The notes beneath the pieces are model-generated. The model was not told the DNA's origin and did no database searches. It was given only the letters and a program-made list of their open reading frames with translations. A DNA stretch of 64,000 nt. Source: a virus. Taxonomy: Duplodnaviria > Heunggongvirae > Uroviricota > Caudoviricetes. Made by a program: the position numbers and the translations under genes. Shown piece by piece: positions 1 to 64,000 of the stretch (the first letter of the stretch is position 1; each line of letters begins with the position of its first letter). The DNA lies in the IMG/VR virus record IMGVR_UViG_3300021387_000463, positions 299,001 to 363,000 of that record. One strand, written 5' to 3'.

Positions 1-153
1 TACAACAAATGGATATGGAACATTCCACTCACCATTCTCAAGACCTTCTCTAATTGGTTTAGGATTCTTGATGTACATGTATCCATCGTTTTCGATAAGG
101 ATACCATGTCCAGTCTTACCTTCCTTTATTATCTCTAATTCAGCTTTTTTCAT
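1..153 (-). CDS. 5' part of a gene running off the window; probably prohead protease (gp21-like)
   Basis: Hand-translated: MKKAELEIIKEGKTGHGILIENDGYMYIKNPKPIREGLENGEWNVPYPFVV. Divergent from the scaffold/MCP genes, with the ATATTTAT motif on the minus strand at 173-180. Function inferred from context and a remembered resemblance of the G.GILIE N-terminus; no catalytic motif is inside the window. Confidence 0.45.
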   Translation of the reverse strand, partial: MKKAELEIIKEGKTGHGILIENDGYMYIKNPKPIREGLENGEWNVPYPFVV

Positions 154-327
154 CACTAATATTTTTTTATTAATAAATATTTGTCCTTTTCTAAATATTT
201 ATATATTAGTCGATAAAACCAAATAGTAAAATGCCTATATTTCTACTAATTTTAAGGGTATATAGAATTTTTTTGGTATTTTTGGTATATTTATATAAAA
301 AAATAATGTATTAAATCTATTTTCTAA

Positions 328-1821
328 ATGAGCAAAAATATTAGAAGCAAAGTAGTTAGAGAATCTTTATTGGATTACAACACACTCGCAAATTCTTTGA
401 AGGAAAATACGGAGAGTGCAGTTAAAGCTCTTTTGGGTGAGGCTGTACGTGATACATATGCCAAGTTATTGTCTGAGGACGATGACAAGGACTACGAAGA
501 GGGTGAAGTGGAAGATACTAGTTCTGATATTACAAACGATGCAGAATCTAGCGATGTTGTTGACGATAGTCAAGCAGACGCAGACGCTGGTATGGAAGCT
601 GAAGGTGGCGAAGCAGAAGGTGGAGAAATCGAAGGTGGCGAACCATCTGTTGATGGTGCTGCTGAAGGTGAACCTACTGAAGACGGTGCTGCTGAAGGCG
701 AAGGAGGCGATGAATGGGCAGAGTTTGATAAATATAAGGTATCAGACGATGAGTATGACTTTACAAATGCGGAAGACGAAGAAATCGTAAAGGTTTACAA
801 ATTAATGAAGAATGATGACCAAATCCTTGTACATAAAGATGACAATGGAAACGTCAACATTCAAGACAATGAGACTGGAGCTGAGTACCTAATTAATCTT
901 AGTGACAGTGGAGAGGCAACTGGTGTTGCAGCATCTGAACCAAGTGATGATGAAGTTATCACTGATGATGAAGGTGCTGATGATTTCGGTGCAGAAGATG
1001 ATTTTCAAAATAACGAAGACGATATGAATGAATCAACAGAGAGAATGTTTGAGTTGGTACTAGAGTATGACTCAAATGTAGGCTACACTGACAATTATCA
1101 GAAGAAGGATGTAATGACAAATCCAGGTATGTCAGAGCCAGGTAAAAATGTAAACGATTGGGATGCAGGTGTACCAAAGGGCACAGAGAAACCTTGGTCT
1201 GGATACCCAGGAAAGAAAAATAAAGCAGATAAGCCATTCAACGCTGAGAAGGGCAAGCAACTTGAAGAGGAAGAGAACCTTGAGGAGTCTGCTGCTGAGT
1301 GCGGAGGTAGAATGGGTGCTCATGGAAGAATGATGGGAACAAAATCCCATAACCCTATTAAGGCAAAGAAGAATTCTCCAATGAATCAGCATCATGTTTC
1401 AACCGCAGGAGAGTATGACCAAGGTATCGCAAACGAGAGCTTTATGAAGAGAGCAAATGCAGCTCTTGAGGAGAATAAGGAACTTAAGTCAACATTGACA
1501 GACCTTATGGAGCAGTTGAAGAAGGTATCTGTAACTAACCACAATCTTGCACAGATTATTAAGTTGGTTTCTGAGAACACAACCTCTAAGGATGAGAAGA
1601 AGGAGATTATCAACAGATTCAAGAACGAGGGTAAGACCATTGAAGCTTCTCAAGCACTTTATGAGTCAATCAGCCGTGAGCTTCAGAAGACCAACAAGAT
1701 GAACATCACTGAGGAGAAGAGTCTTACAGTTGAGGGTTCACAGAAAATCAACGAGACACCTATCTATAAGTCACAAGACTTGCTAGATTCTCTTGATTTG
1801 ATGCACAGAATGATGAAATAA
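328..1821 (+). CDS. Prohead scaffolding/core protein (gp22-like)
   Basis: Very acidic, low-complexity N-half and coiled-coil C-terminus; many L/I-x-E sites; immediately upstream of the major capsid gene. Confidence 0.7.
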   Translation: MSKNIRSKVVRESLLDYNTLANSLKENTESAVKALLGEAVRDTYAKLLSEDDDKDYEEGEVEDTSSDITNDAESSDVVDDSQADADAGMEAEGGEAEGGEIEGGEPSVDGAAEGEPTEDGAAEGEGGDEWAEFDKYKVSDDEYDFTNAEDEEIVKVYKLMKNDDQILVHKDDNGNVNIQDNETGAEYLINLSDSGEATGVAASEPSDDEVITDDEGADDFGAEDDFQNNEDDMNESTERMFELVLEYDSNVGYTDNYQKKDVMTNPGMSEPGKNVNDWDAGVPKGTEKPWSGYPGKKNKADKPFNAEKGKQLEEEENLEESAAECGGRMGAHGRMMGTKSHNPIKAKKNSPMNQHHVSTAGEYDQGIANESFMKRANAALEENKELKSTLTDLMEQLKKVSVTNHNLAQIIKLVSENTTSKDEKKEIINRFKNEGKTIEASQALYESISRELQKTNKMNITEEKSLTVEGSQKINETPIYKSQDLLDSLDLMHRMMK

Positions 1822-1843
1822 AGTGATTTTTCAGAATTCGTGT

Positions 1844-1851
1844 ATATTTAT
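1844..1851 (+). promoter_or_regulatory. ATATTTAT putative phage late promoter (representative copy)
   Basis: Same octamer upstream of structural genes at 195, 287, 1844, 4029, 8198, 9397, 11413, 16422, 20892, 22848, 27005, 27281, 27904, 35192, 38309, 43123 and 57185, and on the minus strand at 173, 35113 and 42014. Confidence 0.75.
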
Positions 1852-1891
1852 TAAAAAAATAACTAAGTAAAATAAAACTTCATTTATCTAT

Positions 1892-3931
1892 ATGAAAGAA
1901 TTTTTATCAAGTGGTGTAGTTGGAAATATTGAGTACAACGCACAGAAACAGATACGTGAGAGCATTCAGAACCGTTGGGACCAGCTTGGTTTCACTGATG
2001 GTTTGCCAGACGGTATTAAGGAGAATGTTGCTACATTGTATGAGAATGAGGCAAAGCACTTGATTTACGAGGCTACTGCTTCTGACAACAGTGGTTCATT
2101 TGAGACTGTTGTATTCCCTATCATTAGACGTGTATTCAGCAAGCTTCTTGCTAATGACATCGTATCAGTTCAGGCTATGAACCTTCCTGTTGGTAAGTTG
2201 TTCTTCATCCTTCCTGTTACTTCAGAGAGAGAATGGGAGCTTCCAGCAGATATGACAGGTGCTACCGAGCCTGGTGATATTTATGATGGTACAACTGGTC
2301 GCCATAAGGGTCTTATGGGTTATGACCGTGTAAACCGTAACAAGGAAGGACGTGTTGAACCACGTTATTATCTTCCAGACGAGACAATCAATGACCTTCA
2401 GAATGCATGGTACATCCCAGTTCTTAACGAGGAGAAAACCTATGACACATTCGAGGCAGCAAAGGCAGCAGCAGAGGCAGCAGGCCTTAATCCAACTGCT
2501 ATCCGCAGAGTAGGTCCAGAAGTTACTCAGTACTTCCAGAAGAGTTTGTATGACTTGTTCTACAACGACTTCTTGTATGACAACTCAAAGGGTAAGGTAA
2601 CTATCAAGGTTGGTAATGCAATTCCTGTATTCTTGACTCCTGGTGGTGTTCGCCCATTCGGTGCTGACAATTTGAATCAGTACTTCAAGAGTGGATTCGA
2701 TGGTACTGTACGTAACGTCATCCTTGAGATTGATGGTTTCTCTTCATTTAACGCTTCTAAGTTGACTGGTCCTGACGGAAACGAAATGGACACTGAAGGA
2801 TTCCTTGCTTCTCTTAAGGTTATCACTCAGAAGGAACTTCCAGCAGATAACGTTCCTGGTTCAGAGAGCGTTCAGACCGCAGCTTTCCGCAAGTTCGAGT
2901 CTGTTCCATTCAGAGTTGTTACTCAGAAGTATGGTAAGGGTATCGTAGAATACGGTGCAGCTTGCGATGCAGAGGGTAAGATGTATATCGAGTTGGATTT
3001 GGCTAAACCAGTAGTTCAGCAAGCAGGTACAATCGATGGTTATGTTGGTGTTGACGCAAAAGCTCTTGATGCAGCTATTGTTAAGACAACTGGTGGTACT
3101 ATCGATTTCGATGCTACAAAGGAAAATATGGCTAAGTTGTTCAAGATTGCTTGGGCACAGTACGATTCACTTGAGCTTGAGACCGAGATTGGTGAGGTTA
3201 GCTTCAAGCTTGATTCAGTAACTGTATCAGTTGAGGAGAGAAAGCTTCGTGCAACATGGTCTCCAGAGCTTGCACAAGACGTTTCTGCATTCCACAACAT
3301 TGACGCAGAGGCTGAGTTGACAGCTATCTTGTCAGAGCAGATTGCAGCAGAAATTGACCGTGAGATTCTTCGTGACTTGCGTAAGGGTGCTCCTTGGCAG
3401 GCTCGTTGGGATGTTAATGGTTGGAGACGTATGGCTGCATTCTCAACCAACTACACTCAGAAGGACTGGAATCAAGAGCTTATGACTAAGATTAACCAGA
3501 TTTCTGCACAGATTCACAAGTCTACACTTCGTGGTGGCGCTAACTTCATTGTAGTATCTTCAGAGATTAGTGCATTGTTCGATAACCTTGAGTACTTCCA
3601 CGTTTCTGACGCTAGCGCAGAGAGCGACCAGTACAACATGGGTATTGAGAAGATTGGTGCTCTTGGTGGACGTTACACCGTTTACCGTGACCCATATTCT
3701 CCACACTGGTCAATGATTATTGGTCATAAGGGTAAGTCACTTCTTGACACAGGTTACATCTATGCACCATACGTGCCAATGCAGTTGACTCCTACTATGT
3801 ACAACCCATTCAACTTCGCACCAGTAAAGGGTATCATGACTCGTTACGCTAAGAAGATGGTGAATAATAGGTACTACGGCCATGTTCGCGTGGATGGACT
3901 TGTTCATTGGAGCATTAACGAATTCAGATAA
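1892..3931 (+). CDS. gp23: Major capsid protein, T4 gp23 family, with a large central insertion
   Basis: gp23 motifs FPIIRRVF..L.A.DIVSVQAMNLPVG, RKLRATWSPELAQDVSAFHNIDAEAELTAILSEQIAAEIDREI and G.IYAPYVP...P.KGIMTRYA. Confidence 0.96.
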   Translation: MKEFLSSGVVGNIEYNAQKQIRESIQNRWDQLGFTDGLPDGIKENVATLYENEAKHLIYEATASDNSGSFETVVFPIIRRVFSKLLANDIVSVQAMNLPVGKLFFILPVTSEREWELPADMTGATEPGDIYDGTTGRHKGLMGYDRVNRNKEGRVEPRYYLPDETINDLQNAWYIPVLNEEKTYDTFEAAKAAAEAAGLNPTAIRRVGPEVTQYFQKSLYDLFYNDFLYDNSKGKVTIKVGNAIPVFLTPGGVRPFGADNLNQYFKSGFDGTVRNVILEIDGFSSFNASKLTGPDGNEMDTEGFLASLKVITQKELPADNVPGSESVQTAAFRKFESVPFRVVTQKYGKGIVEYGAACDAEGKMYIELDLAKPVVQQAGTIDGYVGVDAKALDAAIVKTTGGTIDFDATKENMAKLFKIAWAQYDSLELETEIGEVSFKLDSVTVSVEERKLRATWSPELAQDVSAFHNIDAEAELTAILSEQIAAEIDREILRDLRKGAPWQARWDVNGWRRMAAFSTNYTQKDWNQELMTKINQISAQIHKSTLRGGANFIVVSSEISALFDNLEYFHVSDASAESDQYNMGIEKIGALGGRYTVYRDPYSPHWSMIIGHKGKSLLDTGYIYAPYVPMQLTPTMYNPFNFAPVKGIMTRYAKKMVNNRYYGHVRVDGLVHWSINEFR

Positions 3932-3962
3932 ATCGCTGAAAAAGAATAATAATCTAAATAAA

Positions 3963-3998
3963 AAAACCTTGGGTAGAGACTACTCAAGGTTTTTTTTA
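3963..3998 (+). terminator. Intrinsic terminator after the MCP gene
   Basis: AAAACCTTGGGTAG-AGA-CTACTCAAGGTTTTTTTT hairpin with T-tract. Confidence 0.85.
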
Positions 3999-4085
3999 TG
4001 TCCCAAATAAATTAATTAGATTAACTAAATATTTATAGTTAACATAAATGCAATAAGTTTTAAAGTTAAAATAATTAAAAAAATC

Positions 4086-6401
4086 ATGGCAAAAAAGCGA
4101 TATATTAGACATTTGGAGTATTATGGTTTTCCAGACCAAAATGGATACTCTAGTGAGATAAACGGTGTTGACTTGTCAGACATCCGTGAGAAAAACAAGG
4201 AGCAAGACGAAGAAATCCAAGACCTTGAGGGTGAAAAGGCTGACAAGAAAGACCTTCTTTCACTTAGTGGAACTGTTGAAAACTTTATCACACGTCAATC
4301 AGAAATCAACCAAGAATTCGCTGATGCCATTAGTGGAATGTCTGGTGACATTGAGGAGCTAAAGAAAATTGACACTGAGTTTGCTGAACAACTTAGTGCA
4401 ATAACTAGTGGCGTAGATGAAGCGATGGATGCCATCGAGATTCTTGATGAGAGAGTTGATAATGTTGAGGACAATCTTAGCGGCTTAAGCGAGACTGTAA
4501 ACGAGATAATCGAGGATTACGCTAAAAAAGATGATGTTTATTCCAAGGAAGAAATAGACGATATGATTTCTAGCGGTTTCAGTGGATATGCAACACAGGA
4601 ATGGGTAGAGGAACAAGGTTATCTAACTGAGGAAAGCGGTGATACAAGATATGCTAAGATTGAAGACCTTCAAGATTTGGCTAATCAAGTTGAAAGTGCT
4701 GCAACAAATATTGACGAAATTAATGATAAGATTGATACACTGAATAATGACCTTAGTGCATTCAGTGATGATGTTTCTGATGCATTGTCTGACATTAACG
4801 ATGCAGTTAGTGGTATTAACAATTCTATCAATGATATCAATGATAAGGTGGATGGCATCACCAGTGACATTGGAGAGCTTGCTGAAATTGTAAGTGGTAA
4901 CACAAATGCAATTGGAGAGCTTAATGGACTTGTGGCTGAAAATGCTGAAGCCATAAATAATCTTGATGATAGAGTTGATGAACTTGAAGAAGCTGTAAGC
5001 GCATTGACTGCTGATGTAGAGGAACTTGATACTAAGAAAGCTGACAAATCTACAGTCTATGATTTGAGGGAAGAAATGTTACATGGTTTGAGTGAGCTTG
5101 AAAACAAGAAGGCTAACAAGACAGACCTTGAAGCTGTAAGTGGAGCTGTTGATGCCCTCGATGCTAAGATTGATGCTGAGATTGCAAGGTCAACAAGTGC
5201 TGATACTGCAATGCAGAACAAAATTGACGAACTTGATGCCGATGTACAGGAGGCTGTTGAGACAGTTGAATCTTATGGCGATAGGATAGATGAAGTTGAG
5301 AGGGGTCTCGCACAAGAGATAATCGACAGGAAGAACGGTGATATTGCACTCATTGGAACAAGTAGTGATGATACTGATGAGGATACAATTTGGGCAGCTA
5401 AGAACCTTGCTGAACAATACAAAGATGAGGCAATAGCAAGTGCTAAGACATATACCGATAACAAGATTTCAGTGGTTAATGGTGAAATTCAGAATATAGA
5501 AAATAGAATTGACCAGAAACTCACACATTATGCAACTGAGGCTTTCGTAATATCTGCTTGCAACGACACTGAGACTGAGGTAAGAAATGAATTTACAACA
5601 GCCATTAACAATGAGACCCAGAGAGCTGAACGTGCTGAATCAAATATTGAGGTTGAGATACAGTCATTGCTAGTACAGATTTTATCAAATAAGGACCATA
5701 TCTCGAACAATTCATCAAGGCTTAACGCTATAACAAGATGGCAAGGAACTAATCCAGAAGAATATGATGACAGTGGAAATGGCATACTTGATGTCCTTCA
5801 TAGAGAATTCCATGAATATGAGAAAACTCACGGTGCTATAAAAAATATAGAATTTGTTGATGGTAATCTTATAATTACATATGAAACTCCAGAAGGGGAG
5901 AAACAAGAAATTATTCCAATCAGTGAGTTAATAATTCTTGATGATTATTATAAAAAAGAAGAAACCGATGCACTTCTTGCTGAGAAACTTGATGCATCAG
6001 CATACACTGACATCAGTGAACAAGTAAGTGCAAATACTGACAACATAGAGGCATTAAGCGGTGATGTTGTCAACCTTGATTCAGCACTTGCAACACTAAT
6101 AGAGAAACTTGGGTATAAGAATAATGATACACTTATAACCAATAATGAGCATGAAGTTGCATTTGGAGAATATAATGTAAGTCACGAAAGTGAAGAATCT
6201 TCTGGACAAACCATATTCAGTATAGGTAATGGAACAGATGGCGAGAACAGAAGCAACGCTGTTGAGGTAAGGAAAAATGGCGATGTGTATCTTTGGATTG
6301 AAGGAGAATTCATGAACATTAATAAGCTTCTAGGACAGATAGCGCATGAAGTTTATGATAATGATTCGACACATAACAGTCATTTCTTTGATGGCGACTA
6401 A
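4086..6401 (+). CDS. Long coiled-coil fibre/whisker-like virion protein
   Basis: Extended acidic heptad repeats. The C-terminal module NNEHEVAFGEYNVS...IFSIGNGT...NAVEVRKNGDVY is also found three times in the 16538 fibre. Late motif at 4029. Confidence 0.65.
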   Translation: MAKKRYIRHLEYYGFPDQNGYSSEINGVDLSDIREKNKEQDEEIQDLEGEKADKKDLLSLSGTVENFITRQSEINQEFADAISGMSGDIEELKKIDTEFAEQLSAITSGVDEAMDAIEILDERVDNVEDNLSGLSETVNEIIEDYAKKDDVYSKEEIDDMISSGFSGYATQEWVEEQGYLTEESGDTRYAKIEDLQDLANQVESAATNIDEINDKIDTLNNDLSAFSDDVSDALSDINDAVSGINNSINDINDKVDGITSDIGELAEIVSGNTNAIGELNGLVAENAEAINNLDDRVDELEEAVSALTADVEELDTKKADKSTVYDLREEMLHGLSELENKKANKTDLEAVSGAVDALDAKIDAEIARSTSADTAMQNKIDELDADVQEAVETVESYGDRIDEVERGLAQEIIDRKNGDIALIGTSSDDTDEDTIWAAKNLAEQYKDEAIASAKTYTDNKISVVNGEIQNIENRIDQKLTHYATEAFVISACNDTETEVRNEFTTAINNETQRAERAESNIEVEIQSLLVQILSNKDHISNNSSRLNAITRWQGTNPEEYDDSGNGILDVLHREFHEYEKTHGAIKNIEFVDGNLIITYETPEGEKQEIIPISELIILDDYYKKEETDALLAEKLDASAYTDISEQVSANTDNIEALSGDVVNLDSALATLIEKLGYKNNDTLITNNEHEVAFGEYNVSHESEESSGQTIFSIGNGTDGENRSNAVEVRKNGDVYLWIEGEFMNINKLLGQIAHEVYDNDSTHNSHFFDGD

Positions 6402-6439
6402 TATGAATAATAATTTTCTTACAAAAAAAACATTATAAG

Positions 6440-8131
6440 ATGAAAAGAAAAACTAGAATGTATGAGCCTTGGGGCTATCAAGACGAGAATAATTACCAAG
6501 GAGCAGGAACTATCCTTGAAAATGATTTGGAATCATTCTTCGCTGATGCTAAGTATAATAAGGATGATAATAAAATCCATTTCCAGAACAAGGACGGTGA
6601 AGAAGTAGGCTCACTTGATGTGAACGAATTCGTCAAGTCTGATAGCATTGTCGAAGAGGCAAAATATGAAGATGGTAAAATCATAATCAAGTTTACCAAT
6701 GGTGATGTTATTACAATTAACGTTGAGGAACTTATTGATGAAAATGAATTTGTTGATGGTCTTCAAGTTATAGAAGGACAAGTTTCTGTAAAAAGAAATG
6801 CTGAGTCTGATAATTATTTCACAGTTGATACTGACGGCATTAAGATTGCTGGTATAAAGGCTGATATTGATGCTGAAGAAGCAAGGGCAACGTCTGCTGA
6901 AACAGCACTTGACGAGAAGATTGATGCTGAAATCGCAAGGGCAAGTGGCGAGGAACAGAGAATTGACGAGAAGATTGATGACGAAGTTGCACGTGCTGAA
7001 GCAGCAGAACAAGCACTTGATGAGAAGGTTAGTGTTGAAAAGGGACGTGCTGAAACTGCTGAAGCGAATCTTAGCAGAAGGGCTGATACGCTTAATGATG
7101 AACTTGATGCCGAAAAAACTGTAAGGGAATCAGAAGATGTAAAACTCGACAGAAAGATTAACACTGAAATTGATGATAGAAAAGCAGATGTTGATGAGGA
7201 AGAGGCTCGTGCAAAAGCAGCAGAACAAGCATTGCAAGGCGCAATTAATGATGAGAAAACACGTGCAGAGGCAAAAGAAACGGCTCTACAAGATTCAATC
7301 GATGCTGAGAAAGCAAGGGCACTTTCTGCTGAGACTGATTTGCAAGATGCAATTGACTTGAAGGCAGACAAGGAGACAACCTACACCAAGGAAGAGGTTG
7401 ATGCATTAATTGCTGAGAAAGAGGCTGAGATTGTTCAGATTAAGAAGGATTACACTGATTTGAAGGAAATTGTGGCTGAAATTGGTGGAAACGTAGAGTG
7501 GGGGGTTCCTGCTGACGGCACGTTCAACAATATGATGAAGAAGAGTGGTACTGTTAAATTAGGAGAGAACACAACAACATCAACATACGCTGGTGGAATT
7601 ACGTCTAAGAATGATACAACATTGAATTTAAACGGAAAGAACCTTACATTTAGTGGACAAACTACAACTAACCCTGGTATTATGACAAGAGGAAAGCAAA
7701 AACTTACCATTATGGGCAAGGGTACTATTGATGCTGCTGGACGTATTGCTGTTGAGGCAAATGGTGCTGATACAGTAATCAACTTAAGTGGTACAACTGG
7801 ATTCTTTGCTGCTGAACCTACTTATGTAACTGACAGAAGTGGTGGTGAACTTATCTATTGCTATCTTGGTACAATCAACATATATGCTGGTGTATTCAAG
7901 AACAACGGTGATGACAAGAAATTCTTATTGAACTGCTATGATGCTAATCGTGCAGATGGAACGGCTAAGATTGTTGTATATGGTGGCAAGTTCTATGACT
8001 TTGACCCAGGAAATAATACTGCTGAGGGACCTGGCACATCATTCCTTGCTGAAGGCTATCACACTGAGGCAAGCACTGTTATTGAAGAGGATGTTGAGCA
8101 CACTGTATATACGGTTAAGAAGGATGCTTAA
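6440..8131 (+). CDS. Coiled-coil fibre protein with a C-terminal beta-rich domain
   Basis: Repeats of DAE.ARA.AAE.AL followed by a G/T/N-rich beta-helix-like region. N-terminal YEPWGYQDENNY resembles LEYYGFPDQNGY of the 4086 gene. Confidence 0.65.
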   Translation: MKRKTRMYEPWGYQDENNYQGAGTILENDLESFFADAKYNKDDNKIHFQNKDGEEVGSLDVNEFVKSDSIVEEAKYEDGKIIIKFTNGDVITINVEELIDENEFVDGLQVIEGQVSVKRNAESDNYFTVDTDGIKIAGIKADIDAEEARATSAETALDEKIDAEIARASGEEQRIDEKIDDEVARAEAAEQALDEKVSVEKGRAETAEANLSRRADTLNDELDAEKTVRESEDVKLDRKINTEIDDRKADVDEEEARAKAAEQALQGAINDEKTRAEAKETALQDSIDAEKARALSAETDLQDAIDLKADKETTYTKEEVDALIAEKEAEIVQIKKDYTDLKEIVAEIGGNVEWGVPADGTFNNMMKKSGTVKLGENTTTSTYAGGITSKNDTTLNLNGKNLTFSGQTTTNPGIMTRGKQKLTIMGKGTIDAAGRIAVEANGADTVINLSGTTGFFAAEPTYVTDRSGGELIYCYLGTINIYAGVFKNNGDDKKFLLNCYDANRADGTAKIVVYGGKFYDFDPGNNTAEGPGTSFLAEGYHTEASTVIEEDVEHTVYTVKKDA

Positions 8132-8150
8132 TGAATGCATAATCTATAAT

Positions 8151-8205
8151 AAATGGGATAATCTTTATTGGCTATCCCATTTTTGTTTATGTGTGAAATA
8201 TTTAT
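8151..8205 (+). terminator. Terminator + late promoter cassette
   Basis: AAATGGGATA...TATCCCATTTTT hairpin followed by ATATTTAT (8198-8205); related to 11368-11420. Confidence 0.75.
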
Positions 8206-8248
8206 CTATAATGAAAATAACTTATTAAAAAATATTAAATAAAGAATT

Positions 8249-9373
8249 ATGGCAGTTTATTTAAAAGAATTCAGTACCCACTCTGAGTACGAACAGTACA
8301 TCAACGGTAGTGATGCAATACTACCTAATGTATCATTATGCGCAACAGAAGGTGATGTGTATTATAATCCTTATGTTGAACCACCTTTTTTCTGTAAACT
8401 TACATTAAATGATGGCAGTACAGTTGAACTTGAAGGTAGTGGAGTATTAACCTCTGATATGACAAGTGGCTATAAATCAACACTTATAAGTGCTGAAATT
8501 GGAGAATTATGTACAAGTATTGAGGGTTCTACTCTTATAAGAGATGCCACTTTCTCAAATTGTAGTGGTCTTACAAGTGTAACAATAGGTAATAGCGTTA
8601 CAAGTATCGGTAATGGTACTTTTCGGAATTGTAGTGGCCTTACAAGTGTAACAATAGGTAATGGTGTTACAAGTATTGGTAATAATGATTTCAATGGATG
8701 TAGTAGTCTTAGAAGTTGTACTATAGGTACTAGTGTTACAAGTATTGGTGAAGGTGCTTTCAGTGGCTGTAGTAGTCTTACAAGTATAGATATACCAAAC
8801 AGTGTTACAACTATTGGTCAGAATGCTTTCGAGAGATGTACTAGCCTTACAAGTGTGGTAATACCAGATAGTGTTACAAGTATTGGTAATGATGCTTTCT
8901 CATATTGTAGTAGTCTTACAAGTTGTACAATAGGTAGTGGCGTTACAAGTATTGGTACTTATGCTTTCTATGGTTGTAGCAGTCTTACAAGTATATCTAT
9001 ACCAAGTGGTGTTAAAACTATTAGTGGTAATACTTTCTATAATTGTAATGGTCTAACAAGTGTAACAATAGGTAATAGTGTTACAGAAATTGGACCTTTT
9101 GCTTTCAATGGATGTAGTAGTCTAACAAGTATAGACATACCAAATAGTGTTACAAGTATTGATAATGGTGCTTTCTATGATTGTAATGGTCTAACAAGTA
9201 TAACCGTAAGAGCAACAACGCCACCAAAATTAAATGTTTTTTATCATGGTGCTCCTAGAGCATTCGATAACACTAATGACTGTTCAATCTATGTTCCAAG
9301 TGGAAGTGTAGAAACATATAAGTCAGCAAGTGATTGGAGTACCTATGTGGATAGAATCCAAGCAATACAATAA
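8249..9373 (+). CDS. BspA-type leucine-rich-repeat (LRR_5) protein
   Basis: About 10 copies of the 23-aa repeat C..LTS(V/I).I(P/G)..VTSIG..AF and a C-cap IYVPSGSVETYKSA..WS; no signal peptide. Confidence 0.92.
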   Translation: MAVYLKEFSTHSEYEQYINGSDAILPNVSLCATEGDVYYNPYVEPPFFCKLTLNDGSTVELEGSGVLTSDMTSGYKSTLISAEIGELCTSIEGSTLIRDATFSNCSGLTSVTIGNSVTSIGNGTFRNCSGLTSVTIGNGVTSIGNNDFNGCSSLRSCTIGTSVTSIGEGAFSGCSSLTSIDIPNSVTTIGQNAFERCTSLTSVVIPDSVTSIGNDAFSYCSSLTSCTIGSGVTSIGTYAFYGCSSLTSISIPSGVKTISGNTFYNCNGLTSVTIGNSVTEIGPFAFNGCSSLTSIDIPNSVTSIDNGAFYDCNGLTSITVRATTPPKLNVFYHGAPRAFDNTNDCSIYVPSGSVETYKSASDWSTYVDRIQAIQ

Positions 9374-9455
9374 TTTATACATTATAAACTATTCAGATAT
9401 TTATTATTAACGTAAAATTAGAAAAATTAATAAATCAATAAACATTTAAAAAATT

Positions 9456-11336
9456 ATGGCTATAACTCAAAACAATGTAGAGAACGTTAAGTTCTTAAGA
9501 AACCAAAATCCTTTTGAGTCACGTGAAGCTGCACGTACCGCTTTGGAGAACAATAAGGGTGTAGCAGCCGATGGTACTGCGTTGCTTGCTCGTTATACGA
9601 CAAGTGGCGAGGTTAAGACAATCGTTGGTTTTGTTTATGTGACAGGCGAAACGCATAACATAACAATCTTCGATACTGAGGGCGCTAGTGGTGATGTTGA
9701 GGCATTAAGAAGAGAGATTAATGCTAAACTTGGCGATGGTGTTACATCAGCAAATACCGCAACAGCACAGCTCGCTGCATTAAGTGGTAATAACAGTTCA
9801 ACAAGTGCTGAGACATCCGTTGAAGGTGCTAAGAGGTACGCTGATGAATTAAAGAATCAGATGGATTACACTGGTGTTACAACTGGTGATGGCGTTTATG
9901 TAACAAATGTAACGCAGTCTGATGGTATTGTATCTGCAACAACAGCAACCCTTCCAACCGTAACTGGCGAGGTTGAGTCTAAGAAGGTTGTAATGAGCGT
10001 ATCTGAGGACAAGGGTGAAATTGCTGTCACTAAGGGCACTATTGAGTCTTCTGATAAGACTGTTGTAATAGGCGATTTAACTGAAGGTAATGGTATTGAT
10101 TTCAAAGTTAATATTGATAATGATACTCTTGTTGCTGATGAGAGTACTGGTGTAATAAGTGTTGCTTCTACTGCACTTACACAGTATGTTGGCGATGAGG
10201 ACACAATCCATATTTCTGCTGCTGATGCGCAGAACAACAAGACAGTTAGTTCACTATTGACAATTAAAGAAGTATCAACAGGTGTTCCAGATACCGTAGC
10301 ACATAGATATATGCTAGCTGGTACTGGTACAACTAAAATTGGTGAATACATCGACATTCCAAAAGATAGTGCTCTTGTAAATTTCTATCTTGGTCATGTT
10401 GATGACCTTTTGGAAGGCACAACAGCCCAGACTGAAGAATCAACAACTTCAACTGTAGTTCCAGGTAGTGGTGACACTGCACTTGTATGGATTATGCAAC
10501 TTGCTAATGGTAAGTACAAGCTTACAGCAGTAGACGTTCATTCATTTATTGATGAGGCTGAATTTGCAAGTGGTGTTACTTGGGATTCTACAGACAAGAA
10601 GGTTAAGGGCGTTGTTGACTCAACTTCAGAAAAGGATTCACAAAGCACTCCAGTTGATTTCTTGACAGTTGGAGAGAATGGCTTCAAGATTAGTGGAATT
10701 AAGGATGAAATTGATAGAAAGATTAATGTTCTTGATGCAACAGGTGGAACACAGACAATAGCAACTGACAAACATATTGCTGTTGAGGTTATTGAGGCTA
10801 ATGGCTTGATTACAACCGTTACCGTAACTGAGGACAACATTGCTGATGCTGATGACCTTGCAGAACTTAGTGGTAAAACAATTACAGCTATAACATCTAC
10901 AAATGGTAGTATTACAGCATCAATCAGTAATGAAGATGGTAACAAGACTGCTGATATTCAGACTGACGCTGACAAGATTCAGATGAGTGGCTTCTCTGCT
11001 GGTAACACTACTGCATTGAGTGGTATTGCTGAGTCTGATTCAATTGCAACCGCATTTGAGAAGACAAATACTGTTATCACAGAGAACGAGAGAGTTACTG
11101 CTGCTGCATTAACAGGACTTGATGGAAGACTTGATGTAGTTGAGGCTGAGTACATCAGTGGTGTATCTGTAAATGGTCATGATGTAACTGTTGCTAACAA
11201 GGTTGCTCCTATTTCAATCACTGCTGCGACTTCTGCTGCAACTGCTACAAGCACTGAGGCAATCGTTGTTGATACCGATGCAAATGGCAATATTACCCTT
11301 GGAATTGCAAATATTGATTGTGGCTACTATGCATAA
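9456..11336 (+). CDS. Putative fibre/decoration protein
   Basis: T/S/D-rich beta sequence; N-terminus paralogous to the 20937 gene (LRN...DG.A.LARY...T.VGF); ends IDCGYYA; late motif at 9397. Confidence 0.55.
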   Translation: MAITQNNVENVKFLRNQNPFESREAARTALENNKGVAADGTALLARYTTSGEVKTIVGFVYVTGETHNITIFDTEGASGDVEALRREINAKLGDGVTSANTATAQLAALSGNNSSTSAETSVEGAKRYADELKNQMDYTGVTTGDGVYVTNVTQSDGIVSATTATLPTVTGEVESKKVVMSVSEDKGEIAVTKGTIESSDKTVVIGDLTEGNGIDFKVNIDNDTLVADESTGVISVASTALTQYVGDEDTIHISAADAQNNKTVSSLLTIKEVSTGVPDTVAHRYMLAGTGTTKIGEYIDIPKDSALVNFYLGHVDDLLEGTTAQTEESTTSTVVPGSGDTALVWIMQLANGKYKLTAVDVHSFIDEAEFASGVTWDSTDKKVKGVVDSTSEKDSQSTPVDFLTVGENGFKISGIKDEIDRKINVLDATGGTQTIATDKHIAVEVIEANGLITTVTVTEDNIADADDLAELSGKTITAITSTNGSITASISNEDGNKTADIQTDADKIQMSGFSAGNTTALSGIAESDSIATAFEKTNTVITENERVTAAALTGLDGRLDVVEAEYISGVSVNGHDVTVANKVAPISITAATSAATATSTEAIVVDTDANGNITLGIANIDCGYYA

Positions 11337-11367
11337 TCTAAGTTTCTTTAAATAACTCTTTATATTA

Positions 11368-11420
11368 AAATGGATAATCTGTATGGGTTATCCATTTTTT
11401 ATTCTTGGGAAAATATTTAT
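11368..11420 (+). terminator. Terminator + late promoter cassette
   Basis: AAATGGATAATC-TGTAT-GGGTTATCCATTTTTT hairpin followed by ATATTTAT (11413-11420). Confidence 0.75.
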
Positions 11421-11439
11421 AGAGAAATGAATTTTATAT

Positions 11440-14400
11440 ATGAAATATTTTAGGATATTTAATTACACAAATGATTACATTGAATATATGGCACAAGAAG
11501 GTGCTGTAGTTCCAAATATATCATATTGTTCTGGAGATAGTAAGACGTATATAACAGCTGGTAAACCATCTCCAACATGCACTTTGGTTATAGAAGGAGC
11601 GTCAGAAATAATTGCTGAAACCTGTAAATATAACGCAATGTGCGGTGGTAATGATGTCACATCATCTGCCGTATGGAGCATTATAAGTGGTTCTGATTAT
11701 GCAACGATAGATGCAACAAACGGTAAGATTACAATTTCATCTACAGCAAGTGAATCTCCTGTTACAATACAAGCGGCATATAATGGTCAAACTGCAACGA
11801 AGGAAATAACATTGACATATCAAAGTGGTTCTTCTGCTGAAACAACAACTGAGGTTGTAACTGATGAAAGCGGAAACACCACAACAGTTGTCACAACAGT
11901 GACAGAGAATGAAGACGGTTCTTCAACTGAGGTTGTAGAGTCAGTTGTGACAGACAGTGAAGGAAATGTCATTGGTAGCACAGAGAAAAGCAAGGAAACA
12001 AATTCAGATGGCTCATATACAAGTAATGAGACAAACTATGATGCCAATGGTAATGCAACTGATGGTACTAACATAACTGGAGATACTGATGGCAACGTAA
12101 GCACACAAGATGTTAAATATGATGAAAGTGGCAATACAATTGTCACTGGATATGATATTGACACAAGCGGAAATCCACATGGAGTGAAGGAGTTTAGAGC
12201 AGATGGTGTTAATACAGAATACTATGCTCTTGATGTTACACAAGGCTTTGTGATGGATATTCACTTTACAATAGATTTTACAAATCAGCCACCAAATCAA
12301 AGTGACAATCATCATAACATAATCAATTCAAAGAGGGCAACGCCAGCGCCTTGGTATGGTTTTCAAGTAAGGCAAACTCAAACAAACAAGTATATACAAC
12401 TTGGTACACAGTTCTCAACTGGCAGTAATGCGAACACAACAATAACAACAACAAATGCAAACAAATATAATGGTTCATCAAACATATATGAATATAATTT
12501 GCATATAGTGTATAACCCAACTGCTAGTACAAATAAGTTTACTTGTGATGAACTAATCGGTAATGCATTCAACTATACATCAAACAATACATTCCCAGAC
12601 ATTGAGGATTTGAAATATATTAAGACAACAGTTGGCTGTGCATTGGATGAAAACGGAGACCCATTCAGATTCTCAAACATTGATGTGTTCAGTTTTTCAA
12701 TTAAGAAACTTACCAACGTTAGTGAGCCAGTAATAGATTGTGACGGTCAGTATATTACAATAACTTGTGAAACTGTAGGTGCTGACATTCATTATAGGCT
12801 TAATGAGGTTGGCGTATATGCTAAGTATACAGAGCCAATAGCGATTACTGCTGACACACTTGTTCAAGCATATGCTGAACTTGAAGGTGACAAGAGTAAT
12901 ACTGTAAGCAAGAACTGCTTATATGATAATGGTATCGCAACACCAGTTATCACTTGTGATGGAGAATATGTGTCAATCGCTTGTGCAACAACTGATGCTG
13001 AACTTTATTACAGAATGAACGAAACTGGAACGTATAGTGTATATACTGATTCATTTGAGATAACTGCAACAACAGTTGTTGAGGCATATGCTCAAGTTGG
13101 AACTGAGGTTGGACATACTGCAAAGGAAACATGTACTTATAGCCCTGTTGTATTGGTAGCCCCAACTGTTATCTTCAACGGAGAGGAAATATCTTTGGCT
13201 TGTGAGACAGCAAGTGCAACCATAAACTATAGATTAAACCAAGAAGGAACTTATCAAGTTTATACTACTCCAATAGTAATTACTGCTGATACTCTTGTTG
13301 AAACATATTCATCATATAGAGGACGTGTAAGTTCTGTTGTAACGCAAAACTGTGAATATAGTCCAGTACACCATTATGAAAATGACTATTTGACATTTAG
13401 AATAACAAGTGCAGGAACAATTTGTTGGAAATCTGTTGGAAGCGGATATGCGAAAACAATTGAGTATAGCCTTAACGGTGGAGAATGGACTTCCATAACA
13501 GCAGCATCAACACCACCATCGATAAATGTGGCGGCTGGTGATGTTATAAGATTCAAGGGAACAAATACATCATACGCTGGAAGTAAATCAAATTATGCTT
13601 CATTCGGAAAAGATACTAGTGGGTCTACAGACATAGGTTCAACTGCTCATTTTGTGGCTGAAGGTAATGTAATGTCACTCATTTATGGAGATAATTTCAT
13701 TGGAAATACAGCAATGACAGGAACATACAATTTCTGTTCATTATTTAAGCGTACAAATATAGAGTCTGCTGAGAATTTAGTATTACCGTCAACAACGTTG
13801 ACAGAATATTGCTATCGTGCAATGTTCAGTTGGTGTACCGAATTAGCAGTTGCTCCTCAATTACCAGCCACAACATTGGCAAAAGGTGTTTATTGGTATA
13901 TGTTTGAGAAGTGTGCAATAACTGAAGCACCAGAACTTCTTGCTGAACATTTAGTAGCAGAATGTTATGGGGATATGTTTATTAATTGCGCAAGCCTTAA
14001 CTTTATTAAATGTATGGCAATTGATGGATTTAACACAACCAACTGTAAGCAGAATTGGGTTAGTGGTGTTACATCAAGCGGTACATTCGTAAAGGATAGT
14101 GGAGTTTCTGTAGATACTTGGAGTAGAGGAGCAAACGGTATTCCAACCAATTGGTTAGTGTATGATAACGTTCCAGTTGTTCCACCTACAATTACATATG
14201 ATGGATTCAGTGTAATAACATTAACTTGTGATACACAAGGTGCTGACATATATTATAGATTGAATAATAGTGGGGAATATAGTGCATATACAACCGCTAT
14301 AACGATAACAGCAGATACCATTATACAGACATATTCAGAATTAAACGGACAAGAGAGTAGAACTGTGTCTCAGACTTGTCAATATGTAAGTGATGTACCT

Positions 14401-16365
14401 ATTGAATATTCAAACAGAGATTTGAAGAAGTGGAACTATGGTAATCAAGAAATTACCACGCCATATTCAGTCAATGCAATTGATGGCCATTCATCAAATT
14501 ATGCAAAGGGAACATTTAACTTTGAGACAAGTTTTGCGCTGAGTGGGGCACAGCCAACGTATTTGTGGTTCCAGCATGCTGACCATTCGGCATCAATATA
14601 TGTTGATGATACACTAGTTGAAAAACATTGGGGAGGATATGCGGCATTCTTCACTGATATAAGTGAATATGTACATAGTGGCTCAAATACTGTAAAGGTT
14701 GCAATCAAGAACAATGAAGGAAACTATGTTGCACCAGCAGCAGGTGACTTCAACTTCAATGCAACACTCGGTAATGTAAGACTGTTGACAAGTCCATATC
14801 TTCCAGCTATGAACTACGGATATGATGGTTTCCATATCACTTCAACAGTGTCTGACGCAGAGGCAACTATCAATATAAAGACAAGTGTTCCAACTGGTGC
14901 TACGTTGGTTTGTAAGATTGATGATGGTAATACCAATATTTATTCTGCAACAAGTGCAAGTACTGGTGAGGAAATGACATTTACAAAGGTTATTGCAAAC
15001 CCTCATCTATGGAATGGTAAATCAGACCCATATCTATACACAGTAACACTTGAGATATATGGTGGAAACGATTTGTATCATAGGTTTGTAAGACCTTATG
15101 GATTGAGATACTATGAGTATGTAATCAATGATACTGAAAAGGTTGGTACTGATGAAAATCCGTATACTGGATTCTTGCTCAATGGTTCTCCATATCTTCT
15201 TAGAGGATGCTGTATGCATGATGATATAGAAGGAAGGGCAAATGCATTGACTGAAACCGATTATAACAATACATTTGCAACAATTCAAGAACTTGGACTT
15301 AACTTCTTACGTTTAGCTCATTATCCTCATCCGAAGGAGGTATATGACAGATGTGATGCATTAGGTATAGTTGTGCAGACTGAAGGCCCTTGTGTTAACA
15401 AGTTACAGTCAACAATGCCAGAAGACTATTATACACACTTAACTGGTCAGTATACAGATATGGTCAATCAGCATTATAATCATCCTTGTATCTTCTTCTG
15501 GGGTCTTAGCAATGAGACAACGACTGATGACAAGGCATTTGGTAAGCAGAAGGTAGAGGAATACACAGCATTAATCAAGAGACTTGATTCTGAGAGAATG
15601 GTAGGATATGTGCTTGCACAAAGTCCTGGAACAAGTCCAAGTGCATACTATAATGACCCATCCAATGTTGACTGGTTCGGATGTAACATATATGTTGGTT
15701 GGTACGACAGTCCAAATTCTAATACTCCTGTGTCACAGATTAACACACGTCTTAACAACACAATTAACAGGGTTGGAAAACCAATGGCATACTCAGAGTA
15801 TGGTTGCGGTGGTACACAACGTTGTCACTCAGATGACTTTATGAATACAACCACAAGGGGTAATCACGAAAGACACGATATTGAATATATGATGTGGCTA
15901 CATGAAGGACATATTGCGGCAATCAAGCAATATCCGCAGTTGATGTTCACATCTCAATGGCAGTTGTTCGACATTGCTGTGGCAAACAGAAATGAGGGAT
16001 ATACAGTATGCCTTGATGGTGAGAACACATCTATTGACGATGAATTGAGAAGACTCAATAACAAGGGTCTTGTTGAGAGAGACCACGTTACCAAGAAGGA
16101 TACCTTCTATCTGTACAAGGCTTGGTGGAATCAGACAGACAAATTCGTGCATATATGCCAGAAGAACTATACAAAGATGGTTGATAGGGCTATCAAGTGT
16201 TATACAAACCAAACAACTGAGTTTGCATTAAAGGTAAACGGAACAACTGTTGAAACAAAAGCTGCAACTGATAATATTCTTACGTTTACAGCACATACAT
16301 TCAGTAGTGGTGATGTAGTAACCGTTGAGAGTGGTAATATTAGTGATACATTTACTTTTGAATAA
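11440..16365 (+). CDS. Multidomain protein: docking N-terminus, Ig-like domain, four Fn3/chitobiase-like repeats, LPATTL-type repeats, C-terminal GH2 glycoside hydrolase
   Basis: GH2 motifs HLWNG..DPYLY, LRGCCMHDD, GLNFLRLAHYPH, YDRCDALGIVV, HYNHPCIFFWGLSNE (acid/base) and SEYG (nucleophile); four P.I.CDG...I.C.T.GA.I.YRLN repeats. Confidence 0.88.
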   Translation: MKYFRIFNYTNDYIEYMAQEGAVVPNISYCSGDSKTYITAGKPSPTCTLVIEGASEIIAETCKYNAMCGGNDVTSSAVWSIISGSDYATIDATNGKITISSTASESPVTIQAAYNGQTATKEITLTYQSGSSAETTTEVVTDESGNTTTVVTTVTENEDGSSTEVVESVVTDSEGNVIGSTEKSKETNSDGSYTSNETNYDANGNATDGTNITGDTDGNVSTQDVKYDESGNTIVTGYDIDTSGNPHGVKEFRADGVNTEYYALDVTQGFVMDIHFTIDFTNQPPNQSDNHHNIINSKRATPAPWYGFQVRQTQTNKYIQLGTQFSTGSNANTTITTTNANKYNGSSNIYEYNLHIVYNPTASTNKFTCDELIGNAFNYTSNNTFPDIEDLKYIKTTVGCALDENGDPFRFSNIDVFSFSIKKLTNVSEPVIDCDGQYITITCETVGADIHYRLNEVGVYAKYTEPIAITADTLVQAYAELEGDKSNTVSKNCLYDNGIATPVITCDGEYVSIACATTDAELYYRMNETGTYSVYTDSFEITATTVVEAYAQVGTEVGHTAKETCTYSPVVLVAPTVIFNGEEISLACETASATINYRLNQEGTYQVYTTPIVITADTLVETYSSYRGRVSSVVTQNCEYSPVHHYENDYLTFRITSAGTICWKSVGSGYAKTIEYSLNGGEWTSITAASTPPSINVAAGDVIRFKGTNTSYAGSKSNYASFGKDTSGSTDIGSTAHFVAEGNVMSLIYGDNFIGNTAMTGTYNFCSLFKRTNIESAENLVLPSTTLTEYCYRAMFSWCTELAVAPQLPATTLAKGVYWYMFEKCAITEAPELLAEHLVAECYGDMFINCASLNFIKCMAIDGFNTTNCKQNWVSGVTSSGTFVKDSGVSVDTWSRGANGIPTNWLVYDNVPVVPPTITYDGFSVITLTCDTQGADIYYRLNNSGEYSAYTTAITITADTIIQTYSELNGQESRTVSQTCQYVSDVPIEYSNRDLKKWNYGNQEITTPYSVNAIDGHSSNYAKGTFNFETSFALSGAQPTYLWFQHADHSASIYVDDTLVEKHWGGYAAFFTDISEYVHSGSNTVKVAIKNNEGNYVAPAAGDFNFNATLGNVRLLTSPYLPAMNYGYDGFHITSTVSDAEATINIKTSVPTGATLVCKIDDGNTNIYSATSASTGEEMTFTKVIANPHLWNGKSDPYLYTVTLEIYGGNDLYHRFVRPYGLRYYEYVINDTEKVGTDENPYTGFLLNGSPYLLRGCCMHDDIEGRANALTETDYNNTFATIQELGLNFLRLAHYPHPKEVYDRCDALGIVVQTEGPCVNKLQSTMPEDYYTHLTGQYTDMVNQHYNHPCIFFWGLSNETTTDDKAFGKQKVEEYTALIKRLDSERMVGYVLAQSPGTSPSAYYNDPSNVDWFGCNIYVGWYDSPNSNTPVSQINTRLNNTINRVGKPMAYSEYGCGGTQRCHSDDFMNTTTRGNHERHDIEYMMWLHEGHIAAIKQYPQLMFTSQWQLFDIAVANRNEGYTVCLDGENTSIDDELRRLNNKGLVERDHVTKKDTFYLYKAWWNQTDKFVHICQKNYTKMVDRAIKCYTNQTTEFALKVNGTTVETKAATDNILTFTAHTFSSGDVVTVESGNISDTFTFE

Positions 16366-16375
16366 AAAAATATTA

Positions 16376-16429
16376 ATGAGGGGTTGTTTAAATACAGTTC
16401 CTCATTTTTATTTCTCATCAGATATTTAT
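16376..16429 (+). repeat. 54-bp terminator/late-promoter direct repeat, copy 1
   Basis: 50/54 identical to 22802-22855 by manual alignment; contains the ATGAGG...CCTCAT hairpin, a T-tract and ATATTTAT. Confidence 0.9.
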
Positions 16430-16537
16430 ATAGTAAATGTATATATTTTAATAGATTTTTAAACAAGCTGGTATTCTTACCCTTTTATGAAATCTATATT
16501 TCTAATAATAAAAACTATTAAAAAAGAAATTAAATTT

Positions 16538-19500
16538 ATGGGCAAAAATGCTGATTTTGTCTCTCATAAGAAGAGCAAGCAAAAAAATCAAGATGGTAGT
16601 CCTAAACTACCAGTAGCATCTGCATTGGTGGAAGGTGAGATAGCCATCAACTTCGCTGAAAACGTTGAAACATTATCAATCAAGAATGAAAGCGGTGATG
16701 TCGTTACATTCTCAAGTGACAACTATTACACTGAGAAGAAACTTGGAAGCGGATTCACTGGTGAGAATAGTGGTGTAACCGTTACTGACACAATATTATG
16801 GGTTAGTGGAACAGGCGAAAATGCCATTGTGCAGAAAGGCGGTGGAAACACAGCAAGTGGAAAACTATCAGTAGCTATGGGTAGCGGCACTACAGCAAGT
16901 GGAGATTATTCTGTTACTGAAGGACGTATTACAACAGCAAGTGGCGATTACTCTCATGCTGAAGGGTATAATACAAAAGCAAATGGTATTTCTTCTCACG
17001 CTGAAGGTGCTAGTACAACAGCAAGTGGTCCTCAATCTCACGCTGAAGGAGGTAATACAAAAGCAAATGGTCAATATTCTCACGCTGAAGGAAATAGCAC
17101 AAGTGCAACTAGTCAGTCATCTCACGCTGAAGGAAATTATACAAAAGCGAATGGGCAATATTCACACGCTGAAGGAAGTGGCACAGTAGCAAGTGGTCAG
17201 TCTTCTCACGCTGAAGGAGGTAATACAAAAGCAAATGGTCAATATTCTCACGCTGAAGGACAAAGTACTAGTGCAACTAGTCAATCATCCCACGCTGAAG
17301 GTAGTGGTACAACTGCAAATGGCACTTGTTCTCACTCAGAAGGATATAATACAACTGCAAATGGTGTCTTTTCTCATGCTGAAGGTGATAATACAACAGC
17401 AAATAATCAGTCAGAGCACGCAAGTGGACAATATAACGTAAGTAACAGTGCTTCAACTACGTTTGGTGATAGTGGCAATACACTATTCAGTGTCGGTAAT
17501 GGTACTGCTAATAATGCAAGGCACAACGCTTTTGAGATTAGGCAGAATGGTGATATCTACATAACCAGTGGTAGTTCTGATATTAAGTTACAAGATTATA
17601 TTGGAAGTCCAATAGATGTTGACCAAGTATTGGATGATACGACATCCGCAAGCACAAATCCTGTATCAAGCAAGGCTGTATATAAGGCAGCGACTGATAA
17701 TGAACTTGTATGGACGAATGCATTTGTTGCAATGAGTGGTACTGTAAGTGCGCATACTGCAAATACTGAGATACACGTAACTGCTGCCGACAAGACGGCT
17801 TGGGTCAATAAGATTGGCTATGCTGAATACGATTCAAACGATAAGAAGATTAATTTCTATAAGAATGATACAGATACCGCAACATCGATTTGTTATATTG
17901 ATGCAACCGATTTCATCAAGGATGGCATGGTACAGAATGTTGAAATAAAGGATGTAACAAGTGGTGGAAGTCAAGTTACTTGCCTTGTAATATCATTCAA
18001 TACAGATGCTGGAAAGCAAGATATAAACGTGCCTATAAGTGACATATTTGATGCTTCAAATTATTATACAAAATCTCAGACAAGCGGTGCAACAGAAATA
18101 TCAAATGCATTGAATGGCCTCGATGCAAGGAAACTTGATGCAAGTGCATATACACCAAGCGTTGAACTTTGGGTAAGAGGAACAGGATTGAACTCTGTTG
18201 TTCTTAAGGGTTCAAGTAGCACAGCAAGTGGTAACTTCTCTGTGGCAGAAGGCAGTCAAACACAAGCGATTGGTAACTATTCACATGCTGAAGGCTATTT
18301 TACAACTGCACGTGGTAGCGATTCTCATGCTGAAGGATGTAATACAAAAGCAAATGGCTATGCATCTCACGCTGAAGGTAGTGGTACAACAGCAAGTGGT
18401 GAACGTTCTCACGCTGAAGGATATAATACAAAGGCAAGTGGTTATTATTCTCACGCAGAAGGATATGATACAACTGCAAGTAATTATTCTCACGCAGAAG
18501 GATATAATACAAAGGCAAGTGGTGATTATTCTCATGCTGAAGGATATGGTACAACAGCAAGTGGTGAACGTTCTCACGCTGAAGGAAGAAGTACAAGTGC
18601 AACATCATATCAAGCACACGCAGAAGGATATTATACAAAAGCAAATGGCTATGCATCTCACGCTGAAGGTAGTGGTACAACAGCAAGTGGCATTTATTCT
18701 CACGCTGAAGGAAATAATACAACAGCAAATAATCAGTCAGAGCACGCAAGTGGACAATATAACGTAAGTAACAGTGCTTCAACTACGTTTGGTGATAGCG
18801 GTAACACATTATTCTCAGTTGGTAACGGTACATCAAGCTCAGCACGTCACAATGCGTTTGAGATTAGGCAGAATGGAGATATTTATATAACTAGTGGTAG
18901 TTCTGATATTAAGTTGCAGGATTACATTGGAGGAAGTGTAGAGACGGTAACAGCAATCACTCCTTCAAATAGTGGTTCAACAAGCCCAATTGCAACGAAG
19001 GTTGTTGCTGAGAATGAATTGGCAGTATCTGCTGCATTGAATGACCTCGATGCAAGGAAGCTTGATGCAAGTGCATATACGCCAACAGATTTAAGCAATT
19101 ATTATACAAAATCTCAGACAAGCGGTGCAACAGAAATATCAAATGCATTGAATGGCCTCGATACAAGGAAACTTGATGTATCGGCATATACACCAAGCGT
19201 TGAACTTTGGGTAAGCGGAACAGGTTTAAACTCTGTTGTGGTTAAGGGTTCAAGTGGTACTGCAAGTGGAAACTACTCTGTGGCAGAAGGATTTAAAACA
19301 ATAGCAAGTGGTGAATCTTCTCACGCTGAAGGATATGGTACAAAAGCAAGTTTTTATTACAGCCACGCTGAAGGTAGTGGTACAACAGCAAGTAACAATT
19401 CTAGCCACGCTGAAGGAAGTAATACAAAAGCAATGGGTGAGTCTTCTCACGCAGAAGGACATTATACAGAAGCACATAACAGTTCTAGCCACGCTGAAGG

Positions 19501-19903
19501 AGACCATACAACAGCAAATGGTCCTTATTCTCACGCAGAAGGTTCTTATACAAAAGCAAATGGTTCATATTCACACGCAGAAGGTGGTAATACAATAACA
19601 AATAATCAGTCAGAGCACGCAAGTGGTAGATATAATGTAAGTTCTAAGGCTAGCAATACTTTTGGCAACAGTGGAAATACTTTATTTAGTGTTGGCAATG
19701 GTACTGATAATAATGCAAGGCACAACGCTTTTGAAATACGTCAGAATGGTGATATCTACATAACAAGTGGTGGTACGACATCAAGTGAAAGTATTAAGTT
19801 ACAAGACAGCATTGGAAGTAAGGCTGATAAGTCAACCACATATACAAAGTCTGAAATCGATGATATGATTGGTGACATTGAAACATTATTGGCTGCAATA
19901 TAA
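16538..19903 (+). CDS. Tail-fibre-like protein with a T4 gp37-type N-terminus and three blocks of YadA-head-like 14-aa repeats
   Basis: PVASALVEGEIAINF...IKNESGDVV resembles the gp37 N-terminal LAEGELAIN motif; more than 30 SHAEG..T.A.G repeats. Start at 16538 chosen over 16487 for its A-rich context. Confidence 0.82.
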   Translation: MGKNADFVSHKKSKQKNQDGSPKLPVASALVEGEIAINFAENVETLSIKNESGDVVTFSSDNYYTEKKLGSGFTGENSGVTVTDTILWVSGTGENAIVQKGGGNTASGKLSVAMGSGTTASGDYSVTEGRITTASGDYSHAEGYNTKANGISSHAEGASTTASGPQSHAEGGNTKANGQYSHAEGNSTSATSQSSHAEGNYTKANGQYSHAEGSGTVASGQSSHAEGGNTKANGQYSHAEGQSTSATSQSSHAEGSGTTANGTCSHSEGYNTTANGVFSHAEGDNTTANNQSEHASGQYNVSNSASTTFGDSGNTLFSVGNGTANNARHNAFEIRQNGDIYITSGSSDIKLQDYIGSPIDVDQVLDDTTSASTNPVSSKAVYKAATDNELVWTNAFVAMSGTVSAHTANTEIHVTAADKTAWVNKIGYAEYDSNDKKINFYKNDTDTATSICYIDATDFIKDGMVQNVEIKDVTSGGSQVTCLVISFNTDAGKQDINVPISDIFDASNYYTKSQTSGATEISNALNGLDARKLDASAYTPSVELWVRGTGLNSVVLKGSSSTASGNFSVAEGSQTQAIGNYSHAEGYFTTARGSDSHAEGCNTKANGYASHAEGSGTTASGERSHAEGYNTKASGYYSHAEGYDTTASNYSHAEGYNTKASGDYSHAEGYGTTASGERSHAEGRSTSATSYQAHAEGYYTKANGYASHAEGSGTTASGIYSHAEGNNTTANNQSEHASGQYNVSNSASTTFGDSGNTLFSVGNGTSSSARHNAFEIRQNGDIYITSGSSDIKLQDYIGGSVETVTAITPSNSGSTSPIATKVVAENELAVSAALNDLDARKLDASAYTPTDLSNYYTKSQTSGATEISNALNGLDTRKLDVSAYTPSVELWVSGTGLNSVVVKGSSGTASGNYSVAEGFKTIASGESSHAEGYGTKASFYYSHAEGSGTTASNNSSHAEGSNTKAMGESSHAEGHYTEAHNSSSHAEGDHTTANGPYSHAEGSYTKANGSYSHAEGGNTITNNQSEHASGRYNVSSKASNTFGNSGNTLFSVGNGTDNNARHNAFEIRQNGDIYITSGGTTSSESIKLQDSIGSKADKSTTYTKSEIDDMIGDIETLLAAI

Positions 19904-19911
19904 TAAGTAAT

Positions 19912-20061
19912 ATGTGTATAATAAAGTATATTAAGAAATTATTGAAATGTGATTGTGTATCCGTTTCAGAATTCGAATCAAATAAAGATAAGATTTCGGC
20001 AGCATTGAAAGACTTAAATGATAGAATCGGTGCTGCTGAAATAAAACTAAAAGGCTTATAA
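19912..20061 (+). CDS. 49-aa ORF missing from the track
   Basis: MCIIKYIKKLLKCDCVSVSEFESNKDKISAALKDLNDRIGAAEIKLKGL fills the gap between two genes; ISAALKDLNDR matches VSAALNDLDAR in the upstream fibre. Confidence 0.55.
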   Translation: MCIIKYIKKLLKCDCVSVSEFESNKDKISAALKDLNDRIGAAEIKLKGL

Positions 20062-20081
20062 ATTCTAAAATATAATATATT

Positions 20082-20756
20082 ATGAGTATAGCAAGTGAAA
20101 TATCAAGATTACAAACAGCAAAGGCTGATATAAAAACTGCACTTGAAAATAAAGGAATAACTGTACCAAGTAGTACCAAGATAGATGGATATGCACAATT
20201 GATTAACGGTATACCCACAGCAGACCCTATGATTGATAACCACTATTATCGTGACCTTGGACTTCCAAGTGGCACAAAGTGGGCTACAATGAACGTTGGT
20301 GCTTCATCAGAAACGGATTATGGTAACTTCTATCAATATGGTAAGGGTGCTGACCAATATGCTGCAACAAGTGGACAATCTGATTATAGTGGTACTGAAA
20401 ACCCATTGGCGACAAGTGCTGATACAGCAGCTCAAGTATGGGGTGGTAATTGGCATATGCCAACAAAGGCTCAGTTTGAGGAATTGACCGCAAATACCAC
20501 TTACACTTGGACTACCGTTAATGGAACTAATGGCGGTTTGTTTACCTCTAACATCAACGGCAACTCTATCTATTTTCCTGCCGCTGGTATCTGGTTCGGT
20601 GGTAGTCACTACGATGAGGGTTCGTACGGCTATGTTTGGAGTTCATCGCCTGATGCTAGTCGCCTCGCCTTCAGCTTGCACTTCCGCAGTGGAGACAAGG
20701 GCGTGTACAACGACAGCCGTGAGTGCGGCTTCTCGGTGCGCCCTGTGCTTGGTTGA
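20082..20756 (+). CDS. C-type-lectin-fold protein, probable DGR target (receptor-binding tip)
   Basis: DLGLPSGTKWATMNVGA, WGGNWHMPT, FPAAG, G..WSSS and terminal G.SVRPV motifs typical of Bacteroidota DGR targets. Confidence 0.85.
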   Translation: MSIASEISRLQTAKADIKTALENKGITVPSSTKIDGYAQLINGIPTADPMIDNHYYRDLGLPSGTKWATMNVGASSETDYGNFYQYGKGADQYAATSGQSDYSGTENPLATSADTAAQVWGGNWHMPTKAQFEELTANTTYTWTTVNGTNGGLFTSNINGNSIYFPAAGIWFGGSHYDEGSYGYVWSSSPDASRLAFSLHFRSGDKGVYNDSRECGFSVRPVLG

Positions 20757-20760
20757 CGAG
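20585..20760 (+). other. Putative DGR variable region (VR) and IMH
   Basis: Abrupt rise in GC and a dense run of NNC codons (ATC, TTC, CAC, TAC, CGC, CTC, AGC, GAC, TGC), as expected from mutagenised AAC template codons; GC-rich invariant end CGGTGCGCCCTGTG. Confidence 0.75.
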
Positions 20761-20761
20761 C

Positions 20762-20796
20762 CAAACTGACGTTTGCTTCAACACAGCTAACGCTGT
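20762..20796 (+). promoter_or_regulatory. Two short hairpins downstream of the VR (candidate DGR homing cis-elements)
   Basis: CAAAC-TGAC-GTTTG (20762-20775) and ACAGC-TAAC-GCTGT (20783-20796). Confidence 0.55.
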
Positions 20797-20844
20797 ATGG
20801 TAATTCATCTTAATAAAGCCAAAACAGGATTAAATTATAAAAAA

Positions 20845-20899
20845 AGTTTGCCCTAGGCTTGTGCTTGGGGCAAATTTTTATGTTATATAAAATATTTAT
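20845..20899 (+). terminator. Terminator + late promoter cassette
   Basis: TTTGCCCTAGGC-TTGT-GCTTGGGGCAAATTTTT followed by ATATTTAT at 20892. Confidence 0.75.
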
Positions 20900-20936
20900 A
20901 TATTAGATAATAAGACAAATTAAATATTTAAAAAAT

Positions 20937-22757
20937 ATGGCAGTAAAAAATCTTTATTCATTGGGACTATTACGTAACGGTAAGGTGTACCCAAGCAAGC
21001 AACTTGCTTATCAAGCTTTTGAGCAAGGTACAAATGACGGTGTTGCAAAGTTGGCACGTTATCTTGACGCAAGTCTTGGTGGAGACCCAATCATCAGAAC
21101 GTTGGTTGGCTTCTACGCAAATGCTGAAGAAATGGCAGATAATGGTGGTGGGCAGTCACATTATACCATTCTTGATATCGAAGGCAGTGCAGGAGAGATA
21201 GAGGAACTTAAGAAAGCGGTTGCTAAAATTAATGAGACAATCGGTGATGGTATTAGCGGCACTACTCTTACAGACGCAATCAACGACATCAATGACAGAA
21301 TCGGTAGCGGTTTCTCTGAGCATTTTACAGTAGCAGACGCATTGGTTGCACTTGCTGAAGAGTTATCTGATGCATTAACAGTTTCTCTTGATGTTGCAGG
21401 AGAGCCTACAAGCGGTTTTCTTAAGACTTATATCCTTTCACAAGGTACAGGTACAGGAAAGACTGAAATAGGAAGAATCGACATTCCAAAGGACTTGGTG
21501 GTAACAGAAGGTAAGTTAGTACATGGTTATTGGAGTGGCGATACATTTGCAGAGGATGAGGAAGGACCTGACACGGCTATCAAACTTGTGATTGCAAACC
21601 AAGAAGAGCCTGTATATATCAATACTAAAGACCTTGTTGATTACTATACAGCAGGTAATGGTATTGATATTGATAACACCCACAATACAATTTCAATCAA
21701 GTACAATACTCACAGTGAGGAATTCCTTGTTGTAGATGAGGATGGTATCAGAGTTGAGGGCATACAGGCAGCAATCGACAAGAAGGCTGACGAAGAGAGA
21801 CTTGAGGCAAGTGATGGCATTTCAATCGCTTCAAACAAGGTTAAGGCTGTTGCAGCAGGATATTCAGCTCCAGCAATCAAGAACCCAATTACCGTTGACA
21901 AGGACGGCATTAAGTTCGCAAATGTGTTGGATTGTGGATTCTTCGATGACGAGACAAAGGTTGCAGCAACAGCAGAGGAAATCAATGCAATCACAGACCC
22001 ACAGAATACTGACGTGTTCATCAGTGGAAATGAGGCATTGAACGCACTTGCAGCAAAGAAGACATTCAAGAACCTTGAAATTGCAAACGTTGAGGCAGCA
22101 CAGCAAGTTAACCTTGCAGCGGTTGAGTCAATAGCACTTGATGGTGTTGAGGTAACTGGTGACAAGGGTTCTTCAAACGGATATTTCTTGGTAGATGCTC
22201 CAAAGGTTGATGTTTCAAACATCACTATTGCAGATGGTGCAAAGCCATATAACGTATTTGAGGAAGTTGGTGCTGGTACTGATTCATTTAACGCTTCAAA
22301 CGTGAAGGTTAATGACGTTGCACTTAAGCACAATGTATTTAACATCTACAGGCCAAATAACGATGCTGTAATCAACATTTCAGACGTTAATCTTAACTTG
22401 AATGTTAACAACTCAAACGCATTGAGACTTGCAAACTACAAGAACGCTACTGGTGTTACAGTTAACTTCGAGAATGTTTCTTGGACATATGAGAACACAC
22501 CAAATATCGAGTCAGCAGACTTCGGATGGGCAGGTTTGATTATCTATCAGCCAGCCACTACTGACGTTGCACTTGGTGGTGACTTGTCAAAGGTTCAGAC
22601 TTGGACATTCAACTTCAAGAACTGTAAGTACAATGGCGTTAAGGTAACTGAGAACAACTTCGGTAAGAAGAACCAAGTATTCTACCTTTATAACATTAAC
22701 AAAACTGGTGCAATCACAGACCCTGTTGAAAATGGTTTGGTATTGAACTTTGCATAA
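20937..22757 (+). CDS. Putative fibre/decoration protein with a C-terminal beta-helix-like domain
   Basis: N-terminus and IG.IDIPKD motif shared with the 9456 gene; internal LDCGFF motif followed by an N/V-rich beta domain. Confidence 0.55.
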   Translation: MAVKNLYSLGLLRNGKVYPSKQLAYQAFEQGTNDGVAKLARYLDASLGGDPIIRTLVGFYANAEEMADNGGGQSHYTILDIEGSAGEIEELKKAVAKINETIGDGISGTTLTDAINDINDRIGSGFSEHFTVADALVALAEELSDALTVSLDVAGEPTSGFLKTYILSQGTGTGKTEIGRIDIPKDLVVTEGKLVHGYWSGDTFAEDEEGPDTAIKLVIANQEEPVYINTKDLVDYYTAGNGIDIDNTHNTISIKYNTHSEEFLVVDEDGIRVEGIQAAIDKKADEERLEASDGISIASNKVKAVAAGYSAPAIKNPITVDKDGIKFANVLDCGFFDDETKVAATAEEINAITDPQNTDVFISGNEALNALAAKKTFKNLEIANVEAAQQVNLAAVESIALDGVEVTGDKGSSNGYFLVDAPKVDVSNITIADGAKPYNVFEEVGAGTDSFNASNVKVNDVALKHNVFNIYRPNNDAVINISDVNLNLNVNNSNALRLANYKNATGVTVNFENVSWTYENTPNIESADFGWAGLIIYQPATTDVALGGDLSKVQTWTFNFKNCKYNGVKVTENNFGKKNQVFYLYNINKTGAITDPVENGLVLNFA

Positions 22758-22801
22758 GTTTTGTTGATACAAAATAACGTTCTTACATAATCATACAAAA
22801 G

Positions 22802-22855
22802 ATGAGGGATTGTTTAAATACAGTTCCTCATTTTTATTTTACATAAGATATTTAT
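22802..22855 (+). repeat. 54-bp terminator/late-promoter direct repeat, copy 2
   Basis: 50/54 identical to 16376-16429. Confidence 0.9.
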
Positions 22856-22896
22856 TACTATATAAGAATAATAAGTTTAATAACAATATAACAATT

Positions 22897-24030
22897 ATGA
22901 GTCTATTTCTAAAACTTTTTAATACAACAGCAGAATATAACGCTTATACAGCAGATACAAGCACTTTTATTAAACCAAATGTATCTGTATGCAAAGATGA
23001 TTTATCTCTTGTGTATTATAATCCACTCAGATGCGATGAAACAAGTGTATATGAGATTATAGGAGAACCTTCATATCCTTCTACTGTAGATGGTGCTGAT
23101 TCATCATTTGACATCGCTGTCAACTATAGAATAACCGATATTAATACAGCGTGTACAGAGACCGTTACAGAAGGAACTGATATAGTAACTGTAGAAATTG
23201 GTGTTAATCCAAGTGGAAGTGCAAGTAGGACTGTAAGCGGTACTGTTGATTATCACGGCACTGAGATTGAGTATAGTATTACTCAGAGCAAGTTTGAGGC
23301 AAAGATAACTGCTAAGTTCGATGTAACTGATACAAGTAATCCAACGCAAATTGGATATAATCAATATACAAGTGGTTTCAGTAAAATTGAGATTGACGGT
23401 GTTGCACAACCATCAGTCGTAAGTGCGTATACGTTTAGTACAACAGGTGAACATACAGTTAAGTATACATTAGCAGACCCAACAAGTATTGGTGCTTATG
23501 CTTTCACTAGTTGTAGTGGTCTTACAAGTATAGTTATACCAGATAGTGTTACAAGTATTAAAGGTAGTGCTTTCATGTATTGTAGTGGTCTTACAAGTAT
23601 AGTTATACCAGATAGTGTTACAAGTATTGGTAATAGTGTTTTCCAAGGTTGTAAAAGTCTTACAAGTTGTACAATAGGTAGTGGAGTTACAACTATTGGT
23701 TCTCAAGCTTTCAATAATTGTACTAGTCTTACAAGTATAGTTATACCAGATAGTGTTACAAGTATTAATGGTAGTGCTTTCATGTATTGTAGGGGTCTTG
23801 AAAGTTGTACAATAGGTAGTGGTATTACAAGCATTGGTACTCAAGCTTTCAGAGACTGTAGAGTTCTTACGAGTATAACAATAGAAGCAACAACGCCACC
23901 AACTTTAGGAAGTGATGTATTTTTTGATGCCAATAAGTGTACAATCTATGTACCAAGTGGTAGCGTAGATGCATATAAGGCAGCAAGTGGTTGGAGTACT
24001 TATGCAAGTAGAATACAAGCGATACCTTAA
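22897..24030 (+). CDS. Second BspA-type LRR_5 protein
   Basis: 23-aa LRR repeats and the same C-cap as the 8249 gene. Start at ATG 22897, because the longer track ORF runs through the terminator/promoter. Confidence 0.92.
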   Translation: MSLFLKLFNTTAEYNAYTADTSTFIKPNVSVCKDDLSLVYYNPLRCDETSVYEIIGEPSYPSTVDGADSSFDIAVNYRITDINTACTETVTEGTDIVTVEIGVNPSGSASRTVSGTVDYHGTEIEYSITQSKFEAKITAKFDVTDTSNPTQIGYNQYTSGFSKIEIDGVAQPSVVSAYTFSTTGEHTVKYTLADPTSIGAYAFTSCSGLTSIVIPDSVTSIKGSAFMYCSGLTSIVIPDSVTSIGNSVFQGCKSLTSCTIGSGVTTIGSQAFNNCTSLTSIVIPDSVTSINGSAFMYCRGLESCTIGSGITSIGTQAFRDCRVLTSITIEATTPPTLGSDVFFDANKCTIYVPSGSVDAYKAASGWSTYASRIQAIP

Positions 24031-24035
24031 ATATA

Positions 24036-24066
24036 AGAAGGATAGTTCAAACGGACTATCCTTTTC
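24036..24066. terminator. Terminator between the convergent LRR and transposase genes
   Basis: AGAAGGATAGTTC-AAAC-GGACTATCCTTTT hairpin. Confidence 0.75.
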
Positions 24067-25089
24067 TTATGCTACACTGTTTCTTGTGTACCACTCATAG
24101 TACACCTTGCTATGGAACTTCCTATACTCAATATCCACCACCGTAGATAATGACAGTACATCGTTGTAGTCAAAGTGCTTTACAGCCTTCTTAAACATAT
24201 CGTGGAAACGATATGAACTCTTCTCTTCCCTTGTGTTCCAACGATACATCTGCTCGTCAATATAACGAGATAAGTAATCCTTACTTACCATATGGTAGGT
24301 AGAGAATACAACACGCTTAAAGTGTGCCCAAAAGCCCTCAATACCATTGGTGTGAATGTCATTGGACCTAACGAACTCACGCTTTCCGTGATTAACAAAC
24401 AAGTGGTCATAACCCTTCTTGGTAAGGTTATTGTAGATTGATGCCTCATCGGTGTAGGTAACAGTACCTTCCTTCACAAACTGCTCCACAATGGGCATAA
24501 GTGTTGCACCCTTGGTATCTTCCACCTTCATTGCTACAACCTTACCGTCACGCTGCAACATACCGAAGATAGGAGTCTTCGTCTTGGTTGAACGACCTTG
24601 TGTACCTTCAGTACGCTTGTCGTTATGCTTGTTGGTCTCACGACCACCAAGGTACATCTCGTCCATCTCAACCTCGCCATCAAGTTCGATTTCGTCAGTG
24701 ATACCATAGAGTCCACGAACCTTATGCAGAATGAACCAAGCAGTCTTCTGAGTAACTGCAAGGTCTCTTGCAAGCTGATGTGAAGATACGCCCTTCTTCG
24801 TAGAAGAAACAAGGTACATTGCCATAAACCACTTTCTAAGAGACAACTTGGTGTTCTCAAAGATAGTGCCAACGGTGACGTTGAACTTTCTCTTGCAGTT
24901 TGGACAGCTATAACGTCCATCCTTGCAAGAGTAGGTATGTGTGCAACCACAGTAGGGGCATACAGCCTCGCCATCACCCCAACGTTTCTGGGCGATAGCA
25001 GCCTTGCACTTGTCCTCAGTGTTGAAGTAGTCAACAAGTGCGATGAGTGAGTTGAACTGTGCGAAGTTGATGTGAAGTGTCTGTTCCAT
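24067..25089 (-). CDS. IS1595-family (ISXO2-like) DDE transposase, intact
   Basis: Zn ribbon CPYCG...CPNC, TVGTIFE.TKL.LRKWF, HTH (SSHQLARDL.VTQKTAW), catalytic VEMDEMYLGG, TDEASIY, HTNGIEGFW. Start at MEQTL (25089), below a TATATTTG -7 box at 25116-25123. Confidence 0.93.
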   Translation of the reverse strand: MEQTLHINFAQFNSLIALVDYFNTEDKCKAAIAQKRWGDGEAVCPYCGCTHTYSCKDGRYSCPNCKRKFNVTVGTIFENTKLSLRKWFMAMYLVSSTKKGVSSHQLARDLAVTQKTAWFILHKVRGLYGITDEIELDGEVEMDEMYLGGRETNKHNDKRTEGTQGRSTKTKTPIFGMLQRDGKVVAMKVEDTKGATLMPIVEQFVKEGTVTYTDEASIYNNLTKKGYDHLFVNHGKREFVRSNDIHTNGIEGFWAHFKRVVFSTYHMVSKDYLSRYIDEQMYRWNTREEKSSYRFHDMFKKAVKHFDYNDVLSLSTVVDIEYRKFHSKVYYEWYTRNSVA

Positions 25090-25238
25090 ATGCCTTTTTT
25101 GCTTAAAATCTAATACAAATATAGGATTTTTCAACTATCGGAACAGTCTTCTCATACATATAAATGGACAAAATTTGCATTTTCATTTTACGTTGTAAAA
25201 TGAGAGTTTTAGTTAATACACCAAAAACTAATACAAAA

Positions 25239-25271
25239 AAATCTGCAAGATTTGTGACAGTCTTGCAGATT
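25239..25271 (-). terminator. Hairpin insulating the transposase from upstream minus-strand transcription
   Basis: Perfect 11-bp inverted repeat AATCTGCAAGA/TCTTGCAGATT with an A-tract on its left (T-tract on the minus strand). Confidence 0.7.
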
Positions 25272-25303
25272 AATGTATATTTATTCAAAAGGAGCGACTT
25301 GTG

Positions 25304-25474
25304 TCAACAAGTATATCGTTCCCTTTTATTTTTAATAAGCCTTATTAATTCTCCATATCTACCTTCAAACACAAGTTCATCATCGGCATATAGTTTAAGG
25401 TGTGATATATTATCCTCTGTTGGCTCTGATTCAATTCTCCATTTTTTATCGCCAAACGTCCAAGTTGTTATCAT
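25304..25474 (-). CDS. 56-aa ORF coupled to the glycosyltransferase, missing from the track
   Basis: MITTWTFGDKKWRIESEPTEDNISHLKLYADDELVFEGRYGELIRLIKNKRERYTC; ATGA overlap with the GT stop; its own stop lies inside the candidate IS end. Confidence 0.55.
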   Translation of the reverse strand: MITTWTFGDKKWRIESEPTEDNISHLKLYADDELVFEGRYGELIRLIKNKRERYTC

Positions 25475-26991
25475 ATTGTGCTATTTTTTTGATTATACTT
25501 ATCTTCAGTTACAATAACAGGATATGTCTTTATCTTCTTGAATTTATACATCATGAATAGATTGGTACATCTTTCTCCGATATATCCACCAATTCTGTAT
25601 TGGTATTCCACAGTATCGTTTGGATAGAAGTCTTTGATATACTTTTCATAGTTATCATATATTCTCTTATTAATATCCATTCCAACTATTTTAAGGTATT
25701 CGTCAAGAATTGAGAATATGAAATCTATGTATTCCTTGAAATCTTCCCTTTTCATAATGAACATATTATACGGAATCAATATATTGCCGTTTATGAAGTT
25801 CTTCCACATATTTGCTTGTTCTGGATATTTCTCAGCAATGATTCCACCGATGATGTACAAGTCCTCAATGTTATGGCAAGATAAATATTGTGATTTCACA
25901 TTTGTCTTCAATATCTTTGGTTTTGCTACTATTGCATCATAATTAGAAAATATTTCATCCATATTTGGTACATCATCAAGGAATGAGAAATATCTTCTAT
26001 AATGGCAGAAACCTACATATTTTGGAAGTTCCAAATTATCAGCAACGTATCTGAATGGGTACAGTTCTGAATAGAAATCATCCTTTAATGGTAGTTTCGG
26101 TTCTATTTCTCTTGCGTTAATTATTTTATACGTTTCATTGTGTACTATTGGTTCAAATTCCTTATGGGTGCATATGAAGATTTTAAGATTTATATTGAGT
26201 AGTTTATCAATATATTCTTCTTTTTCTTTAGTTTTTTCATTAATTTTAAAGAAATAACCAATTCTGTCAACATTTTTTTTATAACTTTCAATAGTTCTGT
26301 CACCAAGCCCTTTTTTATATTTACCGTTAATAAATTCATCAATTGTTTTGGTGGGAAAATGCTTAATATATGCTAATTCAAAATTATAGGGTTCAAATGG
26401 GCTATTGCTGCAATTATCACCAATAGAGTTGCAATATTTTATGTTTGAAACAGTATGTGGCGTTTGATTCCATTTTACATTTTCAATACCACACCTAATT
26501 ATACTTTTGGTATGATTATTTTCTGGAAAGTTATATGTTACAGCCTTATCATATTCCATAGGTGTTGTAAAACGCTCCAAAACACCCCTTCCATCACTTT
26601 TTATGAGGTTATTGTCAGTGTATACCATCCAATTGATTTTAACACCCTGGAAGTCATCAAAACGGCTCAGATACGACTTGATATCCTTGTCCTTTACGAG
26701 TGTAAGGAACTCATCGAAGTCAAAGAACGCAATCCAATCATATTCCTTTCCATACCTTGAATAACAGTCGTTATAGGTAGATAGTTGCGCTACTTCTTTA
26801 TTCCTATAGTCAATGACAGTTACAAAACCGTCATTAATATATGTTTGAAGTACATCCTCAAAATGTTCTTCCACATCGTGGTTGTTGTCGTATATGAATA
26901 TCTTGTCGAAACCAATTGACTTGTAGTAATCAACATACTCAATGGCATATTGGTTCTCAAGCCTTCCAATACAGCATAATGCTACTTTCAT
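25471..26991 (-). CDS. Two-domain glycosyltransferase (GT-A, GT2/GT92-like N-domain plus DUF4422-like C-domain)
   Basis: GFDKIFIYDNN and DWIAFFDFDEF (DxD) in the N-domain; IFICTHK, YVGFCHYRRYF, YNMFIMK and RIGGYIGER in the C-domain. Confidence 0.85.
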   Translation of the reverse strand: MKVALCCIGRLENQYAIEYVDYYKSIGFDKIFIYDNNHDVEEHFEDVLQTYINDGFVTVIDYRNKEVAQLSTYNDCYSRYGKEYDWIAFFDFDEFLTLVKDKDIKSYLSRFDDFQGVKINWMVYTDNNLIKSDGRGVLERFTTPMEYDKAVTYNFPENNHTKSIIRCGIENVKWNQTPHTVSNIKYCNSIGDNCSNSPFEPYNFELAYIKHFPTKTIDEFINGKYKKGLGDRTIESYKKNVDRIGYFFKINEKTKEKEEYIDKLLNINLKIFICTHKEFEPIVHNETYKIINAREIEPKLPLKDDFYSELYPFRYVADNLELPKYVGFCHYRRYFSFLDDVPNMDEIFSNYDAIVAKPKILKTNVKSQYLSCHNIEDLYIIGGIIAEKYPEQANMWKNFINGNILIPYNMFIMKREDFKEYIDFIFSILDEYLKIVGMDINKRIYDNYEKYIKDFYPNDTVEYQYRIGGYIGERCTNLFMMYKFKKIKTYPVIVTEDKYNQKNSTI

Positions 26992-27033
26992 AATTTTCTA
27001 ATTAATATTTATATACAAATAATAATCTTTTAT

Positions 27034-27216
27034 ATGGATAATTCAACAGTTAATTGGGAAGAGGTGAGGATAAATGCATCCATCAATATTATGAATGCGA
27101 TATTGTCAAGTAGCATAATGGTATTCATATTTCAGTTCATCTTCAAGAGACAAGTGGCAGACATTGCTGTGGAATATGCTGATAGACTGGTTGAGGAGTT
27201 AAAGAAAAAGGGGTAG
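27034..27216 (+). CDS. Small hypothetical protein
   Basis: 60 aa with a hydrophobic middle and an AVEYADRLVEELK tail; ATATTTAT at 27005 and a hairpin downstream. Confidence 0.6.
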   Translation: MDNSTVNWEEVRINASINIMNAILSSSIMVFIFQFIFKRQVADIAVEYADRLVEELKKKG

Positions 27217-27310
27217 GATATTTTGTGGGTGGATAAAGCCATCTTTTTTATTTTCATGAGGAATATTGGAAAACTATATAATATTTATTATTAATTAAAA
27301 ATATATTATT

Positions 27311-27874
27311 ATGAAAACTTTATCTACTAAATTAACCAATAAATATTATTATTTGAAAAATGGTGTAGTTTACGACATTTTATCAACAAAAAACGATGAT
27401 TGCGGTAAGTTAGGAATCTCTGGAAATTCTCCTACTGCTGATGAGGTTAAGATACCTTATATAACAGTTAAGAAGGGCAATGAAACGCCATACAATTTAT
27501 TCTTAGACACTTACATCGAGATAGGTGACACCTATGGAACTGAGTTTAAGAAGACTAGTTGTGGAGAAAGTGATAAGTCTTTATCTGCATATTACTATGA
27601 TGAGTGTGTAAAGGAAATTAAAAGACAAATCAGAATAAATCCAACTGCTGAATTTAAGTTGTTCAATGATGTAAAGACTTTATTGGGTATTCCTCCATTT
27701 ATGATAAAAAATAATGGTTATACTATCACTGGAACGACACAAATTGATTTTACTGAGGCTAATTTCAATACATATAAGAAGGCTGTTGTTGAAGAAGAGG
27801 CTTTAACTGCTGCTAATAATAAGGCTAATGAGTATAATTACAAAGCTACTGATGTTACAGTAGTTAAAAAATAG
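27311..27874 (+). CDS. Hypothetical late protein
   Basis: 187-aa ORF with ATATTTAT at 27281. Confidence 0.6.
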   Translation: MKTLSTKLTNKYYYLKNGVVYDILSTKNDDCGKLGISGNSPTADEVKIPYITVKKGNETPYNLFLDTYIEIGDTYGTEFKKTSCGESDKSLSAYYYDECVKEIKRQIRINPTAEFKLFNDVKTLLGIPPFMIKNNGYTITGTTQIDFTEANFNTYKKAVVEEEALTAANNKANEYNYKATDVTVVKK

Positions 27875-27954
27875 TGATTTGATGAATTAATCAAAGGCAC
27901 TAAATATTTATATATAGGAAAAATAACTAATAAAATTAAAATATTTCAAGAATT

Positions 27955-30900
27955 ATGGCAGATAATGCAAGAGGAATACATGTTTCACCAGGTATTTATA
28001 CTCGTGAGATAGACATCAACTACGCTGTTCGTAGCCTTGGAATCACCACACTTGGTGTTGTTGGTGAGACCTTGAAAGGTCCAGCTTTTCAGCCAATGGA
28101 CATTGCTAACTGGCGTGAGTTCCAAGAGGTGTTTGGTGGAACAAGTACAGAAAAATTCAAAGGAAGTCAATATCCTAAATACGAGTTGCCTTATATCGCT
28201 AAGTCTTATTTGAGCGAATCAGAGCAACTTAAGGTTGTTCGTGTTCTTGGTCTTAGTGGTTATAATGCAGGTCCTGCTTGGCTTGTTACAGCTTCATTAA
28301 ATGGTACAAATCCAGTTGCTGTTGCTGTAATCCGTTCAAGAGGTACATATAACCCATATGCAACAGGTGATACAAGTGGTTGCACTTGTGAGGAGTCAAA
28401 GTATGACGTTCTTAAATATTATGTTGGTGAGAAACCAAATAGTGGTCAAGTTGGAAACATTTGCGATAAGAATGGTTATAATATGAATGCTCTTCAGATT
28501 AAGGCTTATGTCCCAATGGACAGTAGCGGTAATGAGTGTGACGGTTATGGAATGAGTAGCGGTACAACTGATTTCTATATCTCTCAGAACAATCATGGTA
28601 GATTCAAGTTTGTTGGTGTAAAGGGTGTATATAACGAGAGTGAAGTTAACAACATCATTGCTAGTGGAACAAGTGAAAACATTGACCAGAGGCAAGAGGC
28701 TATTAAGATGGGTTACTTTGAGTACCCAGTAACTCTTAACCCATACGATAAGGAGTACATTCTTAACGTTCTTGGTTCAAAACCTTACGATGGTGATGCT
28801 CCAATCTTCGTTGAGTCTTTATATGACGTTGCTCTTGACCAAGCAATTGTTGAGGACAGAGTTAATAAGATTGATGACAGCTTGAAGCAGTTTAACGTAT
28901 ATTACACTGCTGATTATTGTCACCATGAGCCAGTTGGCGGACTTTTGACAATACCTGAAACGACACTTAGAAGAAAGCACGTTGGTTTGAGATTCTTGGC
29001 TGATACCAATTCAGTTGAGCTTGGTATTAAGGCTGTTCCTTATGACTACAAGAAGAATAAACCAGTTGATACAACTGACAAAGACCTTGGTGCAGTTGCA
29101 GTTATTCCTGGTCAGATTTACACCGTAAGACAATATACAAAGGCTGATGGTAAGAGAGATTATCACTACGGATATTATACTCAAGGATTTGAGGAAGCAA
29201 TCGCTAGTGGTATCGAAATGACCAACATCTACGGAAACCTTCAAAATGGTGGTACAAAGAAAAGCAATGGTAAGGAATCTAAGTTGGTTCTTAACACATA
29301 TGATGGTCTTTACTACAGAATGAATGAGGCAAAGGATGACGTTGCATTTGTTGAGCTTGATATGAATGATTACAAGTCAGCATACAGATATGCTTCAACT
29401 CCTTGGATTGTGTCTAACTTGAAGGGTGACTTCAACCATGTTGAGGTTAACAAGTTGTTCAGATTCCATACCATTACAGACGGTAACAACGCTAACTACG
29501 AGGTTAAGGTATCAATTGAGAATATTAGACCAGATGAAGGTGTATTCGATGTTGTAGTTCGTAGAGTTGATGATGCTGATGAGCAGATTGTTCCACTTGA
29601 GAGATTTGGAAGATGTTCAATGATTCCTGGAAATAGCAACTACATTGCATTTAAGATTGGTTCATTCGATGGTGTATACGAGTCAAAGTCTAAGTACATT
29701 ACAGTTGAGGTGAATGAGTCAACAGCAGCTAAGATGTCAGTACCAGCAGGTTTCTTGGGTTATCCAATACCTCAGTACAATGGTCTTCCAATTGACGGTA
29801 GCAGAAATAGTGTTGCATTCCCAACATTGAAATACAACAGATTCTTCGACCCAGACATCAAGAACAGAAAACAGTACTTCGGTCTTTCTTCATGGGTTGG
29901 AGTTGACATCGATAACTTCACCTTCAAGGGTAACAAGACATACATTGAGTTGCCTCAGTTCATGACAAGAGGTTTCCACCTTGATTCAAGACTTGACAGT
30001 CAAACTGGTGGTGCATACGTAAGTGGTATTACTGTTGATGGTGAAGCAGGATATGAGTTCGATGCAGTTTCTACAAACTCTAGAACATCTACATTGTCTG
30101 AACCACCAATCATCGGTACTGAAGACGATATGTATGGTTCAATCTATGAGTATGTAAATCTTCGTAAGTTCACCGTATTCTTCTATGGAGGTTTCGATGG
30201 ATGGGATGATTACAGAGACCAGAGAACCAATACTGATGGTTACAAGATGTCTCAATATAGAGGCTTCATCAACCAAGGCAGTGGTGAGGGTTACTCATTC
30301 AACAGAATCAAGAACCCAGACCTTCTACAGTTGAATCAGAATGGTATTACCTCTGACTGGTATGCTTACCTAAGTGGTATCAGACAGTTCTCTAACCCAG
30401 AGGCGACAGATATTAACGTATTCGCAACCCCAGGTATCGACTACGTAAATCAGAAGCTTCTTGTGGAGGAGGCAATCGAAATGATTGAGGAAGAAAGAGC
30501 AGATAGCATCTACGTTGTAACAACCCCTGATAAACCAAGTGGCGCAGGTGACTACGTTGATGAAATGTTCACTCCAGATGAGGCAGTTGGTAATCTTGAG
30601 GATTCTGAGATTGATTCTAACTATACTTGTACATATTATCCTTGGGTTAAGTATCTTGACCAAGATAACAATCAGTACATCTATCTTCCAGCAACTAAGG
30701 ATGCAGTTAGAAACTTCGCACAGACTGATAACACAGCTTACCCTTGGTTCGCACCAGCAGGTGTTGGACGTGGTAACGTTGACTGTGTAAGAGCACACTT
30801 CATCACTAAGCTTGGAGACGAGGATGTTCTTTACGAGGGCAGAATCAACCCAATTAAGACCTTCGCTCAAGACGGTCCAAAGATTTGGGGTCAGAAGAAC

Positions 30901-31236
30901 TTGCAGATTAACGAGTCTCAGCTCAACAGAATCGCAGTTCGTAGATTGCTTCTTAGAATGAGAAAGTTGATTGCAATCTCTTGTATCGGTCTTATCTTCG
31001 AGCCAAACGATGCTACTGTTAAGCAGTCATTCTTGTCAACAGTTACTCCAATCATGGATAGCATCAGAAGCAACAGAGGTATCTCTGACTACAGAATAGA
31101 GATTAATGATACAATCGAGTCAAGGGAAAGAAGAGAGCTTCCAGTGAAGATTTACTTCAAGCCTTACAATGCACTTGAATATATAACAATCGACTTCATC
31201 ATCACTCCAGAGGGAGTCTCGTTTGATGATATTTAA
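27955..31236 (+). CDS. gp18: Contractile tail sheath protein
   Basis: SPGIYTREID N-terminus, GETLKGPAFQP, TYYPWV, PWFAPAG..RG, GQKNLQ...LNRIAVRRLL, FEPND. Confidence 0.95.
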   Translation: MADNARGIHVSPGIYTREIDINYAVRSLGITTLGVVGETLKGPAFQPMDIANWREFQEVFGGTSTEKFKGSQYPKYELPYIAKSYLSESEQLKVVRVLGLSGYNAGPAWLVTASLNGTNPVAVAVIRSRGTYNPYATGDTSGCTCEESKYDVLKYYVGEKPNSGQVGNICDKNGYNMNALQIKAYVPMDSSGNECDGYGMSSGTTDFYISQNNHGRFKFVGVKGVYNESEVNNIIASGTSENIDQRQEAIKMGYFEYPVTLNPYDKEYILNVLGSKPYDGDAPIFVESLYDVALDQAIVEDRVNKIDDSLKQFNVYYTADYCHHEPVGGLLTIPETTLRRKHVGLRFLADTNSVELGIKAVPYDYKKNKPVDTTDKDLGAVAVIPGQIYTVRQYTKADGKRDYHYGYYTQGFEEAIASGIEMTNIYGNLQNGGTKKSNGKESKLVLNTYDGLYYRMNEAKDDVAFVELDMNDYKSAYRYASTPWIVSNLKGDFNHVEVNKLFRFHTITDGNNANYEVKVSIENIRPDEGVFDVVVRRVDDADEQIVPLERFGRCSMIPGNSNYIAFKIGSFDGVYESKSKYITVEVNESTAAKMSVPAGFLGYPIPQYNGLPIDGSRNSVAFPTLKYNRFFDPDIKNRKQYFGLSSWVGVDIDNFTFKGNKTYIELPQFMTRGFHLDSRLDSQTGGAYVSGITVDGEAGYEFDAVSTNSRTSTLSEPPIIGTEDDMYGSIYEYVNLRKFTVFFYGGFDGWDDYRDQRTNTDGYKMSQYRGFINQGSGEGYSFNRIKNPDLLQLNQNGITSDWYAYLSGIRQFSNPEATDINVFATPGIDYVNQKLLVEEAIEMIEEERADSIYVVTTPDKPSGAGDYVDEMFTPDEAVGNLEDSEIDSNYTCTYYPWVKYLDQDNNQYIYLPATKDAVRNFAQTDNTAYPWFAPAGVGRGNVDCVRAHFITKLGDEDVLYEGRINPIKTFAQDGPKIWGQKNLQINESQLNRIAVRRLLLRMRKLIAISCIGLIFEPNDATVKQSFLSTVTPIMDSIRSNRGISDYRIEINDTIESRERRELPVKIYFKPYNALEYITIDFIITPEGVSFDDI

Positions 31237-31258
31237 TTAATAAACAGATGGTTACATA

Positions 31259-31294
31259 AAAATAGCAGTAATTCAGTTTACTGCTATTTTTTTT
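31259..31294. terminator. Bidirectional terminator
   Basis: AAAATAGCAGTAA-TTCAGT-TTACTGCTATTTTTT between convergent genes. Confidence 0.85.
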
Positions 31295-31295
31295 A

Positions 31296-31808
31296 TTATA
31301 AATCAATCTTCATATTATATATTTCTCTATCGCCACTTTTAAAATACTCAAATCCGTGTCTTTTGTAAAAATATTCAAGTTCTTCTTGACAAAGGCAATT
31401 ATCGTGTTTGGCTATTTCTTCGATATTATCTGTAAATATATTACCAACTGTATATTGTTTTGCCAATATTTTGAACTTGAATCCGCTAAAGTTTGTCTTG
31501 GCAAAAGAGACAGCATTTGAAACTAATACCGAGCCGCATCCCAAACCCCTGTATTCCTTGTATACTTTTATATCTTCTCCGATAACACACTTATCATATC
31601 TATCTACACAGTGATGTGTTACTCCAATTAATTTATTTGTGCCTATGTGTCTCAAGGAAATGCCAAAACTATTCCAGCAGCACCATATACGTAATACCAT
31701 TGGGATTATTTCACCGTCTTTCTTGGTAAAATCAATATCTTCGGTGAATAAATATTCTTTTCCGTCATCACGAAGTTTCCAATTAATCTTGAAGTCTTCC
31801 TTATTCAT
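31296..31808 (-). CDS. GNAT-family acetyltransferase
   Basis: Motif A V..EYRGLGCGS.L and C-terminal FYKRHGF. Confidence 0.75.
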   Translation of the reverse strand: MNKEDFKINWKLRDDGKEYLFTEDIDFTKKDGEIIPMVLRIWCCWNSFGISLRHIGTNKLIGVTHHCVDRYDKCVIGEDIKVYKEYRGLGCGSVLVSNAVSFAKTNFSGFKFKILAKQYTVGNIFTDNIEEIAKHDNCLCQEELEYFYKRHGFEYFKSGDREIYNMKIDL

Positions 31809-32337
31809 ATTTTTTTAAATATTTAGTATCTACATAATCTGTAAGCCAAACTCCATTGCTTGAAAGATAGAATTTTATACCATCCTTATACATTTGTTCA
31901 GAATCAATAACGAGGACATATGGCGTACCATGTCTAGAACCCACTTTTAAGGCTGTCTCTTCGTCTTTTGACAAGTGGACATATAATCTCTCACCCTTAA
32001 CGATTCCTCGTTTGTAAATCGATTCTAATGCCTTTGTTGAAGTTCCATGATACAATGTATTTGGTGGTATTGTTTCAGTTAATCCAACATCAACATTAAT
32101 TGAATGACCTTGCCTTGCCCTTATCTTTGTTTTGTCCCCATTATACTCATAACGTTGCTTATTGTTTGTCTCAACAATTCCATCAAGAAGTTCTTTTGTA
32201 TAACCTTGACTCTTGATGAGTTCTGAAACACTTCTCCAGCCGTTATTGTCAATGAGGCCATTATTCAATGCTTCCTTATCGTGTCTTAGAAGGAAAGCAA
32301 GATGTTTACCTTTTGATATTAATTCCTTTTTGTTCAT
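31801..32337 (-). CDS. kptA: RNA 2'-phosphotransferase (Tpt1/KptA)
   Basis: LLRH, KQRY, IRARQGHS, LYHGT, R.YVHLS, G.RHG, NGVWLT. Confidence 0.95.
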   Translation of the reverse strand: MNKKELISKGKHLAFLLRHDKEALNNGLIDNNGWRSVSELIKSQGYTKELLDGIVETNNKQRYEYNGDKTKIRARQGHSINVDVGLTETIPPNTLYHGTSTKALESIYKRGIVKGERLYVHLSKDEETALKVGSRHGTPYVLVIDSEQMYKDGIKFYLSSNGVWLTDYVDTKYLKKYE

Positions 32338-32990
32338 AATCCGTACTCAGAAAGGTCTATATTGACTTTCTTTGCCTCTTCCCTATCAATGTCCCTCACA
32401 ACCAAATCTTTCATCTTGGAGAGCATTCTAATAGCTTCTATATTCTCACAGCGAATTGCTTGTGTTAAAGCTGAACAATCAATATCGTTAATTGCATTGA
32501 TGTCAACATCTTTTTTAAGGAGTAGTTCTTTAGCAACCCAATTTAAGCGTTTCCAAGTGCAACAAACAATAAGAGCAGTATTTTCATTGAGGTCTTTGGC
32601 ATTGAAGTCAAATTTATCAGATTCTAAAGTCATTTTAATCATCTTTTCAAACACCTCTTTCTCTTGCGGTAATTTACAGATTTCTTCAGAACCATACATA
32701 TATAATAGTGATTCAAGAACACTTTCATCGCCAAAGACATCTTCAACAGCATAATCGAATGTTGGGTGATTCACAATCACCTCGAACAAATCATACATTT
32801 TAGAATTGATTGCCGAGAAGATAGGCACTCTCTGATTATACTCATAGGATACGTCAATGCCCTTTTCAGAGTTAATAAGATTAATTGCACCTTGTTCATC
32901 ACCACTGTCAATCAGTTTGTGCAACTTAACGCAAGCATCGACATTTTTCTCAACTTTGCCAATACTTTTTAAACTAAATCCTTTTTTCAT
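32334..32990 (-). CDS. Ankyrin-repeat protein (paralogue of 40553-41257)
   Basis: Ankyrin-like units (D.NAKDLNENTALIVCC, DINAINDIDCSALTQAI); start moved to MKKGF, downstream of the -7 box. Confidence 0.75.
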   Translation of the reverse strand: MKKGFSLKSIGKVEKNVDACVKLHKLIDSGDEQGAINLINSEKGIDVSYEYNQRVPIFSAINSKMYDLFEVIVNHPTFDYAVEDVFGDESVLESLLYMYGSEEICKLPQEKEVFEKMIKMTLESDKFDFNAKDLNENTALIVCCTWKRLNWVAKELLLKKDVDINAINDIDCSALTQAIRCENIEAIRMLSKMKDLVVRDIDREEAKKVNIDLSEYGL

Positions 32991-33008
32991 ACTTAAAAAT
33001 GTTTTTTG

Positions 33009-33060
33009 CAAATGTATGAAAAAAAAATGGATTAACCAAGTAAGTTAACCCAATTTAACA
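33009..33060 (-). promoter_or_regulatory. -33/-7 promoter with an upstream GTTAA-N6-TTAAC palindrome
   Basis: CTTG-N20-TACATTTG on the minus strand; palindrome at 33044-33059. Confidence 0.78.
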
Positions 33061-33065
33061 TATAT

Positions 33066-33443
33066 TTACCACATTTGGCATAACAACACCCATGTTACAA
33101 TCACTTGTAGAAGGTGTATTGTTTGGTCTGCCATGAGATTTATATGGAGTTTGTTGCATTTCTCATTATCAATCCAATAGTGTATAATGGTGTTGATGAT
33201 AAATGCGCCTAGCAAGAGATACGATGAGACTGTAGGCAATAATACCATGCTTGGGATAAGTATCATTATAGACCAAGACATTGAATGAATGAGCAGTGCC
33301 ATCTTATAGTCATGTTTATATAGGGATTTATATTCAAAAAGCTTTTCCCACCACACTTTTTGCTTCATTTTTGCCAAGTTTCCTTGGAGGTAGAAATCAT
33401 CCACGATGTGCGCAAGAATCATTAATAACAGTAGTTTTATCAT
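33066..33443 (-). CDS. DUF3307-like membrane protein
   Basis: AHIVDDFYLQ, H..ID..K and ADQTIH motifs with hydrophobic helices. Confidence 0.8.
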   Translation of the reverse strand: MIKLLLLMILAHIVDDFYLQGNLAKMKQKVWWEKLFEYKSLYKHDYKMALLIHSMSWSIMILIPSMVLLPTVSSYLLLGAFIINTIIHYWIDNEKCNKLHINLMADQTIHLLQVIVTWVLLCQMW

Positions 33444-33448
33444 AATGC

Positions 33449-35098
33449 TTATTTTTTATTAGTCCATTTATATCTTATTAAACCACAATCCCATATCTTG
33501 TAATATCCTAATTCGTTAGTTAACTCATTTTCTGTCTTTTTCTCATCTACCCCATAACGTTTTGATAAGAGTTTTTTCCTAAAATTGAATTTATGCATTC
33601 TTTCTGTTGGATGTGAAACACTTACATATTTGTAATCTGGTTTTAGTACCTCGTCTATTTCAAAACCTAATTTGGTATAGAGATTATCATTTCTGTTGAC
33701 TGTCCATCTTAAGTCTGCAAATGATTTAACAATTAATGGATTATATTTTTTAACAAAGAATGAAAATAGTTTTCCCCCAACGCCTTGACATTTAAGTGTA
33801 TTATCTGTAGCAAATCTATTTAATATCCATTCTTCACCATATTGTTCAAATGTCATTACGCCAATCAATACACCATTATTGAAACAGCCCACAGCAATGG
33901 AACAACCACCATATCCTTGTATATGATTTTTATCCAAGAAATCTTTTGCTGCATCCTTTGTTATAAAGTCAGCGATACATTTTCTAGCCATTACAGATGG
34001 AATACCATTATCTGCATATATTAATCTTCTTATTTTAGATAGAACAATTTCTTTATGAGATAGATACTCATCTTCAAATAGTTGAATTAATTTAATACCC
34101 TTTTCGTTTGCTAATTCAGTTTTCATTAGATGATAGTTTCTATCCCTAAATTTATCAGAATGCCATTTAAGTCCATTGTATTCTATTCCTATCCTTAATT
34201 TTGGAATATAGATATCAATCTCATATCCATTCAGCATTTCCCTATTTGAATGTTCCACATTCTCTTTTCCTATTAGAGAACAAATATATTCGTATAATTC
34301 AGTTTCTCCCTTAGACTCAATTAATCCACACTTAGGACATCCGTGTCCGTGAAGATGGTCGTAAGGCTTTTGCCAGAACTCACCGTGTTTTGGGCATATA
34401 ATCTTGACCTTCTCTTCCATTTTATTGTAATTGGTTTCAGTGTAAATATACTTATCCCCATATATAGATTTACATCTTCTTATAAACTCTTCTTGTCCTA
34501 TATTCTTTTCTTCAGCTCTTTTGTTTATGCTACATTTTGGACAACCTTGACCCAATAGGTGCTTAGAAGGTTCTTGCCAGAACTCACCGTGTTCCCTACA
34601 AATTATGCATACCTTATCGTGCATTCTAGTAAATGCAACCTTTGAATAATCGTATCTATCACCGTGTTTCTCTTTAAACAATTGTATAACCTCATCAGTA
34701 TTCAAGCCCCTACCACTACATTTTGGACAGCCTTGACCCATAAGATGCGCCATTGGAGTCATCTGAAATTCACCGTGTTTTGGACATACTATTGTTACTT
34801 TGGTCATCGCATTTACATAGCTTATGTTATTGTAATTATATTTACCATTATGTATTATGTTTGCCTTTTCAATGAATGTATTTGCATCACCCCTAAACGT
34901 ATCACCTCTTTTGATATTTGCGCATTTAGGACAACCATTACCTCTTGCGTGAGCTTGTGGTGTTTGCCAAAATTCACCGTGTTCTTTGCATATTATACAT
35001 ACTTTTGTCAAACTATTAACATAGTCTACTTTATCATAAATGTATTTTCCATTGTGTATTTTTGTTGATTTTTCTATAAATTTATCTTTTTTACTCAT
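33449..35098 (-). CDS. Hef-like/PD-(D/E)xK putative homing endonuclease with four Zn-finger-like repeats
   Basis: Four KV.IIC..HGEFWQ.P..HL.G.GCPKC repeats, EIDIYIP...IEYNG..WH nuclease motif, and a C-terminal GNAT-like domain (FL..NH.QG, RFA, G.GGKL, FAD.RW, LY.KLGF, IWDCG). Confidence 0.75.
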   Translation of the reverse strand: MSKKDKFIEKSTKIHNGKYIYDKVDYVNSLTKVCIICKEHGEFWQTPQAHARGNGCPKCANIKRGDTFRGDANTFIEKANIIHNGKYNYNNISYVNAMTKVTIVCPKHGEFQMTPMAHLMGQGCPKCSGRGLNTDEVIQLFKEKHGDRYDYSKVAFTRMHDKVCIICREHGEFWQEPSKHLLGQGCPKCSINKRAEEKNIGQEEFIRRCKSIYGDKYIYTETNYNKMEEKVKIICPKHGEFWQKPYDHLHGHGCPKCGLIESKGETELYEYICSLIGKENVEHSNREMLNGYEIDIYIPKLRIGIEYNGLKWHSDKFRDRNYHLMKTELANEKGIKLIQLFEDEYLSHKEIVLSKIRRLIYADNGIPSVMARKCIADFITKDAAKDFLDKNHIQGYGGCSIAVGCFNNGVLIGVMTFEQYGEEWILNRFATDNTLKCQGVGGKLFSFFVKKYNPLIVKSFADLRWTVNRNDNLYTKLGFEIDEVLKPDYKYVSVSHPTERMHKFNFRKKLLSKRYGVDEKKTENELTNELGYYKIWDCGLIRYKWTNKK

Positions 35099-35132
35099 TT
35101 TATGTTTTATTCATAAATATTAGTTCTTATTG

Positions 35133-35164
35133 CAAAGATATACAAAAAATATGAAAAAAACAAG
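35133..35164 (-). promoter_or_regulatory. -33/-7 promoter of the Hef-like gene
   Basis: CTTG-N20-TATCTTTG on the minus strand. Confidence 0.8.
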
Positions 35165-35255
35165 TTTTTACGAAAAAAAATATAATATTGTATATTTATA
35201 TTAAAATTAATGGTAAAAGACAATAAAATAATCTAGATTAAAATATTTATTAAAA

Positions 35256-35744
35256 ATGAGTGATTTACTTTTGAAAATGCCTCTAAATTACGAACCTCTC
35301 AGGAAAAATAGATGGTTGTTAAGATTTCCAGCTGACTTGGGTATTCAAGAGTGGTGGTGCAAGAGTGCAGCACGTCCACATATCCAGCAAGAAGGAAAGG
35401 CAATTGAGTTCTTAAATGCAGAGACATACGTTGTTGGAAGATACAAATGGGCTTCAATTCAAGTAACTTTGAGAGACCCAATTGGACCTTCTGCTTCGCA
35501 AGCAATAATGGAGTGGGTTCGTCTTCACTCTGAGTCTGTTACAGGACGTCAAGGCTATGCAGCTGGTTACAAGCGTGATGTTGAGCTTGAAATGCTTGAC
35601 CCAACTGGTGTTGTTGTTTCTAAATGGATTCTTAAGAATGTAATGATAACCGAAGTAGACTTTGGTCAATTAGATTACAGTCAAGATGACCTTGCAGAAA
35701 TTACAATGACATTACAGATGGATTATGCGATTTTGGCATATTAA
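35256..35744 (+). CDS. gp19: Tail tube protein
   Basis: 162 aa with YEP.RKNRW, W..I.VTLRDPI, EW.R.H.E..TG..GY and LDPTG.VV.KW motifs; first plus-strand gene after the sheath. Confidence 0.88.
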   Translation: MSDLLLKMPLNYEPLRKNRWLLRFPADLGIQEWWCKSAARPHIQQEGKAIEFLNAETYVVGRYKWASIQVTLRDPIGPSASQAIMEWVRLHSESVTGRQGYAAGYKRDVELEMLDPTGVVVSKWILKNVMITEVDFGQLDYSQDDLAEITMTLQMDYAILAY

Positions 35745-35777
35745 TCTGTTTATCAAGCAGTTATTGGGATTTAAAAT

Positions 35778-35811
35778 AAAATGAGCAACCATGATTGGCT
35801 GCTCATTTTTT
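35778..35811. terminator. Terminator after the tail tube gene
   Basis: AAAATGAGCAACCA-TGAT-TGGCTGCTCATTTT hairpin. Confidence 0.8.
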
Positions 35812-36009
35812 ATTGATATATTCTGTTTCTTTTGACTCAATTATTTCACCATTGTTAAAATTAAATGTACTTCCTAATACATTTCCTAGTTTGAAACTAG
35901 TATTCGTTTCTGCTATTGATATTGCTGTTTCTTCTTTGTTATCGTTTGCGGCAACATAATATTCTACAGAATAATTTAAGCGAACTTTACAAAGTTTTAT
36001 TTTTTTCAT
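35803..36009 (-). CDS. Small hypothetical protein
   Basis: 68-aa ORF in a minus-strand accessory island. Confidence 0.55.
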   Translation of the reverse strand: MKKIKLCKVRLNYSVEYYVAANDNKEETAISIAETNTSFKLGNVLGSTFNFNNGEIIESKETEYINKK

Positions 36010-36082
36010 ATTCTTTACTGTTTTAAATTGGTTTTATTTCAACATTTGTGATTGCTCATTTTTGTTTATCTATGCATATTCT

Positions 36083-36499
36083 CTAATGTAATCCTTCATA
36101 CCATTTGGTTTTAGAAACGATTTCATTGTTCTTTTTAGTTAAAGAATCTATTTCTTGACTAATGTATTGGATTAATTTTATTTTATTTTCCTTCATGAAC
36201 GATTCGACCATATCTTCAAATTCATCTTCATTAGTACACAAAAAAGCATAATCTTTAATTTTCAAATAATCCAAGTTTAAATCGTAATCATAACCGCCCA
36301 AATGTGCTAAAGAACCGCAGCGATAGCCTCTTAAGTGATTTCGTTCTATACGAAGTTTTTCATTCTGATATGTGACATATTCAAAATGTTCATCACAAAT
36401 ACGCATATGAATAATCCTAGCGTTAGGATTCACATGAATAAAATTTCTTATTTCACCAACTGACATAGATGAAATTCTTCTTTCGTTAGTATTAATCAT
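36083..36499 (-). CDS. Hypothetical protein
   Basis: 138-aa ORF below a host-type promoter (36550-36581). Confidence 0.65.
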   Translation of the reverse strand: MINTNERRISSMSVGEIRNFIHVNPNARIIHMRICDEHFEYVTYQNEKLRIERNHLRGYRCGSLAHLGGYDYDLNLDYLKIKDYAFLCTNEDEFEDMVESFMKENKIKLIQYISQEIDSLTKKNNEIVSKTKWYEGLH

Positions 36500-36549
36500 A
36501 AATTTTTTAATTAATTTTAGTTTGTACCTTAATCATTATTTTGTTAATG

Positions 36550-36581
36550 TAAAGGTACGAAATTATTTTGATTTAGCCAAA
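36550..36581 (-). promoter_or_regulatory. -33/-7 promoter (variant)
   Basis: TTTG-N20-TACCTTTA on the minus strand. Confidence 0.6.
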
Positions 36582-36681
36582 TATTATCTATAGTTTTAAC
36601 TTTTATTATGCTTTATATTTGTTTCTTGCACTTATTTTTTTATTTTTTAAAGAAAAATAACAATTTAAAATAGTAAGAAAT

Positions 36682-37584
36682 ATGCCAACAAGTAGAAGTT
36701 ATTCATTAAATGATTTAAAATCTGCACTAAAAACTAGAATGGCAGAGTTTGAAATGCTTAATAAGACACTCATAGAAGCAATCGAGAAAGGCTCTAGTGA
36801 GGTAACTATTGATGCAATTAAGGAAGCAATTAAGGATGCTGAAGAGAATATTAAGGCTTTAAGAGATTGGATTGAGGAAAAGACAAACGAAAAGGAAAGT
36901 TGTGAGAAGGTTAACTATTCATTCTATAATGAGATAAAGAAGCCTACTTTACCAAGGTCAGTTAAGGCTAAGAAATTATTCAACATTAAGAATGACCTAG
37001 ATAAGCTTGAGAAAGAACTTAAGGACTTGAAACCAACCAACAATAATTTCTTTGACAATATTAAGAAGGATACAAACTCAAAGAAGTTGGATGAGGTGAT
37101 TAAGAAAGACCTATCAAGCGACTATAAGCCTTACGATAGTCCTTACAACCATCTTAACTATGAGGATATATATAATGAGACTTGTAAGAAATTGCCAGTA
37201 TGTAGTCCTTATGAAAATGTCATTCAATGCAATAGATTCTTGGTGAGATTTGGAACACCATTGGATATACCAGAGTATTATGTAAGAAGTGTTGACTTCA
37301 AGAGTAAGCATCTTGTGATTAGTATATTTAACTTTATCAAGGACGATGAACATCCAATTATTGCAGAGCTTTTGGCAAAAAAGTTTAATGGTGACATGAC
37401 ATCTGAATTCAGCATTTCGATTGATTATCTTGACCCAACTGGTGTTATTCTTTACACAGAGCGTTATCACCATTGTCATTTGCTAAATGTTGAAAGAGAT
37501 AGCGTGGATTATACTAGAGACGATTTAAATAGAATATTATTGACGGTATCATATTCTGATATAACTTATGAAACAAGTCATTAA
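36682..37584 (+). CDS. Coiled-coil protein fused to a divergent tail-tube-like domain
   Basis: C-terminal ~125 aa align by eye with the 35256 tube (YE....NR.L.RF...L.I.E, LDPTGV, DY..DDL..I..T). Confidence 0.7.
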   Translation: MPTSRSYSLNDLKSALKTRMAEFEMLNKTLIEAIEKGSSEVTIDAIKEAIKDAEENIKALRDWIEEKTNEKESCEKVNYSFYNEIKKPTLPRSVKAKKLFNIKNDLDKLEKELKDLKPTNNNFFDNIKKDTNSKKLDEVIKKDLSSDYKPYDSPYNHLNYEDIYNETCKKLPVCSPYENVIQCNRFLVRFGTPLDIPEYYVRSVDFKSKHLVISIFNFIKDDEHPIIAELLAKKFNGDMTSEFSISIDYLDPTGVILYTERYHHCHLLNVERDSVDYTRDDLNRILLTVSYSDITYETSH

Positions 37585-38113
37585 AAAAAGTAAAACTTCC
37601 ATAATCAAGAATAAATCAAAGAAGCGTACAACCCCAAAGGCAAAAACGGCTAGAGGGGCTGTACGTCATCCTCATCACCAGAAATATGGAACATCTAAGC
37701 TTGAGGAAGACTTTGCAAGAGATTTTCTTGATAAACTTGGTGTAAAGTATATCTATCAATTTGAAGCAAAGGATATTGGAAGGTTTTACGATTTTGCAAT
37801 TATTCTCAATGATGAAATGACAACTGGAAACATGATTCTAATTGAGATTGATGGTAGTTACTATCACTCAGACCCAAGACTTGTTAAGGAAGGTGAAATG
37901 AATCCGATGCAAAAACATAATAAAAGGGTTGATGAATTAAAAGATAAATGGGCATTATTGCATGGAATACCACTTATTAGGATTTGGGAGAAAGATATTC
38001 GTGAGAATCCAAAAATGGTGACGAAGGAACTCAAGGAAAGACTTTATATCGAGGATAAAAAGGTCACATTGACTGAAAAGAAAAATAAAAGACATATAAA
38101 TAAGATAAAATAA
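37568..38113 (+). CDS. Vsr/DUF559-like PD-(D/E)xK endonuclease
   Basis: SKLE, YDFAI, IEIDGSYYH, D..KD.WA...G..LIRIWE. Confidence 0.78.
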   Translation: MKQVIKKSKTSIIKNKSKKRTTPKAKTARGAVRHPHHQKYGTSKLEEDFARDFLDKLGVKYIYQFEAKDIGRFYDFAIILNDEMTTGNMILIEIDGSYYHSDPRLVKEGEMNPMQKHNKRVDELKDKWALLHGIPLIRIWEKDIRENPKMVTKELKERLYIEDKKVTLTEKKNKRHINKIK

Positions 38114-38115
38114 GC

Positions 38116-38295
38116 ATGTACAAAAGAATTTGGAAATACATATATGATTTTTTGGATGAAGCCAAAGCTAAAATGGATTCTGATTATAAAGAAAACCTCA
38201 CTGAAAAGAATATAGATAATTTTTTGGAATATATTGAAAATGGCTTAAATGATATTATTACAAAAAATGTATATGTTGTGTCTAAAATTGAATAA
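38116..38295 (+). CDS. 59-aa ORF missing from the track
   Basis: MYKRIWKYIYDFLDEAKAK...VVSKIE fills the gap between two genes. Confidence 0.5.
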   Translation: MYKRIWKYIYDFLDEAKAKMDSDYKENLTEKNIDNFLEYIENGLNDIITKNVYVVSKIE

Positions 38296-38333
38296 AATAA
38301 AAAACAGTATATTTATTCTAAAATTAAAAAGTT

Positions 38334-38948
38334 ATGGAAGTTACGTTATATTTACCTTACTATGATTACAATGACGGAAACTTTGACGTGAGCAATGATT
38401 ATTACAATGAGAACGAATATTCAGATGCCATGTCTAAGGATTTCAATAAAAGTAAGGACATTGTTTATAATTCTGTCCTAGCTGCAAAAGAGGGCACAGG
38501 AAGCCTTATTCAAGGTACAGATGGGCACACATACAAGTTTGGACAGAAAACCTCTCAGAGCGAAGATAAAGTGGCTTTTTCGAGTTGTATTGGTGAATTG
38601 TTAGATATTGACGGTAATAGTGATACCGTTGATGGCTTCATAACCAAGTTTGCACAACAAAAACAATTCTTAGAGATTGTTGAATTCAATTTGGATACCT
38701 CTGAGGAAGAATTTGAAACCGAATTATCACTCTGGTCTAGAGAGCATACTAGTATTAACAAGTATAAAGACCAATTAGGTGAAGATTGGGTATTGGCAAA
38801 AGAACCAAAGAGGAATCTTAAAGTACAGTTTAAGAATAATGCAAACCAAGATACATATGCTATTTTAGAGGATTGTAGAATCATGGATATTATCGACAAG
38901 AATATGTTTGTATTATTTGTTGAAAGAATAACTTTAGTAGATAAATAA
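38334..38948 (+). CDS. Hypothetical late (tail module) protein
   Basis: 204-aa ORF with ATATTTAT at 38309. Confidence 0.6.
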   Translation: MEVTLYLPYYDYNDGNFDVSNDYYNENEYSDAMSKDFNKSKDIVYNSVLAAKEGTGSLIQGTDGHTYKFGQKTSQSEDKVAFSSCIGELLDIDGNSDTVDGFITKFAQQKQFLEIVEFNLDTSEEEFETELSLWSREHTSINKYKDQLGEDWVLAKEPKRNLKVQFKNNANQDTYAILEDCRIMDIIDKNMFVLFVERITLVDK

Positions 38949-38955
38949 AATAGAA

Positions 38956-40278
38956 ATGGCTAAGAAGAAATTAACACCAGAGCAAGAAAGTCAGATTAAG
39001 ACACTTCTTGCAAACAACGAAATGCTTGAAAAGACAAAGAAGGAAGCTCAAGAGAGGGGAAACAAGGCATCTGTTCAGCAGATTGAAAGGGCACAAGAAG
39101 ATGTTCTTGAACACATTAAGATGATTGACCCAAGTTCCACTCCTACTATTTCCAAGAAAACATCATTGTCTTCAAACAAAAAGGTAATTAATCAAGACAA
39201 TTTGTTTGACACCGATATGTCTATATTCGACATTTTGGAAGAAAATGAGAAGAACAAGCAAGACTTTATTGAGGAAAAGATTAAGGAGGAAACACCAGAT
39301 GTTCCTTGGAGTGATGACAATTTAACTCCTAGTGAGACAACGATTGCAACAGAAACTACATTCAATGATATTGACTCAACAGCTCAATATGATGTAATTC
39401 AGTTGCCAAGTAACGGTCAATGTTATAGAAACAAGATGGATAGATTGCCAGTTGCTTATTTGACTGCTTATGATGAAAATATTATTATGTCACCAAACTT
39501 GTATAAGGATGGCCTCGTAATTGATTTCTTGCTCAAGAATAAGATTATAAATAAGGAAATCAATGTCGATGACCTTGTAAGTGGTGATATTGATGCAATT
39601 GTATTGTTCTTGAGGGCAACTAGCTATGGTCCTGATTTCCCAATAGTAGTAGCTGACCCAGAGACTGGTGAACAGATTGAAACAACCGTTGACCTTACAA
39701 CATTAAAGCCAAAGGAGTTTACACTTGTTGGTGATGAGAATGGATGGTTTGAATATATCACCCCAATAAAAAAGGATGTGATTAAGTTCCGTTATTTAAC
39801 TAGAAAGCAAGAGAAACAACTTAAGAAAGTCACTGAGCTTGAGAGTCTTGGAACAAAGGCATTTATGCTCAACCAAGAGAAAGAAACTCTTCTTGCAGCA
39901 TTGGTGGGTGATGAATATATTGCTGAGAATGATAAGAAGGTTATCAAGGCTGCAACATCTGTCATTGAAAGATGGACTGAAAAACTTAAGAAAGTTAATG
40001 AATCCAAATTCACTAGAATCATGACAAACGCAATGCAGTTACAGATTGTAGCTGTTAATGGTAACACTGATAGAGAGTTCATTAGAAAGTATATTAATAA
40101 CATGCCAGCGAGGGATTCGTTGATGTTAAGAAAATATATAAATGATAACAGACCTGGAATTGACTTTAACATTGAGGTTGAGAGACCTGAGAGTCTTGGA
40201 GGTGGCTCATTTAAGACCTTTCTTAACTGGGACGATTCTGTTTTCCTCAATATCTCCGATGGCAGAGAGGAATCTTAA
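38956..40278 (+). CDS. T4 gp26-like baseplate hub/tail assembly chaperone with an N-terminal extension
   Basis: LPSNG..Y, V.YLTA.DENI, L..GD.DAI..FLRATSYG, FRYLT, MPARDS..LRKYI...RPGID. Confidence 0.72.
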   Translation: MAKKKLTPEQESQIKTLLANNEMLEKTKKEAQERGNKASVQQIERAQEDVLEHIKMIDPSSTPTISKKTSLSSNKKVINQDNLFDTDMSIFDILEENEKNKQDFIEEKIKEETPDVPWSDDNLTPSETTIATETTFNDIDSTAQYDVIQLPSNGQCYRNKMDRLPVAYLTAYDENIIMSPNLYKDGLVIDFLLKNKIINKEINVDDLVSGDIDAIVLFLRATSYGPDFPIVVADPETGEQIETTVDLTTLKPKEFTLVGDENGWFEYITPIKKDVIKFRYLTRKQEKQLKKVTELESLGTKAFMLNQEKETLLAALVGDEYIAENDKKVIKAATSVIERWTEKLKKVNESKFTRIMTNAMQLQIVAVNGNTDREFIRKYINNMPARDSLMLRKYINDNRPGIDFNIEVERPESLGGGSFKTFLNWDDSVFLNISDGREES

Positions 40279-40510
40279 GGATGAACTATTTGCTTGCCAC
40301 ATGTATGTAAAGATTCCATATGAGGCATTGATGAAAATGCCAGTTATGGATAGAAAATACTACATACACAAGTATAACGAATATATGGAGGCTAGAAATG
40401 ACGCAATGAATGGAAATGAGGGTGGCTCTTCATCACACGATATTTCAAAATTCACAAGCATGAGTCAAGGACTCAATGGGGATGACATTGCTGAAGAAAT
40501 GGGATTATAA
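40241..40510 (+). CDS. gp51-like small partner ORF overlapping the chaperone 3' end (frameshift extension or separate start)
   Basis: LKDELF.C...KIPYE.LMKMPV.DRKYYI in the +1 frame; start uncertain (ATG 40259 lacks an A-rich context). Confidence 0.6.
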   Translation, partial: FSSISPMAERNLKDELFACHMYVKIPYEALMKMPVMDRKYYIHKYNEYMEARNDAMNGNEGGSSSHDISKFTSMSQGLNGDDIAEEMGL

Positions 40511-40512
40511 AT

Positions 40513-40548
40513 AAAAAAAGCGAGACTCAGCTAAGAATCTCGCTTTTT
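40513..40548. terminator. Bidirectional terminator
   Basis: AAAAAGCGAGA...TCTCGCTTTTT. Confidence 0.85.
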
Positions 40549-40552
40549 GCAT

Positions 40553-41257
40553 TTATTTTGCAGTAGCAAAAGCATAATCATGAGCTTTCTTGAGTTTTTC
40601 GGCAATCTCAATTCCGTATTCAGAAAGGTCAACTCCATATCTATCTGCTAGCTTCAAATCATTTACCGTAACGATTAAGTCCTTTCTCTTTGCGATAATC
40701 TTCAGAGCCTCAAGATTTTTATTGCGGATGCAATTACCAAGGGCTGCACAGTCAAAATCATTAACAATGTTGATGTCAACTTCTTTCTTCGATGCAAGAG
40801 CCTCAACAATCCACAACATTTTTGGGAATTCGCAAGCAATGTTGATTGCAGTGTCAGAGTTAAGGTCTTTTGTGTTGAAGTCGTATGTATCAGACTTCAA
40901 GATGGCATTAATCATCCTTTCGCATGTCTTTTCATTTTCCTTATCATTTGAGATTTCCTCACTGCCATAGATGTACATTAACGATATTAAAAGTGTCTCA
41001 CCAAAACCATCTTTTATAGATGAATCAAATGTTGGATGATTTACGATTACTTCAAACAAATCATACATCTTATGGCTTATTGCAGAAAAAATTGGGATAC
41101 GATGTTTGTATTTGTGATTAACGTTAATATCTTTGTAATGTTTTATGAGGTCAATTGCACCTTGTTCATCACCTTTGTTAATTAGTTTGTGCAATTTGAT
41201 GCTAGCTTGAATGCTTGTCATCTTTTCACCAATGTTTTTAAAATTAAAGTTACCCAT
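40553..41257 (-). CDS. Ankyrin-repeat protein (paralogue of 32334-32990)
   Basis: Shares KLHKLI..GDEQGAI.LI, PIFSAI..KMYDLFEVIVNHPTFD and DLSEYG with the first copy. Confidence 0.78.
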   Translation of the reverse strand: MGNFNFKNIGEKMTSIQASIKLHKLINKGDEQGAIDLIKHYKDINVNHKYKHRIPIFSAISHKMYDLFEVIVNHPTFDSSIKDGFGETLLISLMYIYGSEEISNDKENEKTCERMINAILKSDTYDFNTKDLNSDTAINIACEFPKMLWIVEALASKKEVDINIVNDFDCAALGNCIRNKNLEALKIIAKRKDLIVTVNDLKLADRYGVDLSEYGIEIAEKLKKAHDYAFATAK

Positions 41258-41287
41258 ATATTCTTTGTATTTAAAAGTTATTTTTTG

Positions 41288-41340
41288 CAAAGATACTAAA
41301 AAAAACTGAGATAACCAAATTTGTTAACCCAAATTAACAA
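41288..41340 (-). promoter_or_regulatory. -33/-7 promoter with an upstream TTGTTAA-N6-TTAACAA palindrome
   Basis: TTTG-N20-TATCTTTG on the minus strand; palindrome at 41321-41340. Confidence 0.82.
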
Positions 41341-41349
41341 AAAAAACGC

Positions 41350-41994
41350 TCAAGGATTTGTACCTTGGGCGTTTTGTTGTATTGCCATATATTCTCTTTT
41401 CACTTGGTTTATGCTTTGTAAAGCATCGATTATGATATTGCTATGACTAGAAAGCTCATTTGGATATTTACTTGCTAACCCTTGGAATCTAAGTGATATC
41501 TGTGCATAGCTGTTGTTCACTAATTCTGATAATTTAACACTTGGGATATTATTTGGATTACTGTTGTATTGGGTTGTATTTTGATTGTTCTGTGCGTTTG
41601 TTTCATTGCCGTTATTGCCAATGTATCCTCTTTTATATAGTTGTTTTCTAGCCCAGTTTGCACCTTTATAGAGACCATTTTCGAAGTCATTCCATAGATT
41701 ACCACCCAATTCACTTGGGTATTGTACACCATAATCACTCAGTCTGAAATCCTCATTCAAACTATTTGCTTTAACACATCTGTCTATAGCAAATATAACT
41801 TGAAATATATATGTACATAAATCATTAAGAAATGCGTCAATTTCCTTATTTTTGGTAAATCCCAAATTCTTTATATCTTCAGCATATTTCTTCAATGGCT
41901 GCATATATTTAGCTAATGGAGAAACATCAATTGCCTCAGATAATATCAGTCTGTTTATTTCTTCCCTTATTATTCTCTTATAATTAATATCCAT
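41350..41994 (-). CDS. Putative internal head protein
   Basis: N-terminal KRIIREEINRLILSE motif; late ATATTTAT motif on the minus strand at 42014-42021. Confidence 0.5.
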   Translation of the reverse strand: MDINYKRIIREEINRLILSEAIDVSPLAKYMQPLKKYAEDIKNLGFTKNKEIDAFLNDLCTYIFQVIFAIDRCVKANSLNEDFRLSDYGVQYPSELGGNLWNDFENGLYKGANWARKQLYKRGYIGNNGNETNAQNNQNTTQYNSNPNNIPSVKLSELVNNSYAQISLRFQGLASKYPNELSSHSNIIIDALQSINQVKREYMAIQQNAQGTNP

Positions 41995-42102
41995 AAACTG
42001 TTTTTGTTTATGTATAAATATCAAAATAAAATAAAAAAGAGCAACCGTTTATGATTGCTCTAATTTTAATATTTTCTTGGGGTAAGGTTGATATTGTAAA
42101 CA

Positions 42103-42456
42103 TTACATATGTGACCTAAGTAATTCTAGCTTTTCACTGAAATAAGATATTCTTTCTGTACAATGTTCTATCTCTTCATTAATTAACTTTTTTCTGTGTT
42201 TGATAGCATCACTTTCATTCCAAAATGCATTACAAATCCTAATTTCTCCCACTTTTTGGGAATTGGATGTTCTCTCATACAATACTTCATTATTATCATC
42301 CTTCACAGAATGAAGATATGCAATAGGAAAATGTTTTGTTATTACTCTACAATTTTCATGTTTTATTACTTGTGGAACACCATTCACTGTCCATACCGTG
42401 AAAATTGTATGTTTTTTCAATTTTCCATTTTTAATTATAACTACAGAATTATCCAT
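42103..42456 (-). CDS. Hypothetical protein
   Basis: 117-aa ORF in an operon with the SprT gene. Confidence 0.6.
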   Translation of the reverse strand: MDNSVVIIKNGKLKKHTIFTVWTVNGVPQVIKHENCRVITKHFPIAYLHSVKDDNNEVLYERTSNSQKVGEIRICNAFWNESDAIKHRKKLINEEIEHCTERISYFSEKLELLRSHM

Positions 42457-42464
42457 AATATTTT

Positions 42465-42881
42465 TTAAAATAAAGTTGATAATGTAAACATTAATTTTGA
42501 TTTTCCCTTTTTAATATTATATGGTGTGAGGTCAATTGTTGGAGTGATGTTCATGCCATACATCTTATTGAATTTCTCAGCCATTTCGGTGAATTCCTTG
42601 CCGTGATGACATTGTGGGTCAATTCCTTGATATGCAAGGTAATAGTGAATCATTTCGTGTACGATGATGTCTCTCAACTGAGACTCTGTATAATCGTAAT
42701 TATCACTTACCTCAATCGTTTGATTAAACATACATCCATCCTCGTCATACTCGCAAGAGAAGTATCCCAATGTCTTGAAAGAATGCCTTACCTTGAAATT
42801 TGGCGCTGGCAAATAATTATCAAAATAATCAAAATTATAAAGATGGAATGAAAAATAGATTGTATCCCTAGTAATCTCCAT
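42465..42881 (-). CDS. SprT-like zinc metalloprotease
   Basis: F..YN..YF...LP, TLG.F, HEMIH and HGKEF motifs. Confidence 0.85.
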   Translation of the reverse strand: MEITRDTIYFSFHLYNFDYFDNYLPAPNFKVRHSFKTLGYFSCEYDEDGCMFNQTIEVSDNYDYTESQLRDIIVHEMIHYYLAYQGIDPQCHHGKEFTEMAEKFNKMYGMNITPTIDLTPYNIKKGKSKLMFTLSTLF

Positions 42882-42883
42882 AA

Positions 42884-43036
42884 TCAACCACAATATTTAC
42901 CAATCAAATATAATCCTCCAATCACGATTACAAGTCCAATGATAGTGCCAAGAACTCTTCCAATCAATGCTTGAATATATTCCCAAAAGGAGTTGTATTC
43001 CCAAATGAATCCTCCCCATTCTTCGTAAAATCTCAT
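42884..43036 (-). CDS. 50-aa single-TM membrane protein (different frame from the track ORF)
   Basis: MRFYEEWGGFIWEYNSFWEYIQALIGRVLGTIIGLVIVIGGLYLIGKYCG; starts 27 nt below a -7 box and ends 2 nt before the SprT start. Confidence 0.65.
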   Translation of the reverse strand: MRFYEEWGGFIWEYNSFWEYIQALIGRVLGTIIGLVIVIGGLYLIGKYCG

Positions 43037-43062
43037 AACCTTTATTTTTTTTAATTCTGATG

Positions 43063-43093
43063 CAAAGATACGAAATAATTTTCATTTGGCAAA
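43063..43093 (-). promoter_or_regulatory. -33/-7 promoter of the SprT operon
   Basis: TTTG-N19-TATCTTTG on the minus strand. Confidence 0.8.
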
Positions 43094-43157
43094 GAATAAA
43101 TTGTTAAAAAATGATAAATATCATATTTATCTATAAATTAAATAGGTAATCGATTAG

Positions 43158-45743
43158 ATGAATACATTATTAGCTAATACTTTAATAGCCGCAGCTGGCA
43201 TCATACGTGGTACTCTTGCAAGTGCCTTCAACTACCTTAATACCCTCATAAAGAGTGGTACTCAAGGTGCTATGCAGTTCCATCAAGAAGGTATTGCATT
43301 TGCTCGTGAAATGGGTATGAATGCCAAAGAAGCGCAAGCATATACAGAGGTTTTGACTGACCGTACTGAGAAACTTGCGATGAAATATGGCGTTGCTGCT
43401 GAACAAGTAAAGGAACTACAGAGGAACATTTCTGTTGCAACTAGTAGACAGTTGATGCTCAATGAGTCGCAAGCTGAAGGTTTCCTACAGTTGAACAAAC
43501 TTGTTGGTTCTAGCACTGTTACCAAGTTCACAGAGGAAATGATGAATGGCATGGGTGGACAACTCGATACCGTTCAAGGTGCTGTCTCAAAGGCTTATGC
43601 TACAGCAGCAAAGAGTGGTCTTAATGCCCAAAAGGTTACTGAAAAAATTGCTAATAACTTGAGTATGGCAAACAAGCTATCATTCCGTACAGGCATTGAT
43701 GGACTTACTCGTATGGCAATGCAAGCTGAGAAGGTTGGAATGAGTCTTTCAACTGTTGAATCAGTTGCAAATAATTTCATGGAAATTGATTCAGCAATTG
43801 AACATTCAGCAATGCTTAATATGTTAGGTGGTGCTGCTGGTATCTTTGGTGGTAATCCTCTTGATATGGCATATGAGGCAAATAACGACCCTGAAGCATT
43901 ACAGAAACGTATAACTTCAGCATTAGGAGGTTTAGCTAGTTTTGACTCAACAAAGGGTATTGCTTCGATGAATGGACTTAACATGGACTTTGCTAGAAAT
44001 ATAGCAAAGGCATTGGGAATGAGCCCAGATGAAGCAGTTAGAGTAGCAAAAAAGCAAGCTGAAGTTGGCTTTAAAGAACAAAACATAAGTTCATCTGTAA
44101 TGGCTGGTCTTACTCAAGAACAGCGTGACTTCTTAATCAATAAATCAAATGTAGCAAATGGTAAGACAACATATACAGCTAACGTAAATGGTAAATCTCA
44201 AACATTTGATTTAACTAAAGAAGCAGTCCCTAAAGAGGTTCTTGAGGAAATGATGAAATATGAGGGCATGTCTGACCGTGACATCATGGAAGAAAACGCT
44301 AGAAGCCTTTCATCAATTAATGAGATATTGACTGGAATTAAGACTTCAATAACAGCTATGTTTGCAAAATTCATTGAAGGACTATTCCCTGAAATGCAAG
44401 GAGATGTTAAAAAAGCTGGTGAATGGCTCAAAAATAAATTAGAACCTATAGCTAAAGATATTAGAGAAAGTGCTAGAAGCGCATATAACTGGGTTAAAGA
44501 AAATAAAGAATTAATCAAAACAGCCGCTAGTGGCCTTATAGGATTTATCAAAGGTTTCACATCACTGATAACACCTATTTTGAACTTTGCAAAGGATTGG
44601 CCTAAGACAAGTGCTGCCATTATTGCAGCAATTTGGGGCGCTAAAGCTCTTGGTAAAATGGGACTTGGAAGAGGTATTGGACGAGGTGCTAGAGGAGCTG
44701 CTAGAAGTGGTGGAGGACGTTTACTAGGAAAAATTGGCAGAGGTTTAGCGAAAGCGTTCAAATCTGGAGGTTCAGCTTTAAAGAAGGCTGCAATCGCTGC
44801 TGGAAAGAGTCTAACTAAAGGCGCTATTGCTGGAGCACGTGGGCTTAATAACTTATTAACTAAAGGGAAACATTCTCATACTTTAAAACAAGCTTGGGGT
44901 ACTGCCAAAGGAACTTTTAAAAGAACAAGTGGGTCAACTGCTAGACAATTGTTGCATGGTGGAAAAGCTTTATGGAATAACTCTGGATTAGTTAGAGGTT
45001 TAGTTAGAGGAGGAGGCATTGGAATCGCTGGTATGGTTGGAAACTATGCCACTGATAAAATGGCTGAAAGCGGCACTATATCAAAGGGTGGGGTAGCCCA
45101 TTCAGCACTAAAAGCTGTATCAACTGGTGCAGAATATGCTGCTTTAGGGGCTACAATCGGAAGTATCATTCCTGGAATTGGTACTGGAATCGGTGCTGGT
45201 GCTGGTTTTATAGCAGGAGCAATAAAAGGACTTTATGATGCCCAGAAGAGCAAGGGAGAAGCTGCTGAGGCAGCAAATTCTTCATTAAATAAAACTAACT
45301 TTGATGGAGGAGGTGCAGTAGGTGGTGCTAAAGGTAAGCCATATCAAGTGACTGTACACGGTGGTGAAGGCGTAATTACTCCGCAGCAGTTCAACTCAGT
45401 ATTTGGTGAAACTCCAGTTAAACCAAAGAAGTCTCTTGGCGAAGCTGAGTATATTTATAAGCCAAACAGAACTGAAACATCAAGTATAAATGGCAATACA
45501 ATTACAGTTAAGGACTTTAATATTAATATAAATGGTACATTGAAGCTTGATGGCGGTAAATCATATAAGAATATTGATGTTAACGAATTATTAAGAGACC
45601 AAGCATTTATGACATCACTTAAGAATATGATTAAGACATCAATCAACCAAGATATTAATGGTGGTAGATTCATGAATGACTTGGCTACAATGAGTGGATT
45701 CCCAGCACAGACAAGTATATATGGAAAACACGCAAACCTTTAA
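43158..45743 (+). CDS. Tape-measure-like protein
   Basis: A/G/M-rich helical protein with hydrophobic G-rich segments, between the chaperone and baseplate genes. Confidence 0.72.
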   Translation: MNTLLANTLIAAAGIIRGTLASAFNYLNTLIKSGTQGAMQFHQEGIAFAREMGMNAKEAQAYTEVLTDRTEKLAMKYGVAAEQVKELQRNISVATSRQLMLNESQAEGFLQLNKLVGSSTVTKFTEEMMNGMGGQLDTVQGAVSKAYATAAKSGLNAQKVTEKIANNLSMANKLSFRTGIDGLTRMAMQAEKVGMSLSTVESVANNFMEIDSAIEHSAMLNMLGGAAGIFGGNPLDMAYEANNDPEALQKRITSALGGLASFDSTKGIASMNGLNMDFARNIAKALGMSPDEAVRVAKKQAEVGFKEQNISSSVMAGLTQEQRDFLINKSNVANGKTTYTANVNGKSQTFDLTKEAVPKEVLEEMMKYEGMSDRDIMEENARSLSSINEILTGIKTSITAMFAKFIEGLFPEMQGDVKKAGEWLKNKLEPIAKDIRESARSAYNWVKENKELIKTAASGLIGFIKGFTSLITPILNFAKDWPKTSAAIIAAIWGAKALGKMGLGRGIGRGARGAARSGGGRLLGKIGRGLAKAFKSGGSALKKAAIAAGKSLTKGAIAGARGLNNLLTKGKHSHTLKQAWGTAKGTFKRTSGSTARQLLHGGKALWNNSGLVRGLVRGGGIGIAGMVGNYATDKMAESGTISKGGVAHSALKAVSTGAEYAALGATIGSIIPGIGTGIGAGAGFIAGAIKGLYDAQKSKGEAAEAANSSLNKTNFDGGGAVGGAKGKPYQVTVHGGEGVITPQQFNSVFGETPVKPKKSLGEAEYIYKPNRTETSSINGNTITVKDFNININGTLKLDGGKSYKNIDVNELLRDQAFMTSLKNMIKTSINQDINGGRFMNDLATMSGFPAQTSIYGKHANL

Positions 45744-45774
45744 TTATTTTAAAAAATAAGTTATATTTTATATT

Positions 45775-48700
45775 ATGAATGTTAAGGATGCTAGCTTAAA
45801 GAATATAGGTAATGCTATAAAGAATGCTGCTTCGGATTTATTGACAAATAACGATTTCATTTCTAGAACAATAGGAATGACTGCATCTTATGATGACATC
45901 ATGTTCATTGTGCAATCACTTGGACGTGAGCCTATCAGTTTGTTGGGAAAAGACTATCCGTTCATTTTTGACCACGTGAGAAGGAATTTCCAACAAGGAG
46001 TTAGCATACCTAGCATGATGTATGGTGGTGGTGAATATGGCTGTCCAAAGTTCACATTCTATAAAGACCCACCAACAGTTAGATTCGCAGACCCATATCA
46101 AGACCCACTTAACCTTTTGGATAGGTGGACTCCTAATATGACCTTCGAAACCACCTTGTCTGAACAAGTTGGTAAGTTCTATGCTGAATCAAACGATGGG
46201 GAAAACAACAATAAAACAATCTCTCATGCAGTGTCTAACATGGGTGTTGGCCATGAGAGATATTCAACTAGTTTCGATAATGTTGCTACTTGCGATTTGA
46301 TAAAGAAAACAAACGATAATTTCAAATATGGCAAGTATAAGACATTGGTTGCTAGATTCCACACAAACAGTATGGACTCAAGAGACCCAGAAGATACAAC
46401 ACAGACTGCCTTTACAAACAAATACGGTATGTCTCATGGTAGAAACTTGTTGAAGATTGAACCAGATAGCCCTAATGGTTATAACAACCCATATTGTCGT
46501 GTGTGGACTTATCACCATCAATACCATAGAATTGCAGATGCAATCAGGCCTTTTGGTGATATTAATTCAGAAGAAAGGTATGAGAAACGTGAACTTGGAA
46601 ACAAATATGGTAAAGGGGGCTTCAGAACAGTTGGTGATGAACACTTTGATGGTGGCAGCAAAAGGTTAGATAAACATGGTGTTCTTAACTATGAAAATGG
46701 TTTTGTTAACATTGCACCAACAGCTAAGATTAAGGACTATTTTGATGGAAAGGCTGATGATGAAAAGGCTGTTTCAACAAAGAAATGTATGTTCTCAATC
46801 GAAAATCTTGCGTGGAGAGACACAAACGTAAATAATAAAGAATACGATGCGAATGGTCTTTCTCCAGAGCAAAGAGGCCCACTTGGAGGCAGAATTATGT
46901 GGTTTCCACCTTATGACCTTACATTCAGTGAAGATGTTTCGGTTGATTGGAACGGTAATAAATTCATAGGTAGAGGTGAACAAATCTATACTTATACAAA
47001 TACTGATAGAAGAGGTAACTTATCATTTACCCTTATCATTGACCATCCATCTATATTAGATTATTGGACTGGACATCAACGTAATGACCAATCAAATATG
47101 GGTCAATCATTAATTGGCGGTAACGATGGTGGCGTTGATGAAATTTGGAATCAAGAGAACACGTTATTGCGTTTCTTCGCTGGTTGTCAAGTACTTACAG
47201 CAAAACCACAAGAGTTCTCTCATACAGCTATTCCTAAAGATGAGGAAGCAGATAAGGGAGACCCAACACCAGAACCAGATGTACCAGCTCCAGATGAAAC
47301 TGTAACAAAAACTCATAAGAAGATACAAGTATTGTTGTTCTATCCTAACAACTATAGTGGTAAGGATGATGGTAGCAATTCAGTAAATCCAGTGTGGTAT
47401 TTGATGAATGGTGTAGGTACACAGAAATATATTAATGATTCAACAAAATATGCTGAAGATATACCTACAACATTAAGTAGTAAACCAAAAGTCGTTTACG
47501 GAGAAACACCTATGGATTTCAATGGTGGCTATGAAACGTCTCCATCTGACCTAGCAATGGTTGGTGGTATATCACTTACGATTGCTAATCTTAATGAAGA
47601 CCATTCAGATATTGTGAAGTCATATGCTGATACAACTTCTAAGGAAAGAAAAGGACAATATTTAACTGGTCCTAGTGGTACAATATTTAAAGCCACATAC
47701 GGAAGCACAAATTATGATTTGGCTAAGATTGTAGGTTCTAAGGCTATGGGACTTGGTAGTGCTTATGACAATAACTTAAGTGGTAAAGACCATCTTTGGT
47801 ATCGTAAACGTTACTACTACAGAGTTGATAAGGAATATGAGAATCAAGACTTCTCAAATACTGACAGCTATCTTGATGTTGGTTCTTGTGCATTGAACTC
47901 AACTGGCTACACTAGTGCTAGAAATGTTAAGGAGTTTGAGATTGAGAAAGAATCTGACACATTCAAATTGGTTAGCTTCAAAGATTTATTCGTTGCCTTG
48001 GAGGAATCTAACAAAGCCGTTGACGCTGCTAATGAAGATAAGGTAAAGGAAATCAAGAAGATTTTAACTGATAAAGATAGATACGAGATAACTAGTCTTA
48101 AGTACTTTGGTCATGCTTCTTATCAAGGTAGGAAAAATTCTAACAATGACCTAGCTAAGAACAGAGCCAATACTCTTAAGAAATGGCTTGAAGGATTTGA
48201 TGTATTTAAGGGTGTTAAGGCTGAACAACCAATAATTAAGAATCAGAGTGAGAAACCTGTAATCAATGTTGGAGGTAACAGTGAAATTAACACTAAACTA
48301 TGGAGAAGTGCCTCAGTAATCATTGAATATGATGAGTTGTCTGTTTCTAATGCAGTTGAAACAAAGTCAGTTGCTCAAACAGATGCGAATGGTAATGCTG
48401 TTAAGGATAAAAATACTCAACAAGTATTAAAGCAAGTTGATAAGGTTGAAATACCTAATGGAAAACAATCTCCTAATTGGTCTAATGTGAACAATCCATA
48501 TATGGCTAATGACCCAACCAATTCTTTGCTATCGGATAATAGATTAGACCCATTAACTGGAAAGTTGATTTCTAAAGAAGAATACAATACAATGAATGGT
48601 AAAAGTAATGATACAACTTCTGAAGCCAAAGGAAAGGATGATAACAAACAAGAAAAAAATGAAACAGTAAAAAGATATGACAATGAAGGTGAATTCTTTG

Positions 48701-49365
48701 AATTACTTGATAGAGAAGCGCCATTCTTACATCACTTGATTACTGAGAAAATAAGATATTTTGACCCAGCTTATCATTCAATAAGCCCAGAGGGATTTAA
48801 CTCAAGACTTACATTCTTGCATCAATGTACAAGACAAGGAGCAACTATTGAAGCTGGAAGTAGCAATGAGTATACTGCATATAACTTGGCATTTGGTAGA
48901 CCTCCAATCTGTGTATTGAGACTTGGTGATTTCTATTATACAAAGATAATTATTAACACCTTAAGTATACAATATGAGAGTCCACAATGGGATTTGAACC
49001 CAGAGGGTATTGGCGTTATGCCAATGTTTGCTAAGATAAATATTGGCTTTACATTCCTTGGCGGTAGCGACCTTGCTGGTCCAATTGCACGTCTTCAGAA
49101 TGCTGTTTCATTCAATTATTACGCTAATACTAGTGTATATGATGACCGTGCTGAAATGGTTGAATATGATGATGATGGCAGTGGAAAGGTTAAGAAATTC
49201 AAAGGATGGATATATCAACCTAAGAAAAAGAAGAGAAAGGGTTATGTTGATAAAGATGAAGATTTAAGATGGCTTGAAGGTTTCTACAATAATGTAAATG
49301 TTAGTAACTCTGAAAAAATGCAAAGTGATGACAGAATAAAGAATTATGATAATAACTTTAAATAA
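45775..49365 (+). CDS. Baseplate/tube-initiator-like protein with an internal OmpA-C-like domain
   Basis: WFPPYDLTFSE...W....IGRGE.IYTY....R and FGRPPICVLRLGDFY tube-fold motifs; GHAS......N.DLA.NRA motif at ~48110-48190. Confidence 0.62.
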   Translation: MNVKDASLKNIGNAIKNAASDLLTNNDFISRTIGMTASYDDIMFIVQSLGREPISLLGKDYPFIFDHVRRNFQQGVSIPSMMYGGGEYGCPKFTFYKDPPTVRFADPYQDPLNLLDRWTPNMTFETTLSEQVGKFYAESNDGENNNKTISHAVSNMGVGHERYSTSFDNVATCDLIKKTNDNFKYGKYKTLVARFHTNSMDSRDPEDTTQTAFTNKYGMSHGRNLLKIEPDSPNGYNNPYCRVWTYHHQYHRIADAIRPFGDINSEERYEKRELGNKYGKGGFRTVGDEHFDGGSKRLDKHGVLNYENGFVNIAPTAKIKDYFDGKADDEKAVSTKKCMFSIENLAWRDTNVNNKEYDANGLSPEQRGPLGGRIMWFPPYDLTFSEDVSVDWNGNKFIGRGEQIYTYTNTDRRGNLSFTLIIDHPSILDYWTGHQRNDQSNMGQSLIGGNDGGVDEIWNQENTLLRFFAGCQVLTAKPQEFSHTAIPKDEEADKGDPTPEPDVPAPDETVTKTHKKIQVLLFYPNNYSGKDDGSNSVNPVWYLMNGVGTQKYINDSTKYAEDIPTTLSSKPKVVYGETPMDFNGGYETSPSDLAMVGGISLTIANLNEDHSDIVKSYADTTSKERKGQYLTGPSGTIFKATYGSTNYDLAKIVGSKAMGLGSAYDNNLSGKDHLWYRKRYYYRVDKEYENQDFSNTDSYLDVGSCALNSTGYTSARNVKEFEIEKESDTFKLVSFKDLFVALEESNKAVDAANEDKVKEIKKILTDKDRYEITSLKYFGHASYQGRKNSNNDLAKNRANTLKKWLEGFDVFKGVKAEQPIIKNQSEKPVINVGGNSEINTKLWRSASVIIEYDELSVSNAVETKSVAQTDANGNAVKDKNTQQVLKQVDKVEIPNGKQSPNWSNVNNPYMANDPTNSLLSDNRLDPLTGKLISKEEYNTMNGKSNDTTSEAKGKDDNKQEKNETVKRYDNEGEFFELLDREAPFLHHLITEKIRYFDPAYHSISPEGFNSRLTFLHQCTRQGATIEAGSSNEYTAYNLAFGRPPICVLRLGDFYYTKIIINTLSIQYESPQWDLNPEGIGVMPMFAKINIGFTFLGGSDLAGPIARLQNAVSFNYYANTSVYDDRAEMVEYDDDGSGKVKKFKGWIYQPKKKKRKGYVDKDEDLRWLEGFYNNVNVSNSEKMQSDDRIKNYDNNFK

Positions 49366-49368
49366 TAT

Positions 49369-49686
49369 ATGAATTATAAGAGATATGATTCTTTTACATC
49401 GAATGGTAGCTATAAGAAAGTACCTTTTATTGAAATTCCAGTAAGAGGTACTGACTGCTACGCATTTTATGAAGTTGGTAAGACAAGATTAGATTTATTG
49501 TCTTACCAATATTATAATAACCCTAATTATGGTTGGCTTATATTGCAAGCAAACCCTCAATATGGTTCATTGGAATTTAAGATTGAGAATGGCTCTAAGA
49601 TAAGAATCCCTTACCCACTTGAGCAAGTAATTCAAGGTTATGAAAATGACATTACAAAATATGTAAAATTATACGGTTTAAATTAA
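49369..49686 (+). CDS. Baseplate wedge LysM-like protein (gp53/gpX-like)
   Basis: RLDLLSYQYY.NP.YGWLILQANP...G.KIRIP. Confidence 0.78.
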   Translation: MNYKRYDSFTSNGSYKKVPFIEIPVRGTDCYAFYEVGKTRLDLLSYQYYNNPNYGWLILQANPQYGSLEFKIENGSKIRIPYPLEQVIQGYENDITKYVKLYGLN

Positions 49687-49693
49687 ATAAAAT

Positions 49694-52600
49694 ATGGCAA
49701 CACAAACAGGACCACATTCAAGTGTACAATATGTAGAGCCTAATCGTTATGATGATATTAGCACATTCAAAAAGGGCATTAGTGTTAATGGCGAACAATT
49801 CGAGAAGATAATTGACCCTGAAAATTATTGTATCGGAGTTTCACTCACAACATCATTGTGCAATAGAGGCTTTCAAGTTACTGATGATAAAACAGCAGTA
49901 ACGCTTAATTGTGACATGACAAATAGTGGTTCAAAAGTTAGTTTCATGTCTGGCCGACTTATAAAGACTGTTAATTATGATAATGAAATACCATATTTAA
50001 CAACCGATTATGCAGACATGTATATTACTGACTTGCAAGACTTTGGAACAACAGAAATGATTGGTATTAAGTCAATAAATATTGATTTTGAAAATGCAGT
50101 TTTACCTGTAATTACAATTCAGTTTACTGACGTAAGGGGTATGTCATTATTTACCCCAAAAGAATTATCAAGACTTAAAGATGTTCCTAGAGGTGGTGAT
50201 GTAACTAAGGATAATGTTGCACAATTCTTTTTCCAATGTTTCTTCAAATTCCCTTATCCAAAGTTTAATATTACTGTTAAGGGATTCTATGGAAGACCAG
50301 TTTCTTATGAGGTAACATGCGATAAGTTTGAAACCAATTTCAATTCCGAAACTGGTAATTTCGATGTGACAGCACGTTTCATTGGTTATAAGTATTCTTT
50401 CTTAACTGATATATCATTGGAGCTGCTTGAGGCTGCTCCATATTGTGATTTCTTGGGTAAAGATTATTGGGAAGAGAAAAAACAGAAAGATTTCCAAGTA
50501 ACAAATGTATATGGTGCTAAAGTACCTATGCCTACACTTGTCGAAATAAGAAACAAGATAAAGGATATACTGACAAATGGAGACCTAGAACAAACGGAAA
50601 CAACCATAACTGAAGAAGACAATACCCATGACGAGGAAAGAAGAAGCCTAGAGGAAATCAAAAAAACATACTACTCTTGGTATGAGCAATTAATCCAAGA
50701 GGCTAACAAAAAATATGGCGAAAAACACGTTTTCATATATAAGAATGAGGATGGTGACTATCAAAGAGTTATTATCTTAATACCTAGCGATTACGCATCA
50801 AATGATATGTCGCAAGATTATCAACAGATGCTTGAAACGCAAAAGGTAAACAATGACTTGTGTGCATTGATTAAAAAGTATAATGAGGCTTACGGACAAG
50901 GTAATAAGTTGGATGAGATTTCTGAAGACTTCAAGGGATACGTTAAGGCCCCATTGTTCAACGATTTAACAACAAAAGACACATTTAATGGCTTGGTTGA
51001 AAATTGTAAGATACCAGAATATATTGTTGAGAGAATTATGTTGGGTAAGAATAAGGAAGCAACACTTGAGACGGTATTTAATAATGGTAATCCACCACAA
51101 TATACTCATTGCTTTGATATTGATGTAGACTATTCTACAATACAATCAAGAATTAACAGTCTAACCGAAGATGCCAATAAGTCATACCTTCAAAAGAGAA
51201 AAGAAAAGGAAATACATAATAAAAACATAAAGTTGATAGGCGAATTAGGTTTCAATCCTACTGTATCTAATGTCACCAAAATTATCATGGCTCATCTTGA
51301 GACATTGATGCATATGATATACAATGTAACTGATGCTATCAAGAATGACTCAAGTAGAACACCTAGTGCTTGGGGTATAAGTTGTGGTAAAGATGGTACT
51401 TGTCCAGATATTGACTGTGATACAACTCGTATTCCACCGTTCCCAAGAGTTACTGAACAAGTGGAAGATAGCGGTACTAAAAAGCAACAAGATATGTGGA
51501 TTGGAAAACTTGACAAGGATTCAATTAAAGAGGTTGACCTTGTTGAGACATTCTTTAATGCCATTGAGGAAATAGACAGACTTATTACTGAAACTGATAG
51601 AAAGATTGAAGAAACAAAGGAAGCAAGACAAGAGGCAGCTAAAGGTGAAGAACGTTGCGTGGTAAAATACCCAACAACTTCATTCGACTTCTTCTTGAAT
51701 TCAAAATTGTATGGCAATGACGTTGTAGAAGATATTGATAAATTATCTGGGGCAATCTCATTACGTATGTTCAGCGTATTATGCCTAAACTTCTACGCTA
51801 ATCAGTGCGGAAAGAATGTGTGGAAGAATAAGGCTGCTCAGTTGGGTAGAGTTGAAGCACACAACTTTGTTGATAGTGTTAACGTTGAAACTAATCCTAA
51901 ATTGCGTGATTGGATTAGACTAGGAACTGGAGAATTAAATGCTGATAACATCATTAAGACAATACAATCAAAGGAAGGAAAATACCCTTGGTCATTTGAT
52001 AGTGGAAATCCAACAGCAAAACCTTTGTTCGATTCATCAGCTTGGTTATCTAGATACCAATGTAATCCGTTGAATGTAACAGCAGAACATGGATATTCAT
52101 ACATGTATCCAGTTCAAAACATATCATTTGACAAGATTAAGGAAAATTATGGTATATTCTCTAATGGTGATTCTCAAGATAGTAAGGACGTTTTAATGTC
52201 TTGTCCATCTGTGGAAATAAACTCAATAGATATAACCTCATATAACTGTCATAACAGCCTTATAATTGAAAATAACGTCAATAAGGTGAAGGACATGCTC
52301 GATAAAGCCATGTCCGAGTCTGTTAGCTCATATACTGAGGTAACTAATGCATTGTCTGGAAAAACCACTTTAGAAGAGGCTATTGAAGGATACTATAGCA
52401 AGATTTTCAAGACTGAAGGACTTAGTTCTTTCTGTAAGAAGAATGGCGTTAAAAAGGGTGATGATATAGTTAATTATCGTAAGGATAGTGATGAAGCATT
52501 CTTTGTGTTCTTGAAAGATAAAAAGATTGTACTAACTGATAAGGATAGTAGTGTAACATATACAAGCACTCCAGAGGATTTGGAGCAATACTTTAATAAT

Positions 52601-55600
52601 GAGGTAACTGCTAAAAGTATAAACAGTTGCTTCATATCTGAAATTTTCCCTTATAAGGGTAAGGAAATTAACCACCGTGATTCTCTACTTAACAAAGATG
52701 ATTTCAGTGCAATAGAATTCTTGATGGGTATCGATTGTATCGATTATGACTATTTAAGACAGAATGGTGGTTTCAATAGAATATTGTATGGCACTAATGC
52801 ATTTGTATATACACCTAGACTTGTTGTTCTTCAATTAGGAGCTATTCTAGCAACTGAGTGCGGAAATGACTTAAATCATGTAATAGATGTAAACGCCATT
52901 TCTTGTGGACTTCCTGGTAATTTGAAACAAATTGTATTACAGTATTTGAATACCATCAGCATATATTCAAGAATGGCGTTAATTAAGTATTACCGTGATT
53001 GGGAAAATACTGAGTTTAAAGATATTAAGGCTCAATTAACTGGAAATAATAAAAACGCTAATATTGCTGCAAGATACTATAAGAAAGAACAAAGTGCTCA
53101 ACATACTAGAGTACTATTGTATGAAGGTTCTAGTTTTGTTACTAAGCTTACAAATGGGTTAATGTTGCCAGTATTAGTTGTACATGGTAATGTTAATCAC
53201 TTTACTTGTGAAAAAGATACCCCAAAAGACTACGGTAGATTCACTCTTCCTAAGAGTGTTTACGCAGTAACCAACGATGTCTATAAGAACTATCTAAATG
53301 CCTTTGTGGATGAGCTTAACAGAATCCTAGAGGTTGACTATGAGAAGGATGAAAATGGAAACATGGTTAGAAGGGCAAGGAACGCTTGCAACACCTCTAA
53401 CGAAATGAGAATGGAGCTATACCGTTACTTGAAGCAAGTATACGACAAGTGGATACCTTCGGCAAAAGAGAGTGATTGGAACTTCAAAAACTTCTTTGAA
53501 GATGAAGGAGGAAAAGGCGATTATAGGTTCTATTTCATCGATTCTTACTACAATAAGATTGGTGATAAGTTGTTGATAAATCCAAGAGAACTTACTAGAA
53601 GACTTGACACTGCTAGGGATAACTCAGATATTGGCTCTTCTGTATATTCATTGTTAGGATGGATATATGGAGATAATCGTTGTATGTTTAAGTGTATTCA
53701 GAATTTTGCTGATTTCTCAAATGGTGACGGAATCTATGATGTGTTTAATCCACTGCCTTATTCAACAGCTTTCTCAAACTTAAGACAAGGCTCTGACTTT
53801 GTTGTTGTATATACATACGAACCTTCAAAGTATCTTGATTTGAATAGTAGTGAATATACTGATGATGGATTCATGCTTAATGATGAACTTCAATGTCCAG
53901 TATCAATTACATCTAGAGGAAATGGGAATGGATATTATAAGATTCCAGCATTCGGTGTAACATATGGAAGACAATATCAAAGCTATTTCAAGAACATTTC
54001 ATTGGACACTAAGAATGCAATTCAAACCCAGCAAGCTATATTTGCAAAACATGCAATCTTGAATGGTAAAACAAGTAATAACAAGTTTGGTGTAAGTGGA
54101 CAAGATTTGTTCGACATCTATACAACGCAATCATACACTTGTACGGTTGACATGATGGGATGTGCATGGATACAGCCAATGATGTACTTTGTACTTCTTA
54201 ATGTGCCAATGTTCAGAGGCTCTTATATGATTATGAAGGTTCATCATAAGATAGTACCAGGAGACATGACAACAACATTTACTGGTTGTCGTATGTCAAA
54301 CTGTGCAAATAAGTTCGTACAAGACATATTCATCAGTTCTGAAGGTGATGAAACACAATTCACAACAGATGATAACAACTTTACACGTGAGAATGACCTT
54401 GCAAACGTTGACAATGATTGTCCATATGCAGTTTATCCTATATTTCAAGGTGATGGTACTTTATCTGGAGATATGCTACAAAAAGGTAAAGAATTGATGG
54501 ATAAATTAATCGCAAGAGGGTTCAATAAGATTGCATCTGCTGGTATTGTTGGTAATATGCGACAAGAATGTGGTGGAAAATTTGATTACGCTTCTGCTGT
54601 GGTTGACTCTGATAATTTTATCGCAGGAGGCTTGTGTGGATGGAATGATAGATATGGTAATTTGACGCATTTATTAGAAAAGAATTCTACAAACTTTGGA
54701 CAAGCACCAGTTGTGCAAATAGCAAGTAAGTTAGGAATTACTAGCGTTATAAATAAATTAAAGAATATTGGCGTTGATTATCAAATACAGTTCTTGGATG
54801 AAACTATTGGACAAGTAACTGAAAGAGCACCAAAATATAAAGGTGAACGAGTACCATTATATTCAAAAGCTAAAATAAATGCTTGTACAAGTCCAGAGCA
54901 AGCTGCTGAAAGCTTTAGGGCTGCATATGAACGTGGAAGTAATTCAAATGATAGGCAAAACTACGCTAAACAATTCTACGATGCATATGATACAACTACA
55001 GTACCGCAATCTGAAGAAGCAACAAAGGTGAACGAGGACATTTACCCATTGTTCTATAATGCGGTTAAGCAGACTTGTGAGAATACGGCATCAATGAGAT
55101 TTACACCAAAGGAGGAATATTTCAAGAATACTGATGCCAAGGGTAATGAAACCAAGGTATTGATGATGTCTACGGATGCAAACAACACACCTAAGTTGGC
55201 AAAGTTATTCGACTGTATATTGAACACACCAGAGTACTTTAAGTACGTAACTAATTTGTATTGGGTTTATGAGAATGACCCTAAGACAATTGTACGTGTT
55301 GATGTTAAACTTTCAAATAAGGAAGTTGCAACAAATAATCAACATGTTTGGTGGTATAGAAAGGGTACAAGGGCTGAAAATAAAAATGCAAAGGCTGAGA
55401 GTGAACGACTATTGGTTGATAACTTAAGTGAAGATGCTAAGAGGTCACTTGGTAAACGTTATAATAGTGATGGTGGAAAGAATTTCAAGACTCTTGTTCC
55501 AGAACTCGAAGACCCACAGAATTTAACTGATTACAAACCAACCAATTGTGCAAGCGTCGGTAATAGTGGTACTGCTAATAGCTCTTCAGTAGCTGGACCA

Positions 55601-56119
55601 TTTAACACAAAGTCATGGGCTGTTGATACATTTGTTCAAAACTTACATTATTGGCAAGATAGAATTTGTGAAAATAATGGTACTGGTGGAAGTAAAGCAA
55701 GAAAACCAGTTAAATCTTGGAATTTACCTAACTCTTATGGAAGAACCAAGAATGGATGTGATTGGTGTACGTCTGTTATTAACAGAGCCTTGAGAGACAC
55801 TGGATATGGACAAAAGTATTGTGGTGAAGAACCTTGGGATGTTTACGCAAAGATGAAAGCAAGTAATTCTGATTTCGTTGAAGCAGCATCTGGACAATGT
55901 TCAAATAAGGTTGATGACTTTAATTTTGGAAGTGCTACAATATCAAAGGGTGACGTTTGCGTTATGTGGACTTTGCCACCAAATCCTAAGAAGTTGCATA
56001 GGCATACTTGCGCTTTTGATGGTAGCCATTGGATTTCAGACTTTGTACAGCAAAGATGTAACGTTTACCGTTCAGCAAGCGAATGCAGAATGGAGTATCA
56101 TCTATTTAAACACAAATAA
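49694..56119 (+). CDS. Baseplate hub protein with tail lysozyme and C-terminal CHAP/NlpC-like amidase domains
   Basis: Hub-like I.FTDVRG..LF and C.VDMMG.A.IQP.MYF.L.NVPMF.GSY.I.KV.H; phage tail lysozyme (AGIVGNM.QE, GLCGWN, AA..F...YERG, R..YA..FY); WCTS...HTCAFDG.HWISDF. Confidence 0.75.
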   Translation: MATQTGPHSSVQYVEPNRYDDISTFKKGISVNGEQFEKIIDPENYCIGVSLTTSLCNRGFQVTDDKTAVTLNCDMTNSGSKVSFMSGRLIKTVNYDNEIPYLTTDYADMYITDLQDFGTTEMIGIKSINIDFENAVLPVITIQFTDVRGMSLFTPKELSRLKDVPRGGDVTKDNVAQFFFQCFFKFPYPKFNITVKGFYGRPVSYEVTCDKFETNFNSETGNFDVTARFIGYKYSFLTDISLELLEAAPYCDFLGKDYWEEKKQKDFQVTNVYGAKVPMPTLVEIRNKIKDILTNGDLEQTETTITEEDNTHDEERRSLEEIKKTYYSWYEQLIQEANKKYGEKHVFIYKNEDGDYQRVIILIPSDYASNDMSQDYQQMLETQKVNNDLCALIKKYNEAYGQGNKLDEISEDFKGYVKAPLFNDLTTKDTFNGLVENCKIPEYIVERIMLGKNKEATLETVFNNGNPPQYTHCFDIDVDYSTIQSRINSLTEDANKSYLQKRKEKEIHNKNIKLIGELGFNPTVSNVTKIIMAHLETLMHMIYNVTDAIKNDSSRTPSAWGISCGKDGTCPDIDCDTTRIPPFPRVTEQVEDSGTKKQQDMWIGKLDKDSIKEVDLVETFFNAIEEIDRLITETDRKIEETKEARQEAAKGEERCVVKYPTTSFDFFLNSKLYGNDVVEDIDKLSGAISLRMFSVLCLNFYANQCGKNVWKNKAAQLGRVEAHNFVDSVNVETNPKLRDWIRLGTGELNADNIIKTIQSKEGKYPWSFDSGNPTAKPLFDSSAWLSRYQCNPLNVTAEHGYSYMYPVQNISFDKIKENYGIFSNGDSQDSKDVLMSCPSVEINSIDITSYNCHNSLIIENNVNKVKDMLDKAMSESVSSYTEVTNALSGKTTLEEAIEGYYSKIFKTEGLSSFCKKNGVKKGDDIVNYRKDSDEAFFVFLKDKKIVLTDKDSSVTYTSTPEDLEQYFNNEVTAKSINSCFISEIFPYKGKEINHRDSLLNKDDFSAIEFLMGIDCIDYDYLRQNGGFNRILYGTNAFVYTPRLVVLQLGAILATECGNDLNHVIDVNAISCGLPGNLKQIVLQYLNTISIYSRMALIKYYRDWENTEFKDIKAQLTGNNKNANIAARYYKKEQSAQHTRVLLYEGSSFVTKLTNGLMLPVLVVHGNVNHFTCEKDTPKDYGRFTLPKSVYAVTNDVYKNYLNAFVDELNRILEVDYEKDENGNMVRRARNACNTSNEMRMELYRYLKQVYDKWIPSAKESDWNFKNFFEDEGGKGDYRFYFIDSYYNKIGDKLLINPRELTRRLDTARDNSDIGSSVYSLLGWIYGDNRCMFKCIQNFADFSNGDGIYDVFNPLPYSTAFSNLRQGSDFVVVYTYEPSKYLDLNSSEYTDDGFMLNDELQCPVSITSRGNGNGYYKIPAFGVTYGRQYQSYFKNISLDTKNAIQTQQAIFAKHAILNGKTSNNKFGVSGQDLFDIYTTQSYTCTVDMMGCAWIQPMMYFVLLNVPMFRGSYMIMKVHHKIVPGDMTTTFTGCRMSNCANKFVQDIFISSEGDETQFTTDDNNFTRENDLANVDNDCPYAVYPIFQGDGTLSGDMLQKGKELMDKLIARGFNKIASAGIVGNMRQECGGKFDYASAVVDSDNFIAGGLCGWNDRYGNLTHLLEKNSTNFGQAPVVQIASKLGITSVINKLKNIGVDYQIQFLDETIGQVTERAPKYKGERVPLYSKAKINACTSPEQAAESFRAAYERGSNSNDRQNYAKQFYDAYDTTTVPQSEEATKVNEDIYPLFYNAVKQTCENTASMRFTPKEEYFKNTDAKGNETKVLMMSTDANNTPKLAKLFDCILNTPEYFKYVTNLYWVYENDPKTIVRVDVKLSNKEVATNNQHVWWYRKGTRAENKNAKAESERLLVDNLSEDAKRSLGKRYNSDGGKNFKTLVPELEDPQNLTDYKPTNCASVGNSGTANSSSVAGPFNTKSWAVDTFVQNLHYWQDRICENNGTGGSKARKPVKSWNLPNSYGRTKNGCDWCTSVINRALRDTGYGQKYCGEEPWDVYAKMKASNSDFVEAASGQCSNKVDDFNFGSATISKGDVCVMWTLPPNPKKLHRHTCAFDGSHWISDFVQQRCNVYRSASECRMEYHLFKHK

Positions 56120-56120
56120 T

Positions 56121-56152
56121 TTTGGAATTTTAACATTTTTTATATATCTTTG
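56121..56152 (+). promoter_or_regulatory. Bacteroidota-type -33/-7 promoter
   Basis: TTTG-N20-TATCTTTG; nearly identical to 62712-62743. Confidence 0.85.
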
Positions 56153-56173
56153 CATATATTGATAAAAATTGTT

Positions 56174-56761
56174 ATGATTTTAGGTTATATTGTTACGGAT
56201 AGAAAGCTTACAAACATAGATGGCTTTGTGGAGCAAGTTAATGACATTTCATTGGCAGACCCCACAAAGCCTATACTCATTGTGGGTTGGAAGAAAGCAA
56301 AGAAAGACCCAAGGTATAAGTCAATTTTGGACAAACAACTTGATGAGAACGTTTTTTGGACGTTCAGTAAGACCGAGAGCCGTTCTGATTTTGAGGACGA
56401 TTTGAAAATTTTCTATAATATTATATATAATAATATATTAAATAATATAAATTATTATTATATTAATATATTTAAGTTAAAATATAATAATATAAAGAAA
56501 TTATATAATATTATATTAAATTCTGAAGAAAATAAAGATATTTATTTAAGTAAGAATATTTTGTATATTCCACACAAGGGGAGAATCTTGGGGTTATCCC
56601 TCGCTGTGTTGGAATATTGTGGTATACCAATGAATAAGGTTCTTGATAAGATTAAATCGAAAGGAATCAACATCATTGAGGATAACAAGAAGTTTATATT
56701 CAAGTTATCAAAACAGCTTGGAAATAAGAAGTATGCAGTACCATACTTTATATCTAGATGA
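56174..56761 (+). CDS. Hypothetical protein containing an extremely AT-rich segment
   Basis: KPILIVGW...LDKQL...FWTFS; start at MILGY below the promoter at 56121-56152. Confidence 0.65.
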   Translation: MILGYIVTDRKLTNIDGFVEQVNDISLADPTKPILIVGWKKAKKDPRYKSILDKQLDENVFWTFSKTESRSDFEDDLKIFYNIIYNNILNNINYYYINIFKLKYNNIKKLYNIILNSEENKDIYLSKNILYIPHKGRILGLSLAVLEYCGIPMNKVLDKIKSKGINIIEDNKKFIFKLSKQLGNKKYAVPYFISR

Positions 56762-56772
56762 AACAATAAATA

Positions 56773-57180
56773 ATGACAGGACGTGGAATAATAATAGGAA
56801 CATTTGTAAAGAAAAACAAGATTTTATCATTTATAGAAACTCTCAAGAATGAATTTGGTATCAAGCTTGAGAAGTTATTTATTTATTCAATTGATACAAA
56901 CAAACGTGAATACCTAGTTACTTTCAAGACTTTTGATAAAGAGAGATTTATCAAGAATCTTGGGAATGCTACTGTCATGCATGTTAAGAATGGTTGCCTA
57001 TTTTCCATCAATGCCCTCAACAAGTTGATTGAGAAAGATAATGAAGGTTCTGACTTACCAAACAATGAATTCGTTGTCGATTGGAATAAATACAAAGACA
57101 AGCTTATAATCATAACAAATGGTGAACTTTCTATCTCAAATCTCTCCAAAATAGAGGATAAATCGTTATTTTTCAACTAA
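56773..57180 (+). CDS. Hypothetical protein
   Basis: 135-aa ORF. Confidence 0.65.
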   Translation: MTGRGIIIGTFVKKNKILSFIETLKNEFGIKLEKLFIYSIDTNKREYLVTFKTFDKERFIKNLGNATVMHVKNGCLFSINALNKLIEKDNEGSDLPNNEFVVDWNKYKDKLIIITNGELSISNLSKIEDKSLFFN

Positions 57181-57212
57181 TGAGATATTTATAGTAAATA
57201 AATTAATAGAGT

Positions 57213-57458
57213 ATGGGAAAGTTTATTATAAAACATATAAACAGTGTAAAGCCTCAAAAAAAGGTTGAAAATAATATAAGAGAAAATAAGGAAGTTATGA
57301 CTACAAGCGAGAAGATAGCAATGGCACAGAGCGTACTTAGTGGCGCAGACGTAGCAGCTCCAGTAAAGAGAGTTAAGAAGGACAAGGGTCTTATCGAGAG
57401 AACCGAGAGCTCAAAGACCATTTTAACTGAAGACAATAAAGAACTTTTGAACGATTAA
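57213..57458 (+). CDS. Hypothetical late protein
   Basis: 81 aa; ATATTTAT at 57185. Confidence 0.65.
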   Translation: MGKFIIKHINSVKPQKKVENNIRENKEVMTTSEKIAMAQSVLSGADVAAPVKRVKKDKGLIERTESSKTILTEDNKELLND

Positions 57459-57465
57459 TATAACA

Positions 57466-58338
57466 ATGGCAACTAACGTTAAGTATCTTAAGGAAAATAA
57501 TTTATATGAGGCACATAAGCACTTTATGCGTCTTAGTGAAGCATATATACCAACATCGTTCCCAGAGGAAGAAATCGAGGAAGCTGGTGCTGACCAAAAC
57601 CAAGACCCTAATGCAATGGGAGGTCAAGACCCTATGATGGGAGGAGACCCTAACGCAATGGGTGGTGGTGCTAGCCCTATGGGTGGTGGTATGCCTCAAG
57701 ACCCAAATGCTATGGGTGGTGCTGACCCTAACGCTATGGGAGGAGACCCAAATGCAATGGGAGGCGCAGACCCTATGGCTAGTGCTGACCCAAATTCAGG
57801 GGCTGACCCAATGGCTGACCCTATGGGTGGTGATATGGGTGGTGAAGACCCTTTGGCTGACGCTAGTGGTGATATGAGTGAGGAAGATGGCGAGACAATT
57901 GACATCGATGGTTTGACCCAAGCACAAGATAAACTTAATGTTAAGCAGAACCATATCGGAAGAGATTTGTCAAAAGTCGATACAAGAATCACATCGTTGA
58001 TTGATACTATCAATAACCTTTTGTCAAAGGTTGATAGCAACAACAGTGAGATTGAAGCATTAAAGGCTGAGTTTGAGAAGAGAAATCCAACCCAGACTGA
58101 GAAGCTTAACCTACGCTCACTCGATTCTTATCCATTTAATATCAAGCCAAATGAGTATTGGGATGAAAAGGCAAAGCAAGGTGGATATGAGGCATACTCA
58201 GACAATGCAGAGCCTACAACCAAGGAATATACAATCACCAATGATGACGTAGATAATCCATCTGATGACATCGCAAAGACATTCTTCAAGATTGATGATG
58301 ATGATGTCCAGACACTTGACAAACTATTCAATTTCTAA
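57466..58338 (+). CDS. Acidic protein with DPNAMGG repeats (putative prohead core component)
   Basis: Low-complexity D-P-(N/M)-A-M-G-G repeats at ~57595-57850 followed by a coiled coil. Confidence 0.6.
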   Translation: MATNVKYLKENNLYEAHKHFMRLSEAYIPTSFPEEEIEEAGADQNQDPNAMGGQDPMMGGDPNAMGGGASPMGGGMPQDPNAMGGADPNAMGGDPNAMGGADPMASADPNSGADPMADPMGGDMGGEDPLADASGDMSEEDGETIDIDGLTQAQDKLNVKQNHIGRDLSKVDTRITSLIDTINNLLSKVDSNNSEIEALKAEFEKRNPTQTEKLNLRSLDSYPFNIKPNEYWDEKAKQGGYEAYSDNAEPTTKEYTITNDDVDNPSDDIAKTFFKIDDDDVQTLDKLFNF

Positions 58339-58577
58339 TGAAAACAGTTAATTTAAGCGAGGAAGCATACAAGAAACTCATCAATGAGATTGGCTATGGC
58401 AATGATGATTTGGGGAATTTACGCAATGAATTAAAATATAGTATTGGTGATGCCTCACAAGTCATCAGAGACCATTTTATAATGTGCGAAAGACTTAATC
58501 AAGAACCTAATCCATATGTGGCTGATATAGCCAAACATATACAAGAAATAGAACAATTACTTAATAATTTACAGTAG
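58338..58577 (+). CDS. Putative internal head protein
   Basis: N-terminal MKTVNLSEE.YKKLINE motif. Confidence 0.5.
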   Translation: MKTVNLSEEAYKKLINEIGYGNDDLGNLRNELKYSIGDASQVIRDHFIMCERLNQEPNPYVADIAKHIQEIEQLLNNLQ

Positions 58578-58578
58578 T

Positions 58579-58866
58579 ATGAAAAAGATTATAAGACTTA
58601 CAGAATCAGAACTTAGAAATATAGTTGAGGAGTCAACAAAGAGGATTATCAAAGAGGCTGAGAGTGGTGGTTGGGTAGTTGATTCATCCGAAGCTCAAGA
58701 GGCATATGATTTAGCTGTTCAAGAAATGGGTGAGGAAACCATTAACAGTGCAATTGTAAGAAGCCTTGGCGATGAAGTATTGGCACAATGTCTTGCTTAT
58801 ATCTTTAGGCAATATGATTTCAGACAATGGCAAAGTCGTTTTGACAGTCAAGATGAAATGATTTAA
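58579..58866 (+). CDS. Putative internal head protein
   Basis: N-terminal MKKIIRLTESELRNIVEES.KRIIKE motif. Confidence 0.55.
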   Translation: MKKIIRLTESELRNIVEESTKRIIKEAESGGWVVDSSEAQEAYDLAVQEMGEETINSAIVRSLGDEVLAQCLAYIFRQYDFRQWQSRFDSQDEMI

Positions 58867-58876
58867 AAGAAATAGG

Positions 58877-58917
58877 ATTCTCCAGTTATGAAAAAAAGTG
58901 AATATAACTGGAGAATT
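58877..58917 (+). terminator. Hairpin ending the late unit
   Basis: ATTCTCCAGTTAT...ATAACTGGAGAAT inverted repeat. Confidence 0.6.
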
Positions 58918-58929
58918 TATATCAATTTT

Positions 58930-58961
58930 CTTGTTTTTTTCGATTTTTTTTTATATCTTTG
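58930..58961 (+). promoter_or_regulatory. Bacteroidota-type -33/-7 promoter of the SSB operon
   Basis: CTTG-N20-TATCTTTG. Confidence 0.8.
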
Positions 58962-59025
58962 CAATATAATTTAAGCATGTGTTAGACATGCATTTTAAAT
59001 AATTTTTTTAATAACAATTTTAATT

Positions 59026-60024
59026 ATGGGTAACAAAAATTTTAGCGTTAACATTGATGATGACGCAGTTAGGAATCAGTATGAACAAGAACAGAAGCAA
59101 CCTGTTAAGAAAACTCAGTTTGACACTAAGAATTATTTACAAGCTAGGCTTGGGTCAAACGAAGACACAAAGACACTTACAATCAGATTATTGCCATTCT
59201 CCCCAGAAGGTGGTAGTCCATTCAAGAAAGTTTTTATGCATACCGTTAAGGTAAACAAGGAGGTTTCACCTAGTGGGTGGAAGACTTTCGTGTGCCCAAC
59301 ACACAACAAGAAAGATGGCTCTGTAATGGGTGATAAATGTCCATTCTGTGAGACATCTGCAAAGGCACGTGAGCTTAAGTCTAAGTCACTTGATGAACCT
59401 ACAAAGAAAAAGTACGGTGATGTGGAATTCCTTAATCGTGTTAAGGAAATGTGGATTGTGCGTTGTATAGAGCGTGACCACGAGGAAGATGGAGTTAAGT
59501 TTTGGCTCTTCAACAGCTCAAAGAAGAAGGACGGAGTTTATGACAAGATTATGAACTTGGCAAAGATTCGTTCTGAGGCAGCAGCAAAGAAGGGAAATAC
59601 CTACAGCATATTCGACCTTAACAATGGACTTGATTTGGTTGTAACCCTCTCAAGAACCTCAGACAATAAGACAGCAGTTCAGATTATTGATGCTGGTCTT
59701 CCTTCGCCACTTTCAGAGAATTTCGACCTTGGCGAGAAGTGGATTCACGACAGCAAGAAGTGGGATGAGGTATACACTGTTAAGCCTTATGAGTACATGG
59801 CAATTATCGCAATGGGTGGTGTTCCAGTATTTAGTAAGGAAGAGAATAAGTATGTTGACAAGGAAGAGCTTGATAAACTTAAGGAAGAGGCTGAAAAGCA
59901 GAGAATTGACGAAGCTCTCACAGAACCAACAAAAGATTTCTCTGATATTGCAGAATCTAGCGGTGTGAATATAATTGATGGTAATGACGTTAAAGATGAC
60001 GATGACGAAGACTTACCATTCTAA
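59026..60024 (+). CDS. Single-stranded DNA-binding protein, gp32-like
   Basis: IRLLP, H...C...CPFC Zn ligands, GVKFW.F, FD...G.DL, acidic tail ending DLPF. Confidence 0.8.
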   Translation: MGNKNFSVNIDDDAVRNQYEQEQKQPVKKTQFDTKNYLQARLGSNEDTKTLTIRLLPFSPEGGSPFKKVFMHTVKVNKEVSPSGWKTFVCPTHNKKDGSVMGDKCPFCETSAKARELKSKSLDEPTKKKYGDVEFLNRVKEMWIVRCIERDHEEDGVKFWLFNSSKKKDGVYDKIMNLAKIRSEAAAKKGNTYSIFDLNNGLDLVVTLSRTSDNKTAVQIIDAGLPSPLSENFDLGEKWIHDSKKWDEVYTVKPYEYMAIIAMGGVPVFSKEENKYVDKEELDKLKEEAEKQRIDEALTEPTKDFSDIAESSGVNIIDGNDVKDDDDEDLPF

Positions 60025-60045
60025 GTAGGCAATGTTACGATTAAT

Positions 60046-60672
60046 ATGAACAAACTATTTTATTACTATGGCTCAATGGCTTCAGCTAAAACACTGAGGC
60101 TATTGAGCACAGCTTACAACTTTGAGGAAAAAGGTGTACAAATAATGGTACTTAAGCCATCGTTGGATACAAGAGACGGTGAAGGAGTTATCCGTTCACG
60201 TGCTGGTCTTGAGCGTAAGTGTATCATGATTGACAACGAGATTAACTTATACAAGGCTATAAAGGCATATAAGAACGTTCTAAATGCACAATTTGAAACT
60301 CTTAAGTGGGTTATAATCGATGAGTGCCAATTCCTTACCGAAGAACAAGTAGACCAACTATCAGATGTTGTAGATTTTTTAGGAATTAATGTAATGTGCT
60401 TTGGACTTAGAACAGATTTCCAATCAAAGCTATTTCCAGGTTCTAAACGACTTTTTGAACTTGCAGATGACATAGAAGAGATTAAGTCAACTTGTGAGTG
60501 CGGAGACAGAAAAACCTCAATCAATGCTAGATTTGATGAAAATGGTGAAATTATCACTGAAGGTAGTCAAGTCATGATTGGTGGTAATGACAAGTACAGA
60601 GCCATTTGCAGAAAATGTTGGAAAGACAAAGTAAGAGATAAATTGTTGAAGGAAAATGAAACTAAAGCGTGA
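60046..60672 (+). CDS. tdk: Thymidine kinase
   Basis: YGSM.SAKT, DTRDG, IDECQFL, FGLRTDF, C.CG and CRKCW. Confidence 0.95.
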   Translation: MNKLFYYYGSMASAKTLRLLSTAYNFEEKGVQIMVLKPSLDTRDGEGVIRSRAGLERKCIMIDNEINLYKAIKAYKNVLNAQFETLKWVIIDECQFLTEEQVDQLSDVVDFLGINVMCFGLRTDFQSKLFPGSKRLFELADDIEEIKSTCECGDRKTSINARFDENGEIITEGSQVMIGGNDKYRAICRKCWKDKVRDKLLKENETKA

Positions 60673-60865
60673 TTTTAAGGTTGGGACACCCATTCAATTC
60701 AAGTGGTACGATAATTGGAAAGATGAGCTTGAAAATCCAACTAATTTTAAGGTTTTAGAAGGTACTGTTGATTCAAACACAGCAATGGATGAAGTGATAG
60801 TATATAACGAGCATGATAGAATGTTTTATGCTGTTAGAAATGAATATATTTTAAAAGAGTTTTAA
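60656..60865 (+). CDS. Small hypothetical protein
   Basis: 69 aa, overlapping the tdk end. Confidence 0.6.
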   Translation: MKLKRDFKVGTPIQFKWYDNWKDELENPTNFKVLEGTVDSNTAMDEVIVYNEHDRMFYAVRNEYILKEF

Positions 60866-60868
60866 GTT

Positions 60869-61096
60869 ATGAAATTATTAAGAAAGTATGATATAGGAGA
60901 TAATATTTCATATACATTTTATGGTGCTAAAAAAAAAGGCAAAATCAGAGAAATCCGACACCCATTTCAATACGAAATTGAAGAAGTTTTTGATGATATA
61001 ACAGTTGATGATTTATTATATGTAATTGAAACAAATGAAAGGGATGAAGATGGTATAATAGTTGATAATATGATATTAGAATATAATATATTATGA
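60869..61096 (+). CDS. Small hypothetical protein
   Basis: 75 aa; N-terminus similar to the preceding ORF (MKL.R.(F/Y)..G..I.(F/Y)..Y). Confidence 0.6.
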   Translation: MKLLRKYDIGDNISYTFYGAKKKGKIREIRHPFQYEIEEVFDDITVDDLLYVIETNERDEDGIIVDNMILEYNIL

Positions 61097-61121
61097 ATAA
61101 TTTCGAAAATATTATTAAGTT

Positions 61122-62312
61122 ATGAAGCAGCCAATTAAGAAAAAGGAGTTTAAGAAGCCAAGTATTGCTAGTTTTAAGGAAAAATATGGTTTAACGATGA
61201 AATCAAACAAGGATTTGGTAAAGTCTGTTGCAGATAAGCCTACAGATTTTATTCCACTTCCAGAAGCATTTGCAGATGCAATTAAACTTCCAGGTATACC
61301 AAAGGGTTATCTTACAATTGTGACTGGATGGTCAAACACTGGTAAATCAACCATTAAAAATTGTCTTATCGCAAGTTGTATTAATAATGGAATACTTCCA
61401 GTTATATATGAGACAGAGAACAACTTTGACTTTCAATATGCGATTGATTGTGGCATGAAAGCAACACCTATTTATGATGATGTAGAGGTTGAGGATGTTG
61501 ATGAAGAAACTGGAGAGATTACAACCCATACAGAGAAAAGAATTATTAATTATGATGGAGAATTCTTATATTTTGATAATAAGATTCTAGCTGAAATGTA
61601 TGGTAATCGTGATTATTCAACTGGAAAAGAATCTAAAACTAAACGTAAGGAAGCAGTTCTTGAGGACATTGCATACTCTATAAATGATTTGTTAGATGCA
61701 CAAGATAGAGGTGAAATCCAACAGCCAATGTGCTTTATTTGGGACTCTATTGGTTCTATTCAGTCGTTTAAGTCACTTGAGAGCAAGAGTGGTAACAATA
61801 TGTTTGATGCTGGTGCAATTTCGCAATCATTCAGCAACATTATCAACAATAGAATTCCATCTTCAAAGAAGGTTAGTGAAGAGTTTACAAACACATTCTT
61901 CTGTGTTAACAAGATTTGGAATGATTCAATGAATTCAATGGGTGGTGTACCTTCAATCGAGCTTAAGGGTGGTAAGACATTCTTCTATGGTGCAAGATTG
62001 ATTATCCATCTTGGAGGTATCGGTAAGGCTGCTACAAAGAAACTTGATGCAACTGCAAAGGGTAGCAAGTATCAGTATGGTATCACAACCAAGATAAGAA
62101 CAACTAAAAACCAGTTACCAACACCTTGGAATGTAACATACGAAGGTGAAATGTCTTGTGTACATAATGGTCTATTGAATCCAAAGGCACTAGAGGAATA
62201 CAAGAAAACCTACATGAAGGATATTCTTGCAAAGATTGAAGAGACAAGTGGTAAGAAACTTGACTTAACAGAAAATGATGTACAATTCACTGAAGAAGAT
62301 TCTGAAGAGTAA
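61122..62312 (+). CDS. uvsX: RecA/UvsX-like recombinase
   Basis: Walker A GWSNTGKST, YETEN, Walker B FIWDSIGS, KGG..F.Y, KNQL. Confidence 0.82.
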   Translation: MKQPIKKKEFKKPSIASFKEKYGLTMKSNKDLVKSVADKPTDFIPLPEAFADAIKLPGIPKGYLTIVTGWSNTGKSTIKNCLIASCINNGILPVIYETENNFDFQYAIDCGMKATPIYDDVEVEDVDEETGEITTHTEKRIINYDGEFLYFDNKILAEMYGNRDYSTGKESKTKRKEAVLEDIAYSINDLLDAQDRGEIQQPMCFIWDSIGSIQSFKSLESKSGNNMFDAGAISQSFSNIINNRIPSSKKVSEEFTNTFFCVNKIWNDSMNSMGGVPSIELKGGKTFFYGARLIIHLGGIGKAATKKLDATAKGSKYQYGITTKIRTTKNQLPTPWNVTYEGEMSCVHNGLLNPKALEEYKKTYMKDILAKIEETSGKKLDLTENDVQFTEEDSEE

Positions 62313-62473
62313 TGAGTTTTGAATATACAGTTAAATATAGACCACATCGCATTGTAGATTATATTATTACAAATGTTAGGCATAATGAAGCTGACGATTC
62401 AGTTGTAATAGAATATAGCAATGGGGAATCAATAAAACTTAGTTTAGCAGATTTAATTGGACATGAAGCTTGA
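62312..62473 (+). CDS. 53-aa ORF missing from the track
   Basis: MSFEYTVKYRPH...LIGHEA; TAATG overlap with uvsX. Confidence 0.5.
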   Translation: MSFEYTVKYRPHRIVDYIITNVRHNEADDSVVIEYSNGESIKLSLADLIGHEA

Positions 62474-62600
62474 ACATGTTGTAAAGAAAGTCTATGAACC
62501 TATACATAGAGGTGGATGGGAATTTACATTTACGCCACCACAATGGATTATAGATTGGTGTGAAGATAAGGCATTTATTGAAACAGTAGAATACATATGA
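62463..62600 (+). CDS. 45-aa ORF missing from the track
   Basis: MKLEHVVKKVYEPIHRGGWEFTFTPPQWIIDWCEDKAFIETVEYI; overlaps both neighbours. Confidence 0.45.
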   Translation: MKLEHVVKKVYEPIHRGGWEFTFTPPQWIIDWCEDKAFIETVEYI

Positions 62601-62681
62601 GTTTAGAAACTGTAGATAGACTATTTGAAGATGATTGGTTGTGGGAATGGGTTGTGGTACATGACCGATATTAAATAAAGA

Positions 62682-62714
62682 ATAGGGGAGAAAGAGATTT
62701 CTCCCTTATTTTTT
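62682..62714 (+). terminator. Intrinsic terminator
   Basis: ATAGGGGAGAAA-GAGA-TTTCTCCCTTATTTTTT. Confidence 0.8.
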
Positions 62715-62743
62715 GGAATTTTAACATTTTTTTTATATCTTTG
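62712..62743 (+). promoter_or_regulatory. Bacteroidota-type -33/-7 promoter
   Basis: TTTG-N20-TATCTTTG. Confidence 0.85.
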
Positions 62744-62758
62744 CAAAAAGGTGTTAAA

Positions 62759-63067
62759 ATGAAAGATATGATACGTGAATATAAAGGAGAAATGTTTAGA
62801 AAATTTGCGTTGAAGCTTAAAAAAGAAGGGCTTTGGCAAAAGTTTATTATTCTTGAATATTATTTTAGATTTTACAATAATCTAGATAATAACTTAATAA
62901 CAATATATAAATATCTCAAAAACGAAAATAGTGATAACGTAATATTATTAGATTGGGTTAAAGGAAAAAAGAAAGGTAGATTTGGTTCATATTTGGATAG
63001 TATGCTGTTTTCTGAATATGACAGATACATATTGCTGAGTGATTTTTTTAAACATTATAAAGTATAA
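62759..63067 (+). CDS. Hypothetical protein
   Basis: ORF directly below the promoter at 62712-62743. Confidence 0.55.
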   Translation: MKDMIREYKGEMFRKFALKLKKEGLWQKFIILEYYFRFYNNLDNNLITIYKYLKNENSDNVILLDWVKGKKKGRFGSYLDSMLFSEYDRYILLSDFFKHYKV

Positions 63068-63070
63068 AAT

Positions 63071-63634
63071 ATGACAGACGAGCAAAGAGAAAAAAACCTA
63101 GAGCTTTATGTTAAGAAGCTAGGAAAACTTGGTATTGATACAAGTACCTTGATTGAAAAGTATGGAGAACTTTTAAAGAATGGTTCTTTCACACAAACAA
63201 ATGAGTTTGGAAACGCTTACAACGGCTCACTGCTTGAGATTATTTTGAAGGTGCTTACACCTTATGCAGTGAAAGTAAATGAGTTGCTTCCAGAGGATAG
63301 AAGGGTTGATAAGCCTACTCTCGTAAAGGTATGTCTTCTTCACCAAATCGCAAAGGCAGTTAGATTGATTCCTAACGATAACCAATGGGAGGTTGAGAAG
63401 CGTGGCTTTGTTTACAAATACGATAATAACTTACCTTCAATCAGAACTGGTCTACACTCCGTTTCAATGTGTTTTGAGTGTGGTATACCTTTGACAACTG
63501 AAGATATTGAGGCAATGACAGTTAATGATAGAGACCTATCGGATGACCAAGCACGTTGGCACTCAAGTATCATGGCAACAATTGTAAGACAAGCAAGCGA
63601 ACTAACATATCTTCAAATCAACGATAAGAAATGA
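63071..63634 (+). CDS. HD-fold protein with degenerate metal ligands
   Basis: A..GSLL, LVKVCLLHQIAK, GI.LT...IEAM pattern of phage HD hydrolases, but HQ replaces HD. Confidence 0.55.
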   Translation: MTDEQREKNLELYVKKLGKLGIDTSTLIEKYGELLKNGSFTQTNEFGNAYNGSLLEIILKVLTPYAVKVNELLPEDRRVDKPTLVKVCLLHQIAKAVRLIPNDNQWEVEKRGFVYKYDNNLPSIRTGLHSVSMCFECGIPLTTEDIEAMTVNDRDLSDDQARWHSSIMATIVRQASELTYLQINDKK

Positions 63635-64000
63635 AATTTTGGAGAAAAAAAGAAAAGGAAGTACACGTAAAGATTAAAAGGCTACGTGATGATGCAGTAA
63701 TGCCTACATATGCCCATGAGGGTGATGTTGGTATGGATTTAACAGCAGTCAGTGTTGAATATGACCAAGAGCATGATATGTACATTTATCACACTGGTCT
63801 TGCTGTAGAAACTGATAAGGGATATGGAATACTTTTATTTCCAAGAAGTTCAAATAGGAAAACAGACGCATATCTTTGCAACCATGTTGGTATTGTGGAT
63901 TCATTCATATATCGAGGTGAAATGATGCTATGCTTCAAGAATAGAGACTCACTTAGGACACTTGCTCTTGAGGCTAGATTCCTTGAATTCTTAAATAATC
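63631..64000 (+). CDS. dut: dUTPase (trimeric type), truncated by the window end
   Basis: Hand-translated: P.YAHEGDVGMDL, HTGLAVE, FPRSS, GIVDS..YRGE. Confidence 0.9.
   Translation, partial: MKFWRKKEKEVHVKIKRLRDDAVMPTYAHEGDVGMDLTAVSVEYDQEHDMYIYHTGLAVETDKGYGILLFPRSSNRKTDAYLCNHVGIVDSFIYRGEMMLCFKNRDSLRTLALEARFLEFLNN

Follow-up and report, generated by a model that had tools for sequence, protein, structure and literature searches.

A fast-changing, modular island of genes for fibres, tailspikes, adhesins, and a glycosidase in a huge rumen phage

INTRODUCTION

The gp37/gp38 type of T-even phages combines a fibre tip with a separately encoded adhesin, and T4 Hoc, like the head fibres of phage ΦcrAss001, docks in capsomer pockets. 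To our knowledge, huge phages from rumen and gut have not been cultured, and their host recognition is not understood.

The RBPs of Klebsiella phages have conserved N-terminal docking segments and distal domains that are swapped (Latka et al. 2019, PMC6872550). Phages with such anchor-branch RBPs include KP32, KP34, Menlow, and the jumbo phage ΦK64-1, which has 11 RBPs, as well as K1-5/SP6, G7C, and CBA120 (PMC6872550). In the gut Bacteroides phage ΦcrAss001, which carries the head fibres gp21 and gp29 and the tail fibre gp22, residues 1-38 of gp21 and 1-58 of gp29 bind hexon pockets (Bayfield et al. 2023, PMC10172136).

Here, we analyze a window of 64,000 nt (IMGVR_UViG_3300021387_000463, 299001-363000) from a complete 412,753-bp rumen phage whose capsid and sheath genes are of the T4 type. 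An earlier note on this DNA had proposed that a 20-kb island within it encodes an undescribed plug-and-socket system, in which a few shared N-terminal modules (classes A, B, and C) mount interchangeable adhesins and enzymes on the virion.

RESULTS

Layout of the island

As the earlier note had described, ten co-oriented genes follow the MCP gene, all on the + strand and all located between the scaffold and MCP genes on one side and the tail sheath gene on the other; we refer to each by its start position (Table 1). When compared with T4-like MCPs by tblastn, the MCP matched in two pieces that covered approximately half of the protein. At the other end of the island, the IS1595 transposase gene is convergent with 22897, the last class A gene, and in two other huge phages, orthologues of the glycosyltransferase 25471 (36-38% identity) are neighbours of class A genes. 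In the closest complete relative, whose MCP is 90% identical, the MCP-to-sheath interval spans 29 kb of different content, and no class A sequence was found in that relative. The island thus spans 20 kb, changes fast, and combines fibre and tailspike genes with those for adhesins and a glycosidase, all made from reusable modules; at least nine of its proteins probably serve in surface binding or glycan cutting.

Table 1. Features of the island and its flanking genes, with positions counted from the first nucleotide of the window
Feature	Position	Strand	Remarks
Major capsid protein (MCP), T4 gp23 type, large insertion	1892..3931	+	phrog_138 E 1.8e-66
Promoter-like motif TAAATATTTATA	4026..4037	+	further copies at 192, 11410, 20889, 20921, 27002, 27901
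4086, fibre, 771 aa	4086..6401	+	long coiled coil (coiled-coil-type Pfam hits); class C motif 4086-4172; beta module M 5832-6008; one FSxGNGT unit 6120-6305
6440, fibre, 563 aa	6440..8131	+	N-terminal ~180 aa (6440-6979) conserved, including class C motif and module M (6620-6886); distal part variable
8249, class A tag plus BspA-type LRR, adhesin-like, 374 aa	8249..9373	+	tag 8249-8371; LRR_5 E 2e-75
9456, class B fibre, 626 aa	9456..11336	+	matches to 20937; N-terminal domain 9474-9746; module M 10491-10805; terminal DCGYY 11316-11330
11440, 1641 aa	11440..16365	+	class A tag 11440-11553; chitobiase/Fn3-associated-type beta domains; LRR-like domain 13363-13998; GH2 glycosidase 14395-16329
54-nt terminator-plus-promoter-like repeat	16376..16429	+	second copy 22802-22855, 93% identical, family D9
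16538, YadA-head-like repeat fibre	16538..19903	+	YadA_head E 3e-9; head plus FSxGNGT units 17387-17563, 18713-18889, 19595-19774
49-aa ORF, doubtful gene	19912..20061	+	no family hit
20082, C-type-lectin-like (Lcl_C / Fib_succ_major), 224 aa	20082..20756	+	own, non-class-A N-terminus
20937, conserved tailspike-like protein, 606 aa	20937..22757	+	>1000 homologues; class B N-terminus 20949-21257; module M 21519-21800; DCGFF junction 21930-21944
20937, C-terminal right-handed beta-helix	21936-22754	+	by structure comparison
22897, class A tag, beta domain, BspA-type LRR, 377 aa	22897..24030	+	tag 22897-23025; LRR_5 E 5.1e-42
IS1595-family transposase	24067..25134	-	DDE_Tnp_IS1595 E 3e-43, plus its zinc ribbon
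Two-domain glycosyltransferase (GT92 + DUF4422)	25471..26991	-	
Tail sheath gene	27955..31236	+	phrog_23 E 3.5e-55

The promoter-like motif was matched nine times, compared to 2.1 matches expected, and none of 100 shuffles reached nine. Genome-wide, 14 of its 34 matches lie at 280-340 kb, a range that includes the island. The motif is common to island genes and to the scaffold and sheath genes, and a 72-nt stretch preceding 8249 (8196-8267) shares 75% identity with the sequence upstream of the sheath gene (27902-27973). These promoter-like and upstream sequences make up the repeat families D8 and D12, and 16538 contains DNA repeats of families D1, D3, and D5.

Class A, a predicted N-terminal mini-domain with diverse payloads

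The N-terminus that 8249, 11440, and 22897 were claimed to share was significant both by shuffling and by an external profile. The Smith-Waterman score for the N-termini of 11440 and 8249 was 64, whereas 2000 shuffles averaged 22 (sd 4.6) and none of them reached 64; among the 521 N-termini of the genome, such scores were obtained by the three class A ones only. A profile constructed exclusively from database homologues and searched against 3,878 six-frame segments of the phage genome retrieved 8249 (E 3.6e-27), 22897 (E 1.4e-15), and 11440 (E 4.3e-7), and the next genome match had an E of 0.019. The class A segment is ~41 residues long and nearly always N-terminal, as a match start within the first 8 residues was seen for ~141 among the best 150 of the 1,468 protein clusters matched at E<=1e-3. 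No entry in Pfam, NCBIfam, PHROG, or the PDB matched class A. In an AF2 model of 8249 (pLDDT 94), the tag forms a strand (residues 5-8), a helix (11-18), and two further strands (27-31 and 36-40), and class A is thus predicted to be a self-folding beta-alpha-beta-beta mini-domain of a large uncharacterized family.

The payloads behind the tag are varied. Among the best 150 matches, we found LRR_5 in 68, Lcl_C in 5, Big_2 in 3, Fib_succ_major in 2, and SusF/E and Hexapep in 1 each, while 32 complete class A proteins from viral loci carried LRR_5 (22), Lcl_C (5), BACON (2), Big_2 (2), or GH2 (1). The profile search that the earlier note had recommended as a measure of payload diversity therefore returned at least five types (LRR, C-type-lectin-like, GH2, BACON, and Ig-like), and the tag does not always carry the same payload.

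Compact binding and enzyme genes

Both LRR proteins exceeded the gathering cut-off of LRR_5 (PF13306; 27.7 bits), 8249 with 251 bits and 22897 with 143 bits, and 22897 is a paralogue of 8249 (40% identity over the full length, E 4.6e-66). For 11440, all three GH2 domain models reached their cut-offs (given second): Glyco_hydro_2_N with 28.2 vs. 28 bits, Glyco_hydro_2 with 33.7 vs. 23, and Glyco_hydro_2_C with 84.8 vs. 21 (E 7.7e-24). A match to NF050095, beta-glucuronidase LacZ4, scored 274 bits, which is under the cut-off of that model. The motifs WGLSNE (residue 1354) and YSEYG (residue 1451) are present in 11440, and we take them to hold the GH2 acid/base and nucleophile Glu.

Of the payloads listed in the earlier note, LRR_5, GH2, YadA_head, and the beta-helix of 20937 were borne out, while the lectin domain of 20082 fell under the Pfam cut-offs (23-25 bits vs. 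34-35; TIGR02145, 21 vs. 41.65). Homologues of the 20082 type that have class A reach an Lcl_C E of 6e-13, and homologues of the 20082 lectin payload at three loci (60-70% identity) carry class A in place of the 20082 N-terminus, for which a search elsewhere gave no match. We also considered 20082 as the target of a diversity-generating retroelement and rejected this candidate: the reverse transcriptase model PF00078 had no match in the complete genome, and nucleotides 20500-20800 had no second copy that could act as a template repeat (blastn, word size 7). For the 49-aa ORF, which had been put forward as a further module carrier, the related loci contained no conserved counterpart (best E 0.069). 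None of the N-termini of the island proteins had a hydrophobic 12-residue window above 1.6 on the Kyte-Doolittle scale, which is compatible with the asserted absence of signal peptides.

Fibre modules and fibre families

Class B was recovered between 9456 and 20937, whose N-termini match (E 2.5e-9), as does a second stretch containing IDIPKD and DCG(Y/F)(Y/F) (E 5.5e-6). The FS(I/V)GNGT module was likewise upheld, with one copy in 4086 and three in 16538 (E 1.4e-12 to 3.7e-11), and the modules of 4086 matched 16538 at E 1.4e-12 and 3.2e-6. Class C, said to link 4086 and 6440, was weak as a single pair (7 of 2000 shuffles reached the score) but was supported by profile-profile comparison of the two families (hhalign, P 3.5e-6, probability 87%), in both of which the motif is conserved at residue 1. 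The ENE...AAL..LD.R link proposed for 9456, 16538, and the 49-aa ORF was not significant on alignment (E 0.017 to 3.7), and a regular expression taken from the motif matched the genome only at the three source places, a test that is circular. Module sharing is beyond chance for class A, class B, and FSxGNGT, is supported by profile only for class C, and is not supported for ENE or the 49-aa ORF.

Residues 1-180 of 6440 are found on 357 proteins of 330-984 aa (46-79% identity), and homologues of 4086 with the same N-terminus occur at three loci. The 221 homologues of 9456 are mostly 590-640 aa long, and the best 120 of the >1000 homologues of 20937 are 73-98% identical and ~600 aa long. Rather than carrying interchangeable payloads, as had been suggested, 9456 and 20937 belong to conserved core fibre and tailspike families. 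The DCGYY-type motif is the protein end in the 9456 family, where 104 of 120 members end in (D/N)CG(Y/F/W)(Y/F/W), and is internal and followed by the beta-helix in the 20937 family; in other genomes, the motif and class A do not occur together.

Structure comparison of residues 334-606 of 20937 (pLDDT ~85-90) gave a Z of 16.9 for 7eea, the tailspike of cyanophage Pam1, and, among the matches listed, Z values of 12.7-14.0 to phage tailspikes, with many tailspike depolymerases. By its modeled fold, the distal domain is a tailspike beta-helix, and a fold alone does not imply enzymatic activity. At one locus (L099), the gene for a 20937 homologue adjoins the sheath gene. The N-terminus of 16538 resembles those of tail fibres (phrog_25468, E 5.6e-109; phrog_3279, "tail fiber protein," E 4.1e-7), and its YadA_head match (PF05658, 37.5 bits) is above the Pfam cut-off of 25. 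Overall, 6440, 9456, and 20937 conform to the classical pattern of fibres or tailspikes, with occurrence restricted to a lineage and a conserved anchor at the N-terminus.

Class A in other phages and in bacterial contigs

Class A genes adjoin homologues of sheath or baseplate-region genes at six other loci, and in at least seven cases in relatives, a class A gene lies directly 3' of a fibre gene. Four class A genes are present in G001, a complete genome of 353 kb, in which homologues of the MCP, of 20937, and of the 6440 anchor or module M were not detectable and the DCG(Y/F)(Y/F) motif was not found; blastp between G001 and the island phage identified 33 shared protein segments, none of them structural, and no sheath homologue. 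The class A genes of G001 and two further genomes are scattered, several of them among glycosyltransferase, nuclease, and endonuclease-like genes. Comparison of six complete genomes yielded no family, besides the class A proteins themselves, that was present in all class-A-positive and in no class-A-negative genomes. Bacterial MAG contigs also contain class A genes, with bacterial-looking neighbours and adjoining IS1595 transposases (homologues of 69-75% identity in two contigs), and several of these copies are truncated or frameshifted. Judged from these sequences, class A is unlike a lineage-specific anchor, as it crosses phages without detectable common structural proteins.

DISCUSSION

We consider it fairly probable that the island is a hypervariable, module-built fibre and adhesin cassette with recombination at module borders and a multivalent host- or glycan-binding output. 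Such a cassette would comprise two kinds of probably late genes, those for long fibres and tailspikes and those for compact binding or glycan-cleaving proteins. The long proteins 4086, 6440, 9456, 16538, and 20937 would be assembled from a common kit of N-terminal anchors (classes B and C), a ~90-aa beta module, YadA-head/FSxGNGT units, and the DCGYY junction. The compact set would consist of the LRR proteins 8249 and 22897, the GH2 protein 11440, and the lectin 20082, three of the four beginning with class A. Recombination at module borders would swap distal domains and also N-termini, so that each phage would have an individual, multivalent repertoire of proteins that bind hosts or glycans. 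Module homology, payload diversity, swapping, and the tailspike fold of 20937 are established here. The idea of interchangeable payloads survives for the mosaics and the conserved N-termini with differing distal parts, and fails for 9456 and 20937.

To call the system undescribed was an overstatement, as N-terminal docking with swapped distal domains is established (PMC6872550, PMC10172136). Like the anchor-branch systems, the island has RBP-like genes clustered among structural genes (tailspike fold, YadA-like fibre, glycosidase), short conserved N-termini on unrelated distal domains (class A, 6440 anchor), and horizontal exchange of distal domains (PMC6872550). Anchor-branch payloads are depolymerase-type RBPs on the model of the trimeric beta-helix tailspike, whereas those of the island are mostly LRR, lectin-like, and GH2. 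The anchor-branch socket is a T4 gp10-like domain (PMC6872550), and none was found in the island phage, where PF07880 (T4_gp9_10_N), a model without gp10 domains 2-3, had no match in the complete genome. The conserved peptides of anchor-branch phages are phage-group-specific and their binding is experimentally supported (PMC6872550), whereas class A crosses unrelated lineages and is a putative binding segment. In ΦcrAss001, docking uses only the N-terminal 26-58 residues, with a small binding domain beyond, to which the ~40 residues of class A are comparable (PMC10172136). This likeness is one of tag size and layout, and the ΦcrAss001 tags are lineage-restricted and fit a defined hexon pocket or tail hub, whereas class A has many payloads and copies per genome. 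The order of a fibre gene followed by a compact-protein gene (6440 to 8249, 9456 to 11440, and 20937 to 22897) recalls T-even gp37/gp38, as does the end of 9456-type fibres at the junction motif, beyond which 20937 runs on into its own distal domain. We know of no homology of the island proteins to gp38.

Display of the island proteins on the virion is plausible as a hypothesis. Attachment is likely for the lineage-restricted fibre anchors of classes B and C; for class A it is a tentative proposal, to which we give somewhat less than an even chance because no partner was identified, neither the gp9/10_N search nor the co-occurrence comparison having yielded the postulated socket. The tail or baseplate is a more likely mounting site than the capsid. 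A "hairy" head, with short N-termini docked in capsomer pockets, foremost those of 4086 and 6440 and perhaps those of class A, seems quite improbable to us: these two genes directly follow the MCP gene, the large MCP insertion could form a pocket, the class C segment is very short and found strictly at the N-terminus, and the N-termini of gp21 and gp29 occupy hexon pockets in ΦcrAss001 (PMC10172136), but the proximity of genes is weak evidence, the fold of 20937 is that of a tailspike and its gene adjoins that of the sheath in relatives, class A and class B genes of relatives lie beside homologues of genes surrounding the baseplate hub, and G001 has class A without this MCP type. It is barely credible that the motifs reflect chance resemblance or recent local duplication without modular exchange. 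Although 22897 is a paralogue of 8249 over its full length, single pairwise alignments of the ENE motif and of the class C pair lack significance, and a two-sequence HMM missed 11440, each of the three class A N-termini is recovered by the external profile, the tag occurs on 1,468 clusters with differing payloads, E values for class B and FSxGNGT go down to 1e-9 to 1e-12, and the same payload is found with different N-termini. Significance, the external profile, and the size of the family rule out this explanation for class A, class B, and FSxGNGT.

Class A proteins might instead be mobile accessory ("moron") adhesins or enzymes that are not virion parts, leaving only the long fibres as structural, which we regard as somewhat unlikely. 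The tag would then be portable and would oligomerize the proteins or bind a host component common to many rumen Bacteroidales, and the proteins would work inside the infected cell, at its surface, or once lysis has released them. Conservation of the tag across phages that lack detectable common structural proteins would agree with this, as would the lack of a co-occurring phage partner, the scatter of class A genes among non-structural genes, their proximity to IS1595 transposases and homing-endonuclease-like genes, their occurrence in bacterial MAG contigs, and their absence from six of 10 related huge phages, in view of which they are dispensable. However, LRR, lectin, BACON, and GH2 domains act extracellularly, yet the N-termini are not export-signal-like, and virion incorporation would be the simplest exit from the cell. 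Class A genes are also often positioned directly 3' of fibre genes and within tail or baseplate clusters, 8249 has its upstream region in common with the sheath gene, and the damage to several bacterial copies is as expected of stray insertions. We think it unlikely that class A is a lineage-independent portable plug with a generic socket (a common structural feature, a glycan, or a tag-tag assembly), IS1595- or homing-endonuclease-linked spread, and, in some phages, a poly-G on/off switch inside the tag; the 41-residue tag would then let unrelated rumen phages mount LRR, lectin, BACON, and glycosidase modules or assemble them.

Under the cassette explanation that we favor, one huge phage would have built its probable set of surface-binding and glycan-cutting proteins from a small kit of parts. 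Class A is a domain family of >1,400 protein clusters that is described in no database. Should the tag have no mounting role, its spread over unrelated phages and into bacterial genomes itself needs explaining. If it does serve for mounting, class A would be a simple marker for accessory host-binding proteins in metagenomes, a handle on the host range of uncultured phages, and possibly a natural display tag.

An island of ten genes between the head and tail genes

The viral record that holds the window is a single sequence of 412,753 bp, for which CheckV gives a completeness of 100%. As the earlier note had reported, the region after the major capsid protein (MCP) gene is filled by ten ORFs on the plus strand (4086-24030), which we refer to by their start positions. 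Since capsid and scaffold-like genes precede these ORFs and sheath and baseplate-hub-like genes follow them, the island separates the head genes of this huge T4-like rumen phage from its tail genes. IMG/VR contains numerous relatives with capsid proteins that are 50-94% identical. When the MCP was compared with other T4-like or gp23-like capsids by tblastn, it aligned in two pieces that covered about half of the protein, suggesting a large insertion.

Features of the island and of the surrounding region (window positions)
Feature	Position (strand)	Length	Assignment
Scaffold-like gene	precedes MCP gene		acidic protein
MCP gene	1892-3931	679 aa	T4 gp23 type; phrog_138, E 1.8e-66
4086	4086 (+)	771 aa	coiled coil for most of its length
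6440	6440 (+)	563 aa	conserved N-terminal third, coiled coil, C-terminal domain matching no known family
8249	8249 (+)	374 aa	BspA-type LRR, 251 bits
9456	9456 (+)	626 aa	no known family
11440	11440 (+)	1641 aa	C-terminal three-domain GH2 glycosidase with WGLSNE and YSEYG motifs
16538	16538 (+)	1121 aa	three YadA-head-like units; 'tail fiber' PHROG match
19912	19912 (+)	49 aa	doubtful gene, no conserved relative found
20082	20082 (+)	224 aa	Lcl_C / Fib_succ_major lectin-like match, sub-threshold
20937	20937 (+)	606 aa	C-terminal right-handed beta-helix, confidently modelled
22897	22897 (+)	377 aa	BspA-type LRR, 143 bits; 40% identical to 8249
IS1595-family transposase	24067-25134 (-)		
Glycosyltransferase	25471-26991 (-)		two domains, GT92 and DUF4422
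Tail sheath gene	27955-31236		
HNH or homing endonuclease	33449-35098 (-)		phrog_559, E 1.2e-140
Baseplate-hub-like gene	38956		
Tail-lysozyme-domain gene	49694	2141 aa	
TAAATATTTATA sites	192, 4026, 11410, 20889, 20921, 27002, 27901, 31814(-)		promoter-like motif
Shared upstream region	8196-8267 and 27902-27973	72 nt	upstream of 8249 and sheath gene
Terminator/promoter-like repeat	16376-16429 and 22802-22855	54 nt	bounds the 16538-20937 block
(D/N)CG[YFW][YFW] motif	11316-11330; 21930-21944		in 9456 and 20937

A widespread N-terminal tag carries exchangeable payloads

The class A tag (about 41 residues) had been proposed as a shared start of 8249, 11440 and 22897, and this proposal held up in two comparisons. 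The N-termini of 11440 and 8249 aligned with a score of 64, compared to a shuffle mean of 22 (sd 4.6), and none of 2000 shuffles reached this value; among 521 N-termini from the genome, only the three named proteins attained this level. A profile built solely from database sequences recovered the three proteins from 3,878 six-frame genome segments at E values of 3.6e-27, 1.4e-15 and 4.3e-7, with no further segment below E 0.019. An HMM built from only the 8249 and 22897 N-termini had missed 11440, which the deeper external profile recovered.

Searching 1.84 billion representative proteins with the class A profile yielded 1,468 clusters at E<=1e-3, of which 185 reached E<=1e-10, and in about 141 of the 150 best matches the alignment began no later than residue eight. 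The tag's consensus reads M..YLK.F.TH.EYE.YI.G.D.ILPNVS.C....VHYNP, in which F8, Y14, P26, N27 and S29 are invariant, and the AF2 model of 8249 (pLDDT 94) folds the tag as strand-helix-strand-strand. No Pfam, NCBIfam or PHROGs match was placed on the tag in the proteins scanned, no PDB chain was matched by its profile, and an Atlas search gave no usable match. Judged by sequence comparison, class A is a large, undescribed family.

Payloads were counted by Pfam type, as single-linkage clustering was uninformative (143 of 158 payloads fell into one cluster). The best 150 matches carried LRR_5 (68), Lcl_C (5), Big_2 (3), Fib_succ_major (2), SusF/E (1) and Hexapep (1), while 32 complete proteins from viral contigs carried LRR_5 (22), Lcl_C (5), Big_2 (2), BACON (2) and GH2 (1). 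The tag is thus not always followed by one payload; a constant payload was among the outcomes that, by the earlier note, would have refuted its proposal. Exchange itself can be shown from several cases. Proteins 60-70% identical to the lectin payload of 20082 begin with class A in three related contigs, whereas 20082 itself begins with an unrelated N-terminus. In one relative, class A is joined directly to the LRR-like middle domain of 11440, and in another a class A plus GH2 protein has a shorter stalk. We also considered the C-terminus of 20082 (20500-20800) as a variable region of a diversity-generating retroelement (DGR) and rejected this, as the complete genome matches no reverse transcriptase model (PF00078) and contains neither a template repeat nor a second copy of 20500-20800.

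Other shared modules and a predicted tailspike

The remaining similarities proposed among the island proteins fared unevenly. Class B, shared by 9456 and 20937, was confirmed both at the N-terminus (E 2.5e-9) and in a second region (E 5.5e-6), as was the FSxGNGT unit linking 4086, which has one copy, to 16538, which has three (E down to 1.4e-12). For class C, the 4086/6440 pair alone gave a weak alignment, but the family profiles aligned (P 3.5e-6), and every homologue in either family has the motif at residue 1. The proposed ENE motif did not align significantly, and testing it by regular expression was circular. A beta module of about 90 residues, absent from the earlier list, is common to 4086, 6440, 9456, 16538 and 20937 (E 2.5e-4 to 3e-6) and recurs many times in related phages.

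Residues 1-180 of 6440 recur, at 46-79% identity, in 357 proteins that range from 330 to 984 aa. By contrast, 9456 and 20937 each have hundreds of homologues that vary little in length; both belong to the conserved core of the lineage rather than carrying interchangeable payloads. The motif (D/N)CG[YFW][YFW] forms the C-terminal end in 104 of 120 members of the 9456 family and lies internally, at about residue 330 and before the beta-helix, in the 20937 family. This placement points to a module junction, and the motif resembles a conserved end cap or junction of fibres. The best structural match of the modelled 20937 beta-helix was a cyanophage tailspike (Z 16.9 over 235 residues), followed by many tailspike depolymerases; the monomer model of residues 1-333 was of low confidence. 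Atlas returned Mtd_N and tailspike families for 20937, which we treat as leads only. PDB sequence searches with 9456, 20937, 6440 and the class A profile returned nothing meaningful.

Does class A attach proteins to the virion?

Several observations favor virion display. The island lies between head and tail genes, class A genes adjoin sheath or baseplate-region homologues in related contigs, and in at least seven related cases a class A gene lies directly 3' of a fibre gene. The payloads are domains of an extracellular type and come without export signals, and no signal-peptide-type hydrophobic stretch was found at any island N-terminus. The scaffold gene, 4086, 11440, 20937 and the sheath gene are all preceded by the motif TAAATATTTATA (9 matches vs. 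2.1 expected), and 14 of its 34 genome-wide matches fall at 280-340 kb; in addition, 8249 and the sheath gene share an upstream region. We favor, tentatively and at somewhat less than even odds, a reading of class A as an attachment or assembly module. A serious rival is that class A acts independently of the virion, through oligomerisation or by binding a host component, and the distribution of the tag counts on that side. Three other complete huge phages have four to six class A genes each, spread over the genome, and several of these scattered genes have glycosyltransferase, nuclease and endonuclease-like genes as neighbors. Class A is missing from six related huge phages, one of them a relative with a 90% identical capsid protein, in which the capsid-to-sheath interval is 29 kb and its content different. 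One class-A-positive phage of 353 kb (G001) has only 33 protein segments in common with the window's genome, none of them structural. Class A is also found beside an IS1595 transposase in bacterial MAG contigs, where several of its copies are truncated or frameshifted.

No partner tracked class A in whole-proteome presence and absence (G000, G001, G002 and G004 vs. G003 and G006) except class A proteins themselves. As candidate sockets, 20937, the 6440 anchor with its beta module, DCG[YF][YF] and the MCP type were rejected, each being missing from at least one positive genome or present in negatives. The scatter, patchy presence, lack of a co-occurring family and mobile-element links make class A unlike a lineage-specific anchor. 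The class C anchor behaves as such an anchor should: T4-like relatives have it whether or not they carry class A, and G001 lacks it.

Genes adjoining class A and source contigs

Class A loci were gathered by a degenerate DNA pattern, and most MAG contigs with the motif came from ruminant gut or rumen samples. One 34.6-kb contig (that of L090), binned in a Bacteroidales MAG, carries a class A gene and a 69% identical capsid gene (G014:C10:27401-29389); it is probably a mis-binned phage contig and offers a weak hint to the host.

The window's IS1595-family transposase directly follows a class A gene and is convergent with it, an arrangement also found in two MAG contigs (L081:1740-2735, L091:4518-5528) with 69-75% identical transposases. 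Homology to L091 at the DNA level is confined to the transposase and the final ~90 nt of the LRR gene, and no clear terminal inverted repeats were found around the last class A gene and the transposase. The GT92-DUF4422 glycosyltransferase is single-copy in the genome, and two further huge phages have orthologues (36-38% identity) that adjoin class A genes (L125:5720-7429 and 1635-4385; L131:7040-8719). This linkage is recurrent. Homologues of the endonuclease lie near class A in three loci (L114, L117, L119).

In five phage and MAG loci, poly-G runs of 10-13 or more encode the loop of the tag (L118:4150-4290, L088:3015-3150, L101:2020-2160, L102:4060-4200, L082:300-440), and several class A genes with poly-G are out of frame at the run, which could reflect either phase variation or an assembly error in the homopolymer. 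G or C runs of 7 or more are absent from the window. In G001 (L127, L128; G001:107000-116000 and 147500-156500), class A genes sit amid several paralogues of 264 to 777 aa that share a different conserved N-terminus, MNVND[CS]FSHELGGDTL..., and may, from their sequences, be a second tag-plus-variable-payload family.

Relation to known docking systems

In Klebsiella phages and their relatives, a short conserved N-terminal docking segment precedes an exchangeable distal domain, with several receptor-binding proteins per virion (PMC6872550; for the same logic, see also PMC13352976). In ΦcrAss001, docking by residues 1-38, 1-58 and 1-26 of three fibres is structurally established (PMC10172136). 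The genes of the island follow this logic of a short N-terminal segment and a swappable distal domain. The earlier observation is largely real and its interpretation right on modularity, but the novelty was overstated and the docking is putative. The island nevertheless differs from these systems in its LRR, lectin-like, GH2 and BACON payloads and in having a folded 41-residue tag family of 1,468 clusters that, unlike their docking segments, is present across unrelated phage lineages and linked to mobile elements.

The class B and C N-termini would most likely be ordinary fibre anchors. The tailspike fold predicted for 20937 and the tail-gene neighbors in relatives make the tail or baseplate the more likely mounting site, although 4086 and 6440 are possible capsid fibres of the ΦcrAss001 type. 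We conclude that the island as a whole is most probably a cassette shaped by recombination, comprising fibres, a single tailspike and accessory proteins for binding or for glycan cleavage.

Follow-up and report, generated by a model that had tools for sequence, protein, structure and literature searches.

The last 60 codons of a small gene in the tail-fibre block of a rumen jumbo phage were clearly written by a DGR and are evidently still polymorphic, on a complete 412-kb phage genome that carries no DGR. The gene lies within a stretch of 64,000 nucleotides (hereafter, the window), which corresponds to G000:C1:299001-363000 of an IMG/VR phage record of 412,753 bp with 36% GC. The gene behaves as a DGR target and has proven targets among its homologues; at the level of the cassette, it has no template repeat (TR), RT or Avd in its genome. 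We tentatively suggest, at a little short of an even chance, that the alleles of this variable region (VR) are written on phage DNA by a DGR of another replicon in the same cell.

The target ORF, at 20082-20756 on the plus strand, sits in a block of tail-fibre genes. Its predicted parts and its neighbours in the window are as follows.
16487-19903: YadA-like repeat fibre gene, upstream of the target ORF
20082-20756, plus strand: target ORF of 224 aa, with an N-terminal fibre-anchor module, a FISUMP/Lcl_C-like C-type-lectin domain and a C-terminal VR
20082-20222, plus strand: N-terminal helical module (aa 1-47), common to other fibre genes and swapped between relatives
20571-20750, plus strand: VR of 60 codons, placed by differences from the closest relative (contig L039) and by six protein alleles that differ only there
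20937-22757: 606-aa fibre-like gene, downstream of the target ORF
22810-24030: LRR gene, downstream of the 606-aa fibre-like gene
A micro-ORF just 5' of the lectin gene is conserved between the window (19908-20063) and a related phage contig (L040:10569-10725), with 80% DNA identity, a Cys-containing start and a coiled-coil-like end.

Structural modelling shows the target as a small protein with a predicted C-type-lectin fold, whose VR is at the 3' end of the ORF. The AF2 model, built from 72 homologues, has a mean pLDDT of 74 and includes N-terminal helices at residues 3-23 and 34-42. Some loci match the protein over residues 1-45 only, at 60-76% identity. In a VIA-align search (exhaustive, wide), the C-terminal domain of Lcl (8q4e) is the first match, with a Z score of 7.1. 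Bd2740 scores 6.9, and the DGR variable proteins TaqVP, Mtd and TvpA score 6.7, 6.2 and 6.2, respectively. These Z scores are moderate; the list is coherent, in that it consists almost wholly of C-type-lectin folds, including many CTLDs. Neither Foldseek against the PDB nor a search of its sequences by profile found a clear match for the target protein. The protein has weak profile matches to Lcl_C (PF07603, DUF1566; 25.0 bits against a cut-off of 34.9) and Fib_succ_major (PF09603; 23.2 against 33.9), which span residues 74-222, and it scores 21 bits with TIGR02145 (FISUMP) against a cut-off of 41.65; none of the three reaches its curated cut-off. Two results nonetheless support homology to the FISUMP/Lcl_C group: an identity of 42-51% to cellular members, and 8q4e as the best structural match. 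A protein sequence search finds 2,423 homologues of the window protein.

The first-pass annotation, which was made from the letters of the window, had noted that the end of the gene switches to GC-rich NNC codons and had proposed a DGR-type VR in a C-type-lectin-fold gene. Both points are borne out by comparison with the rest of the genome and with relatives. The last 60 codons, at 20571-20750, are mostly NNC or NNT. The GC content of 150-nt windows reaches 0.59-0.62 at 20543-20828, against a genome mean of 0.36 (sd 0.058), and GC3 climbs from 0.05-0.4 to 0.6-0.85 in the tail of the gene. This interval is among the three GC-richest islands of the 412-kb genome and has the fewest adenines of them (23/150); the other two islands encode Gly-rich repeats. 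AT skew is negative only at 20500-20800.

Variation is restricted to particular sites and has the signature expected of AAC codons changed to NNC. When the window is compared with the DNA of its closest relative, whose contig (L039) encodes the allele P0007, 37 of 180 positions differ in the VR and 4 of 237 differ upstream (Fisher p = 7e-11). Adenine-patterned variation, whose absence among related phages the first-pass annotation had named as evidence against its proposal, is present: codon positions 1 and 2 hold 31 of the 37 differences. Of the six differences at third positions, four are in GCN or TCN codons, in which an adenine in the template would not change the amino acid. Codons between the variable positions are identical even at synonymous sites, and third positions are fixed at C or T. 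If every position that differs between the window and L039 is set to A, then the resulting pseudo-template is Asn-rich.

The same pattern is found in proteins. Up to about residue 165, the closest homologues match the window protein exactly or almost exactly; beyond it, they differ from it at scattered positions that recur. For P0001, identity is 100% over residues 1-165 and 71% in the tail. The corresponding values, up to about residue 165 and in the tail, are 98% and 64% for P0002, 92% and 64% for P0003, and 90% and 64% for P0007. P0122 is a further VR allele with this pattern. P0007 has a different N-terminus from the window protein and the same lectin domain. P0003 and P0122 have one extra codon within the VR (aa 209-213) relative to the window, so templates of at least two lengths are implied for the window-VR subfamily. 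Among 119 family proteins, all 20 hypervariable columns are within the last 55 residues. NNC codons cannot specify K, E, Q, M or W, and these five residues together account for 2.1% of 19 of these columns, pooled, versus 18.7% of the rest of the protein (p = 1e-134). Column 214 was left out of the pool; it varies between K and E, as AAG/GAG would.

The GC-rich NNC tail is not a property of the domain, because there are homologues that lack it. Those of the Lak megaphages are AT-rich and base-for-base invariant among Lak-A1, A2 and C1, and the homologue in the 435-kb phage of L002 is AT-rich like its genome. Lak phages are also the only GenBank phages matched in a protein search (31% identity), and a DNA search of GenBank phages found no match to the target. 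The Lak homologues (L100-L103; match 1501-2142) contain an in-frame TAG codon, in keeping with the stop-codon recoding of these phages.

Together, these comparisons of sequences show the last 60 codons to be a bona fide DGR variable region, the product of reverse transcription that mutagenised the adenines of an AAY-rich template. Such copying accounts for the NNC and NNT codons, the scarcity of adenines, the high GC content and the untouched GC-rich 3' end. The identical 224-aa protein is present in independent JGI, ENA and Logan assemblies. This recurrence of one VR allele (P0121) implies that turnover is not extreme.

The 3' end of the gene and the sequence that follows it contain these elements.
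20727-20747, plus strand: invariant GC-rich 3' block of the VR (IMH-like), GGCTTCTCGGTGCGCCCTGTG, identical in the window and L039
20752-20782 (extended), plus strand: hairpin 1, with the core CAAAC-TGAC-GTTTG at 20762-20775; the extended stem takes in the stop codon
20783-20796, plus strand: hairpin 2, ACAGC-TAAC-GCTGT; kept in L025, with the loop TATA in L020
20759-20801, plus strand: optional insert of 43 nt, comprising most of hairpin 1 and all of hairpin 2
20842-20879, plus strand: intrinsic terminator of the target gene (DNA fold z = -4.7)

The last variable base is at 20748, and GGCTTCTCGGTGCGCCCTGTG is followed by the last codons, CTT GGT TGA. This 21-mer is nearly identical in L006, L007, L009, L013, L020 and L025. 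The GC-rich invariant stretch and the two hairpins with 5-bp stems and TRAC loops had been described in the first-pass annotation, and they are present as described, with the loops TGAC and TAAC; hairpin 1 amounts to 12 bp if bulges are included. As DNA, the hairpin region has a predicted folding energy of -10.5 kcal/mol (z = -3.1), and 0 of 200 shuffled sequences were as stable. Hairpin 1 is conserved in L020 and L025, where, in the latter, its outer stem is re-registered yet paired. The 43-nt insert is a single copy in the genome. It is missing from L039 as a clean indel: AATTCATC directly follows the stop codon in L039 and follows the insert in the window. Only two other copies occur in IMG/VR, in L020 and L025, and both follow homologous VRs in genes whose proteins are approximately 37% identical to that of the window. 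Stems are kept while one loop changes from TAAC to TATA. Conservation of the stems and recurrence only after such VRs mark the insert as a conserved cis element that is tied to the window-type VR, yet is optional.

As for the proposal that they are a DGR element, the hairpins exist and recur after two distant homologues; however, they belong to an optional insert that L039 dispenses with, and they do not match the published consensus. In that consensus, which derives from a few phage DGRs of another lineage, a GC-rich IMH precedes a hairpin or cruciform with a GC-rich stem of 7-10 bp and a 4-nt GRNA loop (PMC3240598). In contrast, the window hairpins have mixed 5-bp stems, and neither loop, TGAC or TAAC, matches GRNA, whichever strand is read. 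No Rfam family matches the hairpin element. The terminators after the target gene and its homologues have both their stems and their loop sequence in common (CAAGCG.A.GCC-like; window 20842-20879, L013:10665-10706, L013 at approximately 20160-20200 on the minus strand, L039:3864-3905 and L040:11556-11590), and the copy in the window seems to have it in reverse orientation.

The phage genome is essentially complete. Both ends of the record fall within one Rad50/gp46-like gene: the start encodes its C-terminal 518 residues, and the end encodes its P-loop N-terminal 262 residues. The halves are not in frame when joined, so a few bases are missing. Because the two ends are halves of one gene, the 412,753-bp sequence is essentially the whole genome, and there is no room for a lost DGR cassette. 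CheckV gives a completeness of 100%. The nominally 'linear' record thus represents a circle or a permuted genome, minus those few bases (ends at L078:1-1557 and L079:7213-8000).

The first-pass annotation found no template repeat or RT in the window, placed any such elements at least 20 kb away, and proposed a distant phage DGR or a host or prophage DGR as their source. Their absence extends to the entire 412,753-bp genome, which excludes a DGR located elsewhere in this phage. The proposed BLAST comparison of the VR with the rest of the phage genome was conducted and returned only the VR itself, with no TR-like copy, as did a search for direct repeats. A gapless scan of 60-nt windows on both strands, in which mismatches to a genomic A carry no penalty, found no TR; the best off-target matches have at least 8 non-A mismatches, and all are A-rich runs. 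The same scan recovers the template of L040 with 0 non-A mismatches and that of the bacterial genome G013. A masked scan based on the 151 positions that are invariant between two VRs, which is blind to the base that is mutagenised, also found no TR in the genome. Nor did a six-frame search with a pseudo-template peptide that has Asn at all hypervariable columns, which as a control recovered DUF1566-type templates in G006 and G007 and FISUMP-type templates in Bacteroidales. Among short proteins that might be ORFs over a TR, only the VR allele P0122 was found.

Searches for the protein components gave the same result. A six-frame RVT_1 profile search that recovers the RTs of G006 and G007 found no RT in this genome, and a scan for the DGR-RT motif (I/L/V)GxxxSQ...YxDD found no match. 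Searches with tblastn using the RT, Avd and cognate target of L040 found nothing in the genome, not even a remnant. With no template repeat, Avd or RT in its genome, the window copy cannot rewrite itself.

Homologous genes with GC-rich tails (0.47-0.55, versus 0.28-0.37 for their contigs) are found in many rumen-type phage contigs. No cognate TR is present among approximately 35 contigs and records with such genes, among them three that have a DGR and one other complete genome, of 401 kb. Cognate templates were sought within 10 kb on either side of the homologous genes, in the whole records G001, G002, G006 and G007, in G003, G004, G005, G008 and G010, and in L040, and none was found. The second complete genome (G003) has two such target genes and no RT. 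An extra match within it was considered as a template and rejected, because it is the second target gene. The two paralogues share an identical 3' module of approximately 80 nt.

In three relatives, a canonical DGR lies among the same fibre genes, at a distance of 0.05-6 kb from the homologous gene. The RT is approximately 6 kb from this gene in L011/G006 and approximately 4 kb in L019/G007, which has two templates, and in L040 the lectin gene starts 47 nt past the RT stop codon. However, the templates in L011, L019 and L040 serve only DUF1566-type VRs of other genes, and none matches the FISUMP-type VR. The cassettes (DUF1566-type target, TR, Avd and RT) are at L040:6588-9831, L019:14500-18200 and L011:14100-18085. 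The L040 VR (7557-7707) has 0 non-A mismatches to its TR (7996-8146), and L019 has two TR/VR pairs. In L040, the first lectin gene is followed by a second lectin gene with a window-type N-terminus and then by a homologue of the 606-aa fibre gene, so the region is syntenic with the window. In L039 (L039:1-5000 compared with window 13207-20759), the lectin gene is located before the YadA-like fibre gene, not after it, and its N-terminal module differs. The fibre block is reshuffled gene by gene between near-identical phages (94% identity over a 3.1-kb flank).

The closest cellular homologues are in Bacteroidales, with 42-51% identity. These FISUMP/Lcl_C (DUF1566)-type targets contain a homologous domain, and, like the window gene, they have the layout PAAG...YWSS...SVRPV and a GC-rich NNC tail. 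In the closest of them, G013 (44% identity; L107/L128), a TR lies 1.3 kb downstream with an adjacent RT, and TR and VR differ by 0 non-A and 23 A mismatches in 150 nt. The phage gene, in contrast, has neither a TR nor an RT. With the pseudo-TR peptide, FISUMP-type templates were detected in 9 of 401 Bacteroidales genomes, and 7 of 11 templates have an RT motif in the same locus. These templates are real, and as candidates for the TR of the window they were rejected as non-cognate.

The first-pass annotation had also proposed that a copy of the TR be sought in candidate host genomes. Neither the GTDB species representatives nor approximately 460 Bacteroidales genomes yielded a cognate TR. Specifically, BLAST with the VR DNA found none in 401 Bacteroidales genomes, and the pseudo-TR peptide, searched against these 401 and 57 more from one family, found none, with a best identity of 68%. 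A scan of the GTDB representatives with the 21-mer found no TR; its one match is an unrelated lipoprotein gene, which was rejected. Exact-pattern scans of IMG/VR revealed 5 distinct VRs of the family and 0 TRs, and the remaining hits are chance matches. For template searches in metagenomes, a tolerant pattern would be, for example, GTTTGGNGTTCNTCGCCT or the 21-mer GGCTNCTCGGTGCGCCCTGTG.

In its architecture, the window gene resembles the established targets BPP-1 Mtd, Treponema TvpA and Thermus TaqVP. In each, a CLec-fold ORF has its VR at the 3' end, NNC codons occur at discrete positions within a fixed scaffold, the 3' end is invariant and GC-rich, a hairpin comes straight after the stop codon, and variation among near-identical genomes is limited to the VR. 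Unlike those systems, the window phage has no TR, Avd or RT in its complete genome. Targets that lie apart from the RT and TR are known: Treponema denticola has seven targets, and Lineage-4 DGRs have targets more than 100 kb away (Wu et al. 2018, PMC5758913). The window gene is likewise apart from any RT or TR, and a diffusible complex of RT, Avd and TR RNA would be needed in such an arrangement. However, the known remote targets share a genome with their DGR, whereas the window target belongs to a phage, and its DGR, if one exists, to a different genome. Phage DGRs have been expected not to have remote targets (Wu et al. 2018, PMC5758913).

Writing in trans is the simplest reading of the alleles, because they have the phage-specific N-terminus and an unchanged lectin scaffold in common, and their differences are limited to the VR. 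Donation of the tail alone by homologous recombination is unlikely, because the cellular homologues are too distant (at most 51% identity). The supplier might be a DGR-bearing relative that co-infects the host, or a DGR resident in a Bacteroidales host, probably one similar to Prevotella. Resident DGRs of Bacteroidales do use the FISUMP-type target class (G013 and the templates in 9 of 401 genomes), and the only GenBank phages with homologues of the target are Prevotella Lak phages. The supplied RT/Avd/template complex would rewrite the VR on phage DNA inside the shared cell, with the invariant 3' block, and perhaps also the hairpins next to it, as a cis landing site. In this way, a module that binds a receptor or a glycan would acquire new specificities, and the phage would be spared the cost of a retroelement. 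Such writing is mechanistically possible, because plasmid-borne cassettes of BPP-1 act across replicons: an avd-TR-brt cassette on a plasmid retargets VRs on phage, plasmid or chromosome and needs no other phage product (PMC3240598, PMC5758913).

Several results count against writing in trans. The cognate TR is found in none of IMG/VR, the GTDB representatives, approximately 460 Bacteroidales genomes or the records of relatives. The hairpins are short, their loops are not GRNA, and the closest relative has none; the DGRs of L011, L019 and L040 template another VR; and allele P0121 recurs. The main rival, to which we give appreciably less than an even chance, is that the allele is frozen or imported. 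The VR would then have been written in sibling or ancestral phages with a DGR in cis, after which the cassette was lost, or the gene or its 3' end was imported into this phage, and the VR is no longer rewritten. The location of DGRs directly beside homologous genes in related contigs, with the L040 RT ending 47 nt before the gene start, is consistent with such a history, as are the mosaic fibre block, in which the L039 gene has another N-terminus and precedes the YadA-like fibre gene, and the identical P0121 allele in several assemblies. However, a template is required by this history as much as by writing in trans, and it was found in none of the collections searched: neither the approximately 35 contigs and records noted above, including those with a DGR and the 401-kb genome, nor IMG/VR, in which VRs of the family do occur, contain one. 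Moreover, this genome retains no remnant of an RT, Avd or TR, and the terminator is the only inverted repeat of at least 12 nt around the target gene (19850-20950), a search that degenerate ends could escape.

That the tail is not the work of a DGR at all, and is instead a fast-evolving receptor-binding tip under diversifying selection or a GC-rich foreign import that mimics a VR, is very improbable. The failure to find a TR or RT and the sub-cut-off Pfam and NCBIfam scores fit such an origin, but selection would not purge K, E, Q, M and W from 19 columns (2% versus 19%), and it would neither fix third positions at C or T while randomising positions 1 and 2 nor spare the synonymous sites between. 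Also, the G013 homologue, which has a proven TR in cis, has the same layout. We find it harder still to credit an assembly artefact, that is, a chimeric GC-rich tail or a DGR region dropped from the assembly. The record is given as linear, and its end-gene halves are out of frame with a few bases missing. However, independent JGI, ENA and Logan assemblies contain the identical 224-aa protein, many relatives have the same architecture, the ends inside one Rad50-like gene leave no space for a cassette, and the second complete relative (G003) likewise has no RT.

To our knowledge, DGRs have always been described as self-contained cassettes, and surveys for them start from the RT. Targets on a different genome would be invisible to such surveys, and an RT-first survey is blind to remote targets (Roux et al., PMC8144416). 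In a limited search of the literature, we found no description of a phage-borne target whose DGR is outside the phage. The state observed here, a DGR-written VR on a genome with no DGR, is found again in many phages related to this one. Should a host or a co-infecting element be the writer, then evolution of phage host range can depend on a retroelement in another genome, and the impact of DGRs in microbiomes is underestimated. If phages borrow DGRs, then mutagenic retrohoming across genomes occurs in nature. It is a rather doubtful extension that the whole rumen jumbo-phage receptor-binding family, with more than 2,400 homologues, owes its continued hypervariability to DGRs encoded outside the phages. 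In that case, the phages would carry only the landing site and would borrow the RT-Avd-template complex of a host-resident or co-infecting element. The VR, the 21-mer and the optional 43-nt hairpin insert provide a concrete test system.

Orphan VRs may exist in bacteria too: G337 has eight lectin-domain copies and no RVT_1 match. In Bacteroidales, multi-copy families of lectin-domain genes with GC-rich, NNC-biased tails are found in G337 (8 paralogues; L104), G101, G230 and G268.
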